From a virus: a stretch of 32,850 nt of DNA. The notes below the pieces were generated by a model. It did not search any database, was not told where the DNA came from, and saw only the letters and a program-made list of their open reading frames with translations. This document shows positions 1 through 32,850 of this stretch, in pieces (positions within the stretch are counted from its first letter, which is position 1; each line of letters begins with the position of its first letter). Both the position numbers and the translations under genes were made by a program. Location of the stretch: the IMG/VR virus record IMGVR_UViG_3300010163_000110, positions 1-32,850 of that record; one strand, 5' to 3'.

Positions 1-5
1 GAAAT

Positions 6-90
6 GCCCAGGTGGCGGAATAGGTAGACGCGCACGTTTCAGGTGCGTGTGCCGCAAGGCGTGCAGGTTCGATTCCTGTCCTGGGCACCA
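6..90 (+). tRNA. tRNA-Leu (anticodon CAG), class II with long variable arm, CCA encoded
   Basis: Cloverleaf read by eye. Acceptor GCCCAGG/CCTGGGC; D stem GCG/CGC; anticodon stem CACGT/GCGTG (one G-U). Loop TTCAGGT gives anticodon CAG followed by G37. Variable hairpin GCC-GCAA-GGC; T arm GCAGG-TTCGATT-CCTGT; discriminator A plus CCA. Confidence 0.9.
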
Positions 91-93
91 AAA

Positions 94-126
94 CCCCTCC
101 AGAACACGTTTCTGGAGGGGTTTTCT
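94..126 (+). terminator. Rho-independent terminator of the tRNA gene
   Basis: Perfect 11-bp stem CCCCTCCAGAA/TTCTGGAGGGG with a 5-nt loop, followed by TTTT. Confidence 0.85.
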
Positions 127-160
127 CTTTGTTTTGTCGGCTTTTTGTCGACTTGGGCCT

Positions 161-191
161 AAAAAAAGCCCCGAATCCGAAGATTCAGGGC
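161..191 (-). terminator. Rho-independent terminator ending the phage late/lysis transcript
   Basis: Minus strand reads GCCCTGAATC-TTCG-GATTCGGGGC (one G-U pair, TTCG tetraloop) followed by T7. It lies about 100 nt downstream of the last lysis gene. Confidence 0.8.
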
Positions 192-238
192 CTCGCACGT
201 TGGTTTGTTGAACATCTTCAACTCCGATTCCAAAGGTA

Positions 239-268
239 GGGATTTTTGCCGGGAAAATCAAAAATCCC
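239..268. repeat. Perfect 10-bp inverted repeat GGGATTTTTG / CAAAAATCCC with 10-nt spacer
   Basis: Read directly. Located between the stop of the last lysis gene (293) and the terminator at 161-191. Confidence 0.6.
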
Positions 269-292
269 ACCAAAAAATATAATCGTCTCCGT

Positions 293-805
293 TCATTGGA
301 ATAGATCGTTTATCGTTTTTCGATATTTGAACGCCAAGATGCAAAGTCCAGCGAGCAAAACGACGCGGAAAAGGAACCGGCCGTAATTCGGAGCGGCCGG
401 CTCCTTGGCTTCGTCAATCTGCGTCCGCTCCACTGCTGCCTGCTCGGAGGCGCTATCGATTCGCGCGGCCGAGGCGGCTACTGTTAAAGCCTCCGCCACA
501 CTTCGATCCGCCGTAATTGTGCGCGATCGCGTAGTAATACTCCGCCGAACGGCGGGCGAAGCGCGGGGACCACCTCCGGAGCTATCCGGAGGCAATGCGA
601 GGCAGACGGGCGTCTCGATCGTCTCCGCCTCCGTCTCGATGATCGTTACCACGTCGCGCACTTCCTTGCGCACAACGGACCCAGTGTCGGCGCACTCAAT
701 CACGGCACGGAAGCTCTCCTTCATCTGCGCCTCCGCGTCGATCGCTCGCTTCGTCGAGCTGCAGCCGAGGAGCGCTAAAACGAAAAGCAAAACGAGCTTC
801 TTCAT
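293..805 (-). CDS. Lysis-cassette lipoprotein with C-terminal membrane anchor (unimolecular-spanin-like architecture)
   Basis: Start taken at the internal ATG at 805, which forms an ATGA overlap with the upstream stop. N-terminus MKKLVLLFVLALLGC carries lipobox LLGC. C-terminal hydrophobic segment FLFRVVLLAGLCILAF. Last gene before the terminator. Confidence 0.55.
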   Translation of the reverse strand: MKKLVLLFVLALLGCSSTKRAIDAEAQMKESFRAVIECADTGSVVRKEVRDVVTIIETEAETIETPVCLALPPDSSGGGPRASPAVRRSITTRSRTITADRSVAEALTVAASAARIDSASEQAAVERTQIDEAKEPAAPNYGRFLFRVVLLAGLCILAFKYRKTINDLFQ

Positions 806-1212
806 AACTGCGCCCTCCCTTCGAATAATCGCCATCCGGCATTCACTTGGGTCGGGTCAGCCTCGACGCCGTTTTCTACGAAGCTCATCGCCGAAACGAT
901 GCGGCGCATAACGTCGCCATCCAGCGTGTCGATGACGGCAGCGGCCGGTACCCCCGATCTGGCGGCCACGGTCCGAATGTACCACCGTGTGTTATTCTCG
1001 GTGGGCGGCGCCCACCGGTTGATAAAGTCGATCAGCGTTCGGCAACCGTGTTTCACCCGGTAGGTGTTCAACGTCTTGAACGCCGCGCGATAGCCATACG
1101 CCTGGGTCTCGAATTGCTTGAACGCCGGATCGCGGCTCGGGACCTCGCCCAGAAAGCGGTCCGCACTGCGTCTAAGGTTCAGCGGGTTGTTGTTGTTCAA
1201 TCCTCGGCTCAT
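802..1212 (-). CDS. Putative endolysin / muralytic protein (phi6 P5-like NNPGNIR family)
   Basis: NNNPLNLR ... DPAFKQFETQAYGYRAAFKTL ... RWAPPTENNT matches, from memory, the conserved NNPGNIR ... F ... GiRA ... rWAP..EN.T pattern of P5-like muralytic proteins. Sits in the lysis position. Confidence 0.55.
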   Translation of the reverse strand: MSRGLNNNNPLNLRRSADRFLGEVPSRDPAFKQFETQAYGYRAAFKTLNTYRVKHGCRTLIDFINRWAPPTENNTRWYIRTVAARSGVPAAAVIDTLDGDVMRRIVSAMSFVENGVEADPTQVNAGWRLFEGRAQL

Positions 1213-1573
1213 TTTCTAAAAAGTCCTTAAGTTTCTGAATCGTCCCGAACGGCGGCTCCCGTTCCGCGCATCCGACTTTCGTGCAGCGCATCATCCGCTC
1301 CATCGCAAGAGCTTCGATTAGGGCGTATTTGTCCTCCCGGAGGCCTTCGACGATCTTATGCAGCTCGTCGATCTTTTCGTCCTTCTTATCCTCGCTCTGC
1401 TCCAGCGCGTCGATGCGGTGCTGCTTTTCGATCGCCAGCTGGTGGTAGCCTTCGGCGACTTCATTGTCCGTCGCCACCTTTTTTTCACGTTTGGTCTCCC
1501 TCACGTAAAACACCCAGCTGAAACCACCGCTGCCGATTAAGGCGCCGACCAGTCCGATAATTATTTCGTTCAT
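1172..1573 (-). CDS. Holin candidate: single N-terminal TM helix plus charged coiled-coil tail
   Basis: IIIGLVGALIGSGGFSWVFYV is followed by a KE-rich helical region. ATGA overlap with the tail-fibre stop. First gene of the lysis cassette. Confidence 0.4.
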   Translation of the reverse strand: MNEIIIGLVGALIGSGGFSWVFYVRETKREKKVATDNEVAEGYHQLAIEKQHRIDALEQSEDKKDEKIDELHKIVEGLREDKYALIEALAMERMMRCTKVGCAEREPPFGTIQKLKDFLENEPRIEQQQPAEP

Positions 1574-4554
1574 CCCAACTTGCCTGTTGCATATACATTA
1601 AATGAGGATGAGGAACCGGCATGTGCGTACATTAAGATTCCGCCTATAATCTCTTCATTTGGAATAGGGTAGCTTATAAGAGCTGTCCCGATCCCTCTTT
1701 CTGGGATGTATACCGGAAAATCTACCGTTGTTTGCCCCTCTTTCATGTATTTGCTATATTTTTTTACATACACTTCTATCGTTTTTAGATTAGCATCCGC
1801 GTTTGAATCTCCGAGTTGAAGGAGGGCGAAGGTCGACAGATCACTTGCTGCTGCTGCGCCGATGTTGGTACGAGCCGTCTCTTGCTGCGCCTCAGTCAAC
1901 GTCTGCTTCGTCGTTTTGATGGTGGTTGCATCAAGCTCGGCTTTCAAGTCATCTAAATTCGCAAGCTGTTTCCATCCCGTCCAAGTTCCACCGACTTTGT
2001 GTCTATAATACAATCCAGCGTCTCTGTCTACGTATGATGTTGCCAGTTGGAATCCATAGGAGCTATCAGTAGAGCCCCATGTCATGTATATGTGCCAACT
2101 CGTATTCGTTGGCGCATTGGTAGTCGAGTTAACCTCTGTCACTCCAATTTTTGTGATTGTGTCCGGGTCAACGAGCTCTCTCGAAAGCGTCATTGTGTCC
2201 GACTTATCCGCTTTCGCAGCCAAGGAAGCAGCGGTCGCGTAGTACTCCGGGAGCTGTCCTCCGAGTTTAGACGCTGATCCGACGAATGATCCGCCGAAAT
2301 AGGGCACGAAATTATTCGTACCGAACGGTTGAACGCTTCCGCCGAGCTGTGAGAAAATGCCCGCCGCATATCTCGGCAATCCGGTTTTACTGTCAATGTC
2401 CGAGGTCGAATAAATGAAAACCGATATTATACCAGCCGAAGTCGGCTGGCAGTTCCCGATAAAAATTTTGTTGGTTTTGTTTGGATAGTTTTTGCAAATC
2501 CAAACGATCATCGCACTCATATAATCGGCTATCGAACCGGATGATAAGCCGTCGACGCGAGGTATTAAAATGATTGATGATATAGAAGAAGAACCTTCTG
2601 GCTGATTCGATATAAATTCGTGAGTACGAATATATCCATTAACGACCAAATTCCCATCAATCGTTCCTCCAGTAAGCGGCAAGTACTCCTTCGAATCAAC
2701 ACTACCGTCAGCCTTTAAGAACTGCGACGCGGTGCCACCCGGTGTGCTGAAGCCTTTGGCTTCAAGCTCTGCGTGTTCCCCGGACCCATTGAACCAACGG
2801 TATTGGCTAACATTGCTCTTCGCCGTGCCGGCTGAAGTATAATTAATATTGACAAACGGAATGCCTCCACCGATAAACGTAAACTCATACGAACCATCGA
2901 CAAGATCGTTCGGAGCTTTGAGTTTAGCGAAGGCCCCATTCGTTTCCGTTTTTGTATACGCATCCGTGATCCCATAGCCGGCGAGGGTCGTCGCCTTATT
3001 TGCCTTTGTGGCAAGCTCATCTTTGCTGGCTGCGGCAATGTTCGTTCTTGCTTGCTGTTTTTGCGCTGTATTGAGTGATTGTGCTATCGTCTCAACGACT
3101 GTATCTTTATCGGCTTTCCCCTCCAAGTCCTCCGCGGTCGCATAGTAATCGGGGAATTGTCCGCCCAGCTTTTCAGCATCCATCGCCGATCCGATTAGAT
3201 AACCGAAGAAGTTGCGTGCAAAGATATTGGAGTTGGAACCGTCGTTTATTGAATCAAACACAAAACCATTTGTGCCATTAATGGTTCCATATGAAATGCG
3301 TCCAGCGCTTGGGCTGTTTGTACTCAAAGGATCACTCCCATCTATGACTAATTGGAGATCATTCGCTCTAAACCCATACGGGACAGTGAAACGGTCATTG
3401 TTATAAAAGATGGTTTCTACTTCTTTGAATCCATCATTATCCTGAACTATTACAGCGTCTTCGTTGATAGAGATGCTAATCGAATCATCACCAAATGTAT
3501 TAATTGCGAGCCAGAATATCCAAGGGCTGCTTTTTTCGGCAAGATTAAAGAAGTCTATAACGACTTCAGCATCTTCTTTATAGTTATTTATTCCATTGTT
3601 CTTAATTGTTATGTCTCTATATTCTAAACTGCTATTCTTTTTAGCCTGGAATGGAGTGAACTCAATCCAAGTCATTGATACACTGGCATAATTATCTTCG
3701 TGAGATGCCATTAAAACGGCATAAAATTTTGCCATTTGATCGGGGAAAGGATAGATGTGATTGAACTTAATGCTCGCTGCCCGGCACTCTCCACTGGCTG
3801 TGGGAACAGACCATTTATAGAACTTCCAGCCGGCTGCTTTCATTTCGGCGATCTTATCAGAGAGCGACTTGTCGGCCGCCTCCCGGGCCGCAGTCTCGTC
3901 GGCCACGGACTGCGTCAGCGTGGCGTCGGCCGCTTCACGCGCGGCGGTCTCGGCTGCGAGGTCGTCGGCCAGCTTCTTGTCGGCCGCGGCGCGGGCGTCA
4001 GCCTCCGCGGTGATCGCGGCCTCCCGGGCCGCAGTCTCGTCGGTCACGGACTGGGTCAGCGTGGCGTCGGCCGCTTCACGCGCGGCAGTCTCGGCGTTGA
4101 GGTCGGTACGCAGTAGAGCATCGGCTGCAGCCCGATCCTCGATCTCCTTTTTAAGCGCATCCGCGAAACCGGCCCTATCCTCGGCGTACTCCGCAGCGCT
4201 TACCGCTCCGATGTTCTTCCGCGCCTGTTCCTGCTGCTCTTCGGTGAACGTCTGGGAACCGTCGGTGCGTACCGCGACCTCGCCCAGCTGGTCGATGTTC
4301 TGCTGGAGCTTCTCATCGGCGGCCTTGCGCTCTTCTGCCTCCACCGCATCGGCGGATGCACGGTCTTCGACCTCCTTTTTGATGGCTGCCAATAAGTCCG
4401 CTTTGTCGCCTTCATAAGATTCGGCGCCGATCGCTCCGATGTTTTCCCTCGCCTGGCTTTTCTGCTCTTCCGCCAACTCTTGCGGCGTTGTCTGTACCGA
4501 ACCCTCCAGCAGGTCGTCAATATTTTGTCCCGAAAATTTGCTCTTGTAAGCCAT
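1570..4554 (-). CDS. Tail fibre protein (994 aa)
   Basis: Four copies of the fibre motif (E/A)QQ.QAR.NIGA. An Ala/Glu-rich coiled-coil with AAREAADATLTQSV repeats. Two GGQ(F/L)P(D/E)YYATA..L..KADK collar motifs. Located just upstream of the lysis genes. Confidence 0.85.
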   Translation of the reverse strand: MAYKSKFSGQNIDDLLEGSVQTTPQELAEEQKSQARENIGAIGAESYEGDKADLLAAIKKEVEDRASADAVEAEERKAADEKLQQNIDQLGEVAVRTDGSQTFTEEQQEQARKNIGAVSAAEYAEDRAGFADALKKEIEDRAAADALLRTDLNAETAAREAADATLTQSVTDETAAREAAITAEADARAAADKKLADDLAAETAAREAADATLTQSVADETAAREAADKSLSDKIAEMKAAGWKFYKWSVPTASGECRAASIKFNHIYPFPDQMAKFYAVLMASHEDNYASVSMTWIEFTPFQAKKNSSLEYRDITIKNNGINNYKEDAEVVIDFFNLAEKSSPWIFWLAINTFGDDSISISINEDAVIVQDNDGFKEVETIFYNNDRFTVPYGFRANDLQLVIDGSDPLSTNSPSAGRISYGTINGTNGFVFDSINDGSNSNIFARNFFGYLIGSAMDAEKLGGQFPDYYATAEDLEGKADKDTVVETIAQSLNTAQKQQARTNIAAASKDELATKANKATTLAGYGITDAYTKTETNGAFAKLKAPNDLVDGSYEFTFIGGGIPFVNINYTSAGTAKSNVSQYRWFNGSGEHAELEAKGFSTPGGTASQFLKADGSVDSKEYLPLTGGTIDGNLVVNGYIRTHEFISNQPEGSSSISSIILIPRVDGLSSGSIADYMSAMIVWICKNYPNKTNKIFIGNCQPTSAGIISVFIYSTSDIDSKTGLPRYAAGIFSQLGGSVQPFGTNNFVPYFGGSFVGSASKLGGQLPEYYATAASLAAKADKSDTMTLSRELVDPDTITKIGVTEVNSTTNAPTNTSWHIYMTWGSTDSSYGFQLATSYVDRDAGLYYRHKVGGTWTGWKQLANLDDLKAELDATTIKTTKQTLTEAQQETARTNIGAAAASDLSTFALLQLGDSNADANLKTIEVYVKKYSKYMKEGQTTVDFPVYIPERGIGTALISYPIPNEEIIGGILMYAHAGSSSSFNVYATGKLG
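3878..4096. repeat. Intragenic direct duplication: two ~78-bp copies offset by 141 bp (47 codons)
   Basis: GCCTCCCGGGCCGCAGTCTCGTCGG.CACGGACTG.GTCAGCGTGGCGTCGGCCGCTTCACGCGCGGC occurs at 3878 and 4019 with a few mismatches. It encodes the repeated coiled-coil segment of the fibre. Confidence 0.8.
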
Positions 4555-5671
4555 AGTATTTTTGTTTAATTACCCAAATCTGCTCTCTTCCTTTGACCAT
4601 AAAATCGCCGTCTGCGTCGTCGAATATTTCACGCCCGGCAGGCTTCTTCTTCACGGCCATTTTTTCGCGAGCCTTCACCAAGAAGTCGCCGTCGGCATCG
4701 TCGAAAATCTCCCGCAATCCTTCGCGTTCTACTTGCACCGTTGCCGTGGCGTCGCCGCACTCGAAGACAATCACGGCGGCGCGGTCGATACCGGTGTTTA
4801 TTTCCGGATACGAAACCGATACGACCGATTCACCATCCGTCCCGCTCGTTGGATCGATCGAAGCCTTTCGAGGGCTCTCGACAATCTTCCATTCGGCGTT
4901 CGCTGTAACGCGCAGCGTCTGCGGTGCGGTGTCATTCCACCCGAAATACAAGGTTTCGGGCTCGACGAAAACGGCGAAGCCTTCGTCTTGATAAACATGC
5001 AGCGATGCAAGCTGGTTTCCCGTGACTTTGCTCTCGACAATGAAGAGCGCATCCCGTACTGGTTCAAAGGCAGGGTTCTTTTTGACCGTAATCGTCACGT
5101 CCGTGGTCCCGGCGCAGCCCTCGAGGGGCTCGATCGTCATCCAATCCGGAATCTCTCCCACAAAGCGCCACGGCGTCGTGCTTACGACTTGAATCGTTTC
5201 GGAACCTCCGAGGCGATCGAAAGAGAGCGACGGCGGCAAGATCGATGCGAACTCGACGATCTCGGGGCATACATTCGAACGCAAAGACGATAGAATGACT
5301 TCGGCGAAGACGCCCGAACAGTTGTCTTTAAACCGCTGGTCGAAAGGCTGCACGGTGTAGGAAGGCACGACGAAGTCGGCGTCTTGCAGGGTCCGCAAGA
5401 TGTTTGCGAGCGTCTGCATCCCCGTCGAATGTATTTCGATGCGGTTCCGCTCGTCTTCACGCAGCCGATCTACGTAGAAGAGTGTAAGCCGGTATTCGTC
5501 CTCCGAGCTCTCCAGATTCACCGGGTGGCGGCCCTCCGTGAAGGCAAAAACACCATAACGGACGTTTTGCAGCTCGTTGAGCTTGTAGACGTCGTTTTCG
5601 ACGATCATCTGCACCGACGGTTGCCGCGCCGCCACTTGTGCGAGCTGGATTATCGTATCGCGCAGTGTCAT
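4517..5671 (-). CDS. Virion-module protein with two BACON/Ig-like domains and a C-terminal 27-aa tandem repeat
   Basis: Start at the internal ATG at 5671 (MTLRD), which forms an ATGA overlap with the upstream stop. PWRFVGEIPDWMTIEPLEGCAGTTDVTITVKKN and AEWKIVESPRKASIDPTSGTDGESVVSVSY resemble BACON repeats. REIFDDADGDF(L/M)VK occurs twice. Confidence 0.5.
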   Translation of the reverse strand: MTLRDTIIQLAQVAARQPSVQMIVENDVYKLNELQNVRYGVFAFTEGRHPVNLESSEDEYRLTLFYVDRLREDERNRIEIHSTGMQTLANILRTLQDADFVVPSYTVQPFDQRFKDNCSGVFAEVILSSLRSNVCPEIVEFASILPPSLSFDRLGGSETIQVVSTTPWRFVGEIPDWMTIEPLEGCAGTTDVTITVKKNPAFEPVRDALFIVESKVTGNQLASLHVYQDEGFAVFVEPETLYFGWNDTAPQTLRVTANAEWKIVESPRKASIDPTSGTDGESVVSVSYPEINTGIDRAAVIVFECGDATATVQVEREGLREIFDDADGDFLVKAREKMAVKKKPAGREIFDDADGDFMVKGREQIWVIKQKYYGLQEQIFGTKY

Positions 5672-6219
5672 CGGGGCAAAATTTTTCCGCGTGCACCTCC
5701 CAGGAAGATGCCGCACGTGGCCGAGCTGCGCAGATTCGCGCGGATGCGCCGGCAGTCGCACTCCTTCAATTCGGGGAAGTGTTCGCGGTTGTTCCACAAA
5801 TAGTCCTGAATCCGGTGTGCGTGCGAATCGGCGATCGCCTGGCTGTAGTTGGAGGCTGCAATCACTTCGTTGTAGGTCGCATTCTCGACCTTTTCGTCCG
5901 ACGTCTTTACGACGCCTTTATTTGCGACTTTGTAGCTTACCTTCATCGGGAGCCTGGCCGCCGCCTGGTAGGCAAGATAAAAGCCGATGCGGCCCATTAG
6001 GTCGGCGTAGTACTCGTTCCCCTCCGCCTTCACTTCGTCGGCCGATACGAGCTCCTTCAACTTTTCAAACAGAGCAGAACCGACGATCTCCTGGAGATCG
6101 ATCTCTTGCGCTTCGCGGATCGCCGGCAAAAGGTATTTGCCGGAAAGGTTGTCGTCGATCACGCACTGCTCCCGTACGAAGGCCTCCGACACTAAAAGTA
6201 CATTCGTGTGCTTTTCCAT
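5668..6219 (-). CDS. Head-tail connector/adaptor-like protein (gp6-like)
   Basis: ATG at 6219 overlaps the portal stop (TGATG); the track start at 6222 is GTG. The N-terminus (LLVSEAFVREQCVIDDNLSGKYLLPAIREAQ) resembles gp6-type connector openings. Directly follows the portal gene. Confidence 0.45.
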   Translation of the reverse strand: MEKHTNVLLVSEAFVREQCVIDDNLSGKYLLPAIREAQEIDLQEIVGSALFEKLKELVSADEVKAEGNEYYADLMGRIGFYLAYQAAARLPMKVSYKVANKGVVKTSDEKVENATYNEVIAASNYSQAIADSHAHRIQDYLWNNREHFPELKECDCRRIRANLRSSATCGIFLGGARGKILPR

Positions 6220-7343
6220 CACTTCACGGTGTTAGGTGCGCTTTCGAGCGTGAACGGGCGAATCGTGATCGCCCCCTTCGTCTCGAAGATGTAGTCGAAC
6301 ACGTCGCAAATCATTTTTTGCACCGGCATAATCTGCGTGCGGTTGTAGAGCTTAAAGGCCGATTCGTACTCTTCAGACGAAAAGCCGAGCGAATCTGTCG
6401 GAATTCCGAACAGGTTGGGGTTCGCCCGAAAGGCGGTGTAAATCTGCTGCCGGCTGTGTTTAGCCAACGTGTAGTAGCGTTCCCCGAAATCGTCGGCTTC
6501 GACCTTCTTCACGTCTACCGCCTTGTCGTCCATCGATTCGCTGAATACCAGCATTATGCGGTTCCCGTTCTTCGCGCCTCCGAATTTCTCGTTGATGTTC
6601 CGCTCGATCTCTTTTTGCTGCTCTTCGTCCGCGAAACTCCCTTTCAGCTGGATGATGTGCGACCCCATAAAGCCGTTGTGTATAGAGCTCAAGTGGTAGT
6701 CATCGATCGCCCGCTCGATCTCGCAGGCCTTGATGCTTCCAGCGTAGATCGGTTCGGGGTAGGCCATTGTCTTGCCCGTATTTTTCCAATAAAGTATGGC
6801 GGAATTGGGGTCTTTGAATTGAGGTACGAATCGCGGGTACACGACCGCCGTACCGCTATACGAGCCGTCGCCGAACTTTTCGGAATAGTAGAAACGCTCG
6901 CCGCTCGCATCCGATCGGACGTTTTCGAAGTCCAACGAATAGACTTCGCCGACCGTACGGTCCATTGCCCGGATGATCTGCATCGGGAACCCTCCGCAGG
7001 TGAAGTAATTCGTCGCGATTGCCCGAACCAGGTCGCGGATCGTCTCGCCTTTCCGATTCATCTTTCCGCTTTCGAAGCCCGGGACGTTGCAGATGATCTC
7101 GTCTCCGCACACGTAGTCCACCGAACCGTTTATAACGCTGCGAAGCGTCGCGACGTTCTTGCGAAGGTCGAGCAGGTAGCGCGGGTAGCCGTTCCGGTCG
7201 CCCCATGACACCATCCCGCCGCGGTGTGCTTCGCGCTCGGTCGGCTCGATGATCATTTGCTCGACGTAAGGGGCAATCGCCGCGAATTGGAACCGTTTAG
7301 CCGCGGTATTCGATATATTCGACGTCTCCTTCATATTCTTCAT
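6219..7343 (-). CDS. Portal protein
   Basis: 374 aa. The C-terminal FRANPNLFGIPT..LGFSSEEYESAFKLYNRTQIMPVQK pattern is typical of HK97-type portal proteins. Confidence 0.8.
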   Translation of the reverse strand: MKNMKETSNISNTAAKRFQFAAIAPYVEQMIIEPTEREAHRGGMVSWGDRNGYPRYLLDLRKNVATLRSVINGSVDYVCGDEIICNVPGFESGKMNRKGETIRDLVRAIATNYFTCGGFPMQIIRAMDRTVGEVYSLDFENVRSDASGERFYYSEKFGDGSYSGTAVVYPRFVPQFKDPNSAILYWKNTGKTMAYPEPIYAGSIKACEIERAIDDYHLSSIHNGFMGSHIIQLKGSFADEEQQKEIERNINEKFGGAKNGNRIMLVFSESMDDKAVDVKKVEADDFGERYYTLAKHSRQQIYTAFRANPNLFGIPTDSLGFSSEEYESAFKLYNRTQIMPVQKMICDVFDYIFETKGAITIRPFTLESAPNTVK

Positions 7344-7626
7344 TTTTTGCCTTGTACGTTCCTACTTGGAGCAATCCGGATTCGAGCGGGACCCCTCCAA
7401 TTTGGAAACAATAATCGTATTCGCCCTCGTCCGCATCTTCGGGCAATGCAATGTCTGCGATGTAATATTGCAGCGTTTCAGCCTTCACCGGTGCGGGTAT
7501 GTCAAATCGCCGCTTCGAGACTGTCCCCAAAATCGAAAGGACCTCATCGCCTTGGGGCGTGTCTATATGACGTGTCCGAGGTATCGCGACGGTTTGCAGA
7601 TAGGGCGATCGGTGCAGGTATAGCAT
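7297..7626 (-). CDS. Small hypothetical protein, first gene of the portal/fibre block
   Basis: Start taken at the internal ATG at 7626, which is 12 nt downstream of the TATATATC motif. The longer track ORF would run through the terminator and motif. Confidence 0.4.
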   Translation of the reverse strand: MLYLHRSPYLQTVAIPRTRHIDTPQGDEVLSILGTVSKRRFDIPAPVKAETLQYYIADIALPEDADEGEYDYCFQIGGVPLESGLLQVGTYKAKNEEYEGDVEYIEYRG

Positions 7627-7638
7627 GCTTTTTTTCTT

Positions 7639-7646
7639 GATATATA
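7639..7646 (-). promoter_or_regulatory. Conserved TATATATC motif (copy 1), candidate phage late promoter element
   Basis: Minus strand reads aaCATATATATCaagaaaaaaagcATG. It follows terminator 7667-7697. Confidence 0.45.
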
Positions 7647-7666
7647 TGTTACCCGAAAATCGGACA

Positions 7667-7697
7667 CAAAAAAAGCGGGGCCCGATTTGGACCCCGC
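7667..7697 (-). terminator. Rho-independent terminator after the capsid/tube block
   Basis: Minus strand reads GCGGGGTCCAAATCGGGCCCCGC followed by T7-8. Confidence 0.8.
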
Positions 7698-7723
7698 CAC
7701 GAAACACACAACCACAAACCGCG

Positions 7724-8239
7724 TCAAGCGATCAGCGCATCGACGATCTTCGCGTCTACCTCGTAAGGGAAGTGCGAAGACACCTCGTTGAGCGTCAAGC
7801 CGTACTTGTTTGCGTCTCCGATCGCCGTGCCGGTCGTTCCGTCGCCTGCCGTCGCATTTACGGGCTCTTCGTCGCCGAGGAACCACCACCGCCCGTTTCG
7901 ATCGTGAACCAGCACGCGGGCATCGACGGCGGCAAGCGCCTCCATCTCGATGCGCTTCGCCGTGTTCATCCCGGCAAGCTGAATAGCGACGTCCGTCGAT
8001 ACGTAGTTCGATCCGCTGGTCGGCTCGATCGTCCGCGTCGAGGTCATCGACCCGGTATCTTTTCGAAAAGCATAACGGTGGAACTTCGCACTTGCCGCCA
8101 TTTCGATCGCCGTCACTTTCCCGTCCGTTACCGTGATGTTGGATACGTCAGAGTAGTTCGCTACAGCGATCTCGACGATTCCGCCGCGTGCGCTATCGCA
8201 ATCCCGGGGAATACCGCTTAAAGTTTGGTTACAAGCCAT
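7724..8239 (-). CDS. Putative major tail (tube) protein
   Basis: 171 aa, directly after the capsid gene and before a strong terminator. The pattern GGIVEIAVAN ... VLVHDRNGRWWFLG ... TTGTAIGDANKYGLTL resembles siphovirus tube proteins from memory. Confidence 0.45.
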   Translation of the reverse strand: MACNQTLSGIPRDCDSARGGIVEIAVANYSDVSNITVTDGKVTAIEMAASAKFHRYAFRKDTGSMTSTRTIEPTSGSNYVSTDVAIQLAGMNTAKRIEMEALAAVDARVLVHDRNGRWWFLGDEEPVNATAGDGTTGTAIGDANKYGLTLNEVSSHFPYEVDAKIVDALIA

Positions 8240-8293
8240 TTTTTCTCTTTTTTGTCCCGGAGCGGTTGCCCGCTCCGGGTCGGTCGATAAATA

Positions 8294-9283
8294 TTAAGCC
8301 TTTGCAGCTACCGTCTGGTCAGCGGCCTTTGCAGCTACCGTTCGGTCCGCGGCCTTTGCGGCTGCCGTTCGGGTCGCAGCGATCGTTCCCAGCACCACCT
8401 CGTCGGGGAATGCGAACTGTACGCCGGCATTCCACTCGATCTTGAGGCGGAACTTGTCCGCATCCTTCGAATACCAGGCGTCTACGACCTCGCGGGCATT
8501 CTCGAGGTCCACGCCGTAGAAGAGGTTCGATTCGGCGGCGGCCACGATGTTCTGCGTGCCCGAAAGGCCCATCGTGCTCACGACTGCCACGTTCGTGCCC
8601 GGGAAGATGAACTCCTTCGGCGCGGCATCCTGCGGACCCGAGTAGTGGTAGTAGTTCTTCGCCACGATCTCCTGGATGAACTGGCGATAGAGCGACGGCG
8701 ACACGAAGATACGCGCGTCTTCCTGAAGGAGCAACTCTTCAGGCATCGCCATGTAGACGGCCTGGATTGCATCCCAGGCCGACGTGCCGGCTGCGATCGG
8801 AACCTTCACGACGCCGGCCTCCGCGCCTGCCAGCTTCAAGAGGCCATCGTAGAACTTGAGGTTCGCGTCTTCGGACGCCGTGTCGCCCTGCCATACCTGG
8901 CGTTCGGAAGCGCGGGCCAGCTTGCCCAGAATGTCGTTGACGATCTCCTCTTCGAACGGCATCCGCTGTTCGCCTGCGGTGATCCGAACCTGGTACTGGG
9001 TCCAGGCGTCGAGCAGGTCGAACTTGCAGAACTCCATGTTCACCTTCATGATGGCCGTCTTGAGCTGCCGCTGGGTGAACTTGGCCGCGCCCTGAGGGGT
9101 GAACCCGCAAACGCCGCCTTCCTGAATCACGGGCGTCGTGTCCAGATAGTTCAAGGCCGCAACGGTCTTGATTCCGGTCTGCTTGCGCATCCGGCGGATC
9201 GTGTCGCCGTCAAAAACGGCCTTTCGCAGGATCAGGTCCCGCTTCTGCTCCACATAGGTGGGGAGCGTCGAAATGTCGTACAT
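8294..9283 (-). CDS. Major capsid protein (HK97-fold type) with C-terminal 9-aa tandem repeats
   Basis: 329 aa, directly downstream of the protease/scaffold gene. Sequence looks typical of a major capsid protein. The tail AAAKAADRTVAAKAADQTVAAKA is encoded by 27-bp repeats. Confidence 0.75.
   Translation of the reverse strand: MYDISTLPTYVEQKRDLILRKAVFDGDTIRRMRKQTGIKTVAALNYLDTTPVIQEGGVCGFTPQGAAKFTQRQLKTAIMKVNMEFCKFDLLDAWTQYQVRITAGEQRMPFEEEIVNDILGKLARASERQVWQGDTASEDANLKFYDGLLKLAGAEAGVVKVPIAAGTSAWDAIQAVYMAMPEELLLQEDARIFVSPSLYRQFIQEIVAKNYYHYSGPQDAAPKEFIFPGTNVAVVSTMGLSGTQNIVAAAESNLFYGVDLENAREVVDAWYSKDADKFRLKIEWNAGVQFAFPDEVVLGTIAATRTAAAKAADRTVAAKAADQTVAAKA
8298..8378. repeat. Three tandem 27-bp repeats at the 3' end of the capsid gene
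   Basis: GCCTTTGCAGCTACCGT.TGGTC.GCG occurs three times with a few substitutions. Confidence 0.85.
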
Positions 9284-9303
9284 ATTTTTGTTGTTTTTTG
9301 GTT

Positions 9304-10392
9304 CTACTTCGCCCCCACGATTCGAAGGGCGTTGTCCAGACCGCGGTCACCCGTCTTGCCGGCGCCCGCTGCCTCTTTGTACTCTTCGTGCGCCGGCTTC
9401 GCTGCCGGCGTCTTGCTCATCTTGTCGAGCTGCTCGGCCATCTCCGATTTGCTGGATTCCAACCCGTCGACCTTCCCCTCCAGCGCCTTGACGCGGTCGG
9501 CCAGCTTGTTGTACATCGCCCACAGCTCGTCTTCCTGTTCCTTGGCGTCGGAAGCCGGCTCTGCCTCCGCGGCTTTCGTCTGCTCTTTGGCCTCGACCTC
9601 GGCGCGAACGTCCACGATCTCGGAGACCTTGCCACCGGCGACCTTGATCGTCTTCCCGTCTTCCGTCTTGTAGTCGCCGTCCGCCGCGGGCTTTCGCTCG
9701 CCATCCTCTTCGAGGTAGACGCTGTAGCCCTCTTTGAGGTCTTCGTCGCCCTCCCAGATCAGAACGCCGTTATCGGTCGTAACGGCGCCGAACTGGACAA
9801 GCACCTTTTTTAAAATTGCTTTCAGTCCCATATTTTTTGCGTTTTGGTTTGTTGTTTCGCTGCGCATGATCGTGTGGTAGGCCTCGATCGAAAACCCGCG
9901 ATAGGTTCCGTCTTTGATCTTCGCCCAGACTTCGTCGTTCGTTACGTGGTACTCGCCGAAAAGGCTGCCTTCCTCGATCTCATCGAAACCGGCGGGAGCA
10001 ATTCCGGCCGCCTTGTCTTTGATGAAGAGCTGCAGCAGGTGAACGCCGGGGACCTCCGTGCCCGCTTCGTGCATCAGGTTGACGCGGTTCTGCCGGTTGT
10101 CGAAAAGGAACCTTTCGGCCATCTTCCGGATGTCTTCCGCGCGAAATACGAGGTAGTACTCCACATCGCCCTCCCGCCGGTAGATCGGGAAGTCGGCGCG
10201 CATCAGCACGCCGCGGACGATTCGCTTTTCTTCGTCTGCCACGGCGTACGTCTGTACCCGCTCTTGCTTTTCAAAGGCTTGGAACCGGCTCTCGACTGCA
10301 GGGGCATCCACGAGCGAAACGCGGACGATTCCGTCGTCTTCGCTCATCAGCTCCGCGCGGTAGACCGGTACCCCGTTTAACTTCGATTCCAT
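9304..10392 (-). CDS. Prohead protease (XkdF-like) fused to a scaffold-like acidic coiled-coil
   Basis: The N-terminal ~180 aa resemble the XkdF-type protease domain (VSLVDAPAVE ... NLMHE ... GFSIEAY). The C-terminal half is E/K/A-rich. Upstream of the capsid gene. Confidence 0.65.
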   Translation of the reverse strand: MESKLNGVPVYRAELMSEDDGIVRVSLVDAPAVESRFQAFEKQERVQTYAVADEEKRIVRGVLMRADFPIYRREGDVEYYLVFRAEDIRKMAERFLFDNRQNRVNLMHEAGTEVPGVHLLQLFIKDKAAGIAPAGFDEIEEGSLFGEYHVTNDEVWAKIKDGTYRGFSIEAYHTIMRSETTNQNAKNMGLKAILKKVLVQFGAVTTDNGVLIWEGDEDLKEGYSVYLEEDGERKPAADGDYKTEDGKTIKVAGGKVSEIVDVRAEVEAKEQTKAAEAEPASDAKEQEDELWAMYNKLADRVKALEGKVDGLESSKSEMAEQLDKMSKTPAAKPAHEEYKEAAGAGKTGDRGLDNALRIVGAK

Positions 10393-10405
10393 TCTTTTTT
10401 TTCTG

Positions 10406-10413
10406 GATATATA
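10406..10413 (-). promoter_or_regulatory. Conserved TATATATC motif (copy 2)
   Basis: Minus strand reads cgTATATATCCagaaaaaaaagaATG. It is preceded by a GAACAGC/GCTGTTC hairpin plus T6 just after the tape-measure stop. Confidence 0.45.
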
Positions 10414-10440
10414 CGTTTTTAAAAAAGCGGTCCGAACAGC

Positions 10441-12678
10441 TTAAAAGCTCGTTTCGCTGTTCTGAATCTCCACCGTGCGGGCGGCCTCTTCGACGTCTTG
10501 CCAAACAAGTACGACCCGCTGGTCTTGGGCCGCGCGGCCGGTGTTCGCTTCGATGTTGTTCAACCGTTCCTCCTCGCTGGCGGAAGTCAGCGTCCGGGTG
10601 ATCGGCACCTGTTGAATCACCGCCGGGGGCGACGTGATCGCAGCGGAAGCCGAGCCGCCGAGCCCCGACGAAGAACCTCCGCCGAGCGGGCTCTTCGGCA
10701 CCTGCACCGATAGGATGCTGCGGACGTTCGCCAGACCGGACGCAATGGCCGCGGCCGCGGCGATAGCACCACGGACGGGGCTGCTTGCCGTTTTCGGATT
10801 GAATTGTGATTGATACGCCTCTTGCGCCGTCTGCCACGTGCTTATCGTCGTCGATGCCACCGCCAGTGCCTTTCCGAAAGCGGTGTTTTCACCGGCCAAC
10901 TCGGCGCCGGACGCCATCAGGTCTCCGATCAACTTGTATTTGTCGCGCTCGGCTTTTTTCTCTTTTTCCTTGATTTTTTGCTCCGATTTGTATTGCTGTT
11001 CGCCCAACTTTAGCTCCTGGACGCCCGCTTTGTGTTGGGCGTCCATTTCGGCCTTCAGCTCCTTCTCGAACTCGGATAAGGCCTCTTCGTCGTAGCGCGC
11101 ATTGATCTCGGCCTGCTGCTGGCGGAAACGCTCCGTCATTTCGAGCCGGATCGCGTCCGCAGTCTCTTGGGCGATCCGCTCTTCTTCGACGCGGGTATTG
11201 AAGGCCTCCATCTCCTTCGCGTAATTTTCGCGCAATGTCTGGAGGTCGTTTTCGCGCGTTTCCGCCCGGTTTTCCTGCCGGAGCCGCAGCAGCTCGAGCT
11301 CGGCCTTGTAGTTGTTCTCGGCGATTTGCTGCTGCAGCTTCGCCGCGTCGGACGCCGACCTTGCGGCGTCGTTGTTCGCTTTGGCTTCGAGCTCGACGAT
11401 GCCGGCCGACTTGAGGGCAGCTTGTGCTGCGGTCTCCCTGGCTGCCTGCAGGTTGAAATAAGCCTCCGCCAACGCTTCGGCCGCCTTCTGGTCTTTTCGG
11501 ATCGCTTCTTCCTCTTCGTCGGTGTAGGCTCGTTGTTCTTTTTCATAACTATATACGCCTGTGAGTGGGTCAATTGATGTTATTTTAGCGACCGTTTTCC
11601 CCTTTGCTATTTTTTCGTCCGCCTTTTGCTGCTCTTGCAGCGCGACGCGATACTGCTCGATCGCCAGCTCTTGGGCGGCGGCGGCTTGGGCCCGCAGCTT
11701 CATCGATTCGATGAAGGATTCCGTATTTTGCACGAGCAGATTCTCGGCACCTTCGACGTCTTCGACCTTCACGCCCAATCGGGCGAATGCATCGGCATTC
11801 TCTTCGATGAAGCGCTGCTTGTCTTCGAGCGAATCGCCGAGCGCCTCCCACTGGCTTTGCAGGTCGCGCAAGGTGTACATCGATCCGGCCACATCGTCGT
11901 ACCCATCGCGCATGGATTCGTTCAACCCCTTTACAGCCTTTTCGGCCGCCGATGCGCGGTTGGCGCCGGTCAGCAGGTCCTTGCCCCACTTGATGATCTC
12001 ACTCCCGTACGAAGCCAGCAGCGTGATGCCGACAACCAGCAGCGTTTGCCACGAAAAGATCGACTTTATAACCTGCGAAAAGGCAGACGGGACCTTTTGC
12101 CCCTCCGCTCGCAGCCGCGCAACCTCCTCCGACGTCCGTTTGAACTCATCGGCCAACATCGGCAGGTTGTTCGAAATAGCCAGGAAGAACTGGTTGAAGC
12201 TCATCGTCAGCGATGGCAGCTCCCGGGCGACCTGCTGCACCTGGTATTGCAGCGGCGTGAACCCTTTCGCGGCGTTTTCGTATTGCCCAACGAAGCGGGT
12301 GAAGACGCCGCGCGTCGTGTCCATCTCCTTGAGTTGGGTGTTGACGTCTGCGATGCGCTCCGCCAGGTCAGCGCGTTCGGCCGTGTCACCGAGCGTCTTG
12401 TATCGGTAGGTCAGCTCCGAGAGCGTGGCCGAAAGGGAGTTGTACGATCCCTCCTCCTCGTTCACCGCTTCCGTTCCCAACTTCGTCGCCTGCGTTAGCG
12501 CGGTTCGGAGCCGCACGACCCGCTGGAGCGCCTCTTCATAATCTTCGGTTCCAGCCTCCGCAGCGATGAAATCCGCCCGCGCCGCCTTTACGGCTTCGCG
12601 CAGCTCTTTTAAATTGGTGATACTTTGCCCGGTATCGAGCTCGAGAATCACCTTTTTTTCGATTGTATTCTCTGCCAT
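10441..12678 (-). CDS. Tape measure protein
   Basis: 745 aa. Long coiled-coil regions, hydrophobic segments (SWQTLLVVGITLLASYG) and a Gly/Ser-rich C-terminus. Confidence 0.8.
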   Translation of the reverse strand: MAENTIEKKVILELDTGQSITNLKELREAVKAARADFIAAEAGTEDYEEALQRVVRLRTALTQATKLGTEAVNEEEGSYNSLSATLSELTYRYKTLGDTAERADLAERIADVNTQLKEMDTTRGVFTRFVGQYENAAKGFTPLQYQVQQVARELPSLTMSFNQFFLAISNNLPMLADEFKRTSEEVARLRAEGQKVPSAFSQVIKSIFSWQTLLVVGITLLASYGSEIIKWGKDLLTGANRASAAEKAVKGLNESMRDGYDDVAGSMYTLRDLQSQWEALGDSLEDKQRFIEENADAFARLGVKVEDVEGAENLLVQNTESFIESMKLRAQAAAAQELAIEQYRVALQEQQKADEKIAKGKTVAKITSIDPLTGVYSYEKEQRAYTDEEEEAIRKDQKAAEALAEAYFNLQAARETAAQAALKSAGIVELEAKANNDAARSASDAAKLQQQIAENNYKAELELLRLRQENRAETRENDLQTLRENYAKEMEAFNTRVEEERIAQETADAIRLEMTERFRQQQAEINARYDEEALSEFEKELKAEMDAQHKAGVQELKLGEQQYKSEQKIKEKEKKAERDKYKLIGDLMASGAELAGENTAFGKALAVASTTISTWQTAQEAYQSQFNPKTASSPVRGAIAAAAAIASGLANVRSILSVQVPKSPLGGGSSSGLGGSASAAITSPPAVIQQVPITRTLTSASEEERLNNIEANTGRAAQDQRVVLVWQDVEEAARTVEIQNSETSF

Positions 12679-12679
12679 A

Positions 12680-15631
12680 TTAATACGTTATAGTAGGTTC
12701 TTCGCGACCCGATTTGTGTATCACTTCAAGCTCGACCTCTTCGTCTCCGCTTTTAAAAATGAATGTATAACGCCTGTCGTAGAGTGTGGCGTATTCTGTC
12801 GAAATAACCACATCCGTCGTTCCGGCCGGTCCGTTCATCGGCGTAATTGTGAAGCTGTTGTCGTAGTAGAACACGCGCCAAGAACCGGCCGCCGTGATCC
12901 GGACCTTTTCCGATCCACTGTTTAAAATCTCGATCGAAGTAGGCTTAATCGAAAGGCCGTACCCGAATCCGTCTTGCCCATCGGTGTAGTTCGCTTTGTC
13001 CTTCACCTTCACGAACTCGCACTGCACCGTGGCCGAAGAGGTCAGATCGTAGTTCGATATTTTGTTGAGCGCCCAAATCGCGCCGTCGAAGTAGTAGAAC
13101 TTTCGGAGCAGACTTTCGCCGGGCTCCATGCCTTCGAGGTTCACGTAGCAGGTCACGGACTTCGTGTCGACGTCGTAACGGTCGGCCAGATAGCGCCGCC
13201 ACCATTGGGCGTACAAGTTCGAATCGGGGCGCACCTCGACGTCCGGGATGTCGATTTCTGCCGGGGTCCCGAAATCCCACGACTTCGAAATTACCCCGCC
13301 CGAATCGTACCGGCCGAACATCGGGAGCGGCGGCGCCGTCGTGCCTCCGTTTAAGAGCCAGCAGGGCTCGCCGTCGTTTAAGGTCGTCATCTCCGTGCGG
13401 TCGTCCGTCAGGATGAAATCTTTGTACGCGTCCCCCTTGTAGGTACCTCGGTAGAACAGCAGCACGTCGCGTGAATCGAGCGCCTCGTTTCCCTCTTCAT
13501 GGAATTGCGCCTTGCTGAAGGCGTCGTATGTGAGGTAGACGGGATTCATGTATTCGATCGTGTCGGACGGCGACGGTGTCGGCACGTTCAAGTCGATCGA
13601 ATCGGCGCCTCCATTCCGGTAGAGCCGGTAGGTGTGGCCGGAATCCACGAAAACGGAGGGGAAGTGGCTCTGCATTCGAGTGATGTTGATAAAGTATTTT
13701 TCCCGCTCGAGCACTTCGGCAGTTCCCTTGAACACGTTCCCGTTTAAAACGTCTTTGTGCTCGGAGTTGAAGTCGTAGCCGGTATTGACGCGCTGCACGC
13801 CGTATTCGCGGCCGTACACATCTTGGTAGTATTTCACGTATTCGCTTTCTTCCTGCTCGACGTTGAAATCGTACCACTTCTTGTCCGCCAGAACCGGATT
13901 GATCGTTATTTTCTTCGATCGGTCGATCCGCTTTTGCAAGTCGACCGTTTCACCGGTGTAGAGCGTATTTCGAGACACAATTCGGATGCGGCGTTCGGAT
14001 TTGTCGAAAAGGAATCCGAGCCCGAACAGCTTGCAGTACGATAGGAGGTAATCGGCGGGCGTCTTTTCCGTATCCAACAGCATCGCCTTCGTCACGAGCG
14101 TTCCGGAGCGTATATAGCCGGTCCCCTCGTATTCAGCCTTGCTCCCGAGGTTCTGGAATGCGAAACCGGCGATCGGCACCGGCTCGTAATTAGCCTCAAT
14201 GCTTTCGTCCGTCCCGTGCAAAATGTAAAGCGTTTGCGGTGTAGTCCCCCAGTTGTACTCGAATTGGAGATGAATCGATCCGACGCGCTGCGCGCCTTCT
14301 ACCGTGAATACCGCCGACGGCCCATTCCAGACCGGCACACCGTTTTCGTTCACGTCGAAGTCCCCGGTAAGGACTTCTGCACCCTCTTCGTTTGAGTAGG
14401 CGCCGCCGGAAAAAGAGACCTTTTTTGACCGGTGAAGGATTCCTCCGTCGAGCCCGTACACGATCAACTGACAAACAATTTCGGAGAACTCGTGCACGCG
14501 ATGAAGGCGCAGCCGTGTCCCCGGCTCGAGCGGCACTCCAGTACTCGTTTTCGGTTGAATCTCTACCTTTATATCGGCCGTTGTCTGGCTTATATCTTTG
14601 TTCGATGACACCGTTAAGGAAAAAGGGTCGTATTCTTCCTCATCGAAACTTAAAACCGCTTTCCCGCTGTCCGCCTCGAGCTCGTAGGTGTTCAACAGCG
14701 GCAGCGTGATCCACGCCTGTGCATAGTAAGGGTTCCCGCCGCTGAAAAAGTCGGAATCGAGCTCGACTTCATAACCTCCGTTGTTTTCAGGCTTGCAGCA
14801 TGCCTCGATGATTGCCCGCATCGAAACGACCGGGCGCTGCAAGTACGACCGGAGATCCTTCGTCTCCCACTCGGTGTACTCCTTTGAGAGCTCGACCAGG
14901 GACCAGCCGTCGACCGTTGTGTATTCCGCTCCGCTGCTGTCCGAAGCGGTGGAGGTTAGGCCGGCAATGAGCGGGCGGATCAGGGCTTTGTCGGCAGCGA
15001 AGTCGCCGCCCGAAGGTATCCCATTATAGGCCGGCGCGAAGTTGATAACGGTCCATTTACTCCGAACCGCATTCGCATCCGAAAGCGTTCGCCACGCTTC
15101 TCGAACGGCGTTTGCCGTGATATAGAAGTTGAGCTCGGCCGACGGGTCCACATTGCCCAAAAAGTCGAGCGACGACAACTTCTTCGCCTCTCCTTCTTCG
15201 TCGTAGGAGAGGGAGTAGAAAAACGAGCCGAGACCGCCGTAGAGTGAAACGTGATAAGTCACATCGTCGCCGTCGCGCTCTATTTTGTCCAGTTTTGCGT
15301 AACCTTGTTCGATGATCTTAGAACCTTCGTAAAGCACGAACGGTGCGCGCAGCAGGGGATTGAACGACGCGCCGGTCTCGATCGTCCGCACGCTGCTGCG
15401 GCGGGCCCGGCTGGTCGCCGCCGGCATCACCGTGCGGCGGTCGAGGCGATAGGCTGCTCCGAAGATCGCGTTGTTCGCGGCTGTCCCCGGTATTTTTATC
15501 GACTTGCTGAAGCTGTTCTTTACAATCGTCGGATTGCTCAAATCTTCAGCGGTGTATGTGAATTGGATCGCCGTTTTTCCGTCAAGATCGACGAGCTTTT
15601 CAGCAATGTACAGTGAAATATCCCGTTTCAT
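12680..15631 (-). CDS. Large tail-tip/baseplate protein with C-terminal BACON-like Ig domain
   Basis: Start at the internal ATG at 15631 (MKRDISLYI), which forms an ATGA overlap with the upstream stop. 983 aa. The C-terminus SWRVFYYDNSFTITPMNGPAGTTDVVIST is BACON-like. Adjacent to the tape-measure gene. Confidence 0.55.
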   Translation of the reverse strand: MKRDISLYIAEKLVDLDGKTAIQFTYTAEDLSNPTIVKNSFSKSIKIPGTAANNAIFGAAYRLDRRTVMPAATSRARRSSVRTIETGASFNPLLRAPFVLYEGSKIIEQGYAKLDKIERDGDDVTYHVSLYGGLGSFFYSLSYDEEGEAKKLSSLDFLGNVDPSAELNFYITANAVREAWRTLSDANAVRSKWTVINFAPAYNGIPSGGDFAADKALIRPLIAGLTSTASDSSGAEYTTVDGWSLVELSKEYTEWETKDLRSYLQRPVVSMRAIIEACCKPENNGGYEVELDSDFFSGGNPYYAQAWITLPLLNTYELEADSGKAVLSFDEEEYDPFSLTVSSNKDISQTTADIKVEIQPKTSTGVPLEPGTRLRLHRVHEFSEIVCQLIVYGLDGGILHRSKKVSFSGGAYSNEEGAEVLTGDFDVNENGVPVWNGPSAVFTVEGAQRVGSIHLQFEYNWGTTPQTLYILHGTDESIEANYEPVPIAGFAFQNLGSKAEYEGTGYIRSGTLVTKAMLLDTEKTPADYLLSYCKLFGLGFLFDKSERRIRIVSRNTLYTGETVDLQKRIDRSKKITINPVLADKKWYDFNVEQEESEYVKYYQDVYGREYGVQRVNTGYDFNSEHKDVLNGNVFKGTAEVLEREKYFINITRMQSHFPSVFVDSGHTYRLYRNGGADSIDLNVPTPSPSDTIEYMNPVYLTYDAFSKAQFHEEGNEALDSRDVLLFYRGTYKGDAYKDFILTDDRTEMTTLNDGEPCWLLNGGTTAPPLPMFGRYDSGGVISKSWDFGTPAEIDIPDVEVRPDSNLYAQWWRRYLADRYDVDTKSVTCYVNLEGMEPGESLLRKFYYFDGAIWALNKISNYDLTSSATVQCEFVKVKDKANYTDGQDGFGYGLSIKPTSIEILNSGSEKVRITAAGSWRVFYYDNSFTITPMNGPAGTTDVVISTEYATLYDRRYTFIFKSGDEEVELEVIHKSGREEPTITY

Positions 15632-16611
15632 CTTCTTTCCATTTGCTGGGAGGCCTCGCACTTGATCGTGTACGTTACGAGCTTGCGGCCTTGGTTCTTG
15701 AAGCTCTTAATATCCACCGACTTGTCCGTAAGAACGACCGGAATCGTTTCGGCGGTCGTCAGGTCATACAAATAGACGTCCACCGATCGGAGCAGGTGCA
15801 ATTCCAGCCGACGGGATTGCTCGTCCGTTAGATAGGGAGTGTAGAGGGTCCACGACCTTTTGATCTCGTTCAGATAATCCGTTTTCCCGCGCGCCGTGGG
15901 ATCTGTGTTGTCGTAGGCCTGCTCGTATTGCGCGCGCGTGTAGGCGGCATTCTCCGTGGAGGCGTCTGCCAGCACGAAAGTATCCCACCCGCCGAATGCG
16001 TTCACGTAAATCAACATATAACGGGCGCACGTCTTTTTCACATCCCAGGTGCGCGCCCCGACGCGCAGCTTTACCACCTCTTGGCCTGTCGCAAGTAAGC
16101 TCGGCAAGACGTTCCCGGCAACAAGCCCGTAAGGGGCTTTTAAAATCACTTTGTCCGTTGCAGATGTTCCGTCGCTGAAGGTAGACTGGAACTCGAGGCC
16201 GTCCGATCGGTATACGGAATAGAAAAAGGGTTGCCGGGGATCGAGGATGCTGTTAATCGGCGCCGCAGCGTCTTCCGGATCGAAAGCGCGCGCCCGATCG
16301 TAGGACCAATCACGCACGAAGCTATATGTATGCCCCCCAGGCGTCTCTTCCGTCATGTTCTTTACGGTGAATGATTGTATATTATAATCCAGAAACAAGA
16401 CGCAAGTCTCACCGACCTTTGGAATCGTCAGGACGTTTCGGAGGTAGTCGCGGCAAATTTCGTTGATCTTGATCTCGTTCGCGGCGGCGCCCGGCTTCTT
16501 GTACGAGGTCCCTGCATAGACCAGTTCGCCGCCCGGCTCCGTATAAATGCGATAGTCCACTTTTTCGGCCGATCCGAGTGAAACCGTATAGTCTTTCCAA
16601 ATTGGCTCCAT
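15628..16611 (-). CDS. Tail structural protein (possibly distal-tail-like)
   Basis: 327 aa, first gene of the tail-tip block, translationally coupled to the 983-aa protein. Function inferred mainly from position. Confidence 0.4.
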   Translation of the reverse strand: MEPIWKDYTVSLGSAEKVDYRIYTEPGGELVYAGTSYKKPGAAANEIKINEICRDYLRNVLTIPKVGETCVLFLDYNIQSFTVKNMTEETPGGHTYSFVRDWSYDRARAFDPEDAAAPINSILDPRQPFFYSVYRSDGLEFQSTFSDGTSATDKVILKAPYGLVAGNVLPSLLATGQEVVKLRVGARTWDVKKTCARYMLIYVNAFGGWDTFVLADASTENAAYTRAQYEQAYDNTDPTARGKTDYLNEIKRSWTLYTPYLTDEQSRRLELHLLRSVDVYLYDLTTAETIPVVLTDKSVDIKSFKNQGRKLVTYTIKCEASQQMERR

Positions 16612-16628
16612 TGCGTTGTTTTTTTACG

Positions 16629-16636
16629 GATATATA
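16629..16636 (-). promoter_or_regulatory. Conserved TATATATC motif (copy 3)
   Basis: Minus strand reads ttgTATATATCCgtaaaaaaacaacgcaATG, immediately after terminator 16637-16671. Confidence 0.45.
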
Positions 16637-16671
16637 CAAAAAGCCCGAAGCGGTCGGAATCGCCTCGGGCT
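16637..16671 (-). terminator. Rho-independent terminator after the terminase/chaperone block
   Basis: Minus strand reads AGCCCGAGGCGATTCCGACCGCTTCGGGCT followed by TTTTT. Confidence 0.8.
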
Positions 16672-16675
16672 CGTT

Positions 16676-17185
16676 TCATTTTGTTTCGATGTCGAAAAAC
16701 GTTCGGAACACGGCCTCCGAAATGTCTCCGATGTCTTTCGTTAGGGCCTCTTGAATCAGCGGAAGATAGGTGCTGTTTAACTCTTCCAAAGAATCGTGCA
16801 AAATAGGTTCGGGGGCGATTCCCTCCCGGGCGATCTTCCGCGCAATCAGGAACGCCAGCTGTTGGAGGCTTGGAAGTTTCCCGTTCGCCATTGGGCGCGG
16901 GACCACCGGCTTGATCCGAACCCATTCCCGTATTTTTTCGATCGGGGGGAATCTGCCGGGCTTTCGCCCGTATTCGATAAACTTCCAATAACTCAAAAGG
17001 TCCAGACTTACAGTGTAAAGCGCACCGTCTTTGTTTACGTCGAATCGAAGTTGATTAGAAAGCGAAAACGACGCGTTTTTGCCTCGGACTTGCATCTCCC
17101 GCCTGTAAAGATCGACGGCGGCCTGCCCGTATCTGTTTAAAGCCTCTTGAAGGTTCTTAAAATCGGTTAGTGGGTTCGCCTCCAT
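16676..17185 (-). CDS. Head-tail joining / tail-completion-like protein (HK97 gp10-like)
   Basis: SYWKFIEYGRKPGRFPP resembles the Y..vE.G motif of gp10-family proteins. 169 aa. Confidence 0.4.
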   Translation of the reverse strand: MEANPLTDFKNLQEALNRYGQAAVDLYRREMQVRGKNASFSLSNQLRFDVNKDGALYTVSLDLLSYWKFIEYGRKPGRFPPIEKIREWVRIKPVVPRPMANGKLPSLQQLAFLIARKIAREGIAPEPILHDSLEELNSTYLPLIQEALTKDIGDISEAVFRTFFDIETK

Positions 17186-17957
17186 TCTTCGATCCTCCGC
17201 TTATCTTCTTCTTGTTTGTCATTCGAATACGCCAGCCACGAAAGAAAGGCGTAAACCGGGAAGTCCAACGTTTCGTGCGCCGGCGTGTGGGTGACTTCGG
17301 AGACCCGGTCTATCGCAACGGTCCAGCCCCATTTTCGAGAAAACGCCGAAGCGCTGCTATCGTCTCCATCGCTTTCGCTTTCGCCTCCTTTTGTCTCTCC
17401 GTCTTTGCCCGAATCACTTTCGTTTGCATCTCCAAAAAGTACAGCGAACGACGTGCGGACCTTTGCGCACATTTCAAAAAAAAAGCGAGCAGCGCATTCG
17501 CGTCGGTGATCGGAAGGCGTTCGCGGATCAAGGCCTGCAACTCGTTAACATCGTACCCGTCGCCGTACCGGTGCCCTTCAGGCACCAGGAATACAGACAC
17601 GAGCTTTTCCATGTTCCCGTCCAAATCGGCCGCATAGCTTTGGAAGTCTATATACTGGCCGGCGGTGAACTTCTCGACACGTGTAGAGGGGCGCAGCCGG
17701 TATCCTCCAAGCTCGTAAACCTTCCGGACCGGCTTCTCTTTCGGCTTTTCAAGGAGGAACGATGCCCGATCCATAAGGAGCCGAAATTCGACGTACGGCA
17801 ATCCGAGCAGCTCGTCCACCGTGGAACCGGTCAAAAGGGCAAGAATTTCGAGATTTATATCGCTCTCTTCTCGCCCTTCCCTTTCCTTCTCTTCGCATAG
17901 AGAGGAGAACCTTTTGAAGACGCCGATCGGCATCTGGTCGTAACTTGTAATCATCAT
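17167..17957 (-). CDS. Predicted -1 frameshift extension product (GT-like, ~263 aa)
   Basis: ORF 17167-17472 is in the -1 frame relative to 17310-17957. It is open across the T9 run and has no independent translational signals. Confidence 0.4.
17310..17957 (-). CDS. Tail-assembly-chaperone-like protein (G-like, zero-frame product)
   Basis: 215 aa, with an ATGA overlap with the terL stop. Contains a T9 slippery run, and a -1 frame ORF overlaps its 3' end. Confidence 0.45.
   Translation of the reverse strand: MMITSYDQMPIGVFKRFSSLCEEKEREGREESDINLEILALLTGSTVDELLGLPYVEFRLLMDRASFLLEKPKEKPVRKVYELGGYRLRPSTRVEKFTAGQYIDFQSYAADLDGNMEKLVSVFLVPEGHRYGDGYDVNELQALIRERLPITDANALLAFFLKCAQRSARRSLYFLEMQTKVIRAKTERQKEAKAKAMETIAALRRFLENGAGPLR
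17476..17484 (-). other. Slippery T9 run (gcT TTT TTT TTG in the zero frame; T_TTT_TTT heptamer)
   Basis: A9 on the plus strand at 17476-17484. Frames were checked codon by codon against both track translations. Confidence 0.6.
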
Positions 17958-19417
17958 GTAAAGCTAATTCGAAGAATCCCCGACCGCTGTTGTATTTCAC
18001 GCTCGACGACGCCCGTCAGGGCATCGGCGCCATCGTCGTGTGCATTGGCTCGAAATATCCGTTTGAACCCCGAAAGGTGGGCGAAGAACGCCGGCCAACG
18101 AAGATCCCAACCTTTCGGGAACCGAACGGCCTGCATCACCGTAGCGGCATTCGAGAGGATGCGCGCCTCTTTGTTGCCGCCCTGGTGGAACCATTCGACC
18201 CGGACCGAAGGCGCCAGACGCTGCAGTGCCCGGGCGAACCCGCGGCCGCCGTTGTTGCTTTCAACGTATGCGATGCGGGTTCCGGTTCGTACCAGCAGCT
18301 CGGCCGCGCTGGCCTCGGTGACCTCCATCGGTTCCTGCGTGAAAAGCACATCGGAGACGTAGACTTTCAGGTCGCGGTCCACCACGTAGGAGATCGCGCA
18401 CAAAAAGTCCGTCCCGGTGTCGGCCGTGTCGATGTAGGCGCCGCGCTTTACGATCCGATCGGGTCCGGGTATTGCATCGTAGGTTTCGAATCGTCCGTAC
18501 AGCAACCCCTCCCGGCTGGCGGGGGCTCCCTGGTAGAGGCATTGGAAGGTGTGCGGGTCGAGCCTCCGCTTCACCTGCAGCGATTCGATGGAGTGGCGCG
18601 CAGGCCAAAGAGGCGCACCCGGTTCCCGGTCGTCGAGCTCTGTCGGCTCGCTCTCTTTGATCGCCTCGAAGTTCACGCGCGCCCAAACATCTTGCCCGGT
18701 TGGCAGTGCATCGAGCTGCTCGAACGTTTTGAGGTCGAAGACGCGCTCCCGGGTCGCGATCATCCCGACAAGGTCTTCTTCGTGCCAGCGCGTGAAGACG
18801 ATCAACTCCCGAGAATCGTTGTGCAGTCGCGTGCGGGCGACGGAGGTATACCAATCCCACGCAGCCTCTCGGATCGTTGGGGAGTTCGCCTCCATCGCAT
18901 CTTTGTAGAGGTCATCGAGGATCAGGACGTCGACCGTGTTTCCGGTCAGTCCACCGCCTCGTCCCACGGCTTTCAATCCGCCTCGGTGCCCGACGATCTC
19001 GAACTCCGACGAAGTCCGCATCGCGTTCGAAGCTTCGGCCGTCAGGTTCGACCGGTTCAGCTTGGGGCCCGGGAAGATCGCAGCGTAAGTCGGTGTGTCG
19101 ATCACCCGCTGCACGTCACGGTTGAACTTCTTCGCGAATGTGTCCGAGTAGGAAGCAATAGCGATCCGCAGGTCTGGATTAAGGCCGAGCAGATACGCAG
19201 GCAGAAGCCTGGTCGAGCCCTGGCTCTTTCCGTGTTGCGGCGGCATCGTTACGATCAATCTCCGCACCCGACCGTCTGCAAAGGCCTGCAGGATTCGATA
19301 GTAGGCCACATGAAACCGAGCGAACTCCAGATGCGGGAACACTGCCTTCGAAAAGAGCCCGAACGATTCCGCCGCCAGTTTCGCCGTAAGCCGGCTTCGA
19401 TCCGCCTCGCTACTCAT
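17954..19417 (-). CDS. terL: Terminase large subunit
   Basis: 487 aa. Walker A-like MPPQHGKS, Walker B-like VLILDDLY, and a C-terminal nuclease-like region. Preceded by a small-subunit-like gene. Confidence 0.85.
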   Translation of the reverse strand: MSSEADRSRLTAKLAAESFGLFSKAVFPHLEFARFHVAYYRILQAFADGRVRRLIVTMPPQHGKSQGSTRLLPAYLLGLNPDLRIAIASYSDTFAKKFNRDVQRVIDTPTYAAIFPGPKLNRSNLTAEASNAMRTSSEFEIVGHRGGLKAVGRGGGLTGNTVDVLILDDLYKDAMEANSPTIREAAWDWYTSVARTRLHNDSRELIVFTRWHEEDLVGMIATRERVFDLKTFEQLDALPTGQDVWARVNFEAIKESEPTELDDREPGAPLWPARHSIESLQVKRRLDPHTFQCLYQGAPASREGLLYGRFETYDAIPGPDRIVKRGAYIDTADTGTDFLCAISYVVDRDLKVYVSDVLFTQEPMEVTEASAAELLVRTGTRIAYVESNNGGRGFARALQRLAPSVRVEWFHQGGNKEARILSNAATVMQAVRFPKGWDLRWPAFFAHLSGFKRIFRANAHDDGADALTGVVEREIQQRSGILRISFT

Positions 19418-19787
19418 TCCGTTTCTTCACATCGGCCAGGAACGCGGCGACCGTATCGACGTCCATATCGCCCAAAGACACCTCGACGTCGTTGTGAGCT
19501 TTCACCTCGATCTGCATCGGTGACTTCTCGCCTATCGTCTCCGCGATCGCTTTGAATGCCTTCACGTCCCCGGCCTCGGCCTTTTTGATCAGCGCGACCG
19601 ATATGCGCGCCCGCCGGGTGGTTGGCTCCCCGTCCGGGCCCGTTACAACCTGGTCGAGGATCACCTGCAGCTCTTCGCGCAAAGCTCGGCGGGCCGCTTT
19701 TGACTTTCCAGCTGCAATTCCGCCCTTCCGCCCAATTTCTCGGGCTTCCGTCGGGGTAAAGGGGGGCCTTAATTTACCTCTTGCCAT
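19410..19787 (-). CDS. terS: Terminase small subunit (putative)
   Basis: 125 aa, with a basic N-terminus (TEAREIGRKGGIAAGKSKAARR). Overlaps the terL start by 8 nt. Confidence 0.55.
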   Translation of the reverse strand: MARGKLRPPFTPTEAREIGRKGGIAAGKSKAARRALREELQVILDQVVTGPDGEPTTRRARISVALIKKAEAGDVKAFKAIAETIGEKSPMQIEVKAHNDVEVSLGDMDVDTVAAFLADVKKRNE

Positions 19788-19818
19788 TTCTTTTTCTTTT
19801 GCCGTTTTTTTTAAGTTT

Positions 19819-20073
19819 CTACCTCTTCGCTGGTAACTTACCGTCCGACTGCTTGAAATCGAAATAAAGCCGCCCCAATCGCTTCAAAGTGGCAAAAACG
19901 CAATGCCCGCACGAACTGTCCGTCGCGATCTGCCGCTTTTCGGCCCGCGAAAGCACGGAATCCATCAGCGCCACGCCGGCGCGTCCCGGGTATCGCAAGA
20001 AGTCCGAAAACACGGCTTTGTGGAAGTGATCCTCGAAGGGCGCGAGCTGGTCGAACTCTTCCCGCGAAATCAT
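19819..20073 (-). CDS. Hypothetical protein (84 aa)
   Basis: Start at the internal ATG at 20073 (MISREEF), which forms an ATGA overlap with the upstream stop. Confidence 0.5.
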   Translation of the reverse strand: MISREEFDQLAPFEDHFHKAVFSDFLRYPGRAGVALMDSVLSRAEKRQIATDSSCGHCVFATLKRLGRLYFDFKQSDGKLPAKR

Positions 20074-20402
20074 AATCCGAATTTTTGGTTGCACAACTCG
20101 ATGACGCGGCCGAAGCCTTCCCGGAGCATCCCCAAAAGGTTGTGAATCTGCACCGAAAAATAGGAAAGCACGGCGATGTAGGCGACCAGATAGACCGAAA
20201 AACGATCGGCGAAGAGGGTCGCGTAAATCAGGCAGCACCACCACGTCATGCACTTCGAGCAGCTAACGAGCGGCAGCTTTACGGCCGCCTCCTTCACCCC
20301 GAACGCCGACGCGATGCCGCTCCGAAGGCTCGCAATAAAGCCCGAAAGGTCAACGACGTAAACGACGACGACCGCAAGGCAAAACAGTTCAAAGTAAATC
20401 AT
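20070..20402 (-). CDS. Small multi-pass membrane protein (110 aa)
   Basis: Start at the internal ATG at 20402 (MIYFELFCLAVVVVYVV), which forms an ATGA overlap with the upstream stop. Three hydrophobic segments and a CSKCMTWWC motif. Confidence 0.5.
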   Translation of the reverse strand: MIYFELFCLAVVVVYVVDLSGFIASLRSGIASAFGVKEAAVKLPLVSCSKCMTWWCCLIYATLFADRFSVYLVAYIAVLSYFSVQIHNLLGMLREGFGRVIELCNQKFGL

Positions 20403-20668
20403 CTTTTCAGTTGTTTTTTTAGTTTTTCCTGAATCCTCAAAACGATAAGACGCATCGAAGTTTTTGAAGACTGAAACGCGGCCGCCAGCTTCCGCAGCGA
20501 TCCCAAATGCGCGTACAAAACGAGCACAACACGTTCGGATGGAGTTAACCCATAGCGGATCGCCAGCTTCATCCGAAGCGCCCTGTCGTCGTCTTTCGTG
20601 CATCGGTCCGTGTCCGGCTCGTAGATCGGAGCCAGTTCGCGAAAGGTCTCAATCGCTTTCTCCGTCAT
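20399..20668 (-). CDS. Sigma-70 region-4-like HTH protein (89 aa)
   Basis: LTPSERVVLVLYAHLGSLRKLAAAFQSSKTSMRLIVLRIQEKL fits the region-4 pattern L.p.er.v..L....s..eiA.....s...v......kL. Confidence 0.5.
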   Translation of the reverse strand: MTEKAIETFRELAPIYEPDTDRCTKDDDRALRMKLAIRYGLTPSERVVLVLYAHLGSLRKLAAAFQSSKTSMRLIVLRIQEKLKKQLKR

Positions 20669-20966
20669 GGCTCCAAAAATTTAAACCCGCAAAGTCATTC
20701 GTCCGCATTCGAAATCGTCTCACTTGGATGTGATACGGCGAAGTTGTTGAGTAAAACTGGTTTTCGATGATTCGAACGAGAAAATAATTAATTTGCTCGT
20801 TTTCGTACAGCGAAACCAACGCCTCCTCATCGTATCGGAGCAGGGCTTCGTAGATGATTTGCGCAAGGTCGTCGAGCCCTTTTGCTGGACCTCGGCAAAC
20901 GTTCGCGATCAATCGCTCCACTCGCCGCTCGGTCGCCAAAAGCTCGACTACCTCGCGTCTCGTCAT
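20649..20966 (-). CDS. Sigma-70 region-2-like protein (105 aa)
   Basis: DDLAQIIYEALLRYDEEALVSLYENEQINYFLVRIIENQFYS fits the ECF region-2 pattern eDl.Qe....l............yL..i..N. Confidence 0.5.
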   Translation of the reverse strand: MTRREVVELLATERRVERLIANVCRGPAKGLDDLAQIIYEALLRYDEEALVSLYENEQINYFLVRIIENQFYSTTSPYHIQVRRFRMRTNDFAGLNFWSHDGESD

Positions 20967-21484
20967 AGGCGATCGGGTATTTTGAAGAGCTGTTTATCGG
21001 CTTTTCGAATCCACGCCGGTTTTTCCATGCCGCCCAGCCGCAGCGGGGCAAAATCGTCCATCCGGGAGCCCGTACGCGCCATTTCGTTCAACATCTCGCC
21101 GTAGCTGTAGACCTTGCACCGTAAGTCGCACGACAACACATCCGCCATCGTGAAGGTACGGTATCGGCAATTCGCAAGTACCTGACCGATAGCGAAGTCC
21201 AACCGTTCGGCGCTCATCTCTGTTTTTGCGATCCGCTCGGCCAGCAGGATGAAGAACCCCCGGAAGTCGTCCCCGGCCATTGCCGGGAATGCCGCCCGGA
21301 GCTTCGCCAGGGAGGCGTGAATCTGCGCCGGCGGCGCCGGAGCGCCCCGGAACGCGGAAACTTCACAACTCCCACTCTTGCGGAGTGTTAGCGAGAGCAA
21401 TGCCTTCGGCGACGGCTTTTGCAAAGTCGAGATCGCTTGTTCGCGGAGCCTTTCCAGTGCCGCGCCCACATTGTGTTCGTTCAT
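20963..21484 (-). CDS. Hypothetical protein (173 aa), start uncertain
   Basis: The track ORF start at 21484 overlaps the upstream gene by 122 nt. The next in-frame ATG is at 21280. Confidence 0.4.
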   Translation of the reverse strand: MNEHNVGAALERLREQAISTLQKPSPKALLSLTLRKSGSCEVSAFRGAPAPPAQIHASLAKLRAAFPAMAGDDFRGFFILLAERIAKTEMSAERLDFAIGQVLANCRYRTFTMADVLSCDLRCKVYSYGEMLNEMARTGSRMDDFAPLRLGGMEKPAWIRKADKQLFKIPDRL

Positions 21485-22319
21485 CGCGTTTTTCGTTGTT
21501 CATTCGTTCTTCAGCTTTCCGCAAGTAGTTGCGAAAGTGTCGTTTAGCATCCGACAACGGCTTCACCGTCGCCCCGTTGAGTTTCTGCTCGGTGCAAAAT
21601 TCGTGGATCATTCCATCGATCCAATCCCGCGACTTGTGCAGGTTCATGCACAAAGCCTCGATCCACACCGTCTCCGCCTGCATCGCCGCCTCGAGCTGCT
21701 CGATCGGAATCGTTACGTCAGCCGCCGCGGCCGTCTCCGTACCTTTTTTCGCGCAACTTTTTTGGCTTTTCGGCGATTTTGGCGTAGAGTTAGGCGCACT
21801 TCCCCCGAAAATCGAAAGCTCTTCGCCCGCGATAGTGGAGGTAGAAGAAGATAATTCTCGACCGTTAGGGAGAGAATTATATATACTCTTCTCTTCTTGT
21901 ATTACATTTGTATTACATTTGTATTCGTCGGCCGATACATTTGTATTACATTTGTATCCTTCCGCTTCCTTTGCCCATCGCTTATTGATTGCAGCTCTAC
22001 GTTTTACGCTAATCTCGTCCTTCGATTTCATTCGCTTCAGGAAGCCGCCGGAGTAGAAGTACTTACCGTCATCGGTAAAGACAAATAACCCGTATCCCTC
22101 GACTACCGCCTTTATTTTGGCGGCGTCTACACGAAGGTCAAAGGCTAACATGTTGTAATCTTTGACACTCATGTAAGTAGGCTCCTCGCGCAGTCGCTCG
22201 AGAATCATAAAGTAGATGCCGTAACCCTCCGCACCCATTTTAGCACGAAGCGGAATCAGCTTGTCAGAGTTTCTCGCATTTGAATCGTGCGGAAACCAGT
22301 TGCGCTTGCTGTCCCCCAT
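21363..22319 (-). CDS. Replication initiation protein (DUF4373 / Lin1244-like N-terminal domain)
   Basis: WFPHDSNARNSDKLIPLRAKMGAEGYGIYFMILERL matches the DUF4373 opening from memory. The central linker is encoded by iterons. Confidence 0.7.
   Translation of the reverse strand: MGDSKRNWFPHDSNARNSDKLIPLRAKMGAEGYGIYFMILERLREEPTYMSVKDYNMLAFDLRVDAAKIKAVVEGYGLFVFTDDGKYFYSGGFLKRMKSKDEISVKRRAAINKRWAKEAEGYKCNTNVSADEYKCNTNVIQEEKSIYNSLPNGRELSSSTSTIAGEELSIFGGSAPNSTPKSPKSQKSCAKKGTETAAAADVTIPIEQLEAAMQAETVWIEALCMNLHKSRDWIDGMIHEFCTEQKLNGATVKPLSDAKRHFRNYLRKAEERMNNEKRDERTQCGRGTGKAPRTSDLDFAKAVAEGIALANTPQEWEL
21900..21957. repeat. Four 11-bp iterons TATTACATTTG (two pairs split by CGTCGGCCGA), candidate origin
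   Basis: Copies at 21900, 21911, 21933 (interrupted) and 21944. Flanked by an AT-rich stretch at 21868-21899. Confidence 0.6.
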
Positions 22320-22321
22320 AG

Positions 22322-22588
22322 TCAGGCTTTTTTGTTGTGAACCCTTTTATGGCAGTCTGCGCATAGCGTCACCAGGCAGTCCAAATGCTGCCTCTCATTA
22401 CCTACGATCGAATGCCCGTCGACGTAGTACGTCTTATGGTGCACTTCGAGCGTGTAGTCTTTCCCGCACCGCTGGCAGCGGTGGCCGTCGCGCAAACGCA
22501 CGATCCGGCACACCTCTTGCCAGTAGGGCGTCTGGAGTTGGCGGACGTAGTTACTCTTCCGCCCCCTCTTGTGCTGCAGCCTCGACAT
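22322..22588 (-). CDS. HNH endonuclease
   Basis: CQRCG ... LEVHH ... CADCHKRVH: a zinc-finger plus H-N-H arrangement in 88 aa. Confidence 0.8.
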   Translation of the reverse strand: MSRLQHKRGRKSNYVRQLQTPYWQEVCRIVRLRDGHRCQRCGKDYTLEVHHKTYYVDGHSIVGNERQHLDCLVTLCADCHKRVHNKKA

Positions 22589-23153
22589 GATCGGTTTCGA
22601 TCGTTATGCCGAGCACCTCCTCGAACGCCTTGCGATTGGTCTCCTGGTTCGCGAACAAGGTTTGTTCGTCCCACTTCGGAAGCCGATCGACACGGCAAAG
22701 GCGGAATTGTCCGGCGATCCACGCATAGTACAGGTAATGCCCGTTGATCGGGATGCGGACCGTCGAATCGGTCGGCAGCTCCATCTCCTTTTGCCCGCGC
22801 TTCACCTGGTAGACCAGATCGCGGATCTGCGTGTTCACCGCTTGATACTTGTCCTCGGCCTCCTTCACCATCGTTTTCGCCAGCTTCTTGGCCTCTTCGA
22901 GCTGCTCTTCCAACTTCGGCTGCTCATCCTCGAGCAGTTCGCCGTAGTTGGATCGGATCGACGCCCGCTCGTAGTCGTTCAACATCCGAACGGCCGTCGT
23001 TCGGGGCATGCTTTCGGCGATGAAGGCGCCGGACAAGTGTTTGCGGATGGCGTCCATGCTCTCCGCCCCCTCGAAGATCACCGGAGGGAAGTTTACCTCC
23101 TTCGGCAGCACGAACTCCGGCTCCTCGGGTGTGTAGTTCTTAAGATCAATCAT
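22551..23153 (-). CDS. Hypothetical coiled-coil protein (200 aa)
   Basis: Start at the internal ATG at 23153 (MIDLKNY), 19 nt downstream of TATATATC copy 4. The longer track ORF has an Arg-rich implausible N-terminus overlapping the exonuclease gene. Confidence 0.5.
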   Translation of the reverse strand: MIDLKNYTPEEPEFVLPKEVNFPPVIFEGAESMDAIRKHLSGAFIAESMPRTTAVRMLNDYERASIRSNYGELLEDEQPKLEEQLEEAKKLAKTMVKEAEDKYQAVNTQIRDLVYQVKRGQKEMELPTDSTVRIPINGHYLYYAWIAGQFRLCRVDRLPKWDEQTLFANQETNRKAFEEVLGITIETDHVEAAAQEGAEE

Positions 23154-23172
23154 TGCGTTGTGTGTTTTGTGT

Positions 23173-23180
23173 GATATATA
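23173..23180 (-). promoter_or_regulatory. Conserved TATATATC motif (copy 4)
   Basis: Minus strand reads aaccTATATATCAcacaaaacacacaacgcaATG. It shares ACAACGCAATG with copy 3. Confidence 0.4.
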
Positions 23181-23197
23181 GGTTTTATAAAAATCGG

Positions 23198-24304
23198 TCA
23201 AAACTCCGAAATATAGGCCGGTAGCTTTGCCCGAATGATTCCGAAACCTCCCTCTTCGGCCTCGCTGTCGAACCCGGGCCAGCGGTTGGCATCTCGACAG
23301 CGCTTGACAGTCTCGAGCGCCTTGCGGTACTTTTGCTTGCCGATCTCGAGGTCTTCGGAATCCCAAAAGAGCAGCGCGACGCCGTAAGGCGCGACGCTTT
23401 GGATCATCAGCATCAGCGTGGCCGTGAACGGCCTCCCGGTGATCTCCGAGGCGACTTGCAGATACATGCCTTCGGCAAGCTCGTACTTGAACTTGGCGCA
23501 ATCGCTATAGAATTGCCGAAGTGATCCGGCGCTGGTCGTTTTCACCGATAGAATCGCGTTTATCCCGAAGTTTTCCGAAAGAAGCATCCCGTCGGGCCGA
23601 ATCTTCACCTTGAGGCCGGTCGCTTCATCGGTTCCATACATCGAGGTCTCCGTCTGCGCGTATCGCATCAGCTTCGGAAGGATGCCCCCGCCGTAGGTGT
23701 TGAACCCCGAACGGATGAAGTCGATGATCTTCGCGTCGGTCTCCGACACGAAGGTGAAGCCGGCCTCTTCGGCCTGCCGGGTGCGCTCTTTGATCTGCGA
23801 CCGCACGCGAGCGATCGGCCAGTCGTTGAGGTCGACGTCCGCGCACACGCCCAGCGCGTCGCAAAGGTAGAGCAGCCTCGACCGGCAGCCGTCGAGCGTC
23901 GAGAGCGAGGCATCCGGCATGACCTTGACCTTTTCGAACAGCCCCGGCTCGAGCACCGCCGAGTGGCAAAAGGTGCCGAATGTGAAATGCGCCCCCTCCT
24001 TTTCCGGGAGCTGCGCCGTCTTTTCGACGTAGTAATGCCGCGGACTTTGCATCGCCTTTTTAAGAAGCGACGAACTTTCGCCGGGCGCCGAGAGGTAGCG
24101 ATCCATCGCATCGTGCACCACCTGCCCGTGTACCGACAGCGCCTTCGGGGAGACGCGCTGCGGACGTTCCGGCAGATTGCGGATGCTCTCGAGCAGCTGC
24201 TCGAAGTTCGTATAACCTTCCGGTTCCGCCTTCGCCTCCGAGAGCGGCTCGGAGGCCGCCTCGAAGGTCGAAAGGTCGAACACGTTAAAGGGGATGCGCT
24301 CCAT
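23198..24304 (-). CDS. PD-(D/E)XK-type recombination exonuclease (RecE/DUF3799-like)
   Basis: FGTFCHSAVLEPGLFEK, then KIRPDGML ... AILSVKTT ... KYELAEGMYLQ, fits the G.a.H..lLEp / D ... (D/E).K ... Y..Q layout. The usual acidic residue before K appears to be Ser. Confidence 0.55.
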   Translation of the reverse strand: MERIPFNVFDLSTFEAASEPLSEAKAEPEGYTNFEQLLESIRNLPERPQRVSPKALSVHGQVVHDAMDRYLSAPGESSSLLKKAMQSPRHYYVEKTAQLPEKEGAHFTFGTFCHSAVLEPGLFEKVKVMPDASLSTLDGCRSRLLYLCDALGVCADVDLNDWPIARVRSQIKERTRQAEEAGFTFVSETDAKIIDFIRSGFNTYGGGILPKLMRYAQTETSMYGTDEATGLKVKIRPDGMLLSENFGINAILSVKTTSAGSLRQFYSDCAKFKYELAEGMYLQVASEITGRPFTATLMLMIQSVAPYGVALLFWDSEDLEIGKQKYRKALETVKRCRDANRWPGFDSEAEEGGFGIIRAKLPAYISEF

Positions 24305-24305
24305 T

Positions 24306-24722
24306 TCACTGCGGGATTTCGAGAGGCTTCACCGCCCAGCGGTCCGAATAGTAGGCGTTGTTCTTGTTCTTTTCCTTTCCCTTGTAGGTGATCTCGAACG
24401 CCATGCCGGGTTTGATCGAGGCCGCGTAGTTGCTGAAAACGGCTGTCAGGCGGCGGCTCGCCTGGCGGATCACCTTCTTGTCTCCGTTCTTCTGCGGCTC
24501 GACGAAATACGCGACCGTGAGGTCGATCTGCTCGCCGCTCTGCATATCGGTGGCCGCTTCCTGGCGAAGTTCCAAAAAGAACATGCGCCGCGTTTCGCCG
24601 ACCTTGGCCGGCGTCCAGTATTCGGCAGTGAGGTCGATCTCGGCCGGTTGGGCCTGCGAAAGGTCGGGGAGTTTCGTTCCGAAGATCGAAGCGTTCGGAA
24701 CCAATGAAGTTGCATTTTCCAT
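24306..24722 (-). CDS. Hypothetical protein (138 aa), coupled to the exonuclease gene
   Basis: Its stop is 1 nt from the exonuclease ATG. No family recognised. Confidence 0.5.
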   Translation of the reverse strand: MENATSLVPNASIFGTKLPDLSQAQPAEIDLTAEYWTPAKVGETRRMFFLELRQEAATDMQSGEQIDLTVAYFVEPQKNGDKKVIRQASRRLTAVFSNYAASIKPGMAFEITYKGKEKNKNNAYYSDRWAVKPLEIPQ

Positions 24723-24730
24723 CGTGCGAA

Positions 24731-25249
24731 TTATTTAAAAAGTTTAACAAAGGTTTCGGGGTTGAAATCGTTCGGAACGTATTCGCCGAACAGATCGTAA
24801 GTTTCAAGCCGGCACGCATTCGTGTATGGCACGATGCGTTCGAGCTCGTAGAAGTCATAGTCGGGTGCCGAGGCCTTGCGCCAGCGCAGCGCCACCATGA
24901 CCTCGACGGCGTAGGTGGTTCCGGCCGCATCCTCGACGTCGGCCGACACGGTCACGAAGTCGCGGGGGCTGTTCGACGCCTCGGCGGTCACCTTGTCGAA
25001 GAGCTGCTCGAGGATCGCGTCGGAGACATGCACGCGCGCAGGCGTCACCGGTGCGAGCCGTTCCGCCATCTTGTTCATCGCCGAAGCAATGAAGCGAACA
25101 GATTCGGCGCTATTCATGGCAATCGAAAAGAGCGGTGAAACGGTGCGTCGATCGGTAGGAGTGCAGTGCATCTTGGCGCTGTTGTTTCCGGTTGGCCCGG
25201 TACCACACCCGCCAGACAAGGCCGCGGACGCGATCCCATGGGGTCGCAT
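24731..25249 (-). CDS. Hypothetical protein (up to 172 aa), start uncertain
   Basis: Track ORF. Alternative start at the internal MNSAESV. Confidence 0.45.
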   Translation of the reverse strand: MRPHGIASAALSGGCGTGPTGNNSAKMHCTPTDRRTVSPLFSIAMNSAESVRFIASAMNKMAERLAPVTPARVHVSDAILEQLFDKVTAEASNSPRDFVTVSADVEDAAGTTYAVEVMVALRWRKASAPDYDFYELERIVPYTNACRLETYDLFGEYVPNDFNPETFVKLFK

Positions 25250-25269
25250 TGCAGACCCGAACTTCCATC

Positions 25270-25398
25270 TTATTCATTTTCTTCGAAAAATTTGTCCATG
25301 AAACGAGCGAACGACGCCTTGCGCTGGTCGTTCTTCAGCCACGCCGCACCCGCGGCGATCGGTGCGATCAGGGCGACCGCGGAAAAGAGAGCTGCCAT
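25270..25398 (-). CDS. Possible 42-aa single-pass membrane peptide (not in ORF track)
   Basis: Hand translation gives MAALFSAVALIAPIAAGAAWLKNDQRKASFARFMDKFFEENE. The ATG lies 3 nt after the upstream TAA and fills an otherwise empty 150-nt gap. Confidence 0.3.
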   Translation of the reverse strand: MAALFSAVALIAPIAAGAAWLKNDQRKASFARFMDKFFEENE

Positions 25399-25401
25399 AG
25401 G

Positions 25402-25665
25402 TTAGCGGTTTAAATAGATCGAGACTAATGCCGACAGATCGTGGGCGACCATCATAGGATCGACGTTTCTGCGCTCCACGATGCGATTGCGGCAGAACCG
25501 CACGGCAATCGACATCGCGCAGCGGTAGACGTCGTCGAGGGTCAGCGGGGAACCGACGCCCCCTTGGAGGATTTCGAGAAGTTGGGCCTTTGTCAGGCGG
25601 CTGAATGGTGTAGCGCTGCGGATACTATTTTTCACCGCAACAGCGCTTTCAGAGGATTGTAGCAT
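25402..25665 (-). CDS. Hypothetical protein (87 aa), first gene after a structured leader
   Basis: Track ORF verified codon by codon. No family recognised. Confidence 0.5.
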   Translation of the reverse strand: MLQSSESAVAVKNSIRSATPFSRLTKAQLLEILQGGVGSPLTLDDVYRCAMSIAVRFCRNRIVERRNVDPMMVAHDLSALVSIYLNR

Positions 25666-25809
25666 AGGTCTGAAAGTTTAAAAATGTACAAAAAGAAAGG
25701 ACGGGCCTTTCGTGAATCTGCTACAATCCCATCGCCTTACGGTGATGCCTGAAAGGTCCGCCCTTATAGGGCTAATATGGAACCGTAAGAAGGTGGAATT
25801 GTAGCACTG

Positions 25810-25840
25810 CAAATATAGCTCTTTATTTTCATTTTGCAAA
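25810..25840 (-). promoter_or_regulatory. Bacteroidota sigma-A type promoter (-33 TTTG, 19-nt spacer, -7 TATATTTG)
   Basis: Minus strand reads TTTGcaaaatgaaaataaagagcTATATTTG, which matches the TAnnTTTG consensus with typical spacing. Located just after the methyltransferase stop. Confidence 0.55.
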
Positions 25841-25843
25841 CGA

Positions 25844-26659
25844 TTACTTTAAATTCTTGATGATTTCGCGCTCCCGGTCGGAGAGCTCCCAGATGATTTG
25901 CTTGCGTTGTACCTCTCTTTCTGCTGCTGCCCGGTCTGCCGCTGCCCGGTCTGCCGCTGCCCGGTCCGAAATCAGGTAACCGCCGCCGAAGATCGCCGTA
26001 TCGGTCTGGCTGTCGAGCTTGCGTACGAACTCGCACTCCGATCGGCAAATCCCAAAGTCCACGTGCCGCAGGCTGTATTTCGCGAAGTCTGAAACAGTCA
26101 TAACGTTCGACGGATAGACGTACTTTGGCATCGGGATCGTCTTGCTCTTTTGCGCCTCTTCGATGCGGTCTCTCAAGACGGGCGCCGACATCACGGCAAT
26201 ATCGCCGAATAGGTTCGATACGAAAGAGGTTTTAACTCGAGCTCCGTTTTCGTAGAGTATATCGGAATATGCTACGATCGACGTGCAATGACGCCCAGGC
26301 TGGAAGAGTGTGAGGTATGGAGCGAAGAGAAAGAACCGGACCCCGTGCTGCATGTAGAATCGGACGATGCGTGTAATGATCGAAAAAGGCGGGTTGTCGA
26401 TCACTACCGTGTCGTGCCCGTACTTTTCGGCCTCGAAGTCGCCGCCCGGCTTGAACGGACGCAGCACCTCGAGGCCGTCGATCAGGCAATTTTCGCGCAC
26501 CCACTCGAGCACCGCATCGTAGACGGCCGGCGGCGTGTAGCAATCGTCGGTCGTAAGTTTCGGCTTGAACTTTTCGACGAAGTCAGTGTAATTCGCCGAC
26601 TTCTTTCGCGTCGGTTTTGCGACGTGTGCCGAAACATCGAAGAGGGTCTGTTCCGTCAT
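25844..26659 (-). CDS. DNA N6-adenine methyltransferase (putative)
   Basis: Motif IV-like VIDNPPFS and an upstream DDCYTPP. C-terminal (DRAAA)x3 is encoded by 15-bp repeats. Confidence 0.65.
   Translation of the reverse strand: MTEQTLFDVSAHVAKPTRKKSANYTDFVEKFKPKLTTDDCYTPPAVYDAVLEWVRENCLIDGLEVLRPFKPGGDFEAEKYGHDTVVIDNPPFSIITRIVRFYMQHGVRFFLFAPYLTLFQPGRHCTSIVAYSDILYENGARVKTSFVSNLFGDIAVMSAPVLRDRIEEAQKSKTIPMPKYVYPSNVMTVSDFAKYSLRHVDFGICRSECEFVRKLDSQTDTAIFGGGYLISDRAAADRAAADRAAAEREVQRKQIIWELSDREREIIKNLK
25926..25967. repeat. 15-bp tandem repeat GCTGCCCGGTCTGCC, about 2.8 copies
   Basis: Read directly. In frame within the methyltransferase 3' end. Confidence 0.8.
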
Positions 26660-26862
26660 CTGGATGCTTCAATTTCAATTCCGAACCTCTTCCGAAGCCG
26701 GTCCATGAATTTCGGGTTTTCGGCCTGCTGCTGGGTGATGTAGATCACCGTGCTTCGGTCGACACGGATCGGGATGGTTCGGTCTGCGTTTGTTGTTTTT
26801 GCAGCGTTCAGCACCTCCAAAGCCTTGCGGCGGTTGTGTATAAAGGAAGATTCGAGAGCCAT
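26656..26862 (-). CDS. Hypothetical protein (68 aa)
   Basis: Track ORF. Its stop forms an ATGA overlap with the methyltransferase start. Confidence 0.5.
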   Translation of the reverse strand: MALESSFIHNRRKALEVLNAAKTTNADRTIPIRVDRSTVIYITQQQAENPKFMDRLRKRFGIEIEASR

Positions 26863-26865
26863 AAT

Positions 26866-27252
26866 TTAATCGCTTGGATTGTCGTAGATGTTCCCAACTA
26901 TTTCGACGATAGCACCTGGAGACAATTGTATAGAGACGACCCCGTTAGGTCCTTCTCTATTTGCCATAAAGCACCCGTTACTAAATGTTACGTACCGTAT
27001 TTCCCCATCCTGGTATTTCAACAAGTCTCCTTCGTATATATCGGTCCCGTTTTTATCGTGTAGGCCAGTGAATTGGCCGATAGTTTCAGGGTAAACCAGC
27101 TTGATTGTAAAGTCGCTATCGTGGGACCCAAAGTCCCCGACATGGAATGCGACACCAGTCTGCCCTGTTGTTGAGGCGATTAAATAGCCGATCGCCCATC
27201 GTTTGTTCTCAAGCCGTTTCCCCCTAAATAAAACGGATTCTACCTCTCTCAT
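26866..27252 (-). CDS. YopX-family protein
   Basis: TIGQFTGLHDKNGTDIYEGDLL ... VEIVGNIYDNPS matches the YopX signature. Confidence 0.8.
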   Translation of the reverse strand: MREVESVLFRGKRLENKRWAIGYLIASTTGQTGVAFHVGDFGSHDSDFTIKLVYPETIGQFTGLHDKNGTDIYEGDLLKYQDGEIRYVTFSNGCFMANREGPNGVVSIQLSPGAIVEIVGNIYDNPSD

Positions 27253-27620
27253 TGTCTGTGTCCCAATTTAATTATAAAGCAATCATGATCGGGAGCGCCC
27301 CATTCCGGACGTCCGCGGCCGATTGTGATGCCCTTGCACTCGAACGTCATCCGACGCTTTGTGTAGCCATAGGAGAAACACACGGCGTCGAAGCGTTTAG
27401 CCATCGCTCTCATAGATTTCAACGCATGATGCCTGTCCCGCACACTCCTCAACATAGCGATACAGTCTTCCCATGATTGATAGTCATCGTCAAAGTGACG
27501 TCCGACAAACAATAGGCGTCTCACCCAGTAGTCGGTAATCTCACGGTACTCCTCGGTCTTTTCGCCGTGCTCTATCATCTCGTACCACTCTTTTTTGAGA
27601 GTGAGGTAAAGTGTGTCCAT
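27249..27620 (-). CDS. ASCH-domain-like protein
   Basis: The opening LTLKKEWYEMIEHGEKTEEYRE resembles ASCH/PUA-like domains. 123 aa. Confidence 0.5.
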   Translation of the reverse strand: MDTLYLTLKKEWYEMIEHGEKTEEYREITDYWVRRLLFVGRHFDDDYQSWEDCIAMLRSVRDRHHALKSMRAMAKRFDAVCFSYGYTKRRMTFECKGITIGRGRPEWGAPDHDCFIIKLGHRQ

Positions 27621-28451
27621 TTAAAAAAGTTTTTGTTCCCTTTCTTCCCAATCCATTTGTTTCTCGATTTCCTGCACTGTTTTGCCGTATCTGAATCCGT
27701 AGCTGCATAAGTTCGGCGTGTGGCTCAATTCGACCAGCTCCGCCCATAATTCGGGATGATTGCGTCGCAGACCGATGAATTGGCGCAGATGGCAATTCGG
27801 GCAAAACCAGCATCCGCCGCGCATCCCGGATTCGTAGACAGGCGACAACAGGTCGTGTCGCTTGCACAGTTCTTTCGCCATTTGCTCGGTGTAGCCGTAT
27901 TTCGCCAAAAGCGATATTTTGTTGCCAGAGAGCCGCGCCAGTCGCTTCGGCTCATCCAAAGCGATACCGATATACTGCACAATATTCATTGTAGCACGTA
28001 GTGGCCCGCCCGCGATTTCCGCGAGGTATTTTCGTATAGGCGCGACTTTGCAATCCCGATTGATAAAACATTTTCCGCCGATCGGGAACCCGTAAATCTT
28101 CCCCGCATGACGCCCCCCCCCGACGGCATTTGCGAAAAAATAGCAGTAATCCCGTTCTGAACGTACCACATCGACGTATACGCCCATGTCGCGCAGCTTC
28201 GGGATGGCCGTCCCGTAAATCCAATCGATATGCTCCGGAATCTCGCCGCTAATGCCTCGTGAGTGGTCGAACATCACCTCCGAGAACACTACCCGGTCGA
28301 GAGGTTCGCCGTGTTCGAGGGAAAGGAGTATCGTTGCGATACTATCCTTCCCGAACGAACAAGCGGCTATATAAACCGGTCTCTGGAGCTTATTTTTTCC
28401 TGTTACCATATCGTTATGTAATTCCCTACGATTCGGTCCTTTAATCTTCAT
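27621..28451 (-). CDS. PAPS-reductase-family PP-loop enzyme
   Basis: Start at the internal ATG at 28451 (MKIKG). PP-loop-like SFGKDS. C-terminal Cys cluster GGCWFCPNC. Confidence 0.7.
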   Translation of the reverse strand: MKIKGPNRRELHNDMVTGKNKLQRPVYIAACSFGKDSIATILLSLEHGEPLDRVVFSEVMFDHSRGISGEIPEHIDWIYGTAIPKLRDMGVYVDVVRSERDYCYFFANAVGGGRHAGKIYGFPIGGKCFINRDCKVAPIRKYLAEIAGGPLRATMNIVQYIGIALDEPKRLARLSGNKISLLAKYGYTEQMAKELCKRHDLLSPVYESGMRGGCWFCPNCHLRQFIGLRRNHPELWAELVELSHTPNLCSYGFRYGKTVQEIEKQMDWEEREQKLF

Positions 28452-28500
28452 CGTTGTTTTCGTAAAATCAAAAAAAACACGCTGAAAATTGGCGCATGCG

Positions 28501-29331
28501 TCATTTTTTGAAGAACTCCGCAAAAGTATTAGCACCGAAGTGTCCTTTTGTCAGTTCGATGATCTCGGCGATCGTGTAGGTAGGCTTCTTCTCGCTTTCC
28601 GGGAGGATGTTTTCGACGAAGTTTCGCGTACCGGCAGCGCATGCGCCGGTGATAACGCGATAGGCCTCGATCGCTTCTTGGAAGCTCAACTCGGAATCCG
28701 CCGTTAATCCTTTGTATCGGCTTGTATCTCGGTTCGCGATCTTGTACAATAGATCGCGACGCGCTTCTTGGATCGTGTCACCGTGCGCCCATCGACCGGC
28801 GCCGTCTGTAATGAGCCACGTCTCCTCTTTTCTGCCAATCCTTCGAACCTTGTAAAGATTGCCATGCCTGTTGATTATCTGCTGGAACACTCCGTCGGCT
28901 TTTATAAACGACCGATCGCGCCACCGCCAAAAATAGACAGAAGGGGCCTTCCGGTTTACACGGCTTGTATCGGTGATGCCCGTGCCGCTCAAGTCCAAAG
29001 ACCCGGAGACCGTGAGACCCTCCGGCAGCGAGGTGATGCCCGTGCCGCGCAAATAGAGGGCACCGCCGACCGTGAGACCCTCCGGCAGCGAGGTGATGCC
29101 CGTGCCGCTCAAGTCCAAAGACCCGGAGACCGTGAGACCCTCCGGCAGCGAGGTGATGCCCGTGCCGCTCAAGTCCAAAGACCCGCCGACCGTGAGACCC
29201 TCCGGCAGCGAGGTGATGCCCGTGCCGCGCAAGTCCAAATAGCCGCCATATAAGCCCTCTTCGTTTAAAAGCTGTAGGTCCCCCCACTTTTCAATGAATC
29301 TGCGAATCTTTTCGATGTTCTTCGTTCCCAT
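28501..29331 (-). CDS. Leucine-rich-repeat-like protein: about five 20-aa repeats plus a conserved uncharacterised C-terminal domain
   Basis: L(D/Y)L(S/R)GTGITSLPEGLTV(G/S)G(S/A) is repeated in tandem (LxLxxTxIxxLPxxLxV). The C-terminal AHGDTIQEARRDLLYK ... YRVITGACAAGTRNF region was not recognised as a named family. Confidence 0.65.
   Translation of the reverse strand: MGTKNIEKIRRFIEKWGDLQLLNEEGLYGGYLDLRGTGITSLPEGLTVGGSLDLSGTGITSLPEGLTVSGSLDLSGTGITSLPEGLTVGGALYLRGTGITSLPEGLTVSGSLDLSGTGITDTSRVNRKAPSVYFWRWRDRSFIKADGVFQQIINRHGNLYKVRRIGRKEETWLITDGAGRWAHGDTIQEARRDLLYKIANRDTSRYKGLTADSELSFQEAIEAYRVITGACAAGTRNFVENILPESEKKPTYTIAEIIELTKGHFGANTFAEFFKK
28973..29250. repeat. 60-bp tandem repeat, about 4.6 copies, near-identical
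   Basis: Blocks 28981-29040 and 29101-29160 are identical, and 29161-29220 differs from them by 2 nt. In frame in the LRR gene. Confidence 0.9.
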
Positions 29332-29335
29332 TGTG

Positions 29336-29650
29336 CTATTGTTTTTTGGATTTCATTAAATAGGTTTCGATACTTTTTTTGTCGTATTTCCAAAGCCCGC
29401 CGACCTTCACGCGCTCGATTTCCCCGCGATCGGCGAGGGAGTAGAGTGTCCATCGGGAGGTGCAAAGCATCTCGCTGGCCTCTTTGAGGTCGAGCAGCGC
29501 GCCAGTCTCTTCGGGGGCTTTCGGCTGCGATCGGTAGCGTTCGACGGCCTTTTGGGCTGCAGCCTCTGCCAGGTGGAGGAGGTCGCGTTTGTAGACCAGG
29601 AACCGCGCATCGGGCGGTGCAGATTCGAAGTCTGAAAGTCTGTAGGTCAT
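29336..29650 (-). CDS. Excisionase-family / MerR-like HTH DNA-binding protein
   Basis: LLDLKEASEMLCTSRWTLYSLADRGEIERVKVGGLWKYDKKSIETYL fits the HTH_17 excisionase-type pattern. Confidence 0.55.
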   Translation of the reverse strand: MTYRLSDFESAPPDARFLVYKRDLLHLAEAAAQKAVERYRSQPKAPEETGALLDLKEASEMLCTSRWTLYSLADRGEIERVKVGGLWKYDKKSIETYLMKSKKQ

Positions 29651-30417
29651 TGAGTGTCTCTTTTATTTGCTCCCCGGAGCCCGATCAAAGGCGCCGGGGA
29701 AAGGGCCGCGGGCTTCACAGCAGGCGGCGCCGAATACGTTACTCCTATAAATTGCTTATGACAGCCCCATCCCGGCTTGATACCGGCGGCAAAAAGATGT
29801 GAAAGGCGGGGCCAGCTCCTTGCGCCCGCCGGTCCGGTCAAGGCCCGGCGGACATATAGGTTCGCGCTCGGCGGGTCGCCCCGCGTCATCGCTGCGTAGT
29901 CGGATATTGTTGGCACGTCCAGCGGGGATCCCCGCTGCGCCCCTACTCCCGTCCGTTTCGGTTGTCGGTTTAGACACTTGTCGGAGGCTCGCTCCGAGGT
30001 GTGGTCTCGCATGTAAAGAGCGCGGCGATCGCTTTGTGGTGGGGTTGTTGCCAGCGATCGAAACCCCTCGGCACGGCGGTGCCGGCGTTGCGGCCGTTGT
30101 CGGATTCGAACCGACGGCGCGGCGGGTTGGAAAGCGAGCTCTTCCCGCCGGCCTCCTTTCGGCCTTGTGCGGGGTTGAGAGGCCCCGCGCCTCCGCGGTC
30201 TTTCCCGCGCGTCGATCCTAACACAATCCGTTGCCGTCTTTCCGGCTGCCAGCCTTTGCCCAAGATTCCGCTTAAATTGTGCCCTCCACGGTTTGTGCAT
30301 AAAATGCTGCCTCTCAAAGAATCCTCGGCGCGGTGCTGCCGCATCTTTAGCATCTTGGGCCCCACCCGAACGGCGGCCACCGCTCACGCTCATATAGGAG
30401 GGACACCGCGCCTTTGT
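29651..30417 (-). ncRNA. Candidate large structured non-coding RNA region (strand not established)
   Basis: A 767-nt gap with only Arg/Pro/Gly-rich shadow ORFs. Very GC-rich, with many strong hairpins. End-to-end 9-bp complementarity and a tRNA-like T-arm on the minus strand at 30099-30115. Confidence 0.35.
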
Positions 30418-30669
30418 CTATTTCGATCGGAGCCGGCCTCGGAAGTCGCCGAACGGTGTGTCGATGCCGTACGACTTGAACACTTTGAGCACCGCGTTGT
30501 ATTTGTCGACCTTAAGCTGGACTTTCCCGTTCGCGTAGTGTTCGAGCGCCTGCCGGTTCTTCACCCCGATTGCCTTCTTCAGGGCTTCCGTCGCTTTCGG
30601 CACCTGGTATACGCGAAGCATCGAAAGACCGCGGCGGAAGCGTGTGTCGATCGGTTTTTGCTGTTCCAT
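30418..30669 (-). CDS. Cro-like small regulator (83 aa)
   Basis: Divergent from the XRE repressor gene across a 185-bp AT-rich region. HTH-like TEALKKAIGVKNRQALEHYANGK. Confidence 0.45.
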   Translation of the reverse strand: MEQQKPIDTRFRRGLSMLRVYQVPKATEALKKAIGVKNRQALEHYANGKVQLKVDKYNAVLKVFKSYGIDTPFGDFRGRLRSK

Positions 30670-30854
30670 ACCATTTTAATCGCTATTTATTTGCTTTTTG
30701 TACGTTTTTTATTACCTTGTGTTATATCTCTCATTAACACAATGCAAATGTATAACAAAATGAATTAAAAACCAAATATTTTTACAACGTTTTGATATAA
30801 TTTAATTGTTGTATGTTGTAACAATTTGTAATTCAATAAAATAATTTTGTGCTT
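30670..30854. promoter_or_regulatory. Divergent switch region with promoter boxes and operators
   Basis: Minus-strand -33 TTTG, then a 19-20 nt spacer, then -7 TACATTTG (30745-30752). Plus-strand TAATTTTG (30842-30849) ends 5 nt before the ATG at 30855. Inverted repeat TTGTGTTA-N10-TAACACAA (30717-30742). TTGTAACAA at 30816-30824. Confidence 0.5.
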
Positions 30855-31199
30855 ATGAATAATATCTTAGAAAACATTAAGTCTATTCGCCAATCTTTGG
30901 GGTTTGGGCAGGAATACATGGCCGAGAAGTTGAACATGACGCAGGCCGGTTATGCGTTATGGGAGAAGGGAGCCAGGGAATTGACCTATAACAATCTGAA
31001 TAGAATCGCCGAAATCTTTTCAATGAGTGTCATCGATGTGATTGCCTATCCGAAACATTATGTTGATTCTTCGACCTTTTCGAACCCGAAGGATGACAAA
31101 GTGTCCGTAATATTTGAAGTTAGCAGATCGCAGCGCGATTATTTACTGCGACTTGTTATGGGAGATGATAAAAAAATAATAAATGTCAATGGAGATTAA
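30855..31199 (+). CDS. XRE-family HTH repressor (CI-like)
   Basis: IKSIRQSLGFGQEYMAEKLNMTQAGYALWEKGARELTYNNLNRIAEIF is a classical HTH_3 domain. ATG at 30855 is preferred over the GTG at 30849. Confidence 0.8.
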   Translation: MNNILENIKSIRQSLGFGQEYMAEKLNMTQAGYALWEKGARELTYNNLNRIAEIFSMSVIDVIAYPKHYVDSSTFSNPKDDKVSVIFEVSRSQRDYLLRLVMGDDKKIINVNGD

Positions 31200-31617
31200 A
31201 GAGGTCAAATACAACGAATATTATGAAAAAGAAATAAATAATCTATATACATTCATCGAAAAATGCGAAGATGATTTTGAAAACAAAATAACCTATGTTT
31301 CTGCCGGGGCTTTAGGTTTTGCTATAAACTTTTTAGAAAAGAGTGGTGATAGTTTTTGCACATTTCCACTCAAGTGTTGCATTGCTTTATTCTTTATCTC
31401 TCTATTATCTGGCACTTTAGCCCCTTACATTATTTCAAGAATGGCTATAAAAATAAAGGGACACATACACAAAGCTAAAGATGACGGGGTGCAACAAGAC
31501 TTCACTAAAAATACGAAGACCCTAACGAAATGGTCTAATTTATCTAACAAATTAACTATTTATTGCTTATTTATTGGAGCATTTATATTCTCTATCTATT
31601 TATTTTTTAAATACTAA
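31183..31617 (+). CDS. Unrecognised membrane protein (144 aa, 2-3 TM)
   Basis: Overlaps the repressor stop by 17 nt. Hydrophobic segments CCIALFFISLLSGTLAPYII and LTIYCLFIGAFIFSIYLFF. Confidence 0.6.
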   Translation: MSMEIKEVKYNEYYEKEINNLYTFIEKCEDDFENKITYVSAGALGFAINFLEKSGDSFCTFPLKCCIALFFISLLSGTLAPYIISRMAIKIKGHIHKAKDDGVQQDFTKNTKTLTKWSNLSNKLTIYCLFIGAFIFSIYLFFKY

Positions 31618-31627
31618 TTTTATAAAT

Positions 31628-31771
31628 ATGGATGAATTAAAAAAAGGTTACACAACACCATCTAATCCTTCTACCAAAACATCCGAGGCTTTTGGAAACA
31701 CTAAAATTAGAAGCGATAAATTTACAAGGCATTACGAACCAAGTAGGCCCCCAAAAGAACCAAAAAAATGA
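31628..31771 (+). CDS. Small basic, low-complexity protein (47 aa)
   Basis: ATG at 31628 (MDELKKGY). Its stop forms an ATGA overlap with the next gene. Confidence 0.35.
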   Translation: MDELKKGYTTPSNPSTKTSEAFGNTKIRSDKFTRHYEPSRPPKEPKK

Positions 31772-32223
31772 AAAAAGTTTTAATTACATTGCTTTACTTG
31801 TTTATAACAAGTAGCGCCTATTGTCAGATTCAAGTAGGGAGAGAGAAAACAAAAATAGAGACGATTGGAAACATTCGTAAAGAGACCTATATCTATAAGC
31901 AAAATGGGATGTATTATCTTGATTTGGGGACGAGTAATCAATTCGACCAAGCTATAATTTTCAACTTGGGGACAGGAAAAGAAGCCGCATTAAAATCGTG
32001 TGACGATTTGGCCGCATTATGCGAGACGTTAGATAAGGATGAATTTGTAGAAATAATTGATGCAGAGGGCCAAAATTTTAGTATTACAAAACAAAATGAC
32101 AATAAAAATGGCCTTGCTCTCATTAATTTTTTTGCAAAAGATCAAATACACGCCGGAACTATAGGCCTTTTTAAAATGGATATAAACAAGATAAAAAAGA
32201 AGATTGAACAATATAATAAATGA
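31768..32223 (+). CDS. Unrecognised secreted or lipoprotein-like protein (151 aa)
   Basis: Signal peptide MKKVLITLLYLFITSSAYC. Last gene before terminator 32260-32288. Confidence 0.6.
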   Translation: MKKVLITLLYLFITSSAYCQIQVGREKTKIETIGNIRKETYIYKQNGMYYLDLGTSNQFDQAIIFNLGTGKEAALKSCDDLAALCETLDKDEFVEIIDAEGQNFSITKQNDNKNGLALINFFAKDQIHAGTIGLFKMDINKIKKKIEQYNK

Positions 32224-32259
32224 ACCACTTTTTTTACATATACTCATAACATTATAGGA

Positions 32260-32288
32260 ATAGGCGCCTTCCCCGGCGCCTATCTTTT
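32260..32288 (+). terminator. Rho-independent terminator of the repressor operon
   Basis: ATAGGCGCC-ttcccc-GGCGCCTAT followed by CTTTT. Confidence 0.75.
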
Positions 32289-32493
32289 AGAATAGAATCT
32301 GGTAACAACTGAACTCGACGGGGACTACCTCGTCGCACTCGGGGGCGTTGTCGGGGCGCTGGTTGCCGTATTAGAAGGCGATGATCTTGCCTCCGTTGAG
32401 GTAGATAGCTGCACCTTTCCATGATGTTGACAATGCAAAGGCACAACGATTTTCCGAATCCGCAAATTTTTTTGCACTTTTTTTGCGGAAATA

Positions 32494-32534
32494 GTTCACA
32501 AAAATTGTGAACAATCGAAAAAAAAGCTATCTTT
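32494..32534 (+). promoter_or_regulatory. Palindromic operator GTTCACAA-AAA-TTGTGAAC upstream of the -7 box TATCTTTG
   Basis: Perfect 8-bp arms at 32494-32512. TAnnTTTG match at 32527-32534, about 24 nt before the ATG at 32558. Confidence 0.5.
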
Positions 32535-32557
32535 GCATAACGAAAAAAACGAAATGT

Positions 32558-32797
32558 ATGCCTACCGTTTTGAACTTGTTCGGCCTCCGCTTCTACTTCT
32601 ATTCAAATGAGCACCAGCCCGTACACATCCACATAGAGAAGGACGGAGACGATGCGAAGATAGAGGTCGCAACGCGCACGGTGGTTTATAATCATGGTAT
32701 AAAGGCCAACGACCTGCGCCGCGCGTTGGAGATCATCGAAATGTATGAGGCCGAAATATACGAAAAGTGGTACAGTTATTTCAATGAAAATCAATAG
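32558..32797 (+). CDS. DUF4160-family protein
   Basis: MPTVLNLFGLRFYFYSNEHQPVHIHIEKDGDDAKI matches the DUF4160 opening. Start at the internal ATG rather than the track start at 32507. Confidence 0.7.
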   Translation: MPTVLNLFGLRFYFYSNEHQPVHIHIEKDGDDAKIEVATRTVVYNHGIKANDLRRALEIIEMYEAEIYEKWYSYFNENQ

Positions 32798-32800
32798 AAT

Positions 32801-32850
32801 ATGGAACGTATTTTAAAAACATGGACCGCGGGCGATTGGTTATATATTGC
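32801..32850 (+). CDS. Partial CDS, probably the DUF2442-like partner (runs off the window)
   Basis: ATG at 32801 lies 3 nt after the DUF4160 stop (MERILKTWTAGDWLYI). Partner identity inferred from the usual DUF4160-DUF2442 pairing. Confidence 0.35.
   Translation, partial: MERILKTWTAGDWLYI

What the first reader, a model, noticed from the sequence alone, without database searches (positions are those of the whole stretch)
7639..23180. Conserved TATATATC element heads four late blocks, while early units use host-type TAnnTTTG promoters
The octamer TATATATC (minus strand) occurs in exactly the four intergenic gaps that open multi-gene blocks. The positions are 7639-7646, 10406-10413, 16629-16636 and 23173-23180. 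It lies 12-19 nt before the ATG and is followed by an A-rich leader. Copies 1/2 share AGAAAAAAAG.ATG, and copies 3/4 share ACAACGCAATG. In three cases it directly follows a terminator hairpin. The motif does not fit the Bacteroidota sigma-A -7 box, which I do find at the early units (25810-25817, 30745-30752, 30842-30849, 32527-32534). This looks like a phage-specific late promoter class. It is possibly read by the sigma-like proteins at 20399-20966, and would give very short or leaderless mRNAs.
Basis: partly seen in the sequence, partly recalled or inferred. Interest (0 to 1): 0.65.

Follow-up and report, generated by a model that had tools for sequence, protein, structure and literature searches.

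The report
Phage-specific late promoter with split sigma
Four gene blocks of this Alistipes-type prophage each start with the same two-part promoter-like signal, which related phages carry in variant form alongside an unusual sigma-like factor encoded as two separate small proteins, so the phage probably brings its own transcription switch.

Summary
TATATATC occurs four times on the minus strand, at the stated coordinates, 12-19 nt before the first ATG of four gene blocks. About 0.1-0.2 copies are expected by chance. The element is larger than reported. All four copies also carry CCG[A/C]TT exactly 11 nt upstream, so it is a fixed-spacing, -35/-10-like bipartite signal.

The exact octamer is absent from relatives. 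At the homologous position, about 20 distinct related phages carry CATTTACGG-N13/14-(G/T)ATATTTCC followed by an A-rich leader. The window has a local variant of a family-wide signal.

The two small genes at 20399-20966 form a pair that overlaps or nearly abuts and is conserved in 44 of 46 loci. One gene is remotely like sigma region 2 and the other like sigma region 4. Rare fused homologues of 166-226 aa exist.

Best reading (confidence about 0.6): these are phage-specific promoters read by host RNA polymerase carrying a two-piece, ECF-like phage sigma. This would give 7-15 nt leaders here and near-leaderless sigma mRNAs in relatives.

No transcript data could be obtained, so promoter activity and the sigma assignment remain inferred. 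It is a new variant of a known kind.

The parts
7639..7665 (-). Promoter-like site 1: GTCCGATT (7665-7658), 11-nt spacer, TATATATC (7646-7639). It heads the block portal (109 aa + 374 aa ORFs) through tail and lysis genes, down to about 293.
   Evidence: Downstream genes.
10406..10432 (-). Promoter-like site 2: GACCGCTT, N11, TATATATC. It heads the block protease/scaffold-like 362 aa, capsid-like 329 aa and a 171-aa gene.
   Evidence: The homologous gap in L081 carries TTTACAGATTCCCGGC..TATATCTA.
16629..16655 (-). Promoter-like site 3: GACCGCTT, N11, TATATATC. The upstream half lies inside the terminator stem. It heads the virion-protein block of 327, 993 and 745 aa.
   Evidence: The position is homologous to the family site CATTTACGG-N13/14-(G/T)ATATTTCC.
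23173..23199 (-). Promoter-like site 4: GACCGATT, N11, TATATATC. The stop codon of the upstream nuclease gene overlaps the upstream half. It heads a 6.5-kb block: 200-aa protein, HNH, replication-initiator-like gene, both sigma pieces, small and large terminase.
   Evidence: L082/L084 carry TATCTTTCC before the homologue of the 200-aa gene.
7627..7638 (-). A-rich leader of site 1 (12 nt, 75% A). The equivalent leaders are 10393-10405, 16612-16628 and 23154-23172.
   Evidence: Bacteroidota lack Shine-Dalgarno sequences and instead use Kozak-like leader positions (PMC6847099).
7674..7698 (-). Intrinsic terminator ending the capsid block. It is followed by T7 and then site 1.
   Evidence: -20.9 kcal/mol, z -4.4.
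16641..16672 (-). Intrinsic terminator ending block 4. Its 3' arm contains the -35-like half of site 3, and its T-run abuts TATATATC.
   Evidence: -22.8 kcal/mol, z -5.7.
23194..23234 (-). Moderate hairpin plus T5 at the 3' end of the nuclease gene. It is probably a leaky terminator before site 4.
   Evidence: -17.5 kcal/mol, z -2.7.
10421..10463 (-). Weak hairpin plus T6 before site 2.
   Evidence: -11.7 kcal/mol, z -1.2; not significant.
20649..20966 (-). Sigma-region-2-like protein, 105 aa. This is the first piece of the split sigma-like factor.
   Evidence: The family has 748 clusters, mostly about 100 aa, with a few 166-226 aa fusions. Of 90 members, 18 hit Pfam Sigma70_r2 weakly (best E 6.9e-5). 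The model has pLDDT 89. Viral fold matches include one named 'sigma-70 region 2'. Against: searches find no match.
20399..20668 (-). Sigma-region-4-like HTH protein, 89 aa. This is the second piece, and it overlaps the first gene by 20 nt in another frame.
   Evidence: It is homologous to the C-terminal halves of the fused proteins (E 2e-13 and 2e-7). Of 30 family members, 25 hit Sigma70_r4_2 (best 5.2e-7). The profile hits the SigW sigma-4 domain in the PDB (2.1e-4). The gene pair is conserved in 44 of 46 loci.
25810..25840 (-). Consensus host-type promoter: TTTG, N19, TATATTTG (early unit).
30745..30776 (-). Host-type promoter TTTG-N20-TACATTTG for the leftward early operon. It is divergent from the TAATTTTG box at 30842-30849 (+), which precedes a Cro/CI-type HTH gene.
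27035..27042 (+). Fifth TATATATC copy, inside the YopX gene on the other strand. It has no upstream half-site and is probably a chance occurrence.

Best explanation
The four sites are promoters of a class specific to this phage family. Each site is bipartite. The upstream half is G(A/T)CCG(A/C)TT. An 11-nt spacer follows, and then TATATATC.

Inferred mechanism, step by step:
1. Host core RNA polymerase is redirected by a phage sigma factor made of two separate polypeptides.
2. The 105-aa region-2-like piece would bind the polymerase core and read the TATATATC box.
3. The 89-aa region-4-like HTH piece would read the upstream half.
4. Early genes use host sigma-A promoters (TTTG / TAnnTTTG).
5. 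Read-through past the weak hairpin before site 4 gives the first sigma.
6. Sigma then boosts its own operon through site 4, which also holds replication-like and terminase genes.
7. Sigma also fires sites 3, 2 and 1, which restart transcription just after terminators.
8. With Bacteroidota start-site geometry, the mRNAs would start 4-5 nt after the box and have A-rich leaders of only 7-15 nt.

What is shown: the motif, its spacing, its conservation in relatives, and the gene-pair architecture. What is inferred: promoter activity, the sigma-promoter pairing, the start sites and the timing.
For: 1. Non-randomness. The octamer occurs 4 times in 2190 nt of intergenic DNA against 0.12-0.14 expected. 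CCGMTT-N11-TATATATC occurs only at these four sites. Six of eight consecutive upstream columns are identical in all four sites, and 0 of 200,000 shuffles reach that.

2. The upstream half keeps its register to the box but not to the hairpins. It lies after the terminator at site 1, inside the stem at site 3, and at the stem end at sites 2 and 4. This points to recognition on DNA.

3. At site 3 only 25 nt separate the terminator's T-run from the ATG. Any promoter for the virion block must therefore overlap this element.

4. Relatives. Before homologues of the 327-aa gene, about 20 distinct phages carry CATTTACGG-N13/14-(G/T)ATATTTCC and then a 12-20 nt A-rich leader. In several of them the terminator loop holds the upstream half. 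Further copies lie before other genes on the coding strand: at 18 bits or more, 21 hits are on the + strand and 1 on the - strand.

5. In about 17 of 40 distinct relatives the box lies within about 20 nt of the aligned start of the sigma-2 gene. In at least a dozen of them the start is a GTG exactly 4 nt after the box. This fits a box that positions the transcription start, and it fits autoregulation.

6. The signal is not a general host signal. There is 1 hit at 20 bits or more in 1.32 Mb of Alistipes loci that lack the sigma genes, against 15 (all on the + strand) in 0.63 Mb of sigma-bearing loci.

7. The factor. The sigma-2-like and sigma-4-like ORFs are adjacent in 44 of 46 loci, with junctions from -44 to +4 nt. 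Fused homologues of 166-226 aa exist. Region-4 similarity is solid. Region-2 similarity is weak but recurrent.

8. Suggestive co-variation. All 15 loci with an 'SH.T' recognition helix and a clear upstream half have T(T/A)ACG there. The window (SSKTS), L085 (SKST) and L096 (SYGS) have other upstream halves.

9. Geometry comes from PMC6847099: the -7 element spans -12 to -5 and the transcription start lies 4-5 nt after it.
Against: - There are no transcript data. No public run holds the window. Metatranscriptome contigs laid on relative L116 were fragmentary. One of them starts 12 nt upstream of the box, which does not fit a start downstream of it.
- The region-2 assignment is weak. There is no hit by PDB sequence or profile search, none by Foldseek against the PDB, and hhalign against RpoE aligns only region 4. 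The window's own two proteins hit no Pfam or PHROG sigma model.
- The family box TATATTTC differs from the host sigma-A -7 element at only one specified position, so host sigma-A plus an activator remains possible.
- In relatives the upstream half differs between promoter classes: GGTAACA or GTTGACA before the sigma gene, TTTACGG before virion genes, and a third type after sigma-4. A single sigma-4 piece would not obviously read all three.
- The PWM enrichment is partly circular, because the training sites come from the same loci.
- The co-variation is confounded by phylogeny.
Confidence: 0.6

Rival explanations
1. These are host-polymerase promoters with a deliberately poor -7 box, read by host sigma-A or another host sigma. 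The phage protein pair acts as an activator bound at the upstream half-site, not as a sigma.
For: TATATATC matches TAnnTTTG at 4 of 6 specified positions, and the family consensus TATATTTC matches at 5 of 6. Sites 1 and 4 have a TTTG 20 and 18 nt upstream. The second protein is a generic LuxR/sigma-4-type HTH that also hits response-regulator DNA-binding domains. The first protein has no solid sigma region 2 match.
Against: G at -5 is nearly invariant in Bacteroidota sigma-A promoters. Here it is C in all four sites and in almost all relatives. Sites 2 and 3 have no TTTG at the right distance. The signal is nearly absent from 1.3 Mb of Alistipes DNA. Fused homologues have the size and domain order of ECF sigmas. 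Sigma70_r2 is the Pfam family most often matched by the first protein's relatives.
Confidence: 0.2
2. These are protein-binding sites that control elongation rather than initiation. They could be loading sites for an antiterminator (Q-like), or 'stoperator'-type repressor sites placed at block boundaries.
For: Every site lies next to a hairpin with a T-run. Eleven of 30 sigma-4-like proteins give faint Phage_antitermQ matches (best E 0.046). The copies share one orientation and lie in short intergenic gaps. A Cro/CI-type HTH gene is present.
Against: The sites lie after the terminators, not before them. The two halves are asymmetric and have the fixed spacing typical of sigma recognition. The box sits at a fixed 4 nt before the start codon of sigma genes in relatives. 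The Q-like matches are far below threshold.
Confidence: 0.08
3. The element acts in RNA. The box and the A-rich leader would form a translation enhancer or processing site on a long polycistronic late mRNA.
For: The box is always close to the start codon, 4-35 nt away, and is followed by the A-rich leader. Bacteroidota lack Shine-Dalgarno sequences.
Against: The distance from box to start codon varies, while the distance from box to upstream half is fixed. The upstream half often lies inside the preceding terminator, and an mRNA that ended there would lack the downstream gene.
Confidence: 0.05
4. The copies are chance AT-rich words in AT-rich intergenic DNA.
For: The intergenic gaps are AT-rich, 32-48% G+C. 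One copy lies in coding DNA on the other strand.
Against: 0 of 5000 intergenic shuffles give 4 copies. 0 of 200,000 shuffles give the shared upstream half. A positionally homologous motif is present in relatives.
Confidence: 0.01

Closest known systems
Bacteroidota housekeeping promoter (sigma-ABfr; -33 TTTG / -7 TAnnTTTG)
   Same: Both have an AT-rich downstream box of the same length. The window box shares T-12, A-11, T-8 and T-6. Both lie close to the transcription start. The same window uses canonical copies for its early units.
   Different: C replaces the nearly invariant G at -5, and A replaces T at -7. The upstream half is GACCGM, 13-14 nt from the box, instead of TTTG about 19-21 nt away. 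The signal is absent from host DNA sampled here.
ECF (group 4) sigma factors and their autoregulated bipartite promoters
   Same: The factor has two domains (region 2 plus region 4), and fused homologues are 166-226 aa. The promoter is strict and bipartite with fixed spacing. The sigma genes lie behind a copy of the promoter.
   Different: The two domains are separate polypeptides in 44 of 46 loci. The sequences fall below Pfam thresholds. The box is AT-rich (ATATTTCC), not the CGTC type. No anti-sigma gene is evident. The factor is phage-encoded.
Phage T4 late transcription (gp55 + gp33; promoter TATAAATA). Recalled from memory; PMC12867686, which contains the phrase 'split sigma factor', was not opened.
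   Same: A phage-encoded sigma function is divided between two small proteins. The late promoter box is AT-rich and resembles the host -10 element.
   Different: T4 late promoters have no -35 element, and gp33 does not bind DNA. T4 also needs the sliding clamp. Here a conserved upstream half and an HTH piece are present. No sequence relationship was tested.
Bacillus phage SPO1 late promoters read by gp33 + gp34 (-35 CGTTAGA, -10 GATATT). Recalled from memory, not checked here.
   Same: Two phage polypeptides together replace the host sigma. The promoter is bipartite, and its -10 (GATATT) equals the first six bases of the family box GATATTTCC.
   Different: The host phylum is different. No homology was tested, and the -10 resemblance may be coincidence.
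Bacillus subtilis two-subunit sigma, SigO-RsoA (listed: PMC7826278, PMC8103513)
   Same: Sigma function is split over two co-transcribed polypeptides.
   Different: It is cellular, not phage-encoded. As I recall it (not checked here), the split point differs: RsoA supplies only a region-2.3-like part. Here the split falls cleanly between region 2 and region 4.

Membership tests
Bacteroidota sigma-A promoter (-33 TTTG / -7 TAnnTTTG) | -7 element TAnnTTTG with nearly invariant T-12, A-11, T-8, T-7, T-6 and G-5 | tested here: not met
   TATATATC has A at -7 and C at -5 in all four sites. Definition from PMC6847099. The family consensus fails only at G-5.
Bacteroidota sigma-A promoter (-33 TTTG / -7 TAnnTTTG) | TTTG about 17-21 nt upstream of the -7 element | tested here: not met
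   The pattern TTTG-N17-21-TANNTTTG finds only 231-262, 25810-25840 and 30745-30776. Sites 1 and 4 have a TTTG 20 and 18 nt before the variant box; sites 2 and 3 have none.
ECF-type sigma-dependent promoter | Conserved bipartite -35/-10 elements with fixed spacing | tested here: met
   CCGMTT-N11-TATATATC at all four sites and nowhere else. The family spacing is 13-14 nt between 9-mers.
ECF-type sigma-dependent promoter | Cognate sigma made of region 2 and region 4 only | tested here: inconclusive
   Region 4: 25 of 30 members hit Sigma70_r4_2, and the profile hits SigW sigma-4 in the PDB. Region 2: 18 of 90 members give sub-threshold Sigma70_r2 hits, and viral fold matches exist. There is no PDB, Foldseek or hhalign support. 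The domains are on two polypeptides.
ECF-type sigma-dependent promoter | Sigma gene transcribed from its own promoter type (autoregulation) | tested here: met
   In the window the sigma genes lie in the gap-free operon headed by site 4. In about 17 of 40 relatives a box lies directly before the sigma-2 gene. This is a statement about position only; expression was not tested.
ECF-type sigma-dependent promoter | Transcription starts a few bases downstream of the -10 element and depends on the sigma | not testable with these tools
   No RNA run holds the window. Metatranscriptome contigs on L116 were inconclusive.
T4-type late promoter (gp55/gp33) | A single extended -10 box (TATAAATA) with no -35 element | tested here: not met
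   A conserved upstream half is present in all four sites and in relatives.
Intrinsic terminator / promoter boundary module | A G+C-rich hairpin plus T-run directly upstream of the promoter | tested here: met
   Met strongly at sites 1 and 3, moderately at site 4, and weakly at site 2. In relatives L115, L116, L120, L127 and L128 the -35-like half lies in the hairpin loop.
Lambda Q-type antitermination site | Q-family protein, with its binding site placed within a promoter upstream of the terminators it overrides | tested here: not met
   Only faint Phage_antitermQ matches (best E 0.046). The sites lie downstream of the terminators.

The most novel reading that the evidence does not exclude
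A large, undescribed family of Bacteroidota phages (at least 748 protein clusters at 50% identity) uses a sigma factor that is naturally split into a region-2 subunit and a region-4 subunit. The region-2 piece would read a shared box (GATATTT), and the upstream half-site would be exchangeable. Three classes of upstream half are seen in relatives: before the sigma gene, after it, and before virion genes. One small sigma core could then run a timed cascade by changing partners, with near-leaderless GUG-initiated sigma mRNAs and with terminator loops that double as -35 elements.
Probability: 0.25. Interest if true: 0.8.

Novelty: new variant of a known kind. Interest (0 to 1): 0.62.

Why it matters
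Almost nothing is known about how temperate phages of gut Bacteroidota time their genes. The paper searches I ran surfaced no description of a late promoter or a phage sigma for them.

If this reading is right, it provides three things:
- a testable promoter consensus;
- a two-gene switch that could annotate late operons in hundreds of uncultured rumen and gut phages;
- a natural example of a sigma factor split between its two DNA-reading domains, which is of interest for sigma mechanism and for building orthogonal expression parts in Bacteroides and Alistipes.

It would also explain how virion gene blocks that sit behind strong terminators get expressed.

Tried and rejected
1. The 80 Alistipes loci fetched through the large terminase share only that gene with the window. 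They were useless for motif conservation and served only as a negative control.
2. The exact TATATATC octamer is absent or random in all relatives. Conservation exists only at the level of a degenerate, positionally homologous motif.
3. The metagenome scan with the 327-aa protein found no close relative (35% identity or less). The question of loss in close relatives therefore cannot be answered.
4. A megablast of window 7000-24000 (the block-bearing part) against GenBank phages gave only an odd 179-nt match.
5. Sequence and profile searches of the PDB with the 105-aa protein and its family found no sigma. Foldseek against the PDB gave nothing. hhalign against RpoE, alone or as a narrow alignment, aligned only region 4. 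The RpoE homologue search returned only near-identical RpoE sequences and did not help.
6. A first structure model from 2 sequences was poor (pLDDT 52). The 90-sequence model was good.
7. No RNA or DNA run holds the window. Three bovine metatranscriptomes laid on relative L116 gave short, low-depth contigs. Depth rises near the predicted promoter, but one contig starts 12 nt upstream of the box, so this is inconclusive.
8. The protease-based viral scan found only distant, lower-G+C relatives. Three of them (L132-L134) show a similar AAACGC-N13-GATATTGCC before the protease gene, but their sigma status is unknown.
9. A frameshift or sequencing error as the cause of the split sigma was rejected. 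The junctions differ between loci, from -44 to +4 nt, and both ORFs are intact in 44 of 46 loci.
10. The sigma-70-type scan finds nothing at the four sites.

Full report
**Context**

The window is a prophage or phage of an Alistipes-type (Rikenellaceae, Bacteroidota) host.
- Its large terminase is 56-69% identical to terminases in 80 Alistipes genomes.
- One tail-region protein carries a BACON domain.
- G+C is about 55%.
- A tRNA-Leu lies at the left edge.
- Nearly all genes are on the minus strand.

PHROG and Pfam scans give the following layout, read along the minus strand from high to low coordinates:
- A Cro/CI-type HTH gene on the plus strand at 30855-31199, divergent from a leftward early operon (30669 to 25844).
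- A second early unit (25665 to 23198), ending in a PD-(D/E)XK nuclease gene.
- Block 4 (23153 to 16676): a 200-aa protein, HNH, a replication-initiator-like gene, a 173-aa protein, two small proteins discussed below, two small ATGA-coupled genes, and the small and large terminase.
- Block 3 (16611 to 10441): virion proteins of 327, 993 and 745 aa.
- Block 2 (10392 to 7724): protease/scaffold-like, capsid-like and a 171-aa protein.
- Block 1 (7626 to about 293): portal-like, tail and lysis genes.

**The observation**

TATATATC occurs at the four stated minus-strand positions and once on the plus strand inside the YopX gene. That is 5 matches against 0.24 expected. Restricting the test to the 2190 nt of intergenic DNA, with its own composition, gives 0.12-0.14 expected copies, and 0 of 5000 shuffles reach four.

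The octamer ends 12, 13, 17 and 19 nt before the first ATG of blocks 1 to 4. The leaders are 58-77% A.

Sites 1 and 3 follow strong intrinsic terminators. Site 4 follows a moderate hairpin plus T5. Site 2 follows only a weak hairpin.

The boxes at 25810 and 30745 have a proper TTTG 19-20 nt upstream.

Aligned on the octamer, all four sites also carry G(A/T)CCG(A/C)TT, with CCGMTT exactly 11 nt upstream of the octamer. The composite pattern occurs only at these four sites. The YopX copy lacks the upstream half.

Six of eight consecutive upstream columns are identical in all four sites. No shuffle out of 200,000 exceeds four identical columns.

This half-site keeps its register to the octamer while its relation to the hairpins changes. 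It lies after the terminator at site 1, in the middle of the stem at site 3, and at the stem end at sites 2 and 4. The conservation therefore belongs to a two-part DNA signal with fixed spacing, as a sigma factor would read, and is not a by-product of the terminators.

**Relatives**

The terminase-based loci share nothing else with the window, so I used them only as a control. Syntenic relatives came from three sources:
- the 993-aa protein (L081);
- a viral-contig scan with an alignment of the 105-aa protein (43 loci);
- a metagenome scan (5 loci).

These relatives are distant, at 30-68% protein identity. None contains the exact octamer at a homologous site.

Upstream of homologues of the 327-aa gene, however, about 20 distinct phages carry the same architecture. 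It reads CATTTACGG (variants CAATTACGG, CAAATACGG, GCGGACGGA), then 13-14 nt, then (G/T)ATATTTCC, then a 12-20 nt A-rich leader and the ATG. In L115, L116, L120, L127 and L128 the upstream half lies in the loop of the preceding terminator hairpin, and the T-run forms the spacer.

The window's GACCGM ... TATATATC(C/A) occupies the same positions and differs at a few bases in each half. All four window sites share these private differences.

A weight matrix built from the family sites gave these results:

| Loci scanned | Total DNA | Hits at 20 bits or more |
|---|---|---|
| Sigma-bearing loci | 0.63 Mb | 15, all on the coding strand |
| Alistipes control loci | 1.32 Mb | 1 |

This comparison is partly circular, because the training sites are among the 15.

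Non-training hits fall at recurrent places:
- directly before the 105-aa gene;
- just after the 89-aa gene;
- before the capsid gene of L081.

**The box before the sigma-like gene in relatives**

In about 17 of 40 distinct loci a box (GATATTTAT, GATATTTCC and similar) lies within about 20 nt of the aligned start of the 105-aa gene. In at least a dozen of them that start is a GTG exactly 4 nt after the box. The box is preceded by a different upstream half, GGTAACA or GTTGACA, about 14 nt away.

In Flavobacterium johnsoniae the -7 element spans -12 to -5, and transcription starts 4-5 nt after it (PMC6847099). Applied here, that geometry puts the start of the sigma mRNA at or next to the GTG, making it leaderless. 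In the window it gives leaders of 7-8, 8-9, 12-13 and 14-15 nt for sites 1 to 4. These start sites are inferred.

**The proteins at 20399-20966**

The 105-aa protein belongs to a family of 748 representative clusters. Most members are about 100 aa, and a few are 166-226 aa.

The long members carry a C-terminal half that matches Pfam Sigma70_r4_2 weakly. That half is homologous to the window's 89-aa protein (E 2e-13 and 2e-7).

In 44 of 46 loci an 82-113 aa ORF of this second type starts between -44 and +4 nt of the stop of the first gene. The junctions vary: an ATGA overlap in L081 and a 20-nt overlap in the window. This is a genuine two-gene arrangement, not a sequencing error.

Evidence on the second protein:
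- 25 of 30 members hit Sigma70_r4_2 (best 5.2e-7).
- 15 members hit Sigma70_r4.
- The family profile finds the sigma-4 domain of SigW in the PDB (2.1e-4), and other sigmas more weakly. LuxR-type regulators of the same fold class are also found.

Evidence on the first protein is weaker:
- Sigma70_r2 is the Pfam family most often matched, in 18 of 90 members, but always below threshold (best 6.9e-5).
- A confident model (pLDDT 89) matches 160-232 aa phage proteins in BFVD at probability 0.92-1.0. One of them is named 'RNA polymerase sigma-70 region 2'.
- It matches nothing in the PDB.
- Profile searches and hhalign against RpoE do not align region 2.

I read the pair as a divergent ECF-like sigma split between region 2 and region 4. 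I rate this reading as probable, not established.

**Suggestive co-variation**

All 15 loci whose sigma-4-like recognition helix reads 'SH.T' and that show a clear upstream half have T(T/A)ACG there. The three loci with other helices have other upstream halves: the window (SSKTS), L085 (SKST) and L096 (SYGS). This is phylogenetically confounded.

**Mechanism proposed**

1. Early units fire from host sigma-A promoters.
2. Transcription leaks past the moderate hairpin into block 4 and makes the two sigma pieces.
3. The sigma pieces redirect core polymerase to the four sites.
4. Site 4 amplifies the sigma, replication and terminase operon.
5. Sites 3, 2 and 1 restart transcription immediately after terminators, giving insulated virion operons with very short A-rich leaders. 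Such leaders suit translation in Bacteroidota, which lack Shine-Dalgarno sequences.

At site 3 only 25 nt lie between the T-run and the ATG. Any promoter for that block must therefore be this element.

**Rivals**

- *Host sigma-A plus a phage activator.* This is the main rival, because the family box differs from TAnnTTTG only at G-5. The invariant C at that position, the different upstream half and the absence of the signal from host DNA argue against it.
- *Elongation-control or repressor sites.* This fits less well, because the sites lie after the terminators and the two halves are asymmetric with fixed spacing.
- *An RNA-level enhancer.* This fits less well, because the distance from box to start codon varies while the distance from box to upstream half is fixed, and the upstream half often lies inside the preceding terminator.
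- *Chance.* Excluded by the shuffle tests.

One open difficulty for my reading is that relatives show three classes of upstream half that share one box.

**Transcript evidence**

No public run holds the window. Three bovine metatranscriptomes laid on relative L116 gave fragmentary contigs. Depth rises from 0.4-2.1 to 5.3-8.3 across the predicted promoter, but one contig begins 12 nt upstream of the box. This is inconclusive.

**Comparison and novelty**

Phage-encoded sigmas with their own late promoters are a known kind: T4 gp55/gp33, SPO1 gp33/gp34 and PBSX Xpf (recalled from memory). Two-subunit sigmas are also known, such as SigO-RsoA.

My paper searches surfaced no description of such a system for Bacteroidota phages, of this protein family, or of this consensus.

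I file it as a new variant of a known kind. The finding as written is confirmed and its interpretation supported, with four amendments:
- the element is bipartite;
- the octamer is a local variant of a family consensus;
- block 4 is a middle or regulatory block rather than a late one;
- the sigma is a split pair whose region-2 assignment is weak.

Noticed in passing
window 25688-25806 (-), promoter 25810-25840 (-), terminator 25695-25711 (-): A perfect host-type promoter (TTTG-N19-TATATTTG) drives a 119-nt strongly structured RNA (-45 kcal/mol, z -5.4) that ends in a terminator just before gene 25402-25665. Rfam has no match. It is a candidate phage small RNA or regulatory leader.
   Followed up: partly
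window 21903-21954 (+): Four copies of TACATTTG in two pairs (offsets 11, 22 and 11 nt) lie inside the replication-initiator-like gene 21363-22319. They look like iterons of an origin.
   Followed up: no
window 7297-7626 and 6219-7343 (-): The portal-like gene appears as two ORFs of 109 and 374 aa that overlap by 47 nt in different frames. Only the second hits portal families. This could be a frameshift, a split gene or a separate small gene.
   Followed up: no
window 6-90 (+): A tRNA-Leu(CAG) lies at the very left edge. It is probably the attachment site or host boundary of the prophage. A third TTTG-N20-TACCTTTG promoter-like match lies at 231-262 (-).
   Followed up: no
window 8240-8293 (-): A strong hairpin (-23.9 kcal/mol, z -4.9) without a T-run lies between the capsid-like gene and the next gene. 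There is no promoter box. It may be an mRNA-stabilising or attenuating element that sets the capsid protein level.
   Followed up: partly
window 15050-15228: A 179-nt stretch inside the 993-aa virion gene is 81% identical to DNA annotated 'replication initiation protein' in two Lactobacillus brevis phages. It is the only GenBank-phage nucleotide match for window 7000-24000, the part I searched.
   Followed up: no
window 17954-19417 (-); loci L001-L080: The large terminase is shared at 56-69% identity with prophages in 80 Alistipes genomes. These share no other gene with the window, apart from two genes in L001. This is strong module-level mosaicism.
   Followed up: partly
L102 9988, L120 9982, L093 7268, L081 about 680, L099, L108 and others: In relatives the GTG start of the sigma-2-like gene lies exactly 4 nt after a GATATTT box. 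The upstream half there is GGTAACA or GTTGACA, not TTTACGG. This implies a leaderless GUG-initiated mRNA and a separate promoter subclass. A third subclass (for example CAAATCCAA-N13-GATATTTAT) follows the sigma-4-like gene.
   Followed up: partly
L115 15970, L116 17060, L120 16390, L127, L128: The terminator hairpin of the upstream operon carries the -35-like half of the next promoter in its loop, and its T-run serves as the spacer. This is a very compact terminator-promoter module.
   Followed up: partly
window 30855-32797 (+): A plus-strand cassette starts with a Cro/CI-type HTH gene whose ATG lies 5 nt after a TAATTTTG box, so its mRNA would be near-leaderless. Two unknown genes in 33% G+C DNA follow. 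Further on, behind its own TATCTTTG box (32528-32535), lies a DUF4160 gene. This may be the lysogeny module or foreign cargo.
   Followed up: no
window 20070-20402 and 19819-20073 (-): Two unannotated small genes fill the apparent 611-nt gap after the sigma-4-like gene. One is a 110-aa hydrophobic protein and the other is 84 aa. Each is joined to its neighbour by an ATGA overlap, so block 4 is one gap-free operon.
   Followed up: yes

Follow-up and report, generated by a model that had tools for sequence, protein, structure and literature searches.

Two overlapping genes on the minus strand of the window, i.e., the whole 32,850-nucleotide stretch of viral DNA analyzed here (IMG/VR record IMGVR_UViG_3300010163_000110), probably encode a single ECF-type sigma factor made as two polypeptides, one carrying the sigma-2 part and the other the sigma-4 part. 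Both genes, herein referred to as ORF A and ORF B, are intact and conserved, each in its own frame, across a large phage family. The following features were found in this region:

20649-20966, minus strand: ORF A, 105 aa, with an ATG start and a TGA stop at 20649-20651.
20399-20668, minus strand: ORF B, 89 aa, with its ATG at 20666-20668.
20649..20668, minus strand: overlap of A and B (ATG...TGA), 20 nt, ATGACGGAGAAAGCGATTGA, the proposed site of translational coupling.
20669..20685, minus strand: A/T-rich stretch TTTAAATTTTTGGAGCC on the 5' side of the B start, holding a B-frame TAA, a T5 run, and GGAG.
20070..20402, minus strand: gene for a 110-aa membrane protein, whose ATG overlaps the B stop codon (ATGA).

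The ATGs of A and B are 298 nt apart and B is thus in the +1 frame relative to A. The T5 run occupies positions 20675-20679, and the B-frame TAA lies at 20681-20683, five codons before the B ATG. Some of these elements had been described in an earlier note on this DNA, namely two ORFs with a 20-nt overlap and a +1 offset, products of 194 aa combined, and the position of the TAA; re-reading of the sequence confirmed each of them. The TTTAAATTTTTGGAGCC stretch is read here as the translation-initiation region of B rather than as a conserved slippery site. The operon that includes the pair contains a phrog_26490 gene, an HNH gene, a gene for a replication initiator, a 173-aa ORF, A, and B. Downstream, three small genes separate the pair from the terminase genes, a location typical of phage late-gene activators that counts in favor of the sigma reading.

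ORF B is the sigma-4 half. It matches the sigma70-ECF profile (TIGR02937) at positions 98-165 of 165 (E=6.8e-4, 19.3 bits), and its structural model (pLDDT 90.2) has as top fold matches in PDB the sigma-4 domains of the ECF sigmas SigD, SigL, sigmaE, SigC, AlgU, and SigW, with an rmsd of 1.5-2.6 Å over 57-63 residues. The protein starts with a helix and a loop, corresponding to the linker between sigma-2 and sigma-4, and continues with a sigma-4 domain of four helices that includes a helix-turn-helix. Thus, regions 4.1 and 4.2 and the helix-turn-helix of an ECF-type sigma-4 domain are present in B by both profile and fold, in agreement with the region-4-like character that the earlier note had assigned to it. 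Taken alone, ORF B gives weak sigma hints in Pfam and PHROGs. In total, 94 stand-alone homologs of B were found, many of which have a precomputed Sigma70_r4_2 domain (PF08281); for the B protein of one related locus, L005, this match has E=4e-4. Sequence-profile searches of PDB with the B family returned mixed helix-turn-helix proteins, including the sigma-4 domain of SigW at E=0.009.

The connection between the two halves comes from single-chain relatives that join A and B in one protein. Such fusions account for 10 of the 170 A-family proteins (~6%) and are scattered over at least seven separate clades, while stand-alone A or B proteins make up ~94% of the family members. The fused relatives are distant (24-44% identity) and have longer linkers. 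One of them, P0114, matches the TIGR02937 sigma70-ECF profile with 43.2 bits (cutoff 42.9, E=3e-11), its residues 15-184 being aligned to profile positions 6-164 of 165. Among the fused relatives P0114 alone passes this curated cutoff, which neither of the window ORFs reaches (19.3 bits for B and no match for A). A second one, P0113, matches the same profile with E=6e-9, and a third, P0124, is aligned end to end with the SigE-family, SigZ, and PG0214 models. In general, the alignments of the fused members to sigma70-ECF models are collinear, starting at profile positions 5-18 and extending to approximately 160-165, and a model for a 'positive control sigma-like factor' is found among their weak matches. 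Judged by these alignments, the single-chain relatives are bona fide sigma70-ECF-like proteins. Both window ORFs can be placed on them: ORF A matches residues 1-89 of P0114 (43% identity, E=7e-25) and the N-terminal half of P0124 (44% identity, E=6e-21), and ORF B matches residues 139-185 of P0114 (34% identity, E=2e-7).

ORF A, by the same comparisons, is assigned as the N-terminal, sigma-2-like subunit with moderate support. Its AlphaFold2 model (pLDDT 82.5) shows six helices, and residues 94-105 form an acidic tail that is disordered. By itself, ORF A has no sigma match in Pfam, NCBIfam, or PHROGs; its confident model has no fold match in PDB (best E=5), despite the many sigma-2 structures deposited there, and sequence-profile searches of PDB with the A family found no sigma-2 domain. 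The model does resemble the N-terminal part of phage proteins of 160-232 aa in BFVD, one of which is annotated as 'sigma-70 region 2'. Additionally, weak Sigma70_r2 matches in a common register were found in three different family members (E=0.013, 0.03, and 0.15), and the N-terminal halves of the fused members add 12, 8, 5, and 9 collinear bits to the sigma70-ECF alignments. The support is graded as moderate because these N-terminal halves alone match TIGR02937 with E ~0.09 or worse and because the PDB fold match is missing. The region-2-like nature proposed earlier for ORF A is thus seen only through the fused relatives and finds no backing from ORF A in isolation. Taken together, the profile searches support sigma homology of the pair, clearly for B and indirectly, via P0114, for A.

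These properties of A leave room for another reading, which we regard as unlikely: B could be a sigma-4-like helix-turn-helix activator acting together with the holoenzyme of the host, and A could be a helical partner or co-activator unrelated to sigma-2, so that the pair would be a two-component activator and no sigma at all. Along with the missing PDB fold match and the missing significant sigma-2 profile match for A alone, this reading can draw on the B-family profiles, which also match the non-sigma helix-turn-helix proteins TyrR and UPF0122, and on the -10-like element of the candidate promoters described below, which resembles a host-type promoter element. The fused members argue against it, since they are collinear with the sigma70-ECF models and the score of their N-terminal half is positive every time. 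The agreement in register of the weak Sigma70_r2 matches, the BFVD match to a protein annotated as sigma region 2, and a total size and domain order as in ECF sigmas point in the same direction. We favor the sigma reading of the pair.

The A-B arrangement was found in the window and in approximately 24 distinct related loci (26-65% identity), always with A followed by B. A further locus, L016, is an independent assembly from another sample (ERR13956259); it is ~99% identical to the window, has an identical junction, and has both ORFs called as genes. Few substitutions separate the two sequences, and most of these are silent with respect to A and B. Because the pair recurs in every related locus examined and the junction is identical in L016, the arrangement is not a product of chance. 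Comparison of fused and split forms among relatives, which the earlier note had proposed, showed that both close and distant relatives are split at the same place, except for a few distant fusions. Searches elsewhere gave nothing: A and B had no tblastn match in 50,697 phage records, and single-sequence scans for them retrieved no hits from viral contigs or from genome contigs.

The place of the split is constant and the junctions are variable. The overlaps between A and B in the related loci are 20, 14, 11, 8, or 4 nt long, and in one locus the two ORFs are separated by a 1-nt gap. With the 20-, 14-, 11-, and 8-nt overlaps B is in the +1 frame, whereas the 4-nt ATGA overlap, found in eight loci, puts it in the other frame; depending on the locus, the offset of B relative to A is thus either +1 or 2. 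In locus L009, a 275-aa PAPS-reductase gene is inserted between A and B, which are adjacent in L017, a locus 92% identical to L009. The start of B in all relatives is an ATG at a homologous site (profile positions 1-8), and in most loci a stop closes the B frame 1-6 codons before this ATG.

These observations bear directly on the possibility that the ribosome makes a programmed +1 shift, or the transcribing polymerase slips, at the T5 run, which would yield a single fused sigma of 188 aa and deprive the two ORFs of their status as independent proteins. The sequence of the window does allow such an event, as slippage of tRNA-Phe by +1 at AAT-TTT-T would lead from A into the B frame immediately past the B-frame TAA. 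Homopolymers are also located at the equivalent place in L001 (G6) and L005 (A5), and the fused family members indicate that one continuous chain can, in principle, function. However, these homopolymers differ between loci and no run at all was found at the equivalent site in L012, L007, and L011; therefore, there is no conserved shift site. Nor is there a fixed frame across the family, given the eight ATGA loci, the 1-nt gap, and the whole gene intervening in L009. For a host that lacks Shine-Dalgarno sequences, A/T-rich runs at the junction are equally well explained as an unstructured region serving the initiation of B. Since the junctions are heterogeneous and the B ATG is always at the homologous site, a programmed frameshift shared by the family is ruled out, and the frameshift explanation as a whole is very improbable, a minor fused by-product in the window phage itself being conceivable.

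The split could also stem from a mutational frameshift (pseudogene), or from an error of sequencing or assembly at a homopolymer, in a gene that is normally one ORF. For this reading it can be said that deletion of one T from the T5 run would fuse A and B and that rare fused relatives are known. It is ruled out by the identical junction of L016 and by the split state of all relatives examined at the DNA level apart from three fused proteins, with the two halves conserved as stand-alone proteins in most of the family.

Of the three alternatives left by the earlier note, namely a two-subunit sigma, a programmed shift, and a frameshift mutation or sequencing error, the comparative evidence thus singles out the first, and the remaining two are rejected. 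Relatives with a single intact ORF from which the window would differ by a 1-nt indel, the outcome named there as contrary, were not found, the relatives being split likewise. A sigma-2-like domain, its identity moderately supported, and a sigma-4-like domain are located on separate, co-encoded polypeptides.

For this two-subunit sigma, the following mode of action is proposed. A ribosome terminating at the TGA of A would reinitiate at the B ATG 20 nt upstream, and such translational coupling would provide the A and B subunits in roughly equal amounts. Subunit A would bind the beta-prime clamp helices of RNA polymerase and read a -10-like element, subunit B would bind the beta flap and read a -35-like element, and together they would direct the host core polymerase to phage promoters. 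That A and B interact and are required jointly for transcription may be suggested indirectly by their presence together in every locus and by the repeated natural fusions. The host is probably a member of Bacteroidota. The best candidate targets are four sites with the bipartite motif CCG-N14-TATATATC, one for the operon of A, B, and terminase and three for operons of structural genes:

23173..23197, minus strand: candidate promoter CCG-N14-TATATATC heading the operon that holds A, B, and the terminase genes.
16629..16653, minus strand: CCG-N14-TATATATC candidate promoter located after a terminator-like hairpin and ahead of gene 15628-16611 and the large genes that follow it.
10406..10430, minus strand: CCG-N14-TATATATC candidate promoter ahead of gene 9304-10392, which is head protease-like.
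7639..7663, minus strand: CCG-N14-TATATATC candidate promoter located after a terminator-like hairpin and ahead of gene 7297-7626 and the portal gene.

The four occurrences, against 0.21 expected, are located in intergenic gaps ahead of operons, and one of the large genes downstream of 15628-16611 matches a virion structural protein family. The bipartite motif was also found directly upstream of the A gene in two relatives, L008 and L031. The TATATTTC element of the relatives is similar to TAnnTTTG, the housekeeping -7 element of Bacteroidetes, so the motif might instead be a promoter for the host sigma.

The CxxC membrane protein encoded directly downstream of B may modulate the system. In total, tblastn found 27 related loci for this protein (28-96% identity), where its gene is usually located directly after B; in L014 the homolog directly follows the fused sigma gene. 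It is thus a conserved third gene of the A-B module. The conserved motifs are VDxSGF and PxxCxxCMTWW. The protein has approximately three hydrophobic segments, two of them above the hydropathy cutoff and the third (residues ~55-65) read by eye. It belongs to no Pfam or PHROG family and has no anti-sigma zinc finger or other known domain in Pfam; a role as an anti-sigma factor or another kind of regulator is speculation.

The A-B family is a large, previously uncharacterized phage gene family. It comprises hundreds of clusters at 50% identity; its proteins are as a rule split, with fusions recurring. A broader reading, which we put forward as a tentative possibility, is that the family consists mainly of coupled sigma-2/sigma-4 heterodimers with repeated switching between split and fused forms, that the CxxC protein is its membrane-anchored regulator (an anti-sigma or a tether), and that it uses a bipartite promoter of its own, including the one of its own operon. 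If true, this would be a self-contained, autoregulated, natural split-sigma late-gene switch. The coexistence of split and fused forms offers a natural comparison for the role of the linker in holoenzyme formation and promoter escape. The module is also a candidate late-gene switch, with candidate promoters and a candidate membrane regulator, for the poorly understood Bacteroidota phages of gut or rumen, and synthetic biology could draw on the family for natural components of split-sigma logic.

The B ORF is uncalled in the window's own record and in L001, L007, and L008. Annotation pipelines thus under-report the family, as gene callers often miss this ORF. Split-domain ECFs and phage ECFs were explicitly stated to have escaped the survey in the reclassification of ECF sigmas (PMC7826278).

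In the literature, a search for earlier descriptions of a split phage ECF sigma retrieved only SigO-RsoA and T4 gp33/gp55. To our knowledge, very few two-subunit sigmas are known, chiefly SigO-RsoA and, more loosely, T4 gp55/gp33. The A-B pair appears to be a natural two-subunit sigma of the SigO-RsoA kind. Like SigO-RsoA (YvrI-YvrHa) of Bacillus subtilis, A and B are of comparable sizes, depart from canonical ECF sigmas, and have escaped ECF classification. No SigO or RsoA model was found among the NCBIfam matches of A, B, or the fused members. SigO-RsoA is chromosomally encoded in a Firmicute, whereas A-B is encoded by a phage, probably of Bacteroidota. In A-B the sigma-2 gene precedes the sigma-4 gene, as if a single-chain sigma had been severed at its linker, while the name yvrI-yvrHa suggests the opposite order. 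A further difference is that the A and B genes overlap and are apparently translationally coupled, with fused and split forms found within one family.

The T4 gp55/gp33 pair is similar to A-B in being a phage-encoded 'split sigma'. The gp55 protein resembles a minimal sigma-2, gp33 attaches to the beta flap but does not read DNA, and T4 late promoters lack a -35 element and require the sliding clamp. In contrast, B keeps the full sigma-4 helix-turn-helix, the A-B candidate promoters are bipartite, and A and B are derived from, or interconvertible with, one ECF-like chain. In T4, the two small RNA polymerase-binding proteins jointly replace the host sigma for transcription of late genes (PMC12867686, PMC7824862).

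Single-chain ECF (group IV) sigmas, including sigma-like late activators of phages and prophages such as Xpf of PBSX, share with A-B the two-domain layout of sigma-2 plus sigma-4 and a total length of ~190 aa. Further points of likeness are the location upstream of terminase and the small membrane protein gene directly downstream, as in many sigma/anti-sigma pairs; unlike in those pairs, the downstream membrane protein of A-B has no known anti-sigma domain in Pfam. The A-B family differs from single-chain ECF sigmas in that its sigma-2 half is too divergent for a Pfam or PDB sigma-2 match and in that ~94% of its members are interrupted between sigma-2 and the linker.

The split between ORF A and ORF B is real, and a predicted two-subunit sigma factor is the right reading of it. 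This reading, preferred in the earlier note to a programmed shift or a frameshift mutation, is borne out by the conserved split, the sigma-4 fold predicted for ORF B, and the ECF-like fused relatives. The ORFs were found in the sequence as previously described, together with their overlap, the +1 offset, and an upstream stop codon in the frame of ORF B:

20649-20966, minus strand: ORF A, 105 aa, ATG start
20399-20668, minus strand: ORF B, 89 aa, ATG start

The overlap comprises 20 nt (ATGACGGAGAAAGCGATTGA). With a distance of 298 nt between the two ATGs, ORF B lies in the +1 frame relative to ORF A. A TAA at 20681-20683 closes the B frame five codons 5' of its ATG, and a T5 run is located at 20675-20679 in the minus-strand junction region.

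The first relative, protein P0002 from the related DNA locus L001, has an A protein 63% identical to that of the window, in DNA of quite different composition; there too, A precedes B, and the two share 20 nt (ATG...TGA) at a +1 offset. In L005, a relative with 36% identity, the overlap is 14 nt long and the offset is the same. A profile search added 16 more proteins, 13 of them A-only and three A-B fusions. Junctions were then mapped with HMMs of A and B on the fetched DNA, and 16 further IMG/VR loci were added. Both A and B were found in every locus mapped:

20-nt overlap, B +1 relative to A: window, L016, L001-4
14-nt overlap, B +1 relative to A: L005/L015, L012, L007, L008, L011
11-nt overlap, B +1 relative to A: L006, L017, L018
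8-nt overlap, B +1 relative to A: L019-21, L031, L032
4-nt ATGA overlap, B offset 2: L010, L022-28, L030
1-nt gap, B offset 1: L029
275-aa PAPS-reductase-family gene exactly between A and B, B offset 2: L009 (gene at 2813-3640)

The insertion in L009 appears recent, because L017, whose A is 92% identical, keeps A and B adjacent. In all loci, the start of B is an ATG that falls at profile positions 1-8, and in most of them a stop codon lies in the B frame a few codons 5' of this ATG. Locus L016, assembled independently from another sample (ERR13956259), is ~99% identical to the window (9 substitutions in 620 nt) and has an identical junction; both A and B are called as genes there, and 4 of the 6 substitution events within them are synonymous in an alignment inspected by eye. 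The comparison of fused and split orthologues proposed in the earlier note showed a split that is kept in relatives while the junctions vary.

Homopolymer runs (T5, G6, A5) are located just 5' of B's ATG in three lineages, and other lineages have no such run at this position. An equally good reading of the runs is that they belong to an A/U-rich, unstructured region for initiation. Low-level slippage is possible in the phage of the window. The comparison of junctions, together with L016, therefore excludes a family-wide programmed frameshift (varied overlaps and frames, B's own ATG, the gap, and the intervening gene), a recent pseudogene (A and B conserved in all loci mapped), and a sequencing error (the same junction in L016).

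ORF B is the linker plus sigma-4, because profile matches, domains of homologues, and fold matches all point to this assignment, in agreement with the region-4 identity claimed earlier. The B of the window matches TIGR02937 (sigma70-ECF superfamily) at profile positions 98-165 of 165 (E = 6.8e-4), and the B of L005 matches TIGR02937 (E = 4e-5) and Sigma70_r4_2 (E = 4e-4). A B-profile search found 97 proteins, 94 of them stand-alone (81-113 aa). For many B homologues, PF08281, PF13936, or PF18024 domains had been precomputed, and two have the JGI name 'sigma24 family protein'. In the AlphaFold2 model (pLDDT 90.2), a helix at the N-terminus is followed by a loop and a bundle of four helices. Nearly all of the top PDB matches to this model are ECF sigma-4 structures (SigD 3vfz/3vep, SigL 3hug, sigmaE 2h27, SigC 2o8x, AlgU, SigW), with Foldseek probability near 1 and rmsd of 1.5-2.6 A over 57-63 residues. 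Although conserved, ORF B lacks a gene call in several source records (window 20399-20668; L001 850-1113; L007 and L008 2802-3056); automatic annotation under-reports the sigma-4 subunit of the A-B family.

The sigma-2 identity of ORF A is the main weakness of the two-subunit reading. ORF A alone had no match in Pfam, NCBIfam, or PHROGs, and its model (pLDDT 82.5; six helices and a disordered acidic tail) matched no fold in the PDB (best E = 5). In BFVD, this model matches N-terminal parts of 160-232-aa uncultured-phage proteins (probability 0.99-1.0, TMq up to 0.75), one of which is annotated 'RNA polymerase sigma-70 region 2'. The region-2 assignment of the earlier note gains its support through the fused relatives, which align to sigma70-ECF models in a single envelope over nearly the whole profile and are ECF-like sigma factors. 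The single-chain fusion P0114 reaches 43.2 bits, above the cutoff of 42.9 bits (E = 3e-11), with residues 15-184 covering profile positions 6-164; E-values were 6e-9 for the fusion P0113 and about 1e-5 to 1e-6 for P0005, P0006, P0018, P0124, P0157, and P0181. The fusion P0124 can in addition be aligned over its full length with the SigE-family, SigZ, PRK12511, and PG0214 models. The A of the window shares 43% identity with residues 1-89 of P0114 (E = 7e-25) and 44% with P0124 (E = 6e-21); its B is 34% identical to residues 139-185 of P0114 (E = 2e-7). When fused proteins were cut at the linker and each half was scored separately, the N-terminal half of P0114 gave 12.3 bits (E = 0.09, profile positions 5-62) and the C-terminal half 31.0 bits; N-terminal halves contributed about 8 bits in P0113 and 5-9 bits in P0124. 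Weak Sigma70_r2 matches were found in one register in three different members (E = 0.013, 0.03, and 0.15). We conclude from these profiles and models that ORF A is most likely the N-terminal domain of a strongly diverged ECF-like sigma factor, and its homology to sigma-2 is probable.

An exhaustive HMMER search, run over 1.84 billion representatives, gave 852 matches at E ≤ 1e-10 and 2,346 at E ≤ 1e-3, the looser count taking in proteins that match only the B (HTH) part, which the profile also spanned. Among the best 150 matches, about 140 are A-only (92-133 aa) and 10 are fused (166-226 aa). The B domain was found on 10 of the 170 A-family proteins compared, and P0253 (179 aa), which fell below the B threshold, is likely to be an eleventh. 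In a rough neighbor-joining tree of these 170 proteins, a crude method, fusions fall in at least seven separate clades among split members; a few of them could be assembly indels. By the Rosetta-stone argument, recurrent fusion or fission suggests that A and B function together as a single unit.

The window is a phage or prophage genome, with genes in the examined stretch (about 300-30400) mainly on the minus strand. The following features were found around A and B:

upstream of A: phrog_26490 gene
upstream of A: HNH gene
21363-22319, minus strand, upstream of A: Lin1244_N/DUF7833 replication initiator
20963-21484, minus strand, upstream of A: 173-aa ORF
20070-20402, minus strand: 110-aa membrane protein, ATG overlapping the B stop codon (ATGA)
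downstream of B, after the membrane-protein gene: further small ORF (96 aa in L016)
downstream of B: DUF5681/phrog_2412 gene, small-terminase-like
downstream of B: large terminase, 487 aa (Terminase_6N domain in the near-identical L016 copy)
farther downstream: portal gene, head protease-like gene, virion structural proteins
4517-5797, minus strand: BACON-domain ORF, 426 aa (E = 2e-11)

From its first ATG, the 173-aa ORF would overlap the replication initiator by about 120 nt; its true start is probably internal, near 21280, because the L016 counterpart is called at 105 aa. The BACON domain is typical of Bacteroidota and their phages. Its presence, together with A-rich leaders without Shine-Dalgarno sequences, suggests a Bacteroidota host. 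About 230 nt of the replication initiator (22050-22281) are 69-77% identical in DNA to Lactobacillus/Enterococcus phage replication-initiation genes, and this conservation is unusually high for seemingly different host phyla. A tRNA-Leu(CAG) gene that opens the window (6-90, plus strand, opposite to the phage genes) is either a phage tRNA or a prophage attachment-site tRNA. Gene direction turns to the plus strand at 30849-32223, including an HTH_3 (Cro/CI-type) regulator (30849-31199), and GC content falls to 0.33 at 31001-32000, at the contig end; this region may be a lysogeny/regulatory module or foreign DNA.

Homologues of the membrane protein (28-96% identity) were found in 27 related loci, usually encoded directly 3' of B (e.g., L001 1115-1450) and, in L014 (836-1081), directly 3' of a fused sigma gene. 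Because of this adjacency, A, B, and the membrane protein form a conserved three-gene module. Two hydrophobic segments pass the hydropathy cutoff and a third, at about residues 55-65, was seen by eye; VDxSGF and PxxCxxCMTWW motifs are conserved, and no Pfam or PHROG family was found. By analogy with the usual sigma/anti-sigma operon layout, we speculate that it may be an anti-sigma factor or regulator, a possible third component.

The sequence TATATATC occurs in five copies in the window versus 0.24 expected. All four minus-strand copies have (G/T)(A/T)CCG exactly 14 nt upstream; on their 3' side come an A-rich leader and, 12-19 nt away, an ATG. The fifth (27035-27042, plus strand) has no CCG element. 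The full (G/T)(A/T)CCG-N14-TATATATC pattern (four copies versus 0.21 expected) is always located in a short intergenic gap, and terminator-like hairpins precede two copies:

23173-23197, minus strand: heads the operon with A, B, and terminase genes
16629-16653, minus strand: heads gene 15628-16611 and large genes downstream, one matching a virion structural protein family
10406-10430, minus strand: heads the protease and capsid region
7639-7663, minus strand: heads the portal region

In two diverged relatives, CCG-N14-TATATTTC (one mismatch) is found directly 5' of the A gene (L008, about 2467-2491; L031, about 1271-1295). As cognate promoters, possibly under autoregulation, these sites are the leading candidates; recognition of the motif by a host sigma factor is also possible.

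In the proposed mechanism, overlapping stop and start codons would couple translation of A and B. A would sit on the beta-prime clamp helices and read a -10-like element, B would sit on the beta flap and read the -35-like CCG element, and B's N-terminal helix and loop (conserved D15, Y16, F23) would substitute for the sigma-2/sigma-4 linker. The pair would turn on the packaging and structural operons.

A description of the A-B family was not found in a literature search, and the paper on the reclassification of ECFs states that it captured neither phage ECFs nor split-domain ECFs (PMC7826278). The closest named system is SigO-RsoA of B. subtilis, whose sigma-4 and sigma-2 are carried by two different proteins (PMC8103513, PMC7826278); T4 gp55/gp33 offers a less close parallel (PMC12867686, PMC7824862). 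The A-B family differs in several respects: it is phage-borne and very widespread, its genes overlap in the order sigma-2 then sigma-4, a full DNA-reading sigma-4 is kept in B, and split and fused forms coexist.

Follow-up and report, generated by a model that had tools for sequence, protein, structure and literature searches.

What occupies the 767 nt that separate a cro-like gene from the next gene in a phage genome whose genes are tightly packed on one strand? The question arises from a viral sequence of 32,850 nt (positions 1 to 32,850 of IMG/VR record IMGVR_UViG_3300010163_000110), which we call the window. An earlier note, based on the letters of the sequence, had proposed a large structured RNA with a tRNA-like T-arm at this place. 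In the reading that we favour, with a probability of roughly 60%, the block is neither a gene, intact or decayed, nor a site on the DNA; it serves as template for a structured RNA of ~600-750 nt that is conserved and composed of several domains. We regard it as a real, rare and previously undescribed large structured RNA region of the early transcript.

Genetic environment of the block

The window harbours terminase, portal, protease and endolysin genes, and its TerL, 47% identical to those of B. fragilis siphophages, points to a Bacteroides-type phage. The tRNA-Leu at 6-90 is the sole tRNA found in the window by ARAGORN and Rfam, and the iterons of the replication origin are located at 21897-21957, outside the block. 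The limits proposed for the gap, from the cro-like stop codon (TAG, 30418-30420) to the ATG at 29650, are correct, as is the tight packing of the genes, and the gap 29651-30417 is by far the largest in the phage genome. Its description as GC-rich does not set it apart, as the block has 63% GC and 500-nt windows of the phage range from 0.44 to 0.63. The locus comprises the following features.

30745-30752: Bacteroidota-type -7 motif TACATTTG, upstream of the cro-like gene
30418-30669, minus strand: cro-like gene, 83 aa
29651-30417, minus strand: the conserved, non-coding block, which fills the gap downstream of the cro-like gene
29647-30393, minus strand: ORF of 248 aa annotated by JGI, judged a false gene call
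29336-29650, minus strand: next gene, HTH_17/excisionase-like, 104 aa (Pfam PF12728, phrog_66)

The block is a 3' continuation of the cro-like gene. No promoter motif was found inside it, and neither a second copy nor a conserved antisense target was detected elsewhere in the phage. One operator-like half-site, TAACACAAT, is present at 30219-30227.

Relatives and rate of divergence

Logan assemblies yielded three related phage lineages, and exact-protein look-ups of Cro and of its 90% cluster were the only route that led to them. The block aligns over its full length with the L005, L006, L007 and L008 contigs at 74-76% identity. Between the window and the diverged relative, 174 of the 729 aligned sites differ (24% divergence), compared with 53% of the third codon positions of cro in the same comparison. 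By these measures, the block evolves at about half the neutral rate or less and carries no coding signature. The cro-like gene, the block and the start of the next gene are inherited as one module, with flanking modules that differ between lineages. The HTH_17 gene is common to the L005 lineage in its first ~33 codons only, and no relatives of it were found beyond L001, a close relative of the window.

Other searches attest to the rarity of this RNA, for which three lineages were found. No relative was detected in IMG/VR by two protein-based scans with neighbouring genes and five DNA-pattern scans, two of which tolerated covarying positions. Exact-pattern scans of GTDB genomes gave no matches for the T-arm plus acceptor pattern or for the longest invariant stretch, blastn 'distant' searches of the block against 50,697 phage records gave none either, and a JGI metagenome scan with the palindrome 22-mer returned only two unrelated chance matches (L002 and L003).

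Conservation is uneven along the block, with 82-90% identity in the best-conserved 50-column bins of its 3' half, and the following segments stand out.

30192-30412, minus strand: 221-nt segment deleted in L001, flanked by an 8-nt direct repeat, AGGCGCGG
29947-29982, minus strand: 36 nt without a single change between the window and L005, the longest such stretch (GACAAGUGUCUAAACCGACAACCGAAACGGACGGGA), although overall divergence is 24%
29733-29790, minus strand: poorly conserved spacer, 42-60% identity in 50-column bins

As the diverged lineage (L004, L005) retains the segment, the 221-nt deletion is derived. It removes the entire 5' domain of the structure described below; thus, either at least this domain is dispensable or L001 is defective.

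Coding potential of the 248-residue ORF

That the gap is ORF-free, as had been claimed, is literally wrong, since the 248-aa ORF fills it; what holds is that this ORF is non-coding. Likewise, the absence of a credible ORF needed proof, given that a gene caller had called one, and coding was then rejected. Protein could in principle be made from the ORF itself or from an extension of Cro by read-through of its in-frame TAG. The minus-strand frame in phase with cro is stop-free over all 256 codons, an openness reached in 0.2% of shuffles for that frame and in 1.2% for any frame, and the ORF starts with ATG and ends in an ATGA overlap with the next gene.

Against a protein, GC content by codon position is flat in the block (0.66/0.62/0.61, versus ~0.55/0.41/0.70 in real genes here), no codon periodicity was found in the ORF, and the codon-usage score of the block is negative in all six frames. 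Searches of 5.8 billion protein clusters and of 1.84 billion HMMER representatives retrieved only the ORF itself, which has no match in Pfam or PHROG. Substitutions between the window and the L005 lineage are distributed 56/59/59 over the codon positions of the block, compared with the coding-type 12/9/44 of cro. Nonsynonymous changes dominate throughout, with no excess of synonymous changes in any jointly open stretch.

The earlier note had considered that homologues might reveal a conserved protein frame; those recovered carry frameshifting indels instead. The deletion in L001 breaks the ORF because its length is not a multiple of 3. The L005 lineage has 19 indels, mostly not multiples of 3, that shift the frame repeatedly, and at least three stops in every frame; its frame after the cro TAG closes 138 nt into the block (~46 codons). 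Read-through or recoding of the TAG was rejected, as the in-frame open frame exists only in the window. Together, these comparisons indicate that the ORF is non-coding.

Compensatory changes in the block

Folded as a single sequence, the block is weakly better than shuffles (z = -1.9 for the minus strand, -0.4 for the plus strand), and the fold of the alignment has a column-shuffle z of -4.6 in the sense orientation. We curated a structure with both sequences in view. In this model 16 pairs have changed on both sides yet stayed paired, versus 0-2 in six slid registers, a covariation that rests on one deep split between two well-diverged lineages, with near-identical variants, too few for R-scape-type statistics. 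Paired cells amount to 95% (35-45% in the slid-register controls), and paired columns diverge by 16.5% as against 26.1% for unpaired columns. Double changes affect at least eight helices spread across ~570 nt.

The window was also folded alone and scored in L005, which gave 17 doubly changed pairs kept and 4 broken; in the reverse test, the L005 fold scored in the window gave 18 kept and 7 broken. Coding control regions were near even, with 23 kept and 31 broken summed over eight tests. The proposal of a structured non-coding RNA thus gains from its homologues what had been asked of them, conservation and compensatory pairs between the window and the diverged lineage. This comparison demonstrates conservation, non-coding nature and covariation in at least eight helices, the well-supported structured part being about 29830-30398. 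The elements other than the tRNA-like module are listed here from 5' to 3' in the predicted RNA, all on the minus strand.

30258-30398, minus strand: 5' domain, a hairpin plus a long-range helix enclosing two arms
30361-30398, minus strand: 5'-domain hairpin, with three G-U pairs
30352-30360 with 30258-30266, minus strand: long-range helix spanning 90 nt, with three double changes and one C-G to U-G change
30297-30351 and 30268-30291, minus strand: the two arms enclosed by the long-range helix
30194-30209, minus strand: small conserved hairpin, just upstream of the next one in the RNA
30169-30188, minus strand: hairpin GCGGGG-N8-CCCCGC, with two double changes (G-C to U-A, G-C to C-G)
30069-30084, minus strand: hairpin CGGCAC-CGCC-GUGCCG, with one double change (A-U to G-C); its closing pair is lost in L005
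30026-30067, minus strand: candidate pseudoknot set, GGGGTT/AACCCC and CGATCGCT/AGCGATCG, mostly conserved
30014-30021, minus (sense) strand: boxA-like octamer GCUCUUUA, ~12 nt upstream of the next hairpin
29974-30002, minus strand: hairpin ACAC-C-UCGGAG-CGAGC-CUCCGA-CAA-GUGU, with three of six inner pairs changed on both sides
29849-29955, minus strand: 3' domain, modelled as one long interrupted, nested hairpin
29791-29847, minus strand: hairpin (29830-29847), then a GGGC/GCCC stem and the U-rich tract UUUCACAUCUUUUU
29672-29731, minus strand: a pair of conserved hairpins that immediately precede the next gene's A-rich leader and ATG

The inner arm of the 5' domain has four double changes. 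The GCGGGG/CCCCGC hairpin had already been noticed, and its two pairs changed on both sides support it; L001 has one G-A mismatch there. Both helices of the suggested pseudoknot are present, but comparison lends them no support, as they show no covariation and have one uncompensated mismatch each in L005. In the hairpin at 29974-30002, the inner strands UCGGAG/CUCCGA become UCCGGA/UCCGGA, and the outer ACAC/GUGU is invariant. BoxA is the octamer to which NusB-NusE binds on the transcript; its consensus GYTCTTTAANA (PMC5725501) is gamma-proteobacterial and may not be that of the host. GCUCUUUA matches the first eight positions of this consensus, GYTCTTTA; this is one of two matches in the window, across which 0.7 are expected, and L005 reads GCUCUUUUA, with one extra U. 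We treat the octamer as a lead only on a possible boxA.

The 3' domain contains the CAGCGGG palindrome (29920-29937) and a GCGGG-GCGA-CCCGC segment (29871-29884). It offers no covariation; the 15 substitutions and indels between the lineages are confined to the 66 columns that the nested model leaves unpaired, and its 42 paired columns are free of them. The palindrome had been proposed to form a hairpin of its own, which acquires a G-A mismatch in L005, and the nested alternative fits better. Further downstream, the hairpin at 29830-29847 has one double change and one C-G to U-G change, and the stem with its U-rich tract is a weak terminator-like feature, loosely conserved; the consensus scan found no sense-strand intrinsic terminator in either lineage. 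The hairpin at 29703-29731, with a GUGA loop, is invariant. The perfect 9-bp pairing between the two ends of the block, to which the earlier note had drawn attention, is lost in the diverged relative; moreover, the perfect 9-bp inverted repeats listed for this 1.3-kb stretch number six, this one included. The motif coordinates of that note are otherwise accurate, except that the second copy of CCTATATG lies at 29853-29860, one base away.

A tRNA-like module

Between the small hairpins and the candidate pseudoknot lies a module reminiscent of tRNA.

30091-30165, minus strand: tRNA-sized three-way junction of ~74 nt, which RNAalifold recovers unaided
30160-30164 with 30092-30096, minus strand: acceptor-like stem of the junction
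30125-30156, minus strand: long interrupted arm of the junction
30099-30115, minus strand: T-arm GTCGG-TTCGAAT-CCGAC, with two double changes and an invariant UUCGAAU loop

The minus-strand T-arm stands well beyond chance: a 5-bp Watson-Crick stem around TTCGAAT occurs in 1 of 20,000 dinucleotide shuffles, and a relaxed T-loop pattern in 37 of 20,000. Its stem covaries, from GTCGG/CCGAC in the window to GCAGG/CCTGC in the relative. Like the T-arm of tRNA (RF00005), it has a 5-bp stem and a G-C closed, 7-nt UUCRANY loop. At the sixth position of the acceptor-like stem, the window has A-G, L001 has C-G and L005 has U-A.

As had been anticipated, there is no full cloverleaf, and tRNA models reject the element. 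Neither ARAGORN with default settings nor Rfam, even at E <= 10, called a tRNA in the block, and ARAGORN with thresholds lowered to 80% gave inconsistent anticodons and no stable call. The element is devoid of a D-arm, a normal anticodon arm and an encoded CCA, and its acceptor has 5-6 pairs, not 7. A fossil tRNA or att fragment was considered and rejected: the stem covaries, and none of the GTDB representative genomes contains the T-arm plus acceptor 24-mer, which is also unlike the flanking tRNA-Leu.

In combining a canonical GG-UUCGAAU-CC T-arm stacked against an acceptor-like stem, as a ~74-nt unit in a larger RNA, the block resembles the tRNA-like domain of tmRNA, the bacterial Y RNA YrlA and phage RNAs processed by RNase P, such as P1 C4. 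Unlike them, it has no D-arm, 7-nt anticodon loop, CCA, tag frame or Ro60-binding stem. ARAGORN by default and the Rfam tmRNA models found no tmRNA in the block. In tmRNA, which also has pseudoknots and a tag frame, the 5' and 3' ends together make the tRNA-like domain; in the block the two acceptor strands are only 63 nt apart. YrlA, encoded beside rsr (Ro60), gave no Rfam match, and a Pfam/PHROGs scan revealed no Ro60-like product among 25 window proteins. More generally, no Rfam family matched the block of the window, L001 or L005, at the gathering threshold or at E <= 10, in agreement with the failure to recognize a known family by eye.

Sense strand

The earlier note had left the strand open. 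In the minus-strand model, the window has 10 G-U and no A-C pairs, and L005 has 9 G-U and 4 A-C pairs. These G-U pairs favour the operon (minus) strand as sense, and the T-loop consensus is correct on that strand only. The proposed plus-strand extension of the T-arm to 9 bp through G-U pairs is lost in the relative. Nevertheless, the antisense alignment folds equally well (z = -5.0), and for one 3' hairpin the plus strand gives the better fit in L005. In the hairpin at 29672-29699 (CCCCGG.../...CCGGGG), the inner pairs are broken on the sense strand in L005 and would be G-U on the antisense strand.

A proposed role in the early transcript

We infer the transcription, strand, processing and biological role of the block from these comparisons. 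Transcription probably starts at the early promoter (-7 motif 30745-30752) and runs on through cro into the block. From 5' to 3', it would comprise a branched 5' domain, two small hairpins and a tRNA-sized junction with its T-arm and acceptor-like stem; a hairpin and possible pseudoknot, the boxA-like octamer followed by a covarying hairpin, and the 36-nt invariant stretch; and lastly a long interrupted hairpin, a variable spacer and two conserved hairpins before the next gene. Tentatively, we propose that host tRNA enzymes read the acceptor/T-arm stack and cut the transcript, releasing pieces of RNA. RNase P would cut on the 5' side of the tRNA-like unit and the 3' tRNA-end nuclease on the other, and T-loop modifiers may also act on the unit. 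In this way the cro message would be parted from the delayed-early genes, and the pieces set free would be stable, structured RNAs. In addition, the boxA-like octamer and its hairpin may load host Nus factors, just as a nut site located here would.

Large structured non-coding RNAs are rare, and few phage examples are known, GOLLD and ROOL. To our knowledge, these two are remarkable RNA-only assemblies whose function is still unknown. The block would be a new phage example unrelated to both. It follows cro immediately, at a defined regulatory site governed by the lysis-lysogeny switch, and it belongs to a phage of Bacteroidota, a dominant gut phylum. Its recognizable tRNA-like handle suggests RNase P and T-loop modification enzymes as leads. 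The RNA structure housed in cro-proximal gaps of temperate phages can probably exceed by far that of the classical nut and put sites. More speculatively, the block might be the founding member of a new class of large RNAs of Bacteroidota phages, a ~600-nt RNA-only machine expressed at the start of the lytic cycle. If so, it would use the tRNA mimic embedded in it to engage host tRNA enzymes, the ribosome or defence systems directed at tRNA, and the class would have a standing comparable to that of GOLLD and ROOL.

Alternative explanations

It is possible, if on the unlikely side, that the block is a purely cis-acting leader of the early operon that is never released, namely a nut- or put-like module for processive antitermination. 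The boxA-like octamer with its hairpin and the other folds would act on RNA polymerase; a weak terminator would come next, together with hairpins that control translation of the following gene. Sites of the nut and put type measure tens of nucleotides, and lambda nutR-tR1 and HK022 putR lie immediately after cro and before the delayed-early genes. The block shares this location, as well as a single-stranded boxA-like octamer followed by a short hairpin and a weak terminator-like feature downstream. Its sense-strand GCUCUUUA matches the boxA core (PMC5725501), with a covarying hairpin ~12 nt downstream; the hairpin and U-tract at 29791-29830, the conserved hairpins adjoining the leader of the next gene and the lack of a promoter motif also fit. 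However, a nut or put site needs only about a tenth of the ~600 nt over which multi-domain structure is constrained here. Furthermore, the hairpin loop, CGAGC/CGAGU, is unlike the GNRA-like pentaloop of boxB, the hairpin bound by a phage-encoded, arginine-rich N protein, the L005 motif matches boxA imperfectly with its extra U, no N-like protein was identified, and a sense-strand terminator passes the consensus scan in neither lineage.

We consider it rather unlikely that the block is a free-standing, trans-acting ornate phage RNA of the kind of GOLLD (RF01998) or ROOL (RF03087), one that might form multimers or target tRNA, translation or defence factors of the host. Like them it is phage-encoded, several hundred nucleotides long, rich in helices and tRNA-associated. 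Its multi-domain fold and the strong constraint over hundreds of nucleotides argue in the same direction, and by sequence comparison it would qualify as a phage-encoded RNA of >500 nt with many covarying helices. The tRNA-like arm would correspond to the tRNAs linked to some GOLLD RNAs, although these are sometimes present in the linker region (PMC12286853), whereas the junction is embedded in the block's RNA. In contrast with both families, the block belongs to the immediate-early operon, where it directly follows cro, instead of lying in a tRNA island, and has no evident promoter of its own and no clear terminator. No GOLLD or ROOL covariance model matches any of the three sequences at any threshold tried, up to E <= 10; the 5' domain is dispensable in L001; and only three lineages of this extremely rare RNA, from a Bacteroides-type phage, are known.

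It is improbable that the block lacks function or acts as DNA, whether it stems from gene decay, capture of host sequence or a MITE-like insertion, or is a site of replication or attachment or an operator. The perfect 9-bp inverted repeat near both ends, the operator-like half-site and a T-arm that could be a fossil tRNA 3' half, as carried in att sites, would suit such origins. Nevertheless, synonymous sites diverge more than twice as fast as the block, whose pairing, including the helix that spans 90 nt, is kept by compensatory changes not expected of DNA sites or junk. Blastn found no match in the phage records, and the genomic searches described above found no source for the T-arm. A MITE or terminal-inverted-repeat insertion was rejected because the repeat is not conserved in L005, and a replication origin because the iterons are elsewhere. 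Least probable of all is a protein-coding block, already contradicted by the comparative data, and the non-coding reading corrects a database error, the 248-aa 'protein' annotated over the block.

A nearly complete temperate phage of a rare kind

The window represents a nearly complete temperate tailed phage, with the following landmarks:

6-90, host tRNA-Leu(CAG)
30418-30669, minus strand, cro-like gene
30745-30752 (minus strand) and 30842-30849 (plus strand), -7 promoter motifs flanking the cro/CI switch

A perfect hairpin with a T-run (~97-125) follows the tRNA gene, and this region (6-125) is presumably flanking host DNA at the prophage's attachment side. Judging from the related contig L001 (239-1567), the integrase is encoded outside the window, past its right end. 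The tRNA is followed by ~30 kb of genes, every one on the minus strand and running down from the cro-like gene, including those for an endolysin, portal, protease, large terminase, replication initiator and exonuclease VIII-like protein. The lysogeny module to the right of cro is low in GC and includes a CI-like HTH gene, which is on the plus strand (30849-31199). The GC content drops abruptly from ~0.6 to 0.31-0.40 at this divergent module (30680-32850), which suggests that it was acquired from another, low-GC source. Based on a terminase with 47% identity to its counterparts in Bacteroides fragilis siphophages, the enrichment of Bacteroidota-type -7 promoter motifs (TAnnTTTG; 22 versus 11 expected) and A-rich gene leaders without Shine-Dalgarno sequences, the host is most likely a member of the Bacteroidota with a moderately high GC content.

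The phage is rare. No similar phage was found among 50,697 phage records, and no relative in IMG/VR or in the GTDB representative genomes; a scan of JGI metagenomes returned chance matches only. Relatives were obtained from Logan assemblies, where exact-protein look-ups with Cro, and with its 90% cluster, yielded two further lineages. L001 is ~98% identical to the window, and the small contigs L004-L008 encode a Cro 82% identical to its own. The diverged L005 group aligns at ~74% identity over window positions 30686-29552, a stretch with one end upstream of cro and the other 33 codons inside the next gene. Its flanking modules differ, without the integrase/CI module and without window positions ~25250-29550; thus, the promoter, cro, the block and the beginning of the next gene are inherited as one unit. 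In L005 (1-2216), L006, L012 and L013, homologues of the genes at the left end of the window (296-1522, endolysin region) join directly to a 106-aa gene and cro. The 106-aa gene is divergently transcribed next to cro, with no integrase or CI-like module, and the HTH_17 gene is reduced to a stub of 49-72 aa. These contigs correspond either to a non-integrating derivative or to a circularly permuted arrangement.

The block downstream of cro is non-coding

The 767-nt gap between cro and the HTH_17/excisionase-like gene (29651-30417, minus strand) is real, and the genome has no larger one. The motifs quoted in the earlier note were all found in place, one repeat copy being off by a single base. 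Its description of the block as ORF-free was incorrect: the minus frame in phase with cro is open over 256 codons, with a 248-aa ATG ORF (29647-30393) whose end overlaps the next gene through ATGA, and the JGI/IMG annotation places a hypothetical protein there (P0001). As only 0.2% of dinucleotide shuffles kept the cro-phase frame fully open, and 1.2% any frame, this ORF needed serious testing.

The ORF is a false gene call, and the block is non-coding on five counts. GC by codon position is flat (0.66/0.62/0.61, versus ~0.55/0.41/0.70 in the phage's real genes), and codon-usage log-odds trained on those genes are negative in all six frames. No relatives of the ORF other than itself were found in 5.8 billion protein clusters or, by exhaustive HMMER searches, in 1.84 billion representatives, and it has no match in Pfam or PHROG. 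The frame is lost in the relatives: a 221-nt deletion breaks it in L001, and the diverged lineage has 19 indels, most of a length not divisible by three, with three or more stops in each frame. Substitutions between lineages are evenly spread over codon positions in the block (56/59/59); the counts are 12/9/44 in cro, and 7/4/16 in the 33 codons that open the next gene. On neither strand do synonymous substitutions outnumber non-synonymous ones in any jointly open stretch. The same evidence excludes read-through of cro's in-frame TAG. In L005 and L008, gene callers likewise extended the gene downstream so that it reaches into the block.

A conserved RNA fold

Between the two lineages, the block has 174 differences over 729 aligned sites (24%), and cro has 44 over its 83 third positions (53%). 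Although it is non-coding, the block thus changes at a rate below half of the near-neutral one. Conservation is uneven: some parts of the 3' half reach 82-90%, and a stretch of 36 nt is invariant.

A curated model of 138 pairs was scored on A5, the sense-strand alignment of the block and its relatives. Standard pairs fill 95% of its cells, versus 35-45% in six slid registers, and 16 pairs have changed on both sides, versus 0-2. The differences between lineages are thus organized as base-pair covariation, in line with the structured RNA proposed earlier; the statistical weight of this covariation is limited by the rarity of the phage, all of it falling on one deep lineage split.

Compensated helices of the block, and a spacer, with their changes between lineages
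30352-30360 with 30258-30266, long-range helix, ~90 nt apart: three double changes and a C-G to U-G change
Arm nested in this helix: four double changes
30169-30188, GCGGGG hairpin singled out in the earlier note: two double changes
30099-30115, T-arm: GTCGG/CCGAC to GCAGG/CCTGC, two double changes; loop UUCGAAU invariant
30069-30084, hairpin: one double change
29974-30002, hairpin: UCGGAG/CUCCGA to UCCGGA/UCCGGA, three double changes
29830-29847, hairpin: one double change and a wobble
29733-29790, poorly conserved spacer: 42-60% identity

As both sequences were consulted in drawing the curated model, two less biased tests were run. With the window folded alone and scored in L005, 17 doubly changed pairs were kept and 4 broken; the reverse gave 18 and 7, and a coding control (1.5 kb common to both phages, eight tests summed) 23 and 31. 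Folding of the alignment was better than that of column shuffles by 4.6 standard deviations. The single-sequence folding energy is marginal (z = -1.9 sense, -0.4 antisense).

RNAalifold, run on 106 nt, independently predicts a tRNA-like three-way junction and adds a sixth acceptor pair, C-G in L001 and U-A in L005. The junction resembles a tRNA by its textbook T-arm and overall length of ~74 nt, but it has no D-arm, and a long interrupted arm replaces the anticodon arm; tRNA finders reject it. The T-arm is strongly non-random: among 20,000 shuffles, one contained it when the exact loop was required, and 37 did when the loop pattern was relaxed. No covariation between lineages was detected in the 3' domain (29849-29955). 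In a nested long-hairpin model of this domain, the 15 substitutions and indels are all located in the 66 unpaired columns, with none in the 42 paired ones. The simple palindrome hairpin first suggested would gain a G-A mismatch. Three signals of the earlier note gained no support. The proposed pseudoknot is a possible, unproven element, both its helices being conserved with one uncompensated mismatch each. L005 has lost the 9-bp pairing between the block ends, as well as the plus-strand extension of the T-arm.

Codons ~10-15 of cro (30623-30637) are complementary at 14 of 15 positions to 30190-30204, the 3' strand and flank of a small hairpin (30194-30209), and this is partly retained in L005, with one A-U to U-G change. 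The match could reflect long-range pairing between cro and the block, or chance.

Watson-Crick covariation is strand-symmetric, and folding of the alignment is equally good for the antisense strand. The operon (minus) strand is the likely, though not proven, RNA strand on three grounds: the sense model has 10 G-U pairs and no A-C pair in the window, and 9 of the former and 4 of the latter in L005, several covarying helices carry a G-U pair that is a mismatch on the opposite strand, and the T-loop consensus is correct on the minus strand only. One hairpin, which adjoins the downstream gene (29672-29699), is in L005 a better fit to the plus strand.

Identity and possible function

An Rfam scan of three sequences, at both the gathering and E <= 10 thresholds, gave no match in the block. 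GOLLD, ROOL, HEARO, tmRNA, Y RNA, ribozymes, introns and riboswitches as currently modelled are thereby eliminated, and comparison eliminates a copy of the flanking tRNA-Leu. The block is a genuine structured non-coding RNA region, conserved between lineages and without a described family. The broad kind to which it belongs is known, and comprises large non-coding RNAs of phages and structured RNAs from their early operons.

Since no Bacteroidota promoter motif was found inside it, the block would be transcribed from the early promoter, continuing the cro message. Host tRNA-processing enzymes would recognize the acceptor/T-arm stack and cleave the early transcript there, which would uncouple cro from the delayed-early genes and free a stable structured RNA. 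We favour this mechanism, at roughly one chance in three.

Closely related to it is the possibility of a cis-acting antitermination leader. Lambda keeps nutR, and HK022 putR, at the position occupied here by a boxA-like motif and hairpins. The motif, GCUCUUUA (30014-30021), fits the core of the boxA consensus GYTCTTTAANA (PMC5725501), which is gamma-proteobacterial and may not be the host's; ~12 nt after it come the best-covarying hairpin and then a weak hairpin/U-tract. However, the motif is longer by one U in L005, there is no evident N-like protein, and such sites need far less than 600 nt of constrained fold. A free-standing GOLLD/ROOL-like RNA is a third option. The deletion in L001, between 8-nt direct repeats, removes the 5' domain, so either this domain is dispensable or L001 is defective. 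A discrete RNA machine would be of greater interest than an elaborate leader.

Replication origin and other repeats

The 11-nt unit TTGTATTACAT is present in ~5.5 copies at 21897-21957, with four TACATTTG motifs within. These iterons, probably the phage origin, sit within the replication-initiator gene (21363-22319, minus strand), as the lambda origin does within gene O; the block is thus ruled out as origin. A 179-nt segment (22050-22228) has 81% DNA identity to 'replication initiation protein' genes of the Lactobacillus brevis phages JNU_P2 and JNU_P4, an odd, cross-phylum match and the sole megablast match of the right 12.8 kb against the 50,697 phage records.

A 60-nt tandem repeat (4.6 copies, 28972-29247) encodes leucine-rich-repeat-like units in the gene at 28501-29331 (minus strand). 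The product has 276 aa in the window and 237 aa in L001, and therefore the repeat number varies between near-identical phages. Lastly, the 15-nt unit TCTGCCGCTGCCCGG (3.1 copies, 96% identity, 25920-25966) is found within a gene of unknown function (25844-26659, phrog_21498).

Follow-up and report, generated by a model that had tools for sequence, protein, structure and literature searches.

A regulator-led AT-rich block in a Bacteroidota prophage carries a gene of a recurrent family of predicted secreted proteins, a candidate for superinfection exclusion

The 32,850-nucleotide stretch of prophage DNA analysed here (the window) contains, near its right end, an AT-rich block in which a short XRE-type regulator gene leads three open reading frames. 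The last of these, named here p151, belongs to a family of predicted secreted proteins whose genes recur directly behind prophage repressors. The evidence tips, if only slightly, towards the reading that a temperate Bacteroidota phage, integrated at tRNA-Leu, has its lysogeny or immunity module in this block, and that a short XRE has been swapped in there and heads envelope cargo expressed in the lysogen, with exclusion as the leading candidate function. As it stands, the block is an ordinary moron slot that contains a new family, an orphan and a doubtful ORF. The features discussed are listed from left to right.

6-90, plus strand: tRNA-Leu(CAG), identified by ARAGORN and Rfam
75-171, plus strand: attP-like arm, which with the tRNA-Leu (6..171) forms the left junction of the integrated prophage
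30418..30669, minus strand: p83, 83-aa protein of net charge +12 whose gene opens the GC-rich early-left operon and diverges from XRE
30670..30854, no strand: AT-rich divergent control region between p83 and XRE, with three candidate elements whose functions are proposed from their sequence
30717-30742: perfect 8-bp inverted repeat TTGTGTTA-N10-TAACACAA (I18) over the predicted leftward start site, a candidate operator
30752..30745, minus strand: -7 box of a candidate leftward Bacteroidota-type promoter, TTTG-N20-TACATTTG, from a motif scan
30842-30849, plus strand: candidate rightward -7 box TAATTTTG, 5 nt before the XRE ATG
30855-31199, plus strand: XRE (HTH_3) regulator, 114 aa, with an ATG start and a GTG upstream at 30849
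31183-31617, plus strand: p144, membrane-protein ORF of 144 aa that shares its first 17 nt with the end of XRE
31628-31771, plus strand: p47, basic low-complexity ORF of 47 aa whose TGA overlaps the p151 ATG as ATGA
31768-32223, plus strand: p151, secreted protein of 151 aa, with signal peptide MKKVLITLLYLFITSSAYC followed by Q and predicted cleavage before Gln20
32260-32283, plus strand: terminator-like hairpin ATAGGCGCC-TTCCCC-GGCGCCTAT (9-bp GC-rich stem, 6-nt loop), with CTTTT to 32288

The phage nature of the window is evident from minus-strand genes for a large terminase, a portal, a protease, an endolysin and a replication initiator. Within this 55-60% GC prophage, positions 30670-32288 form a block of 29-38% GC: the GC content falls from 0.60 (30350-30649) to 0.30-0.38 (30650 to about 32300) and then rises to 0.43-0.45, the remaining window lying at 0.47-0.63. 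The GC profile thus bears out the sharp drop that the initial annotation had placed at about 30680-32260, and the gene layout described there (17-nt XRE overlap, 144-aa protein with two to three transmembrane segments, 47-aa ORF, ATGA junction, 151-aa signal-peptide protein and closing hairpin) was recovered in full. The attP-like arm is about 75% identical to positions 7993-8088 of another prophage context, L089, which lie beside the L089 integrase and hold only the last ~17 nt of the tRNA. No second att copy of the tRNA was found within the window by a repeat search and no integrase gene within the 32,850-nt contig; from the former it follows that attR and the integrase probably lie past position 32850. 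The window phage shares HTH_17 (49-53% identity), a conserved non-coding element and the att arm with L089 and L091, which by sequence makes it a distant relative of both. In L091, where the order is CI-like repressor, p151-family gene and integrase, an early-left gene (2684-2887) encodes a product to which p83 is 35% identical over 68 aa.

The AT-rich block runs divergently from the early-left operon and has at its head a regulator that matches Pfam PF01381 (HTH_3) over residues 8-56 (33.8 bits, cut-off 23, E 3.4e-8), as well as PHROG repressor and regulator families. Its HTH domain is followed by a conserved C-terminal extension (ITYPK.YV ... V.FEVS.S.RD.LLRLV); no S24 peptidase domain is detected by Pfam, and at 114 aa the protein falls outside the CI/LexA type with C-terminal autocleavage. 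Among the ~40 ORFs of the window, a contig incomplete at its right end, XRE is the sole repressor-type HTH protein in 32.8 kb according to Pfam, PHROG and NCBIfam, and it is encoded divergently from the early operon, a layout characteristic of immunity repressors. At least 16 Porphyromonas gingivalis prophage records have a full-length relative (28-34% identity) in the divergent repressor position, and IMG/VR yielded no XRE relative closer than 34% identity. Searches of GTDB species representatives returned 69 XRE relatives, none with a p151-family gene nearby. The HTH_3 match, the divergence from the early-left operon and the annotation of the P. gingivalis relatives as repressors all agree with the earlier description of the block as repressor-led, and XRE is probably the immunity repressor of the prophage.

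In the related phages the usual order is an early-left operon, a divergent CI-like repressor, a small secreted protein and a convergent integrase. The block would represent a horizontally acquired replacement of this module, in which a short XRE-type repressor stands in for the CI-like one, is read from a rightward and possibly leaderless mRNA, and probably silences the leftward early promoter through the inverted repeat over its start site. None of the candidate promoters and operator is statistically significant alone; TAnnTTTG motifs, for instance, number 4 in the block versus 2.3 +/- 1.5 in shuffles, which is not significant alone. The position of the rightward -7 box suggests a transcript of the leaderless type, and a related chromosomal cassette (L001, described below) also has TACTTTTG 4 nt before its own XRE ATG. 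At the other end, the hairpin folds with -17.9 kcal/mol (z = -3.25) and none of 200 shuffles folds as well, in agreement with the strong terminator initially proposed there; a simple consensus terminator scan misses it because its T-run has 4 bases, not 5. The hairpin marks both the 3' end of the rightward unit and the right limit of homology with the L001 cassette. Since p144, p47 and p151 lie on the same strand as XRE with no intervening terminator, all three would be co-transcribed with it and made in the lysogen.

The product of p151 has no match in Pfam, PHROG, NCBIfam or PADLOC, in keeping with the initial remark that no cargo protein belonged to a recognised family, and joins instead an unannotated, unnamed family to which it conforms in length, signal peptide, motifs and HMM. 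A full HMMER search placed 129 clusters in this family at E<=1e-3, with giant repeat proteins among the matches (P0064, P0077) rejected as spurious on inspection. Of the 131 clusters that the family HMM accepts, 120 carry a signal peptide, 123 an [AGSC]-Q motif and only 4 a lipobox-like sequence; the proteins are about 147 aa long with a Bacteroidota-type Ala-Gln signal cleavage site. These statistics indicate a family that is secreted and not lipid-anchored, and p151 is predicted to be a Sec-exported protein of a diderm host, where it is probably soluble in the periplasm. Its identity to family members is 24-36% (BLASTP E 1e-13 to 1e-21), and it has the invariant residues Q20, N57, G68, A129 and G130. 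Alignment A3 shows the conserved motifs (T/S)-S-N-Q-F-D-(D/Q), LG...helix and G-x-A-G as well as a C-terminal amphipathic helix. With 85% identity to P0002 and a dN/dS of ~0.17-0.22, p151 is under purifying selection.

Structural comparison is silent on mechanism. The p151 family profile, run against PDB sequences, returned only matches with E>0.2, the AlphaFold2 models of p151 (2-sequence alignment, pLDDT 53) and p144 (single-sequence input, all-helical, pLDDT 46) are poor, and Foldseek searches of PDB and BFVD with these models were empty. Nor were p151 relatives found in GTDB species representatives or p151-family members in GenBank phages, which gave one trivial DNA match only. IMG/VR contained no relatives of p151, p83, P0004 or P0135 and no copy of the ncRNA-like motif, and exact-sequence look-ups of p151 and p144 returned no contig. 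A degenerate DNA pattern for TSNQFDDP gave one chance match in IMG/VR, to a tail-fibre-like protein, and 37 matches in JGI metagenomes, where the HMM recognised no family member; both sets were discarded.

The genomic neighbourhoods of the family are recurrent. In 6 of 11 independent contexts (L084/85, L089, L091, L092, L097 and L099), the family gene starts 4-55 nt after a CI-like repressor and precedes a convergent tyrosine integrase; the repressors of these six contexts are 237-280 aa long and have a C-terminal domain in common. Other members lie outside this slot (L086/87, L093, L095), and in all 11 contexts the GC content of the family gene is below that of its flanks, as in morons. In the window p151 is likewise downstream of the repressor, while the integrase that completes the slot in the six relatives is not within the contig. 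The proposal that the block occupies an exclusion or moron slot thus gains from six prophage contexts with a p151-family gene between repressor and integrase, but no cargo protein shows similarity to known Sie, Abi or defence proteins in PADLOC, Pfam, PHROGs or NCBIfam. The refuting observation named in the initial annotation, that the genes lack co-occurrence outside this element, was made for the three cargo genes as a trio: p144 has no homologue, p47 is not conserved and only XRE and p151 recur together. It is the position of p151, in a family that habitually follows prophage repressors, that makes exclusion a reasonable candidate: the protein, perhaps together with p144, may provide an envelope function that benefits the lysogen, with superinfection exclusion as the leading candidate, and could interfere with receptor access, tail-tip enzymes or periplasmic DNA entry.

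XRE and p151 are also found together outside any phage. At L001 they form, without p144 and p47, a 1.2-kb AT-rich island in a 62% GC chromosome, flanked by an ispE-like gene and rpiB, away from any phage genes, and identical across at least 9 metagenome contigs. Nucleotide identity with the window is 77% for XRE and 87% for p151, and the promoter-proximal and terminator flanks are shared; the two XRE proteins are 79% identical (pN 0.07, pS 0.83). Direct repeats flanking the island (TT[CT]TGA...) were considered as target-site duplications and rejected, being too short and AT-rich. A chromosomal island without a phage implies that XRE and p151 can function, or at least persist, apart from a prophage, and it supports a different reading, which we regard as unlikely: XRE and p151 would be a portable cassette that reached the phage by chance, XRE would control the cassette only, and p151 would serve the host by means other than exclusion, for instance by making it immune to an interbacterial toxin, by inhibiting a lytic enzyme or by protecting the envelope. 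The family members beyond the repressor slot are consistent with this, as are the tandem and fused duplicates that exist in the family and are common for immunity-type genes. Yet the island could equally be a prophage immunity remnant kept for protection, the majority slot of the family is that between repressor and integrase of prophages, no alternative repressor candidate is present in the window and p151 matches no known immunity or inhibitor family. A lysogeny module with p151 as exclusion candidate is the reading retained here.

The two ORFs between XRE and p151 are of a different standing. p144 is an orphan, predicted inner-membrane protein: its N-terminal 35 residues are acidic and helical and are followed by 2-3 transmembrane helices, with two strong hydrophobic segments (57-85 and 120-144) and a weaker one at ~37-52. 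No homologue besides itself was found among 5.8 billion clusters and no match among GenBank phages; Pfam and PHROG gave nothing, NCBIfam one sub-threshold match only, and PADLOC-DB v2, whose models extend to Abi and Rex-like systems, only HamA, at a non-significant E of 0.04. A SLATT or holin-type identity was rejected, Pfam giving it no support. The 17-nt overlap with XRE suggests translational coupling, and XRE proteins are common antitoxins. XRE and p144 might accordingly be viewed as a toxin-antitoxin or abortive-infection pair with a logic analogous to that of lambda RexAB or membrane Abi proteins, in which p144, small, multi-TM and with an acidic cytoplasmic N terminus, would be a membrane-depolarising toxin and p151 a separate moron. 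Such a pair is improbable: the matches of XRE to PezA, MqsA and HipB-type antitoxins in NCBIfam are weak and all far below cut-offs, PADLOC and Pfam give no match, an orphan p144 means that the pairing does not recur as that of a toxin would, and the L001 XRE is under strong purifying selection although p144 is absent there.

p47, which has a net charge of +5 and is rich in K/P/S/T, is unlikely to be a gene, and is at best a leader or coupling ORF. Its length is at chance level, ORFs of at least 47 aa being expected ~1.2 times per shuffle of the block, and antisense ORFs of 72 and 61 aa, both longer than p47, share the block with it. It has no family match in Pfam, PHROG, PADLOC or NCBIfam and is not conserved in L001, where homology begins only 10 nt before the p151 ATG. 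Whether p144 should be dismissed along with p47, as decayed or chance ORFs filling an AT-rich insertion in which only XRE and p151 are real genes, is a question on which the evidence divides. The lack of p144 relatives, its flat GC content over codon positions (0.30/0.30/0.30) and the spacer of only 268 nt that L001 has in place of p144 and p47 would fit such filler. However, ORFs as long as p144 and p151 appeared in 0 of 2,000 shuffles of the block (longest shuffle ORF 140; at least 114 aa in 0.6% of shuffles), an unlikely length for a 144-codon ORF in 31% GC DNA, the membrane-protein architecture is coherent and the start tightly overlaps the XRE stop, so that filler is hard to credit as the explanation for both ORFs.

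Bacteroidota are the dominant Gram-negative phylum of the gut, and a literature search found no prophage-encoded exclusion functions defined for them. It is conceivable, if doubtful, that the p151 family comprises the first recognised prophage-encoded, repressor-co-transcribed, soluble periplasmic exclusion proteins of Bacteroidota, a low-GC cassette that moves between immunity regions and, in at least one lineage, was domesticated with XRE as a chromosomal anti-phage island. The L001 island would then exemplify a host that has retained nothing of a prophage but its protective part. The family supplies a specific gene for tests in lysogens of Bacteroides, Alistipes or Porphyromonas, a way into the question of how Bacteroidota phages cross the periplasm and a marker by which lysogeny modules of metagenomic prophages can be annotated; should its function differ from exclusion, it would still be a new lysogenic-conversion family.

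Comparison with known systems places the module among several precedents. The closest for the regulator are the XRE repressors of P. gingivalis prophages (GenBank BK068099-BK068113, where they carry the annotation 'repressor' or 'HTH DNA binding protein'), which share full-length similarity including the C-terminal extension (~90% coverage), are likewise encoded divergently from the early operon and have a small co-directional gene downstream; their repressor role is an annotation, and the downstream gene differs (87-90 aa, without signal peptide, unrelated to p144 and p151). Lambda rexAB and P22 sieA/sieB are accessory prophage-expressed genes, rexAB being co-transcribed with cI, and RexB and SieA are inner-membrane proteins, as p144 might be. 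In contrast to these, p144 is an orphan and PADLOC, Pfam and PHROG give no match; unlike in rexAB, the conserved partner here is secreted and not a cytoplasmic sensor, and a two-component logic is not evident.

For p151, the nearest parallels by location are Sie2009 of Lactococcus phage Tuc2009 and Ltp of Streptococcus thermophilus phage TP-J34, small envelope-targeted lysogeny-module proteins whose genes adjoin the repressor, between repressor and integrase, and which, made by the resident prophage, keep the DNA of incoming phages from entering (PMC7693887, PMC3952083). In the six Bacteroidota prophage contexts this slot is taken by the p151 family, which has no sequence similarity to them. 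Sie2009 has a membrane anchor and Ltp is a lipoprotein, both of Gram-positive hosts, whereas p151-family signal peptides are cleavable, with Gln at +1 and almost never a lipobox; p151 is thus predicted to be neither anchored nor a lipoprotein in the manner of Sie2009 and Ltp, and p144 is membrane-embedded but an orphan.

A closer likeness in predicted localisation is found elsewhere. T4 Sp (spackle) is a small Sec-exported soluble periplasmic exclusion protein, encoded by a lytic phage and thus outside any lysogeny module. A soluble periplasmic Sie protein cited in PMC3952083 is Glo, of Vibrio cholerae phage K139. Proteins of this kind halt a superinfecting phage at the envelope. Although no homology of either to p151 is detected, Glo and T4 Sp are small Sec-exported soluble periplasmic proteins of a resident phage, as is predicted for p151.

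The composition of the window changes abruptly at position 30670, where the GC fraction drops from ~0.60 to 0.30–0.38, a level that lasts to ~32290. Every feature that the initial annotation had listed in this AT-rich block was found at the position it had given:

30855–31199, plus strand: XRE, an HTH_3 protein
31183–31617, plus strand: p144, an ORF of 144 aa, with a 17-nt overlap with XRE
31628–31771, plus strand: p47, an ORF of 47 aa, with an ATGA overlap with the p151 ORF
31768–32223, plus strand: p151, an ORF of 151 aa
32260–32283: hairpin with a GC-rich 9-bp stem, followed by CTTTT (−17.9 kcal/mol, z −3.25)

The longest ORF in 2,000 shuffles of the block has 140 codons, so that ORFs of 144 and 151 codons lie far beyond chance. 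ORFs of at least 47 codons are expected ~1.2 times per shuffle, two longer antisense ORFs are present in the block, and p47, with the ATGA overlap as its sole support, is a doubtful small ORF. The three cargo proteins, for which a defence or exclusion function had been envisaged, show no match above noise to a known family or defence system in Pfam, PHROGs, PADLOC or NCBIfam. Hydropathy of p144 reveals an acidic N terminus followed by two strong and one weak hydrophobic segments; it found only itself among a 5.8-billion-cluster collection, in a search limited by the word index, and no relatives in GenBank phages, and is classed here as an orphan membrane-protein gene. Structure models of p151 and p144 are poor (pLDDT 53 and 46), and fold searches with them were uninformative.

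Past the hairpin, 32290–32850 forms a third composition zone of 43–45% GC. It contains a DUF4160 gene (32507–32797, Pfam 4.3e-18; true start likely the ATG at ~32558), with a palindrome, GTTCAC-N7-GTGAAC, at 32494–32512 upstream of that ATG, and an ORF that starts at 32801 and runs off the contig end. Together they resemble the small DUF4160 pair often found as a mobile two-gene module.

Only one close relative of p151 was found, P0002 (85% identity), and the comparison of the two gives a dN/dS of ~0.17–0.22, indicating purifying selection. When 1.84 billion representatives are searched in full with HMMER, 129 clusters are recovered at E≤1e-3, and the p151 family (131 clusters passing the family HMM) aligns coherently, with a median length of 147 aa. 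A basic-hydrophobic signal peptide is found in 120 of the 131 members, and in 123 the predicted cleavage site places Gln after a small residue, a pattern described for Bacteroidota exported proteins; a lipobox-like motif occurs in only 4. Shared motifs comprise (T/S)SNQFDD, LG..KE.A...L.DL, G(Y)AG and a C-terminal amphipathic helix. The family corresponds to no Pfam or PHROG model and has no PDB relative by sequence, and neither the GenBank phage records nor the pattern searches of IMG/VR yielded a member. Two adjacent copies lie at 4524–5465 of contig L095, in an island that also carries integrase and resolvase genes, and fused two-domain proteins of 243–280 aa also occur (tandem and fused set: P0058, P0076, P0098, P0109); such versions point to the diversification typical of arms-race genes.

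Among 11 independent contexts of the family, 6 place the gene in the slot between repressor and integrase (L084/85, L089, L091, L092, L097/98 and L099). There it begins 4–55 nt past an HTH protein of 237–280 aa, and next, either at once or with one or two tiny ORFs between, comes a convergent tyrosine integrase. In their C-terminal domains these HTH proteins are related to one another, and we read them as CI/LexA-like. The unit as a whole diverges from a leftward early operon with ERF, HTH_17 and similar genes. The GC content of the family gene is below that of its flanks in 11/11 contexts, as expected of a shuffled moron. In two related prophages (L084 6452–6604 and L092 841–972) a conserved ORF of 43–50 aa, ending in ...LIDLLFL.D....IPS and unrelated to the window p47, follows the family gene, whose end it overlaps with its start.

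Where relatives have a CI-like repressor, the window has the 114-aa XRE protein, the only repressor-type HTH protein among ~40 ORFs scanned. Its full-length relatives, all from Bacteroidota, carry a C-terminal ITYPK...RD.LLRLV extension, and at least 16 prophage records of Porphyromonas gingivalis have relatives, annotated as repressor, at the equivalent divergent position. The intergenic region holds a good candidate leftward promoter of Bacteroidota type (TTTG-N20-TACATTTG, minus strand), a candidate perfect 8-bp inverted repeat over its predicted start site and, on the plus strand, a candidate rightward box, TAATTTTG, 5 nt before the XRE ATG; all are candidates only, their count being not above shuffled expectation. 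In the cassette of contig L001, TACTTTTG stands 4 nt ahead of the XRE ATG, and this proximity of the box in both sequences hints at a leaderless repressor mRNA. The lambda cI mRNA from PRM is leaderless.

XRE and p151 also occur together outside a phage. Metagenome contigs L001–L010, from an organism of 60–68% GC, carry P0002 in a 1.2-kb island of 30–37% GC (L001 9320–10520) within a chromosome of 62–68% GC. The island is flanked by an ispE-like kinase gene and rpiB; secA, rpsU and typA are near, and phage genes are absent. At least nine contigs, from different samples, have an identical copy, which contains only homologues of XRE (79% aa, 77% nt) and p151 (85% aa, 87% nt), separated by a 268-nt spacer without similarity to p144 or p47. 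Homology with the window takes in the box near the promoter (CGTTTTTTATTAC) and continues beyond the stop codon, so the portable unit corresponds to ~30677–32288 minus its middle. The proposal of cargo led by a repressor and expressed in the lysogen is reasonable, but the unit is not a conserved four-gene system; p144 and p47 are absent from the island. A toxin–antitoxin pair formed by XRE and p144 is a weak reading, since the two were not found together elsewhere. At synonymous sites, divergence between the island and window copies is saturated for XRE (pS 0.83) and moderate for p151 (pS 0.34), so the two halves have different histories, which suggests a mosaic origin. The island is still AT-rich despite substantial synonymous divergence from the window copy. 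Imperfect repeats flanking it (TT[CT]TGA[CT].C.) are probably due to chance.

The window spans an entire JGI contig (32,850 nt) and is a tailed-phage genome of 47–63% GC. Its recognisable phage genes are all on the minus strand, and a tRNA gene lies at the left end:

6–90, plus strand: tRNA-Leu(CAG)
802–1212, minus strand: endolysin
6219–7343, minus strand: portal
9304–10392, minus strand: head protease-like
17954–19417, minus strand: large terminase
21363–22319, minus strand: replication initiator
23198–24304, minus strand: RecE-like exonuclease
27621–28535, minus strand: PAPS-reductase-like (PHROG 424, 1e-34; weak SspD match in PADLOC)
29336–29650, minus strand: HTH_17/excisionase-like

This phage is distantly related to L089 and L091, with which it shares the HTH_17 protein (49–53% identity) and a conserved non-coding element; p83, the first early-left gene, is 35% identical to its L091 counterpart. 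Window 75–171 is ~75% identical to L089 7993–8088, beside the L089 integrase. The match takes in the last ~17 nt of tRNA-Leu(CAG), the hairpin after it and a TTTTGTCG motif that is repeated; L089 has no more of the tRNA. By its shared genes and tRNA-adjoining sequence the window element is a prophage integrated at tRNA-Leu, and the comparison identifies the tRNA as the integration site and 75–171 as the att arm contributed by the phage, in which there are candidate arm sites for the integrase. No repeat of the tRNA lies within the window; the integrase and attR are expected to lie past the end of the contig. The rightward block is in the lysogeny-module position of the L089/L091 lineage. Bacteroidota-type signals point to a probable host in the Bacteroidota.

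The early region has two further features. Between the HTH_17 gene and p83, 29650–30418 is gene-less (63–66% GC), with only implausible, overlapping, Arg/Pro-rich ORFs. Its core (29780–30080, minus strand) is 74–80% identical to L091 1240–1540, likewise a gene-less gap beside an HTH_17 gene. RNAalifold on these two sequences predicts 55 pairs, 15 with compensatory changes, and a T-run marks the element's end; no Rfam match at E≤1 and no further copies in IMG/VR were found. The early-left operon may thus encode a structured RNA not described before; tRNA-Ser and tRNA-Phe are also present in the corresponding gaps of L089 and L091. Adjoining the PAPS-reductase-like gene, 28501–29331 (minus strand) encodes a 276-aa protein with ~5 tandem units of 19–20 aa, SLDLSGTGITSLPEGLTV(G/S)G. 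The units resemble leucine-rich repeats and give weak Pfam LRR matches, which is unusual for a phage early gene.

The block is best described as a swapped-in immunity module, composed of a short XRE repressor and a secreted protein from a repressor-linked family, with p144 and p47 inserted between them. On the basis of position and predicted localisation, the most likely role of p151, perhaps acting with p144, would be superinfection exclusion. A lysogenic-conversion role not directed at phages, for example as an immunity protein against an interbacterial toxin or as an inhibitor of a lytic enzyme, is a serious rival, since the cassette is maintained in a chromosome with no phage around it. 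Exclusion proteins that are soluble and periplasmic are known from Gram-negative systems as well (cited in PMC3952083). The kind of module is itself already known; new here are one orphan membrane protein and one family of secreted proteins, so far unannotated, whose genes lie next to the repressor gene with striking consistency.
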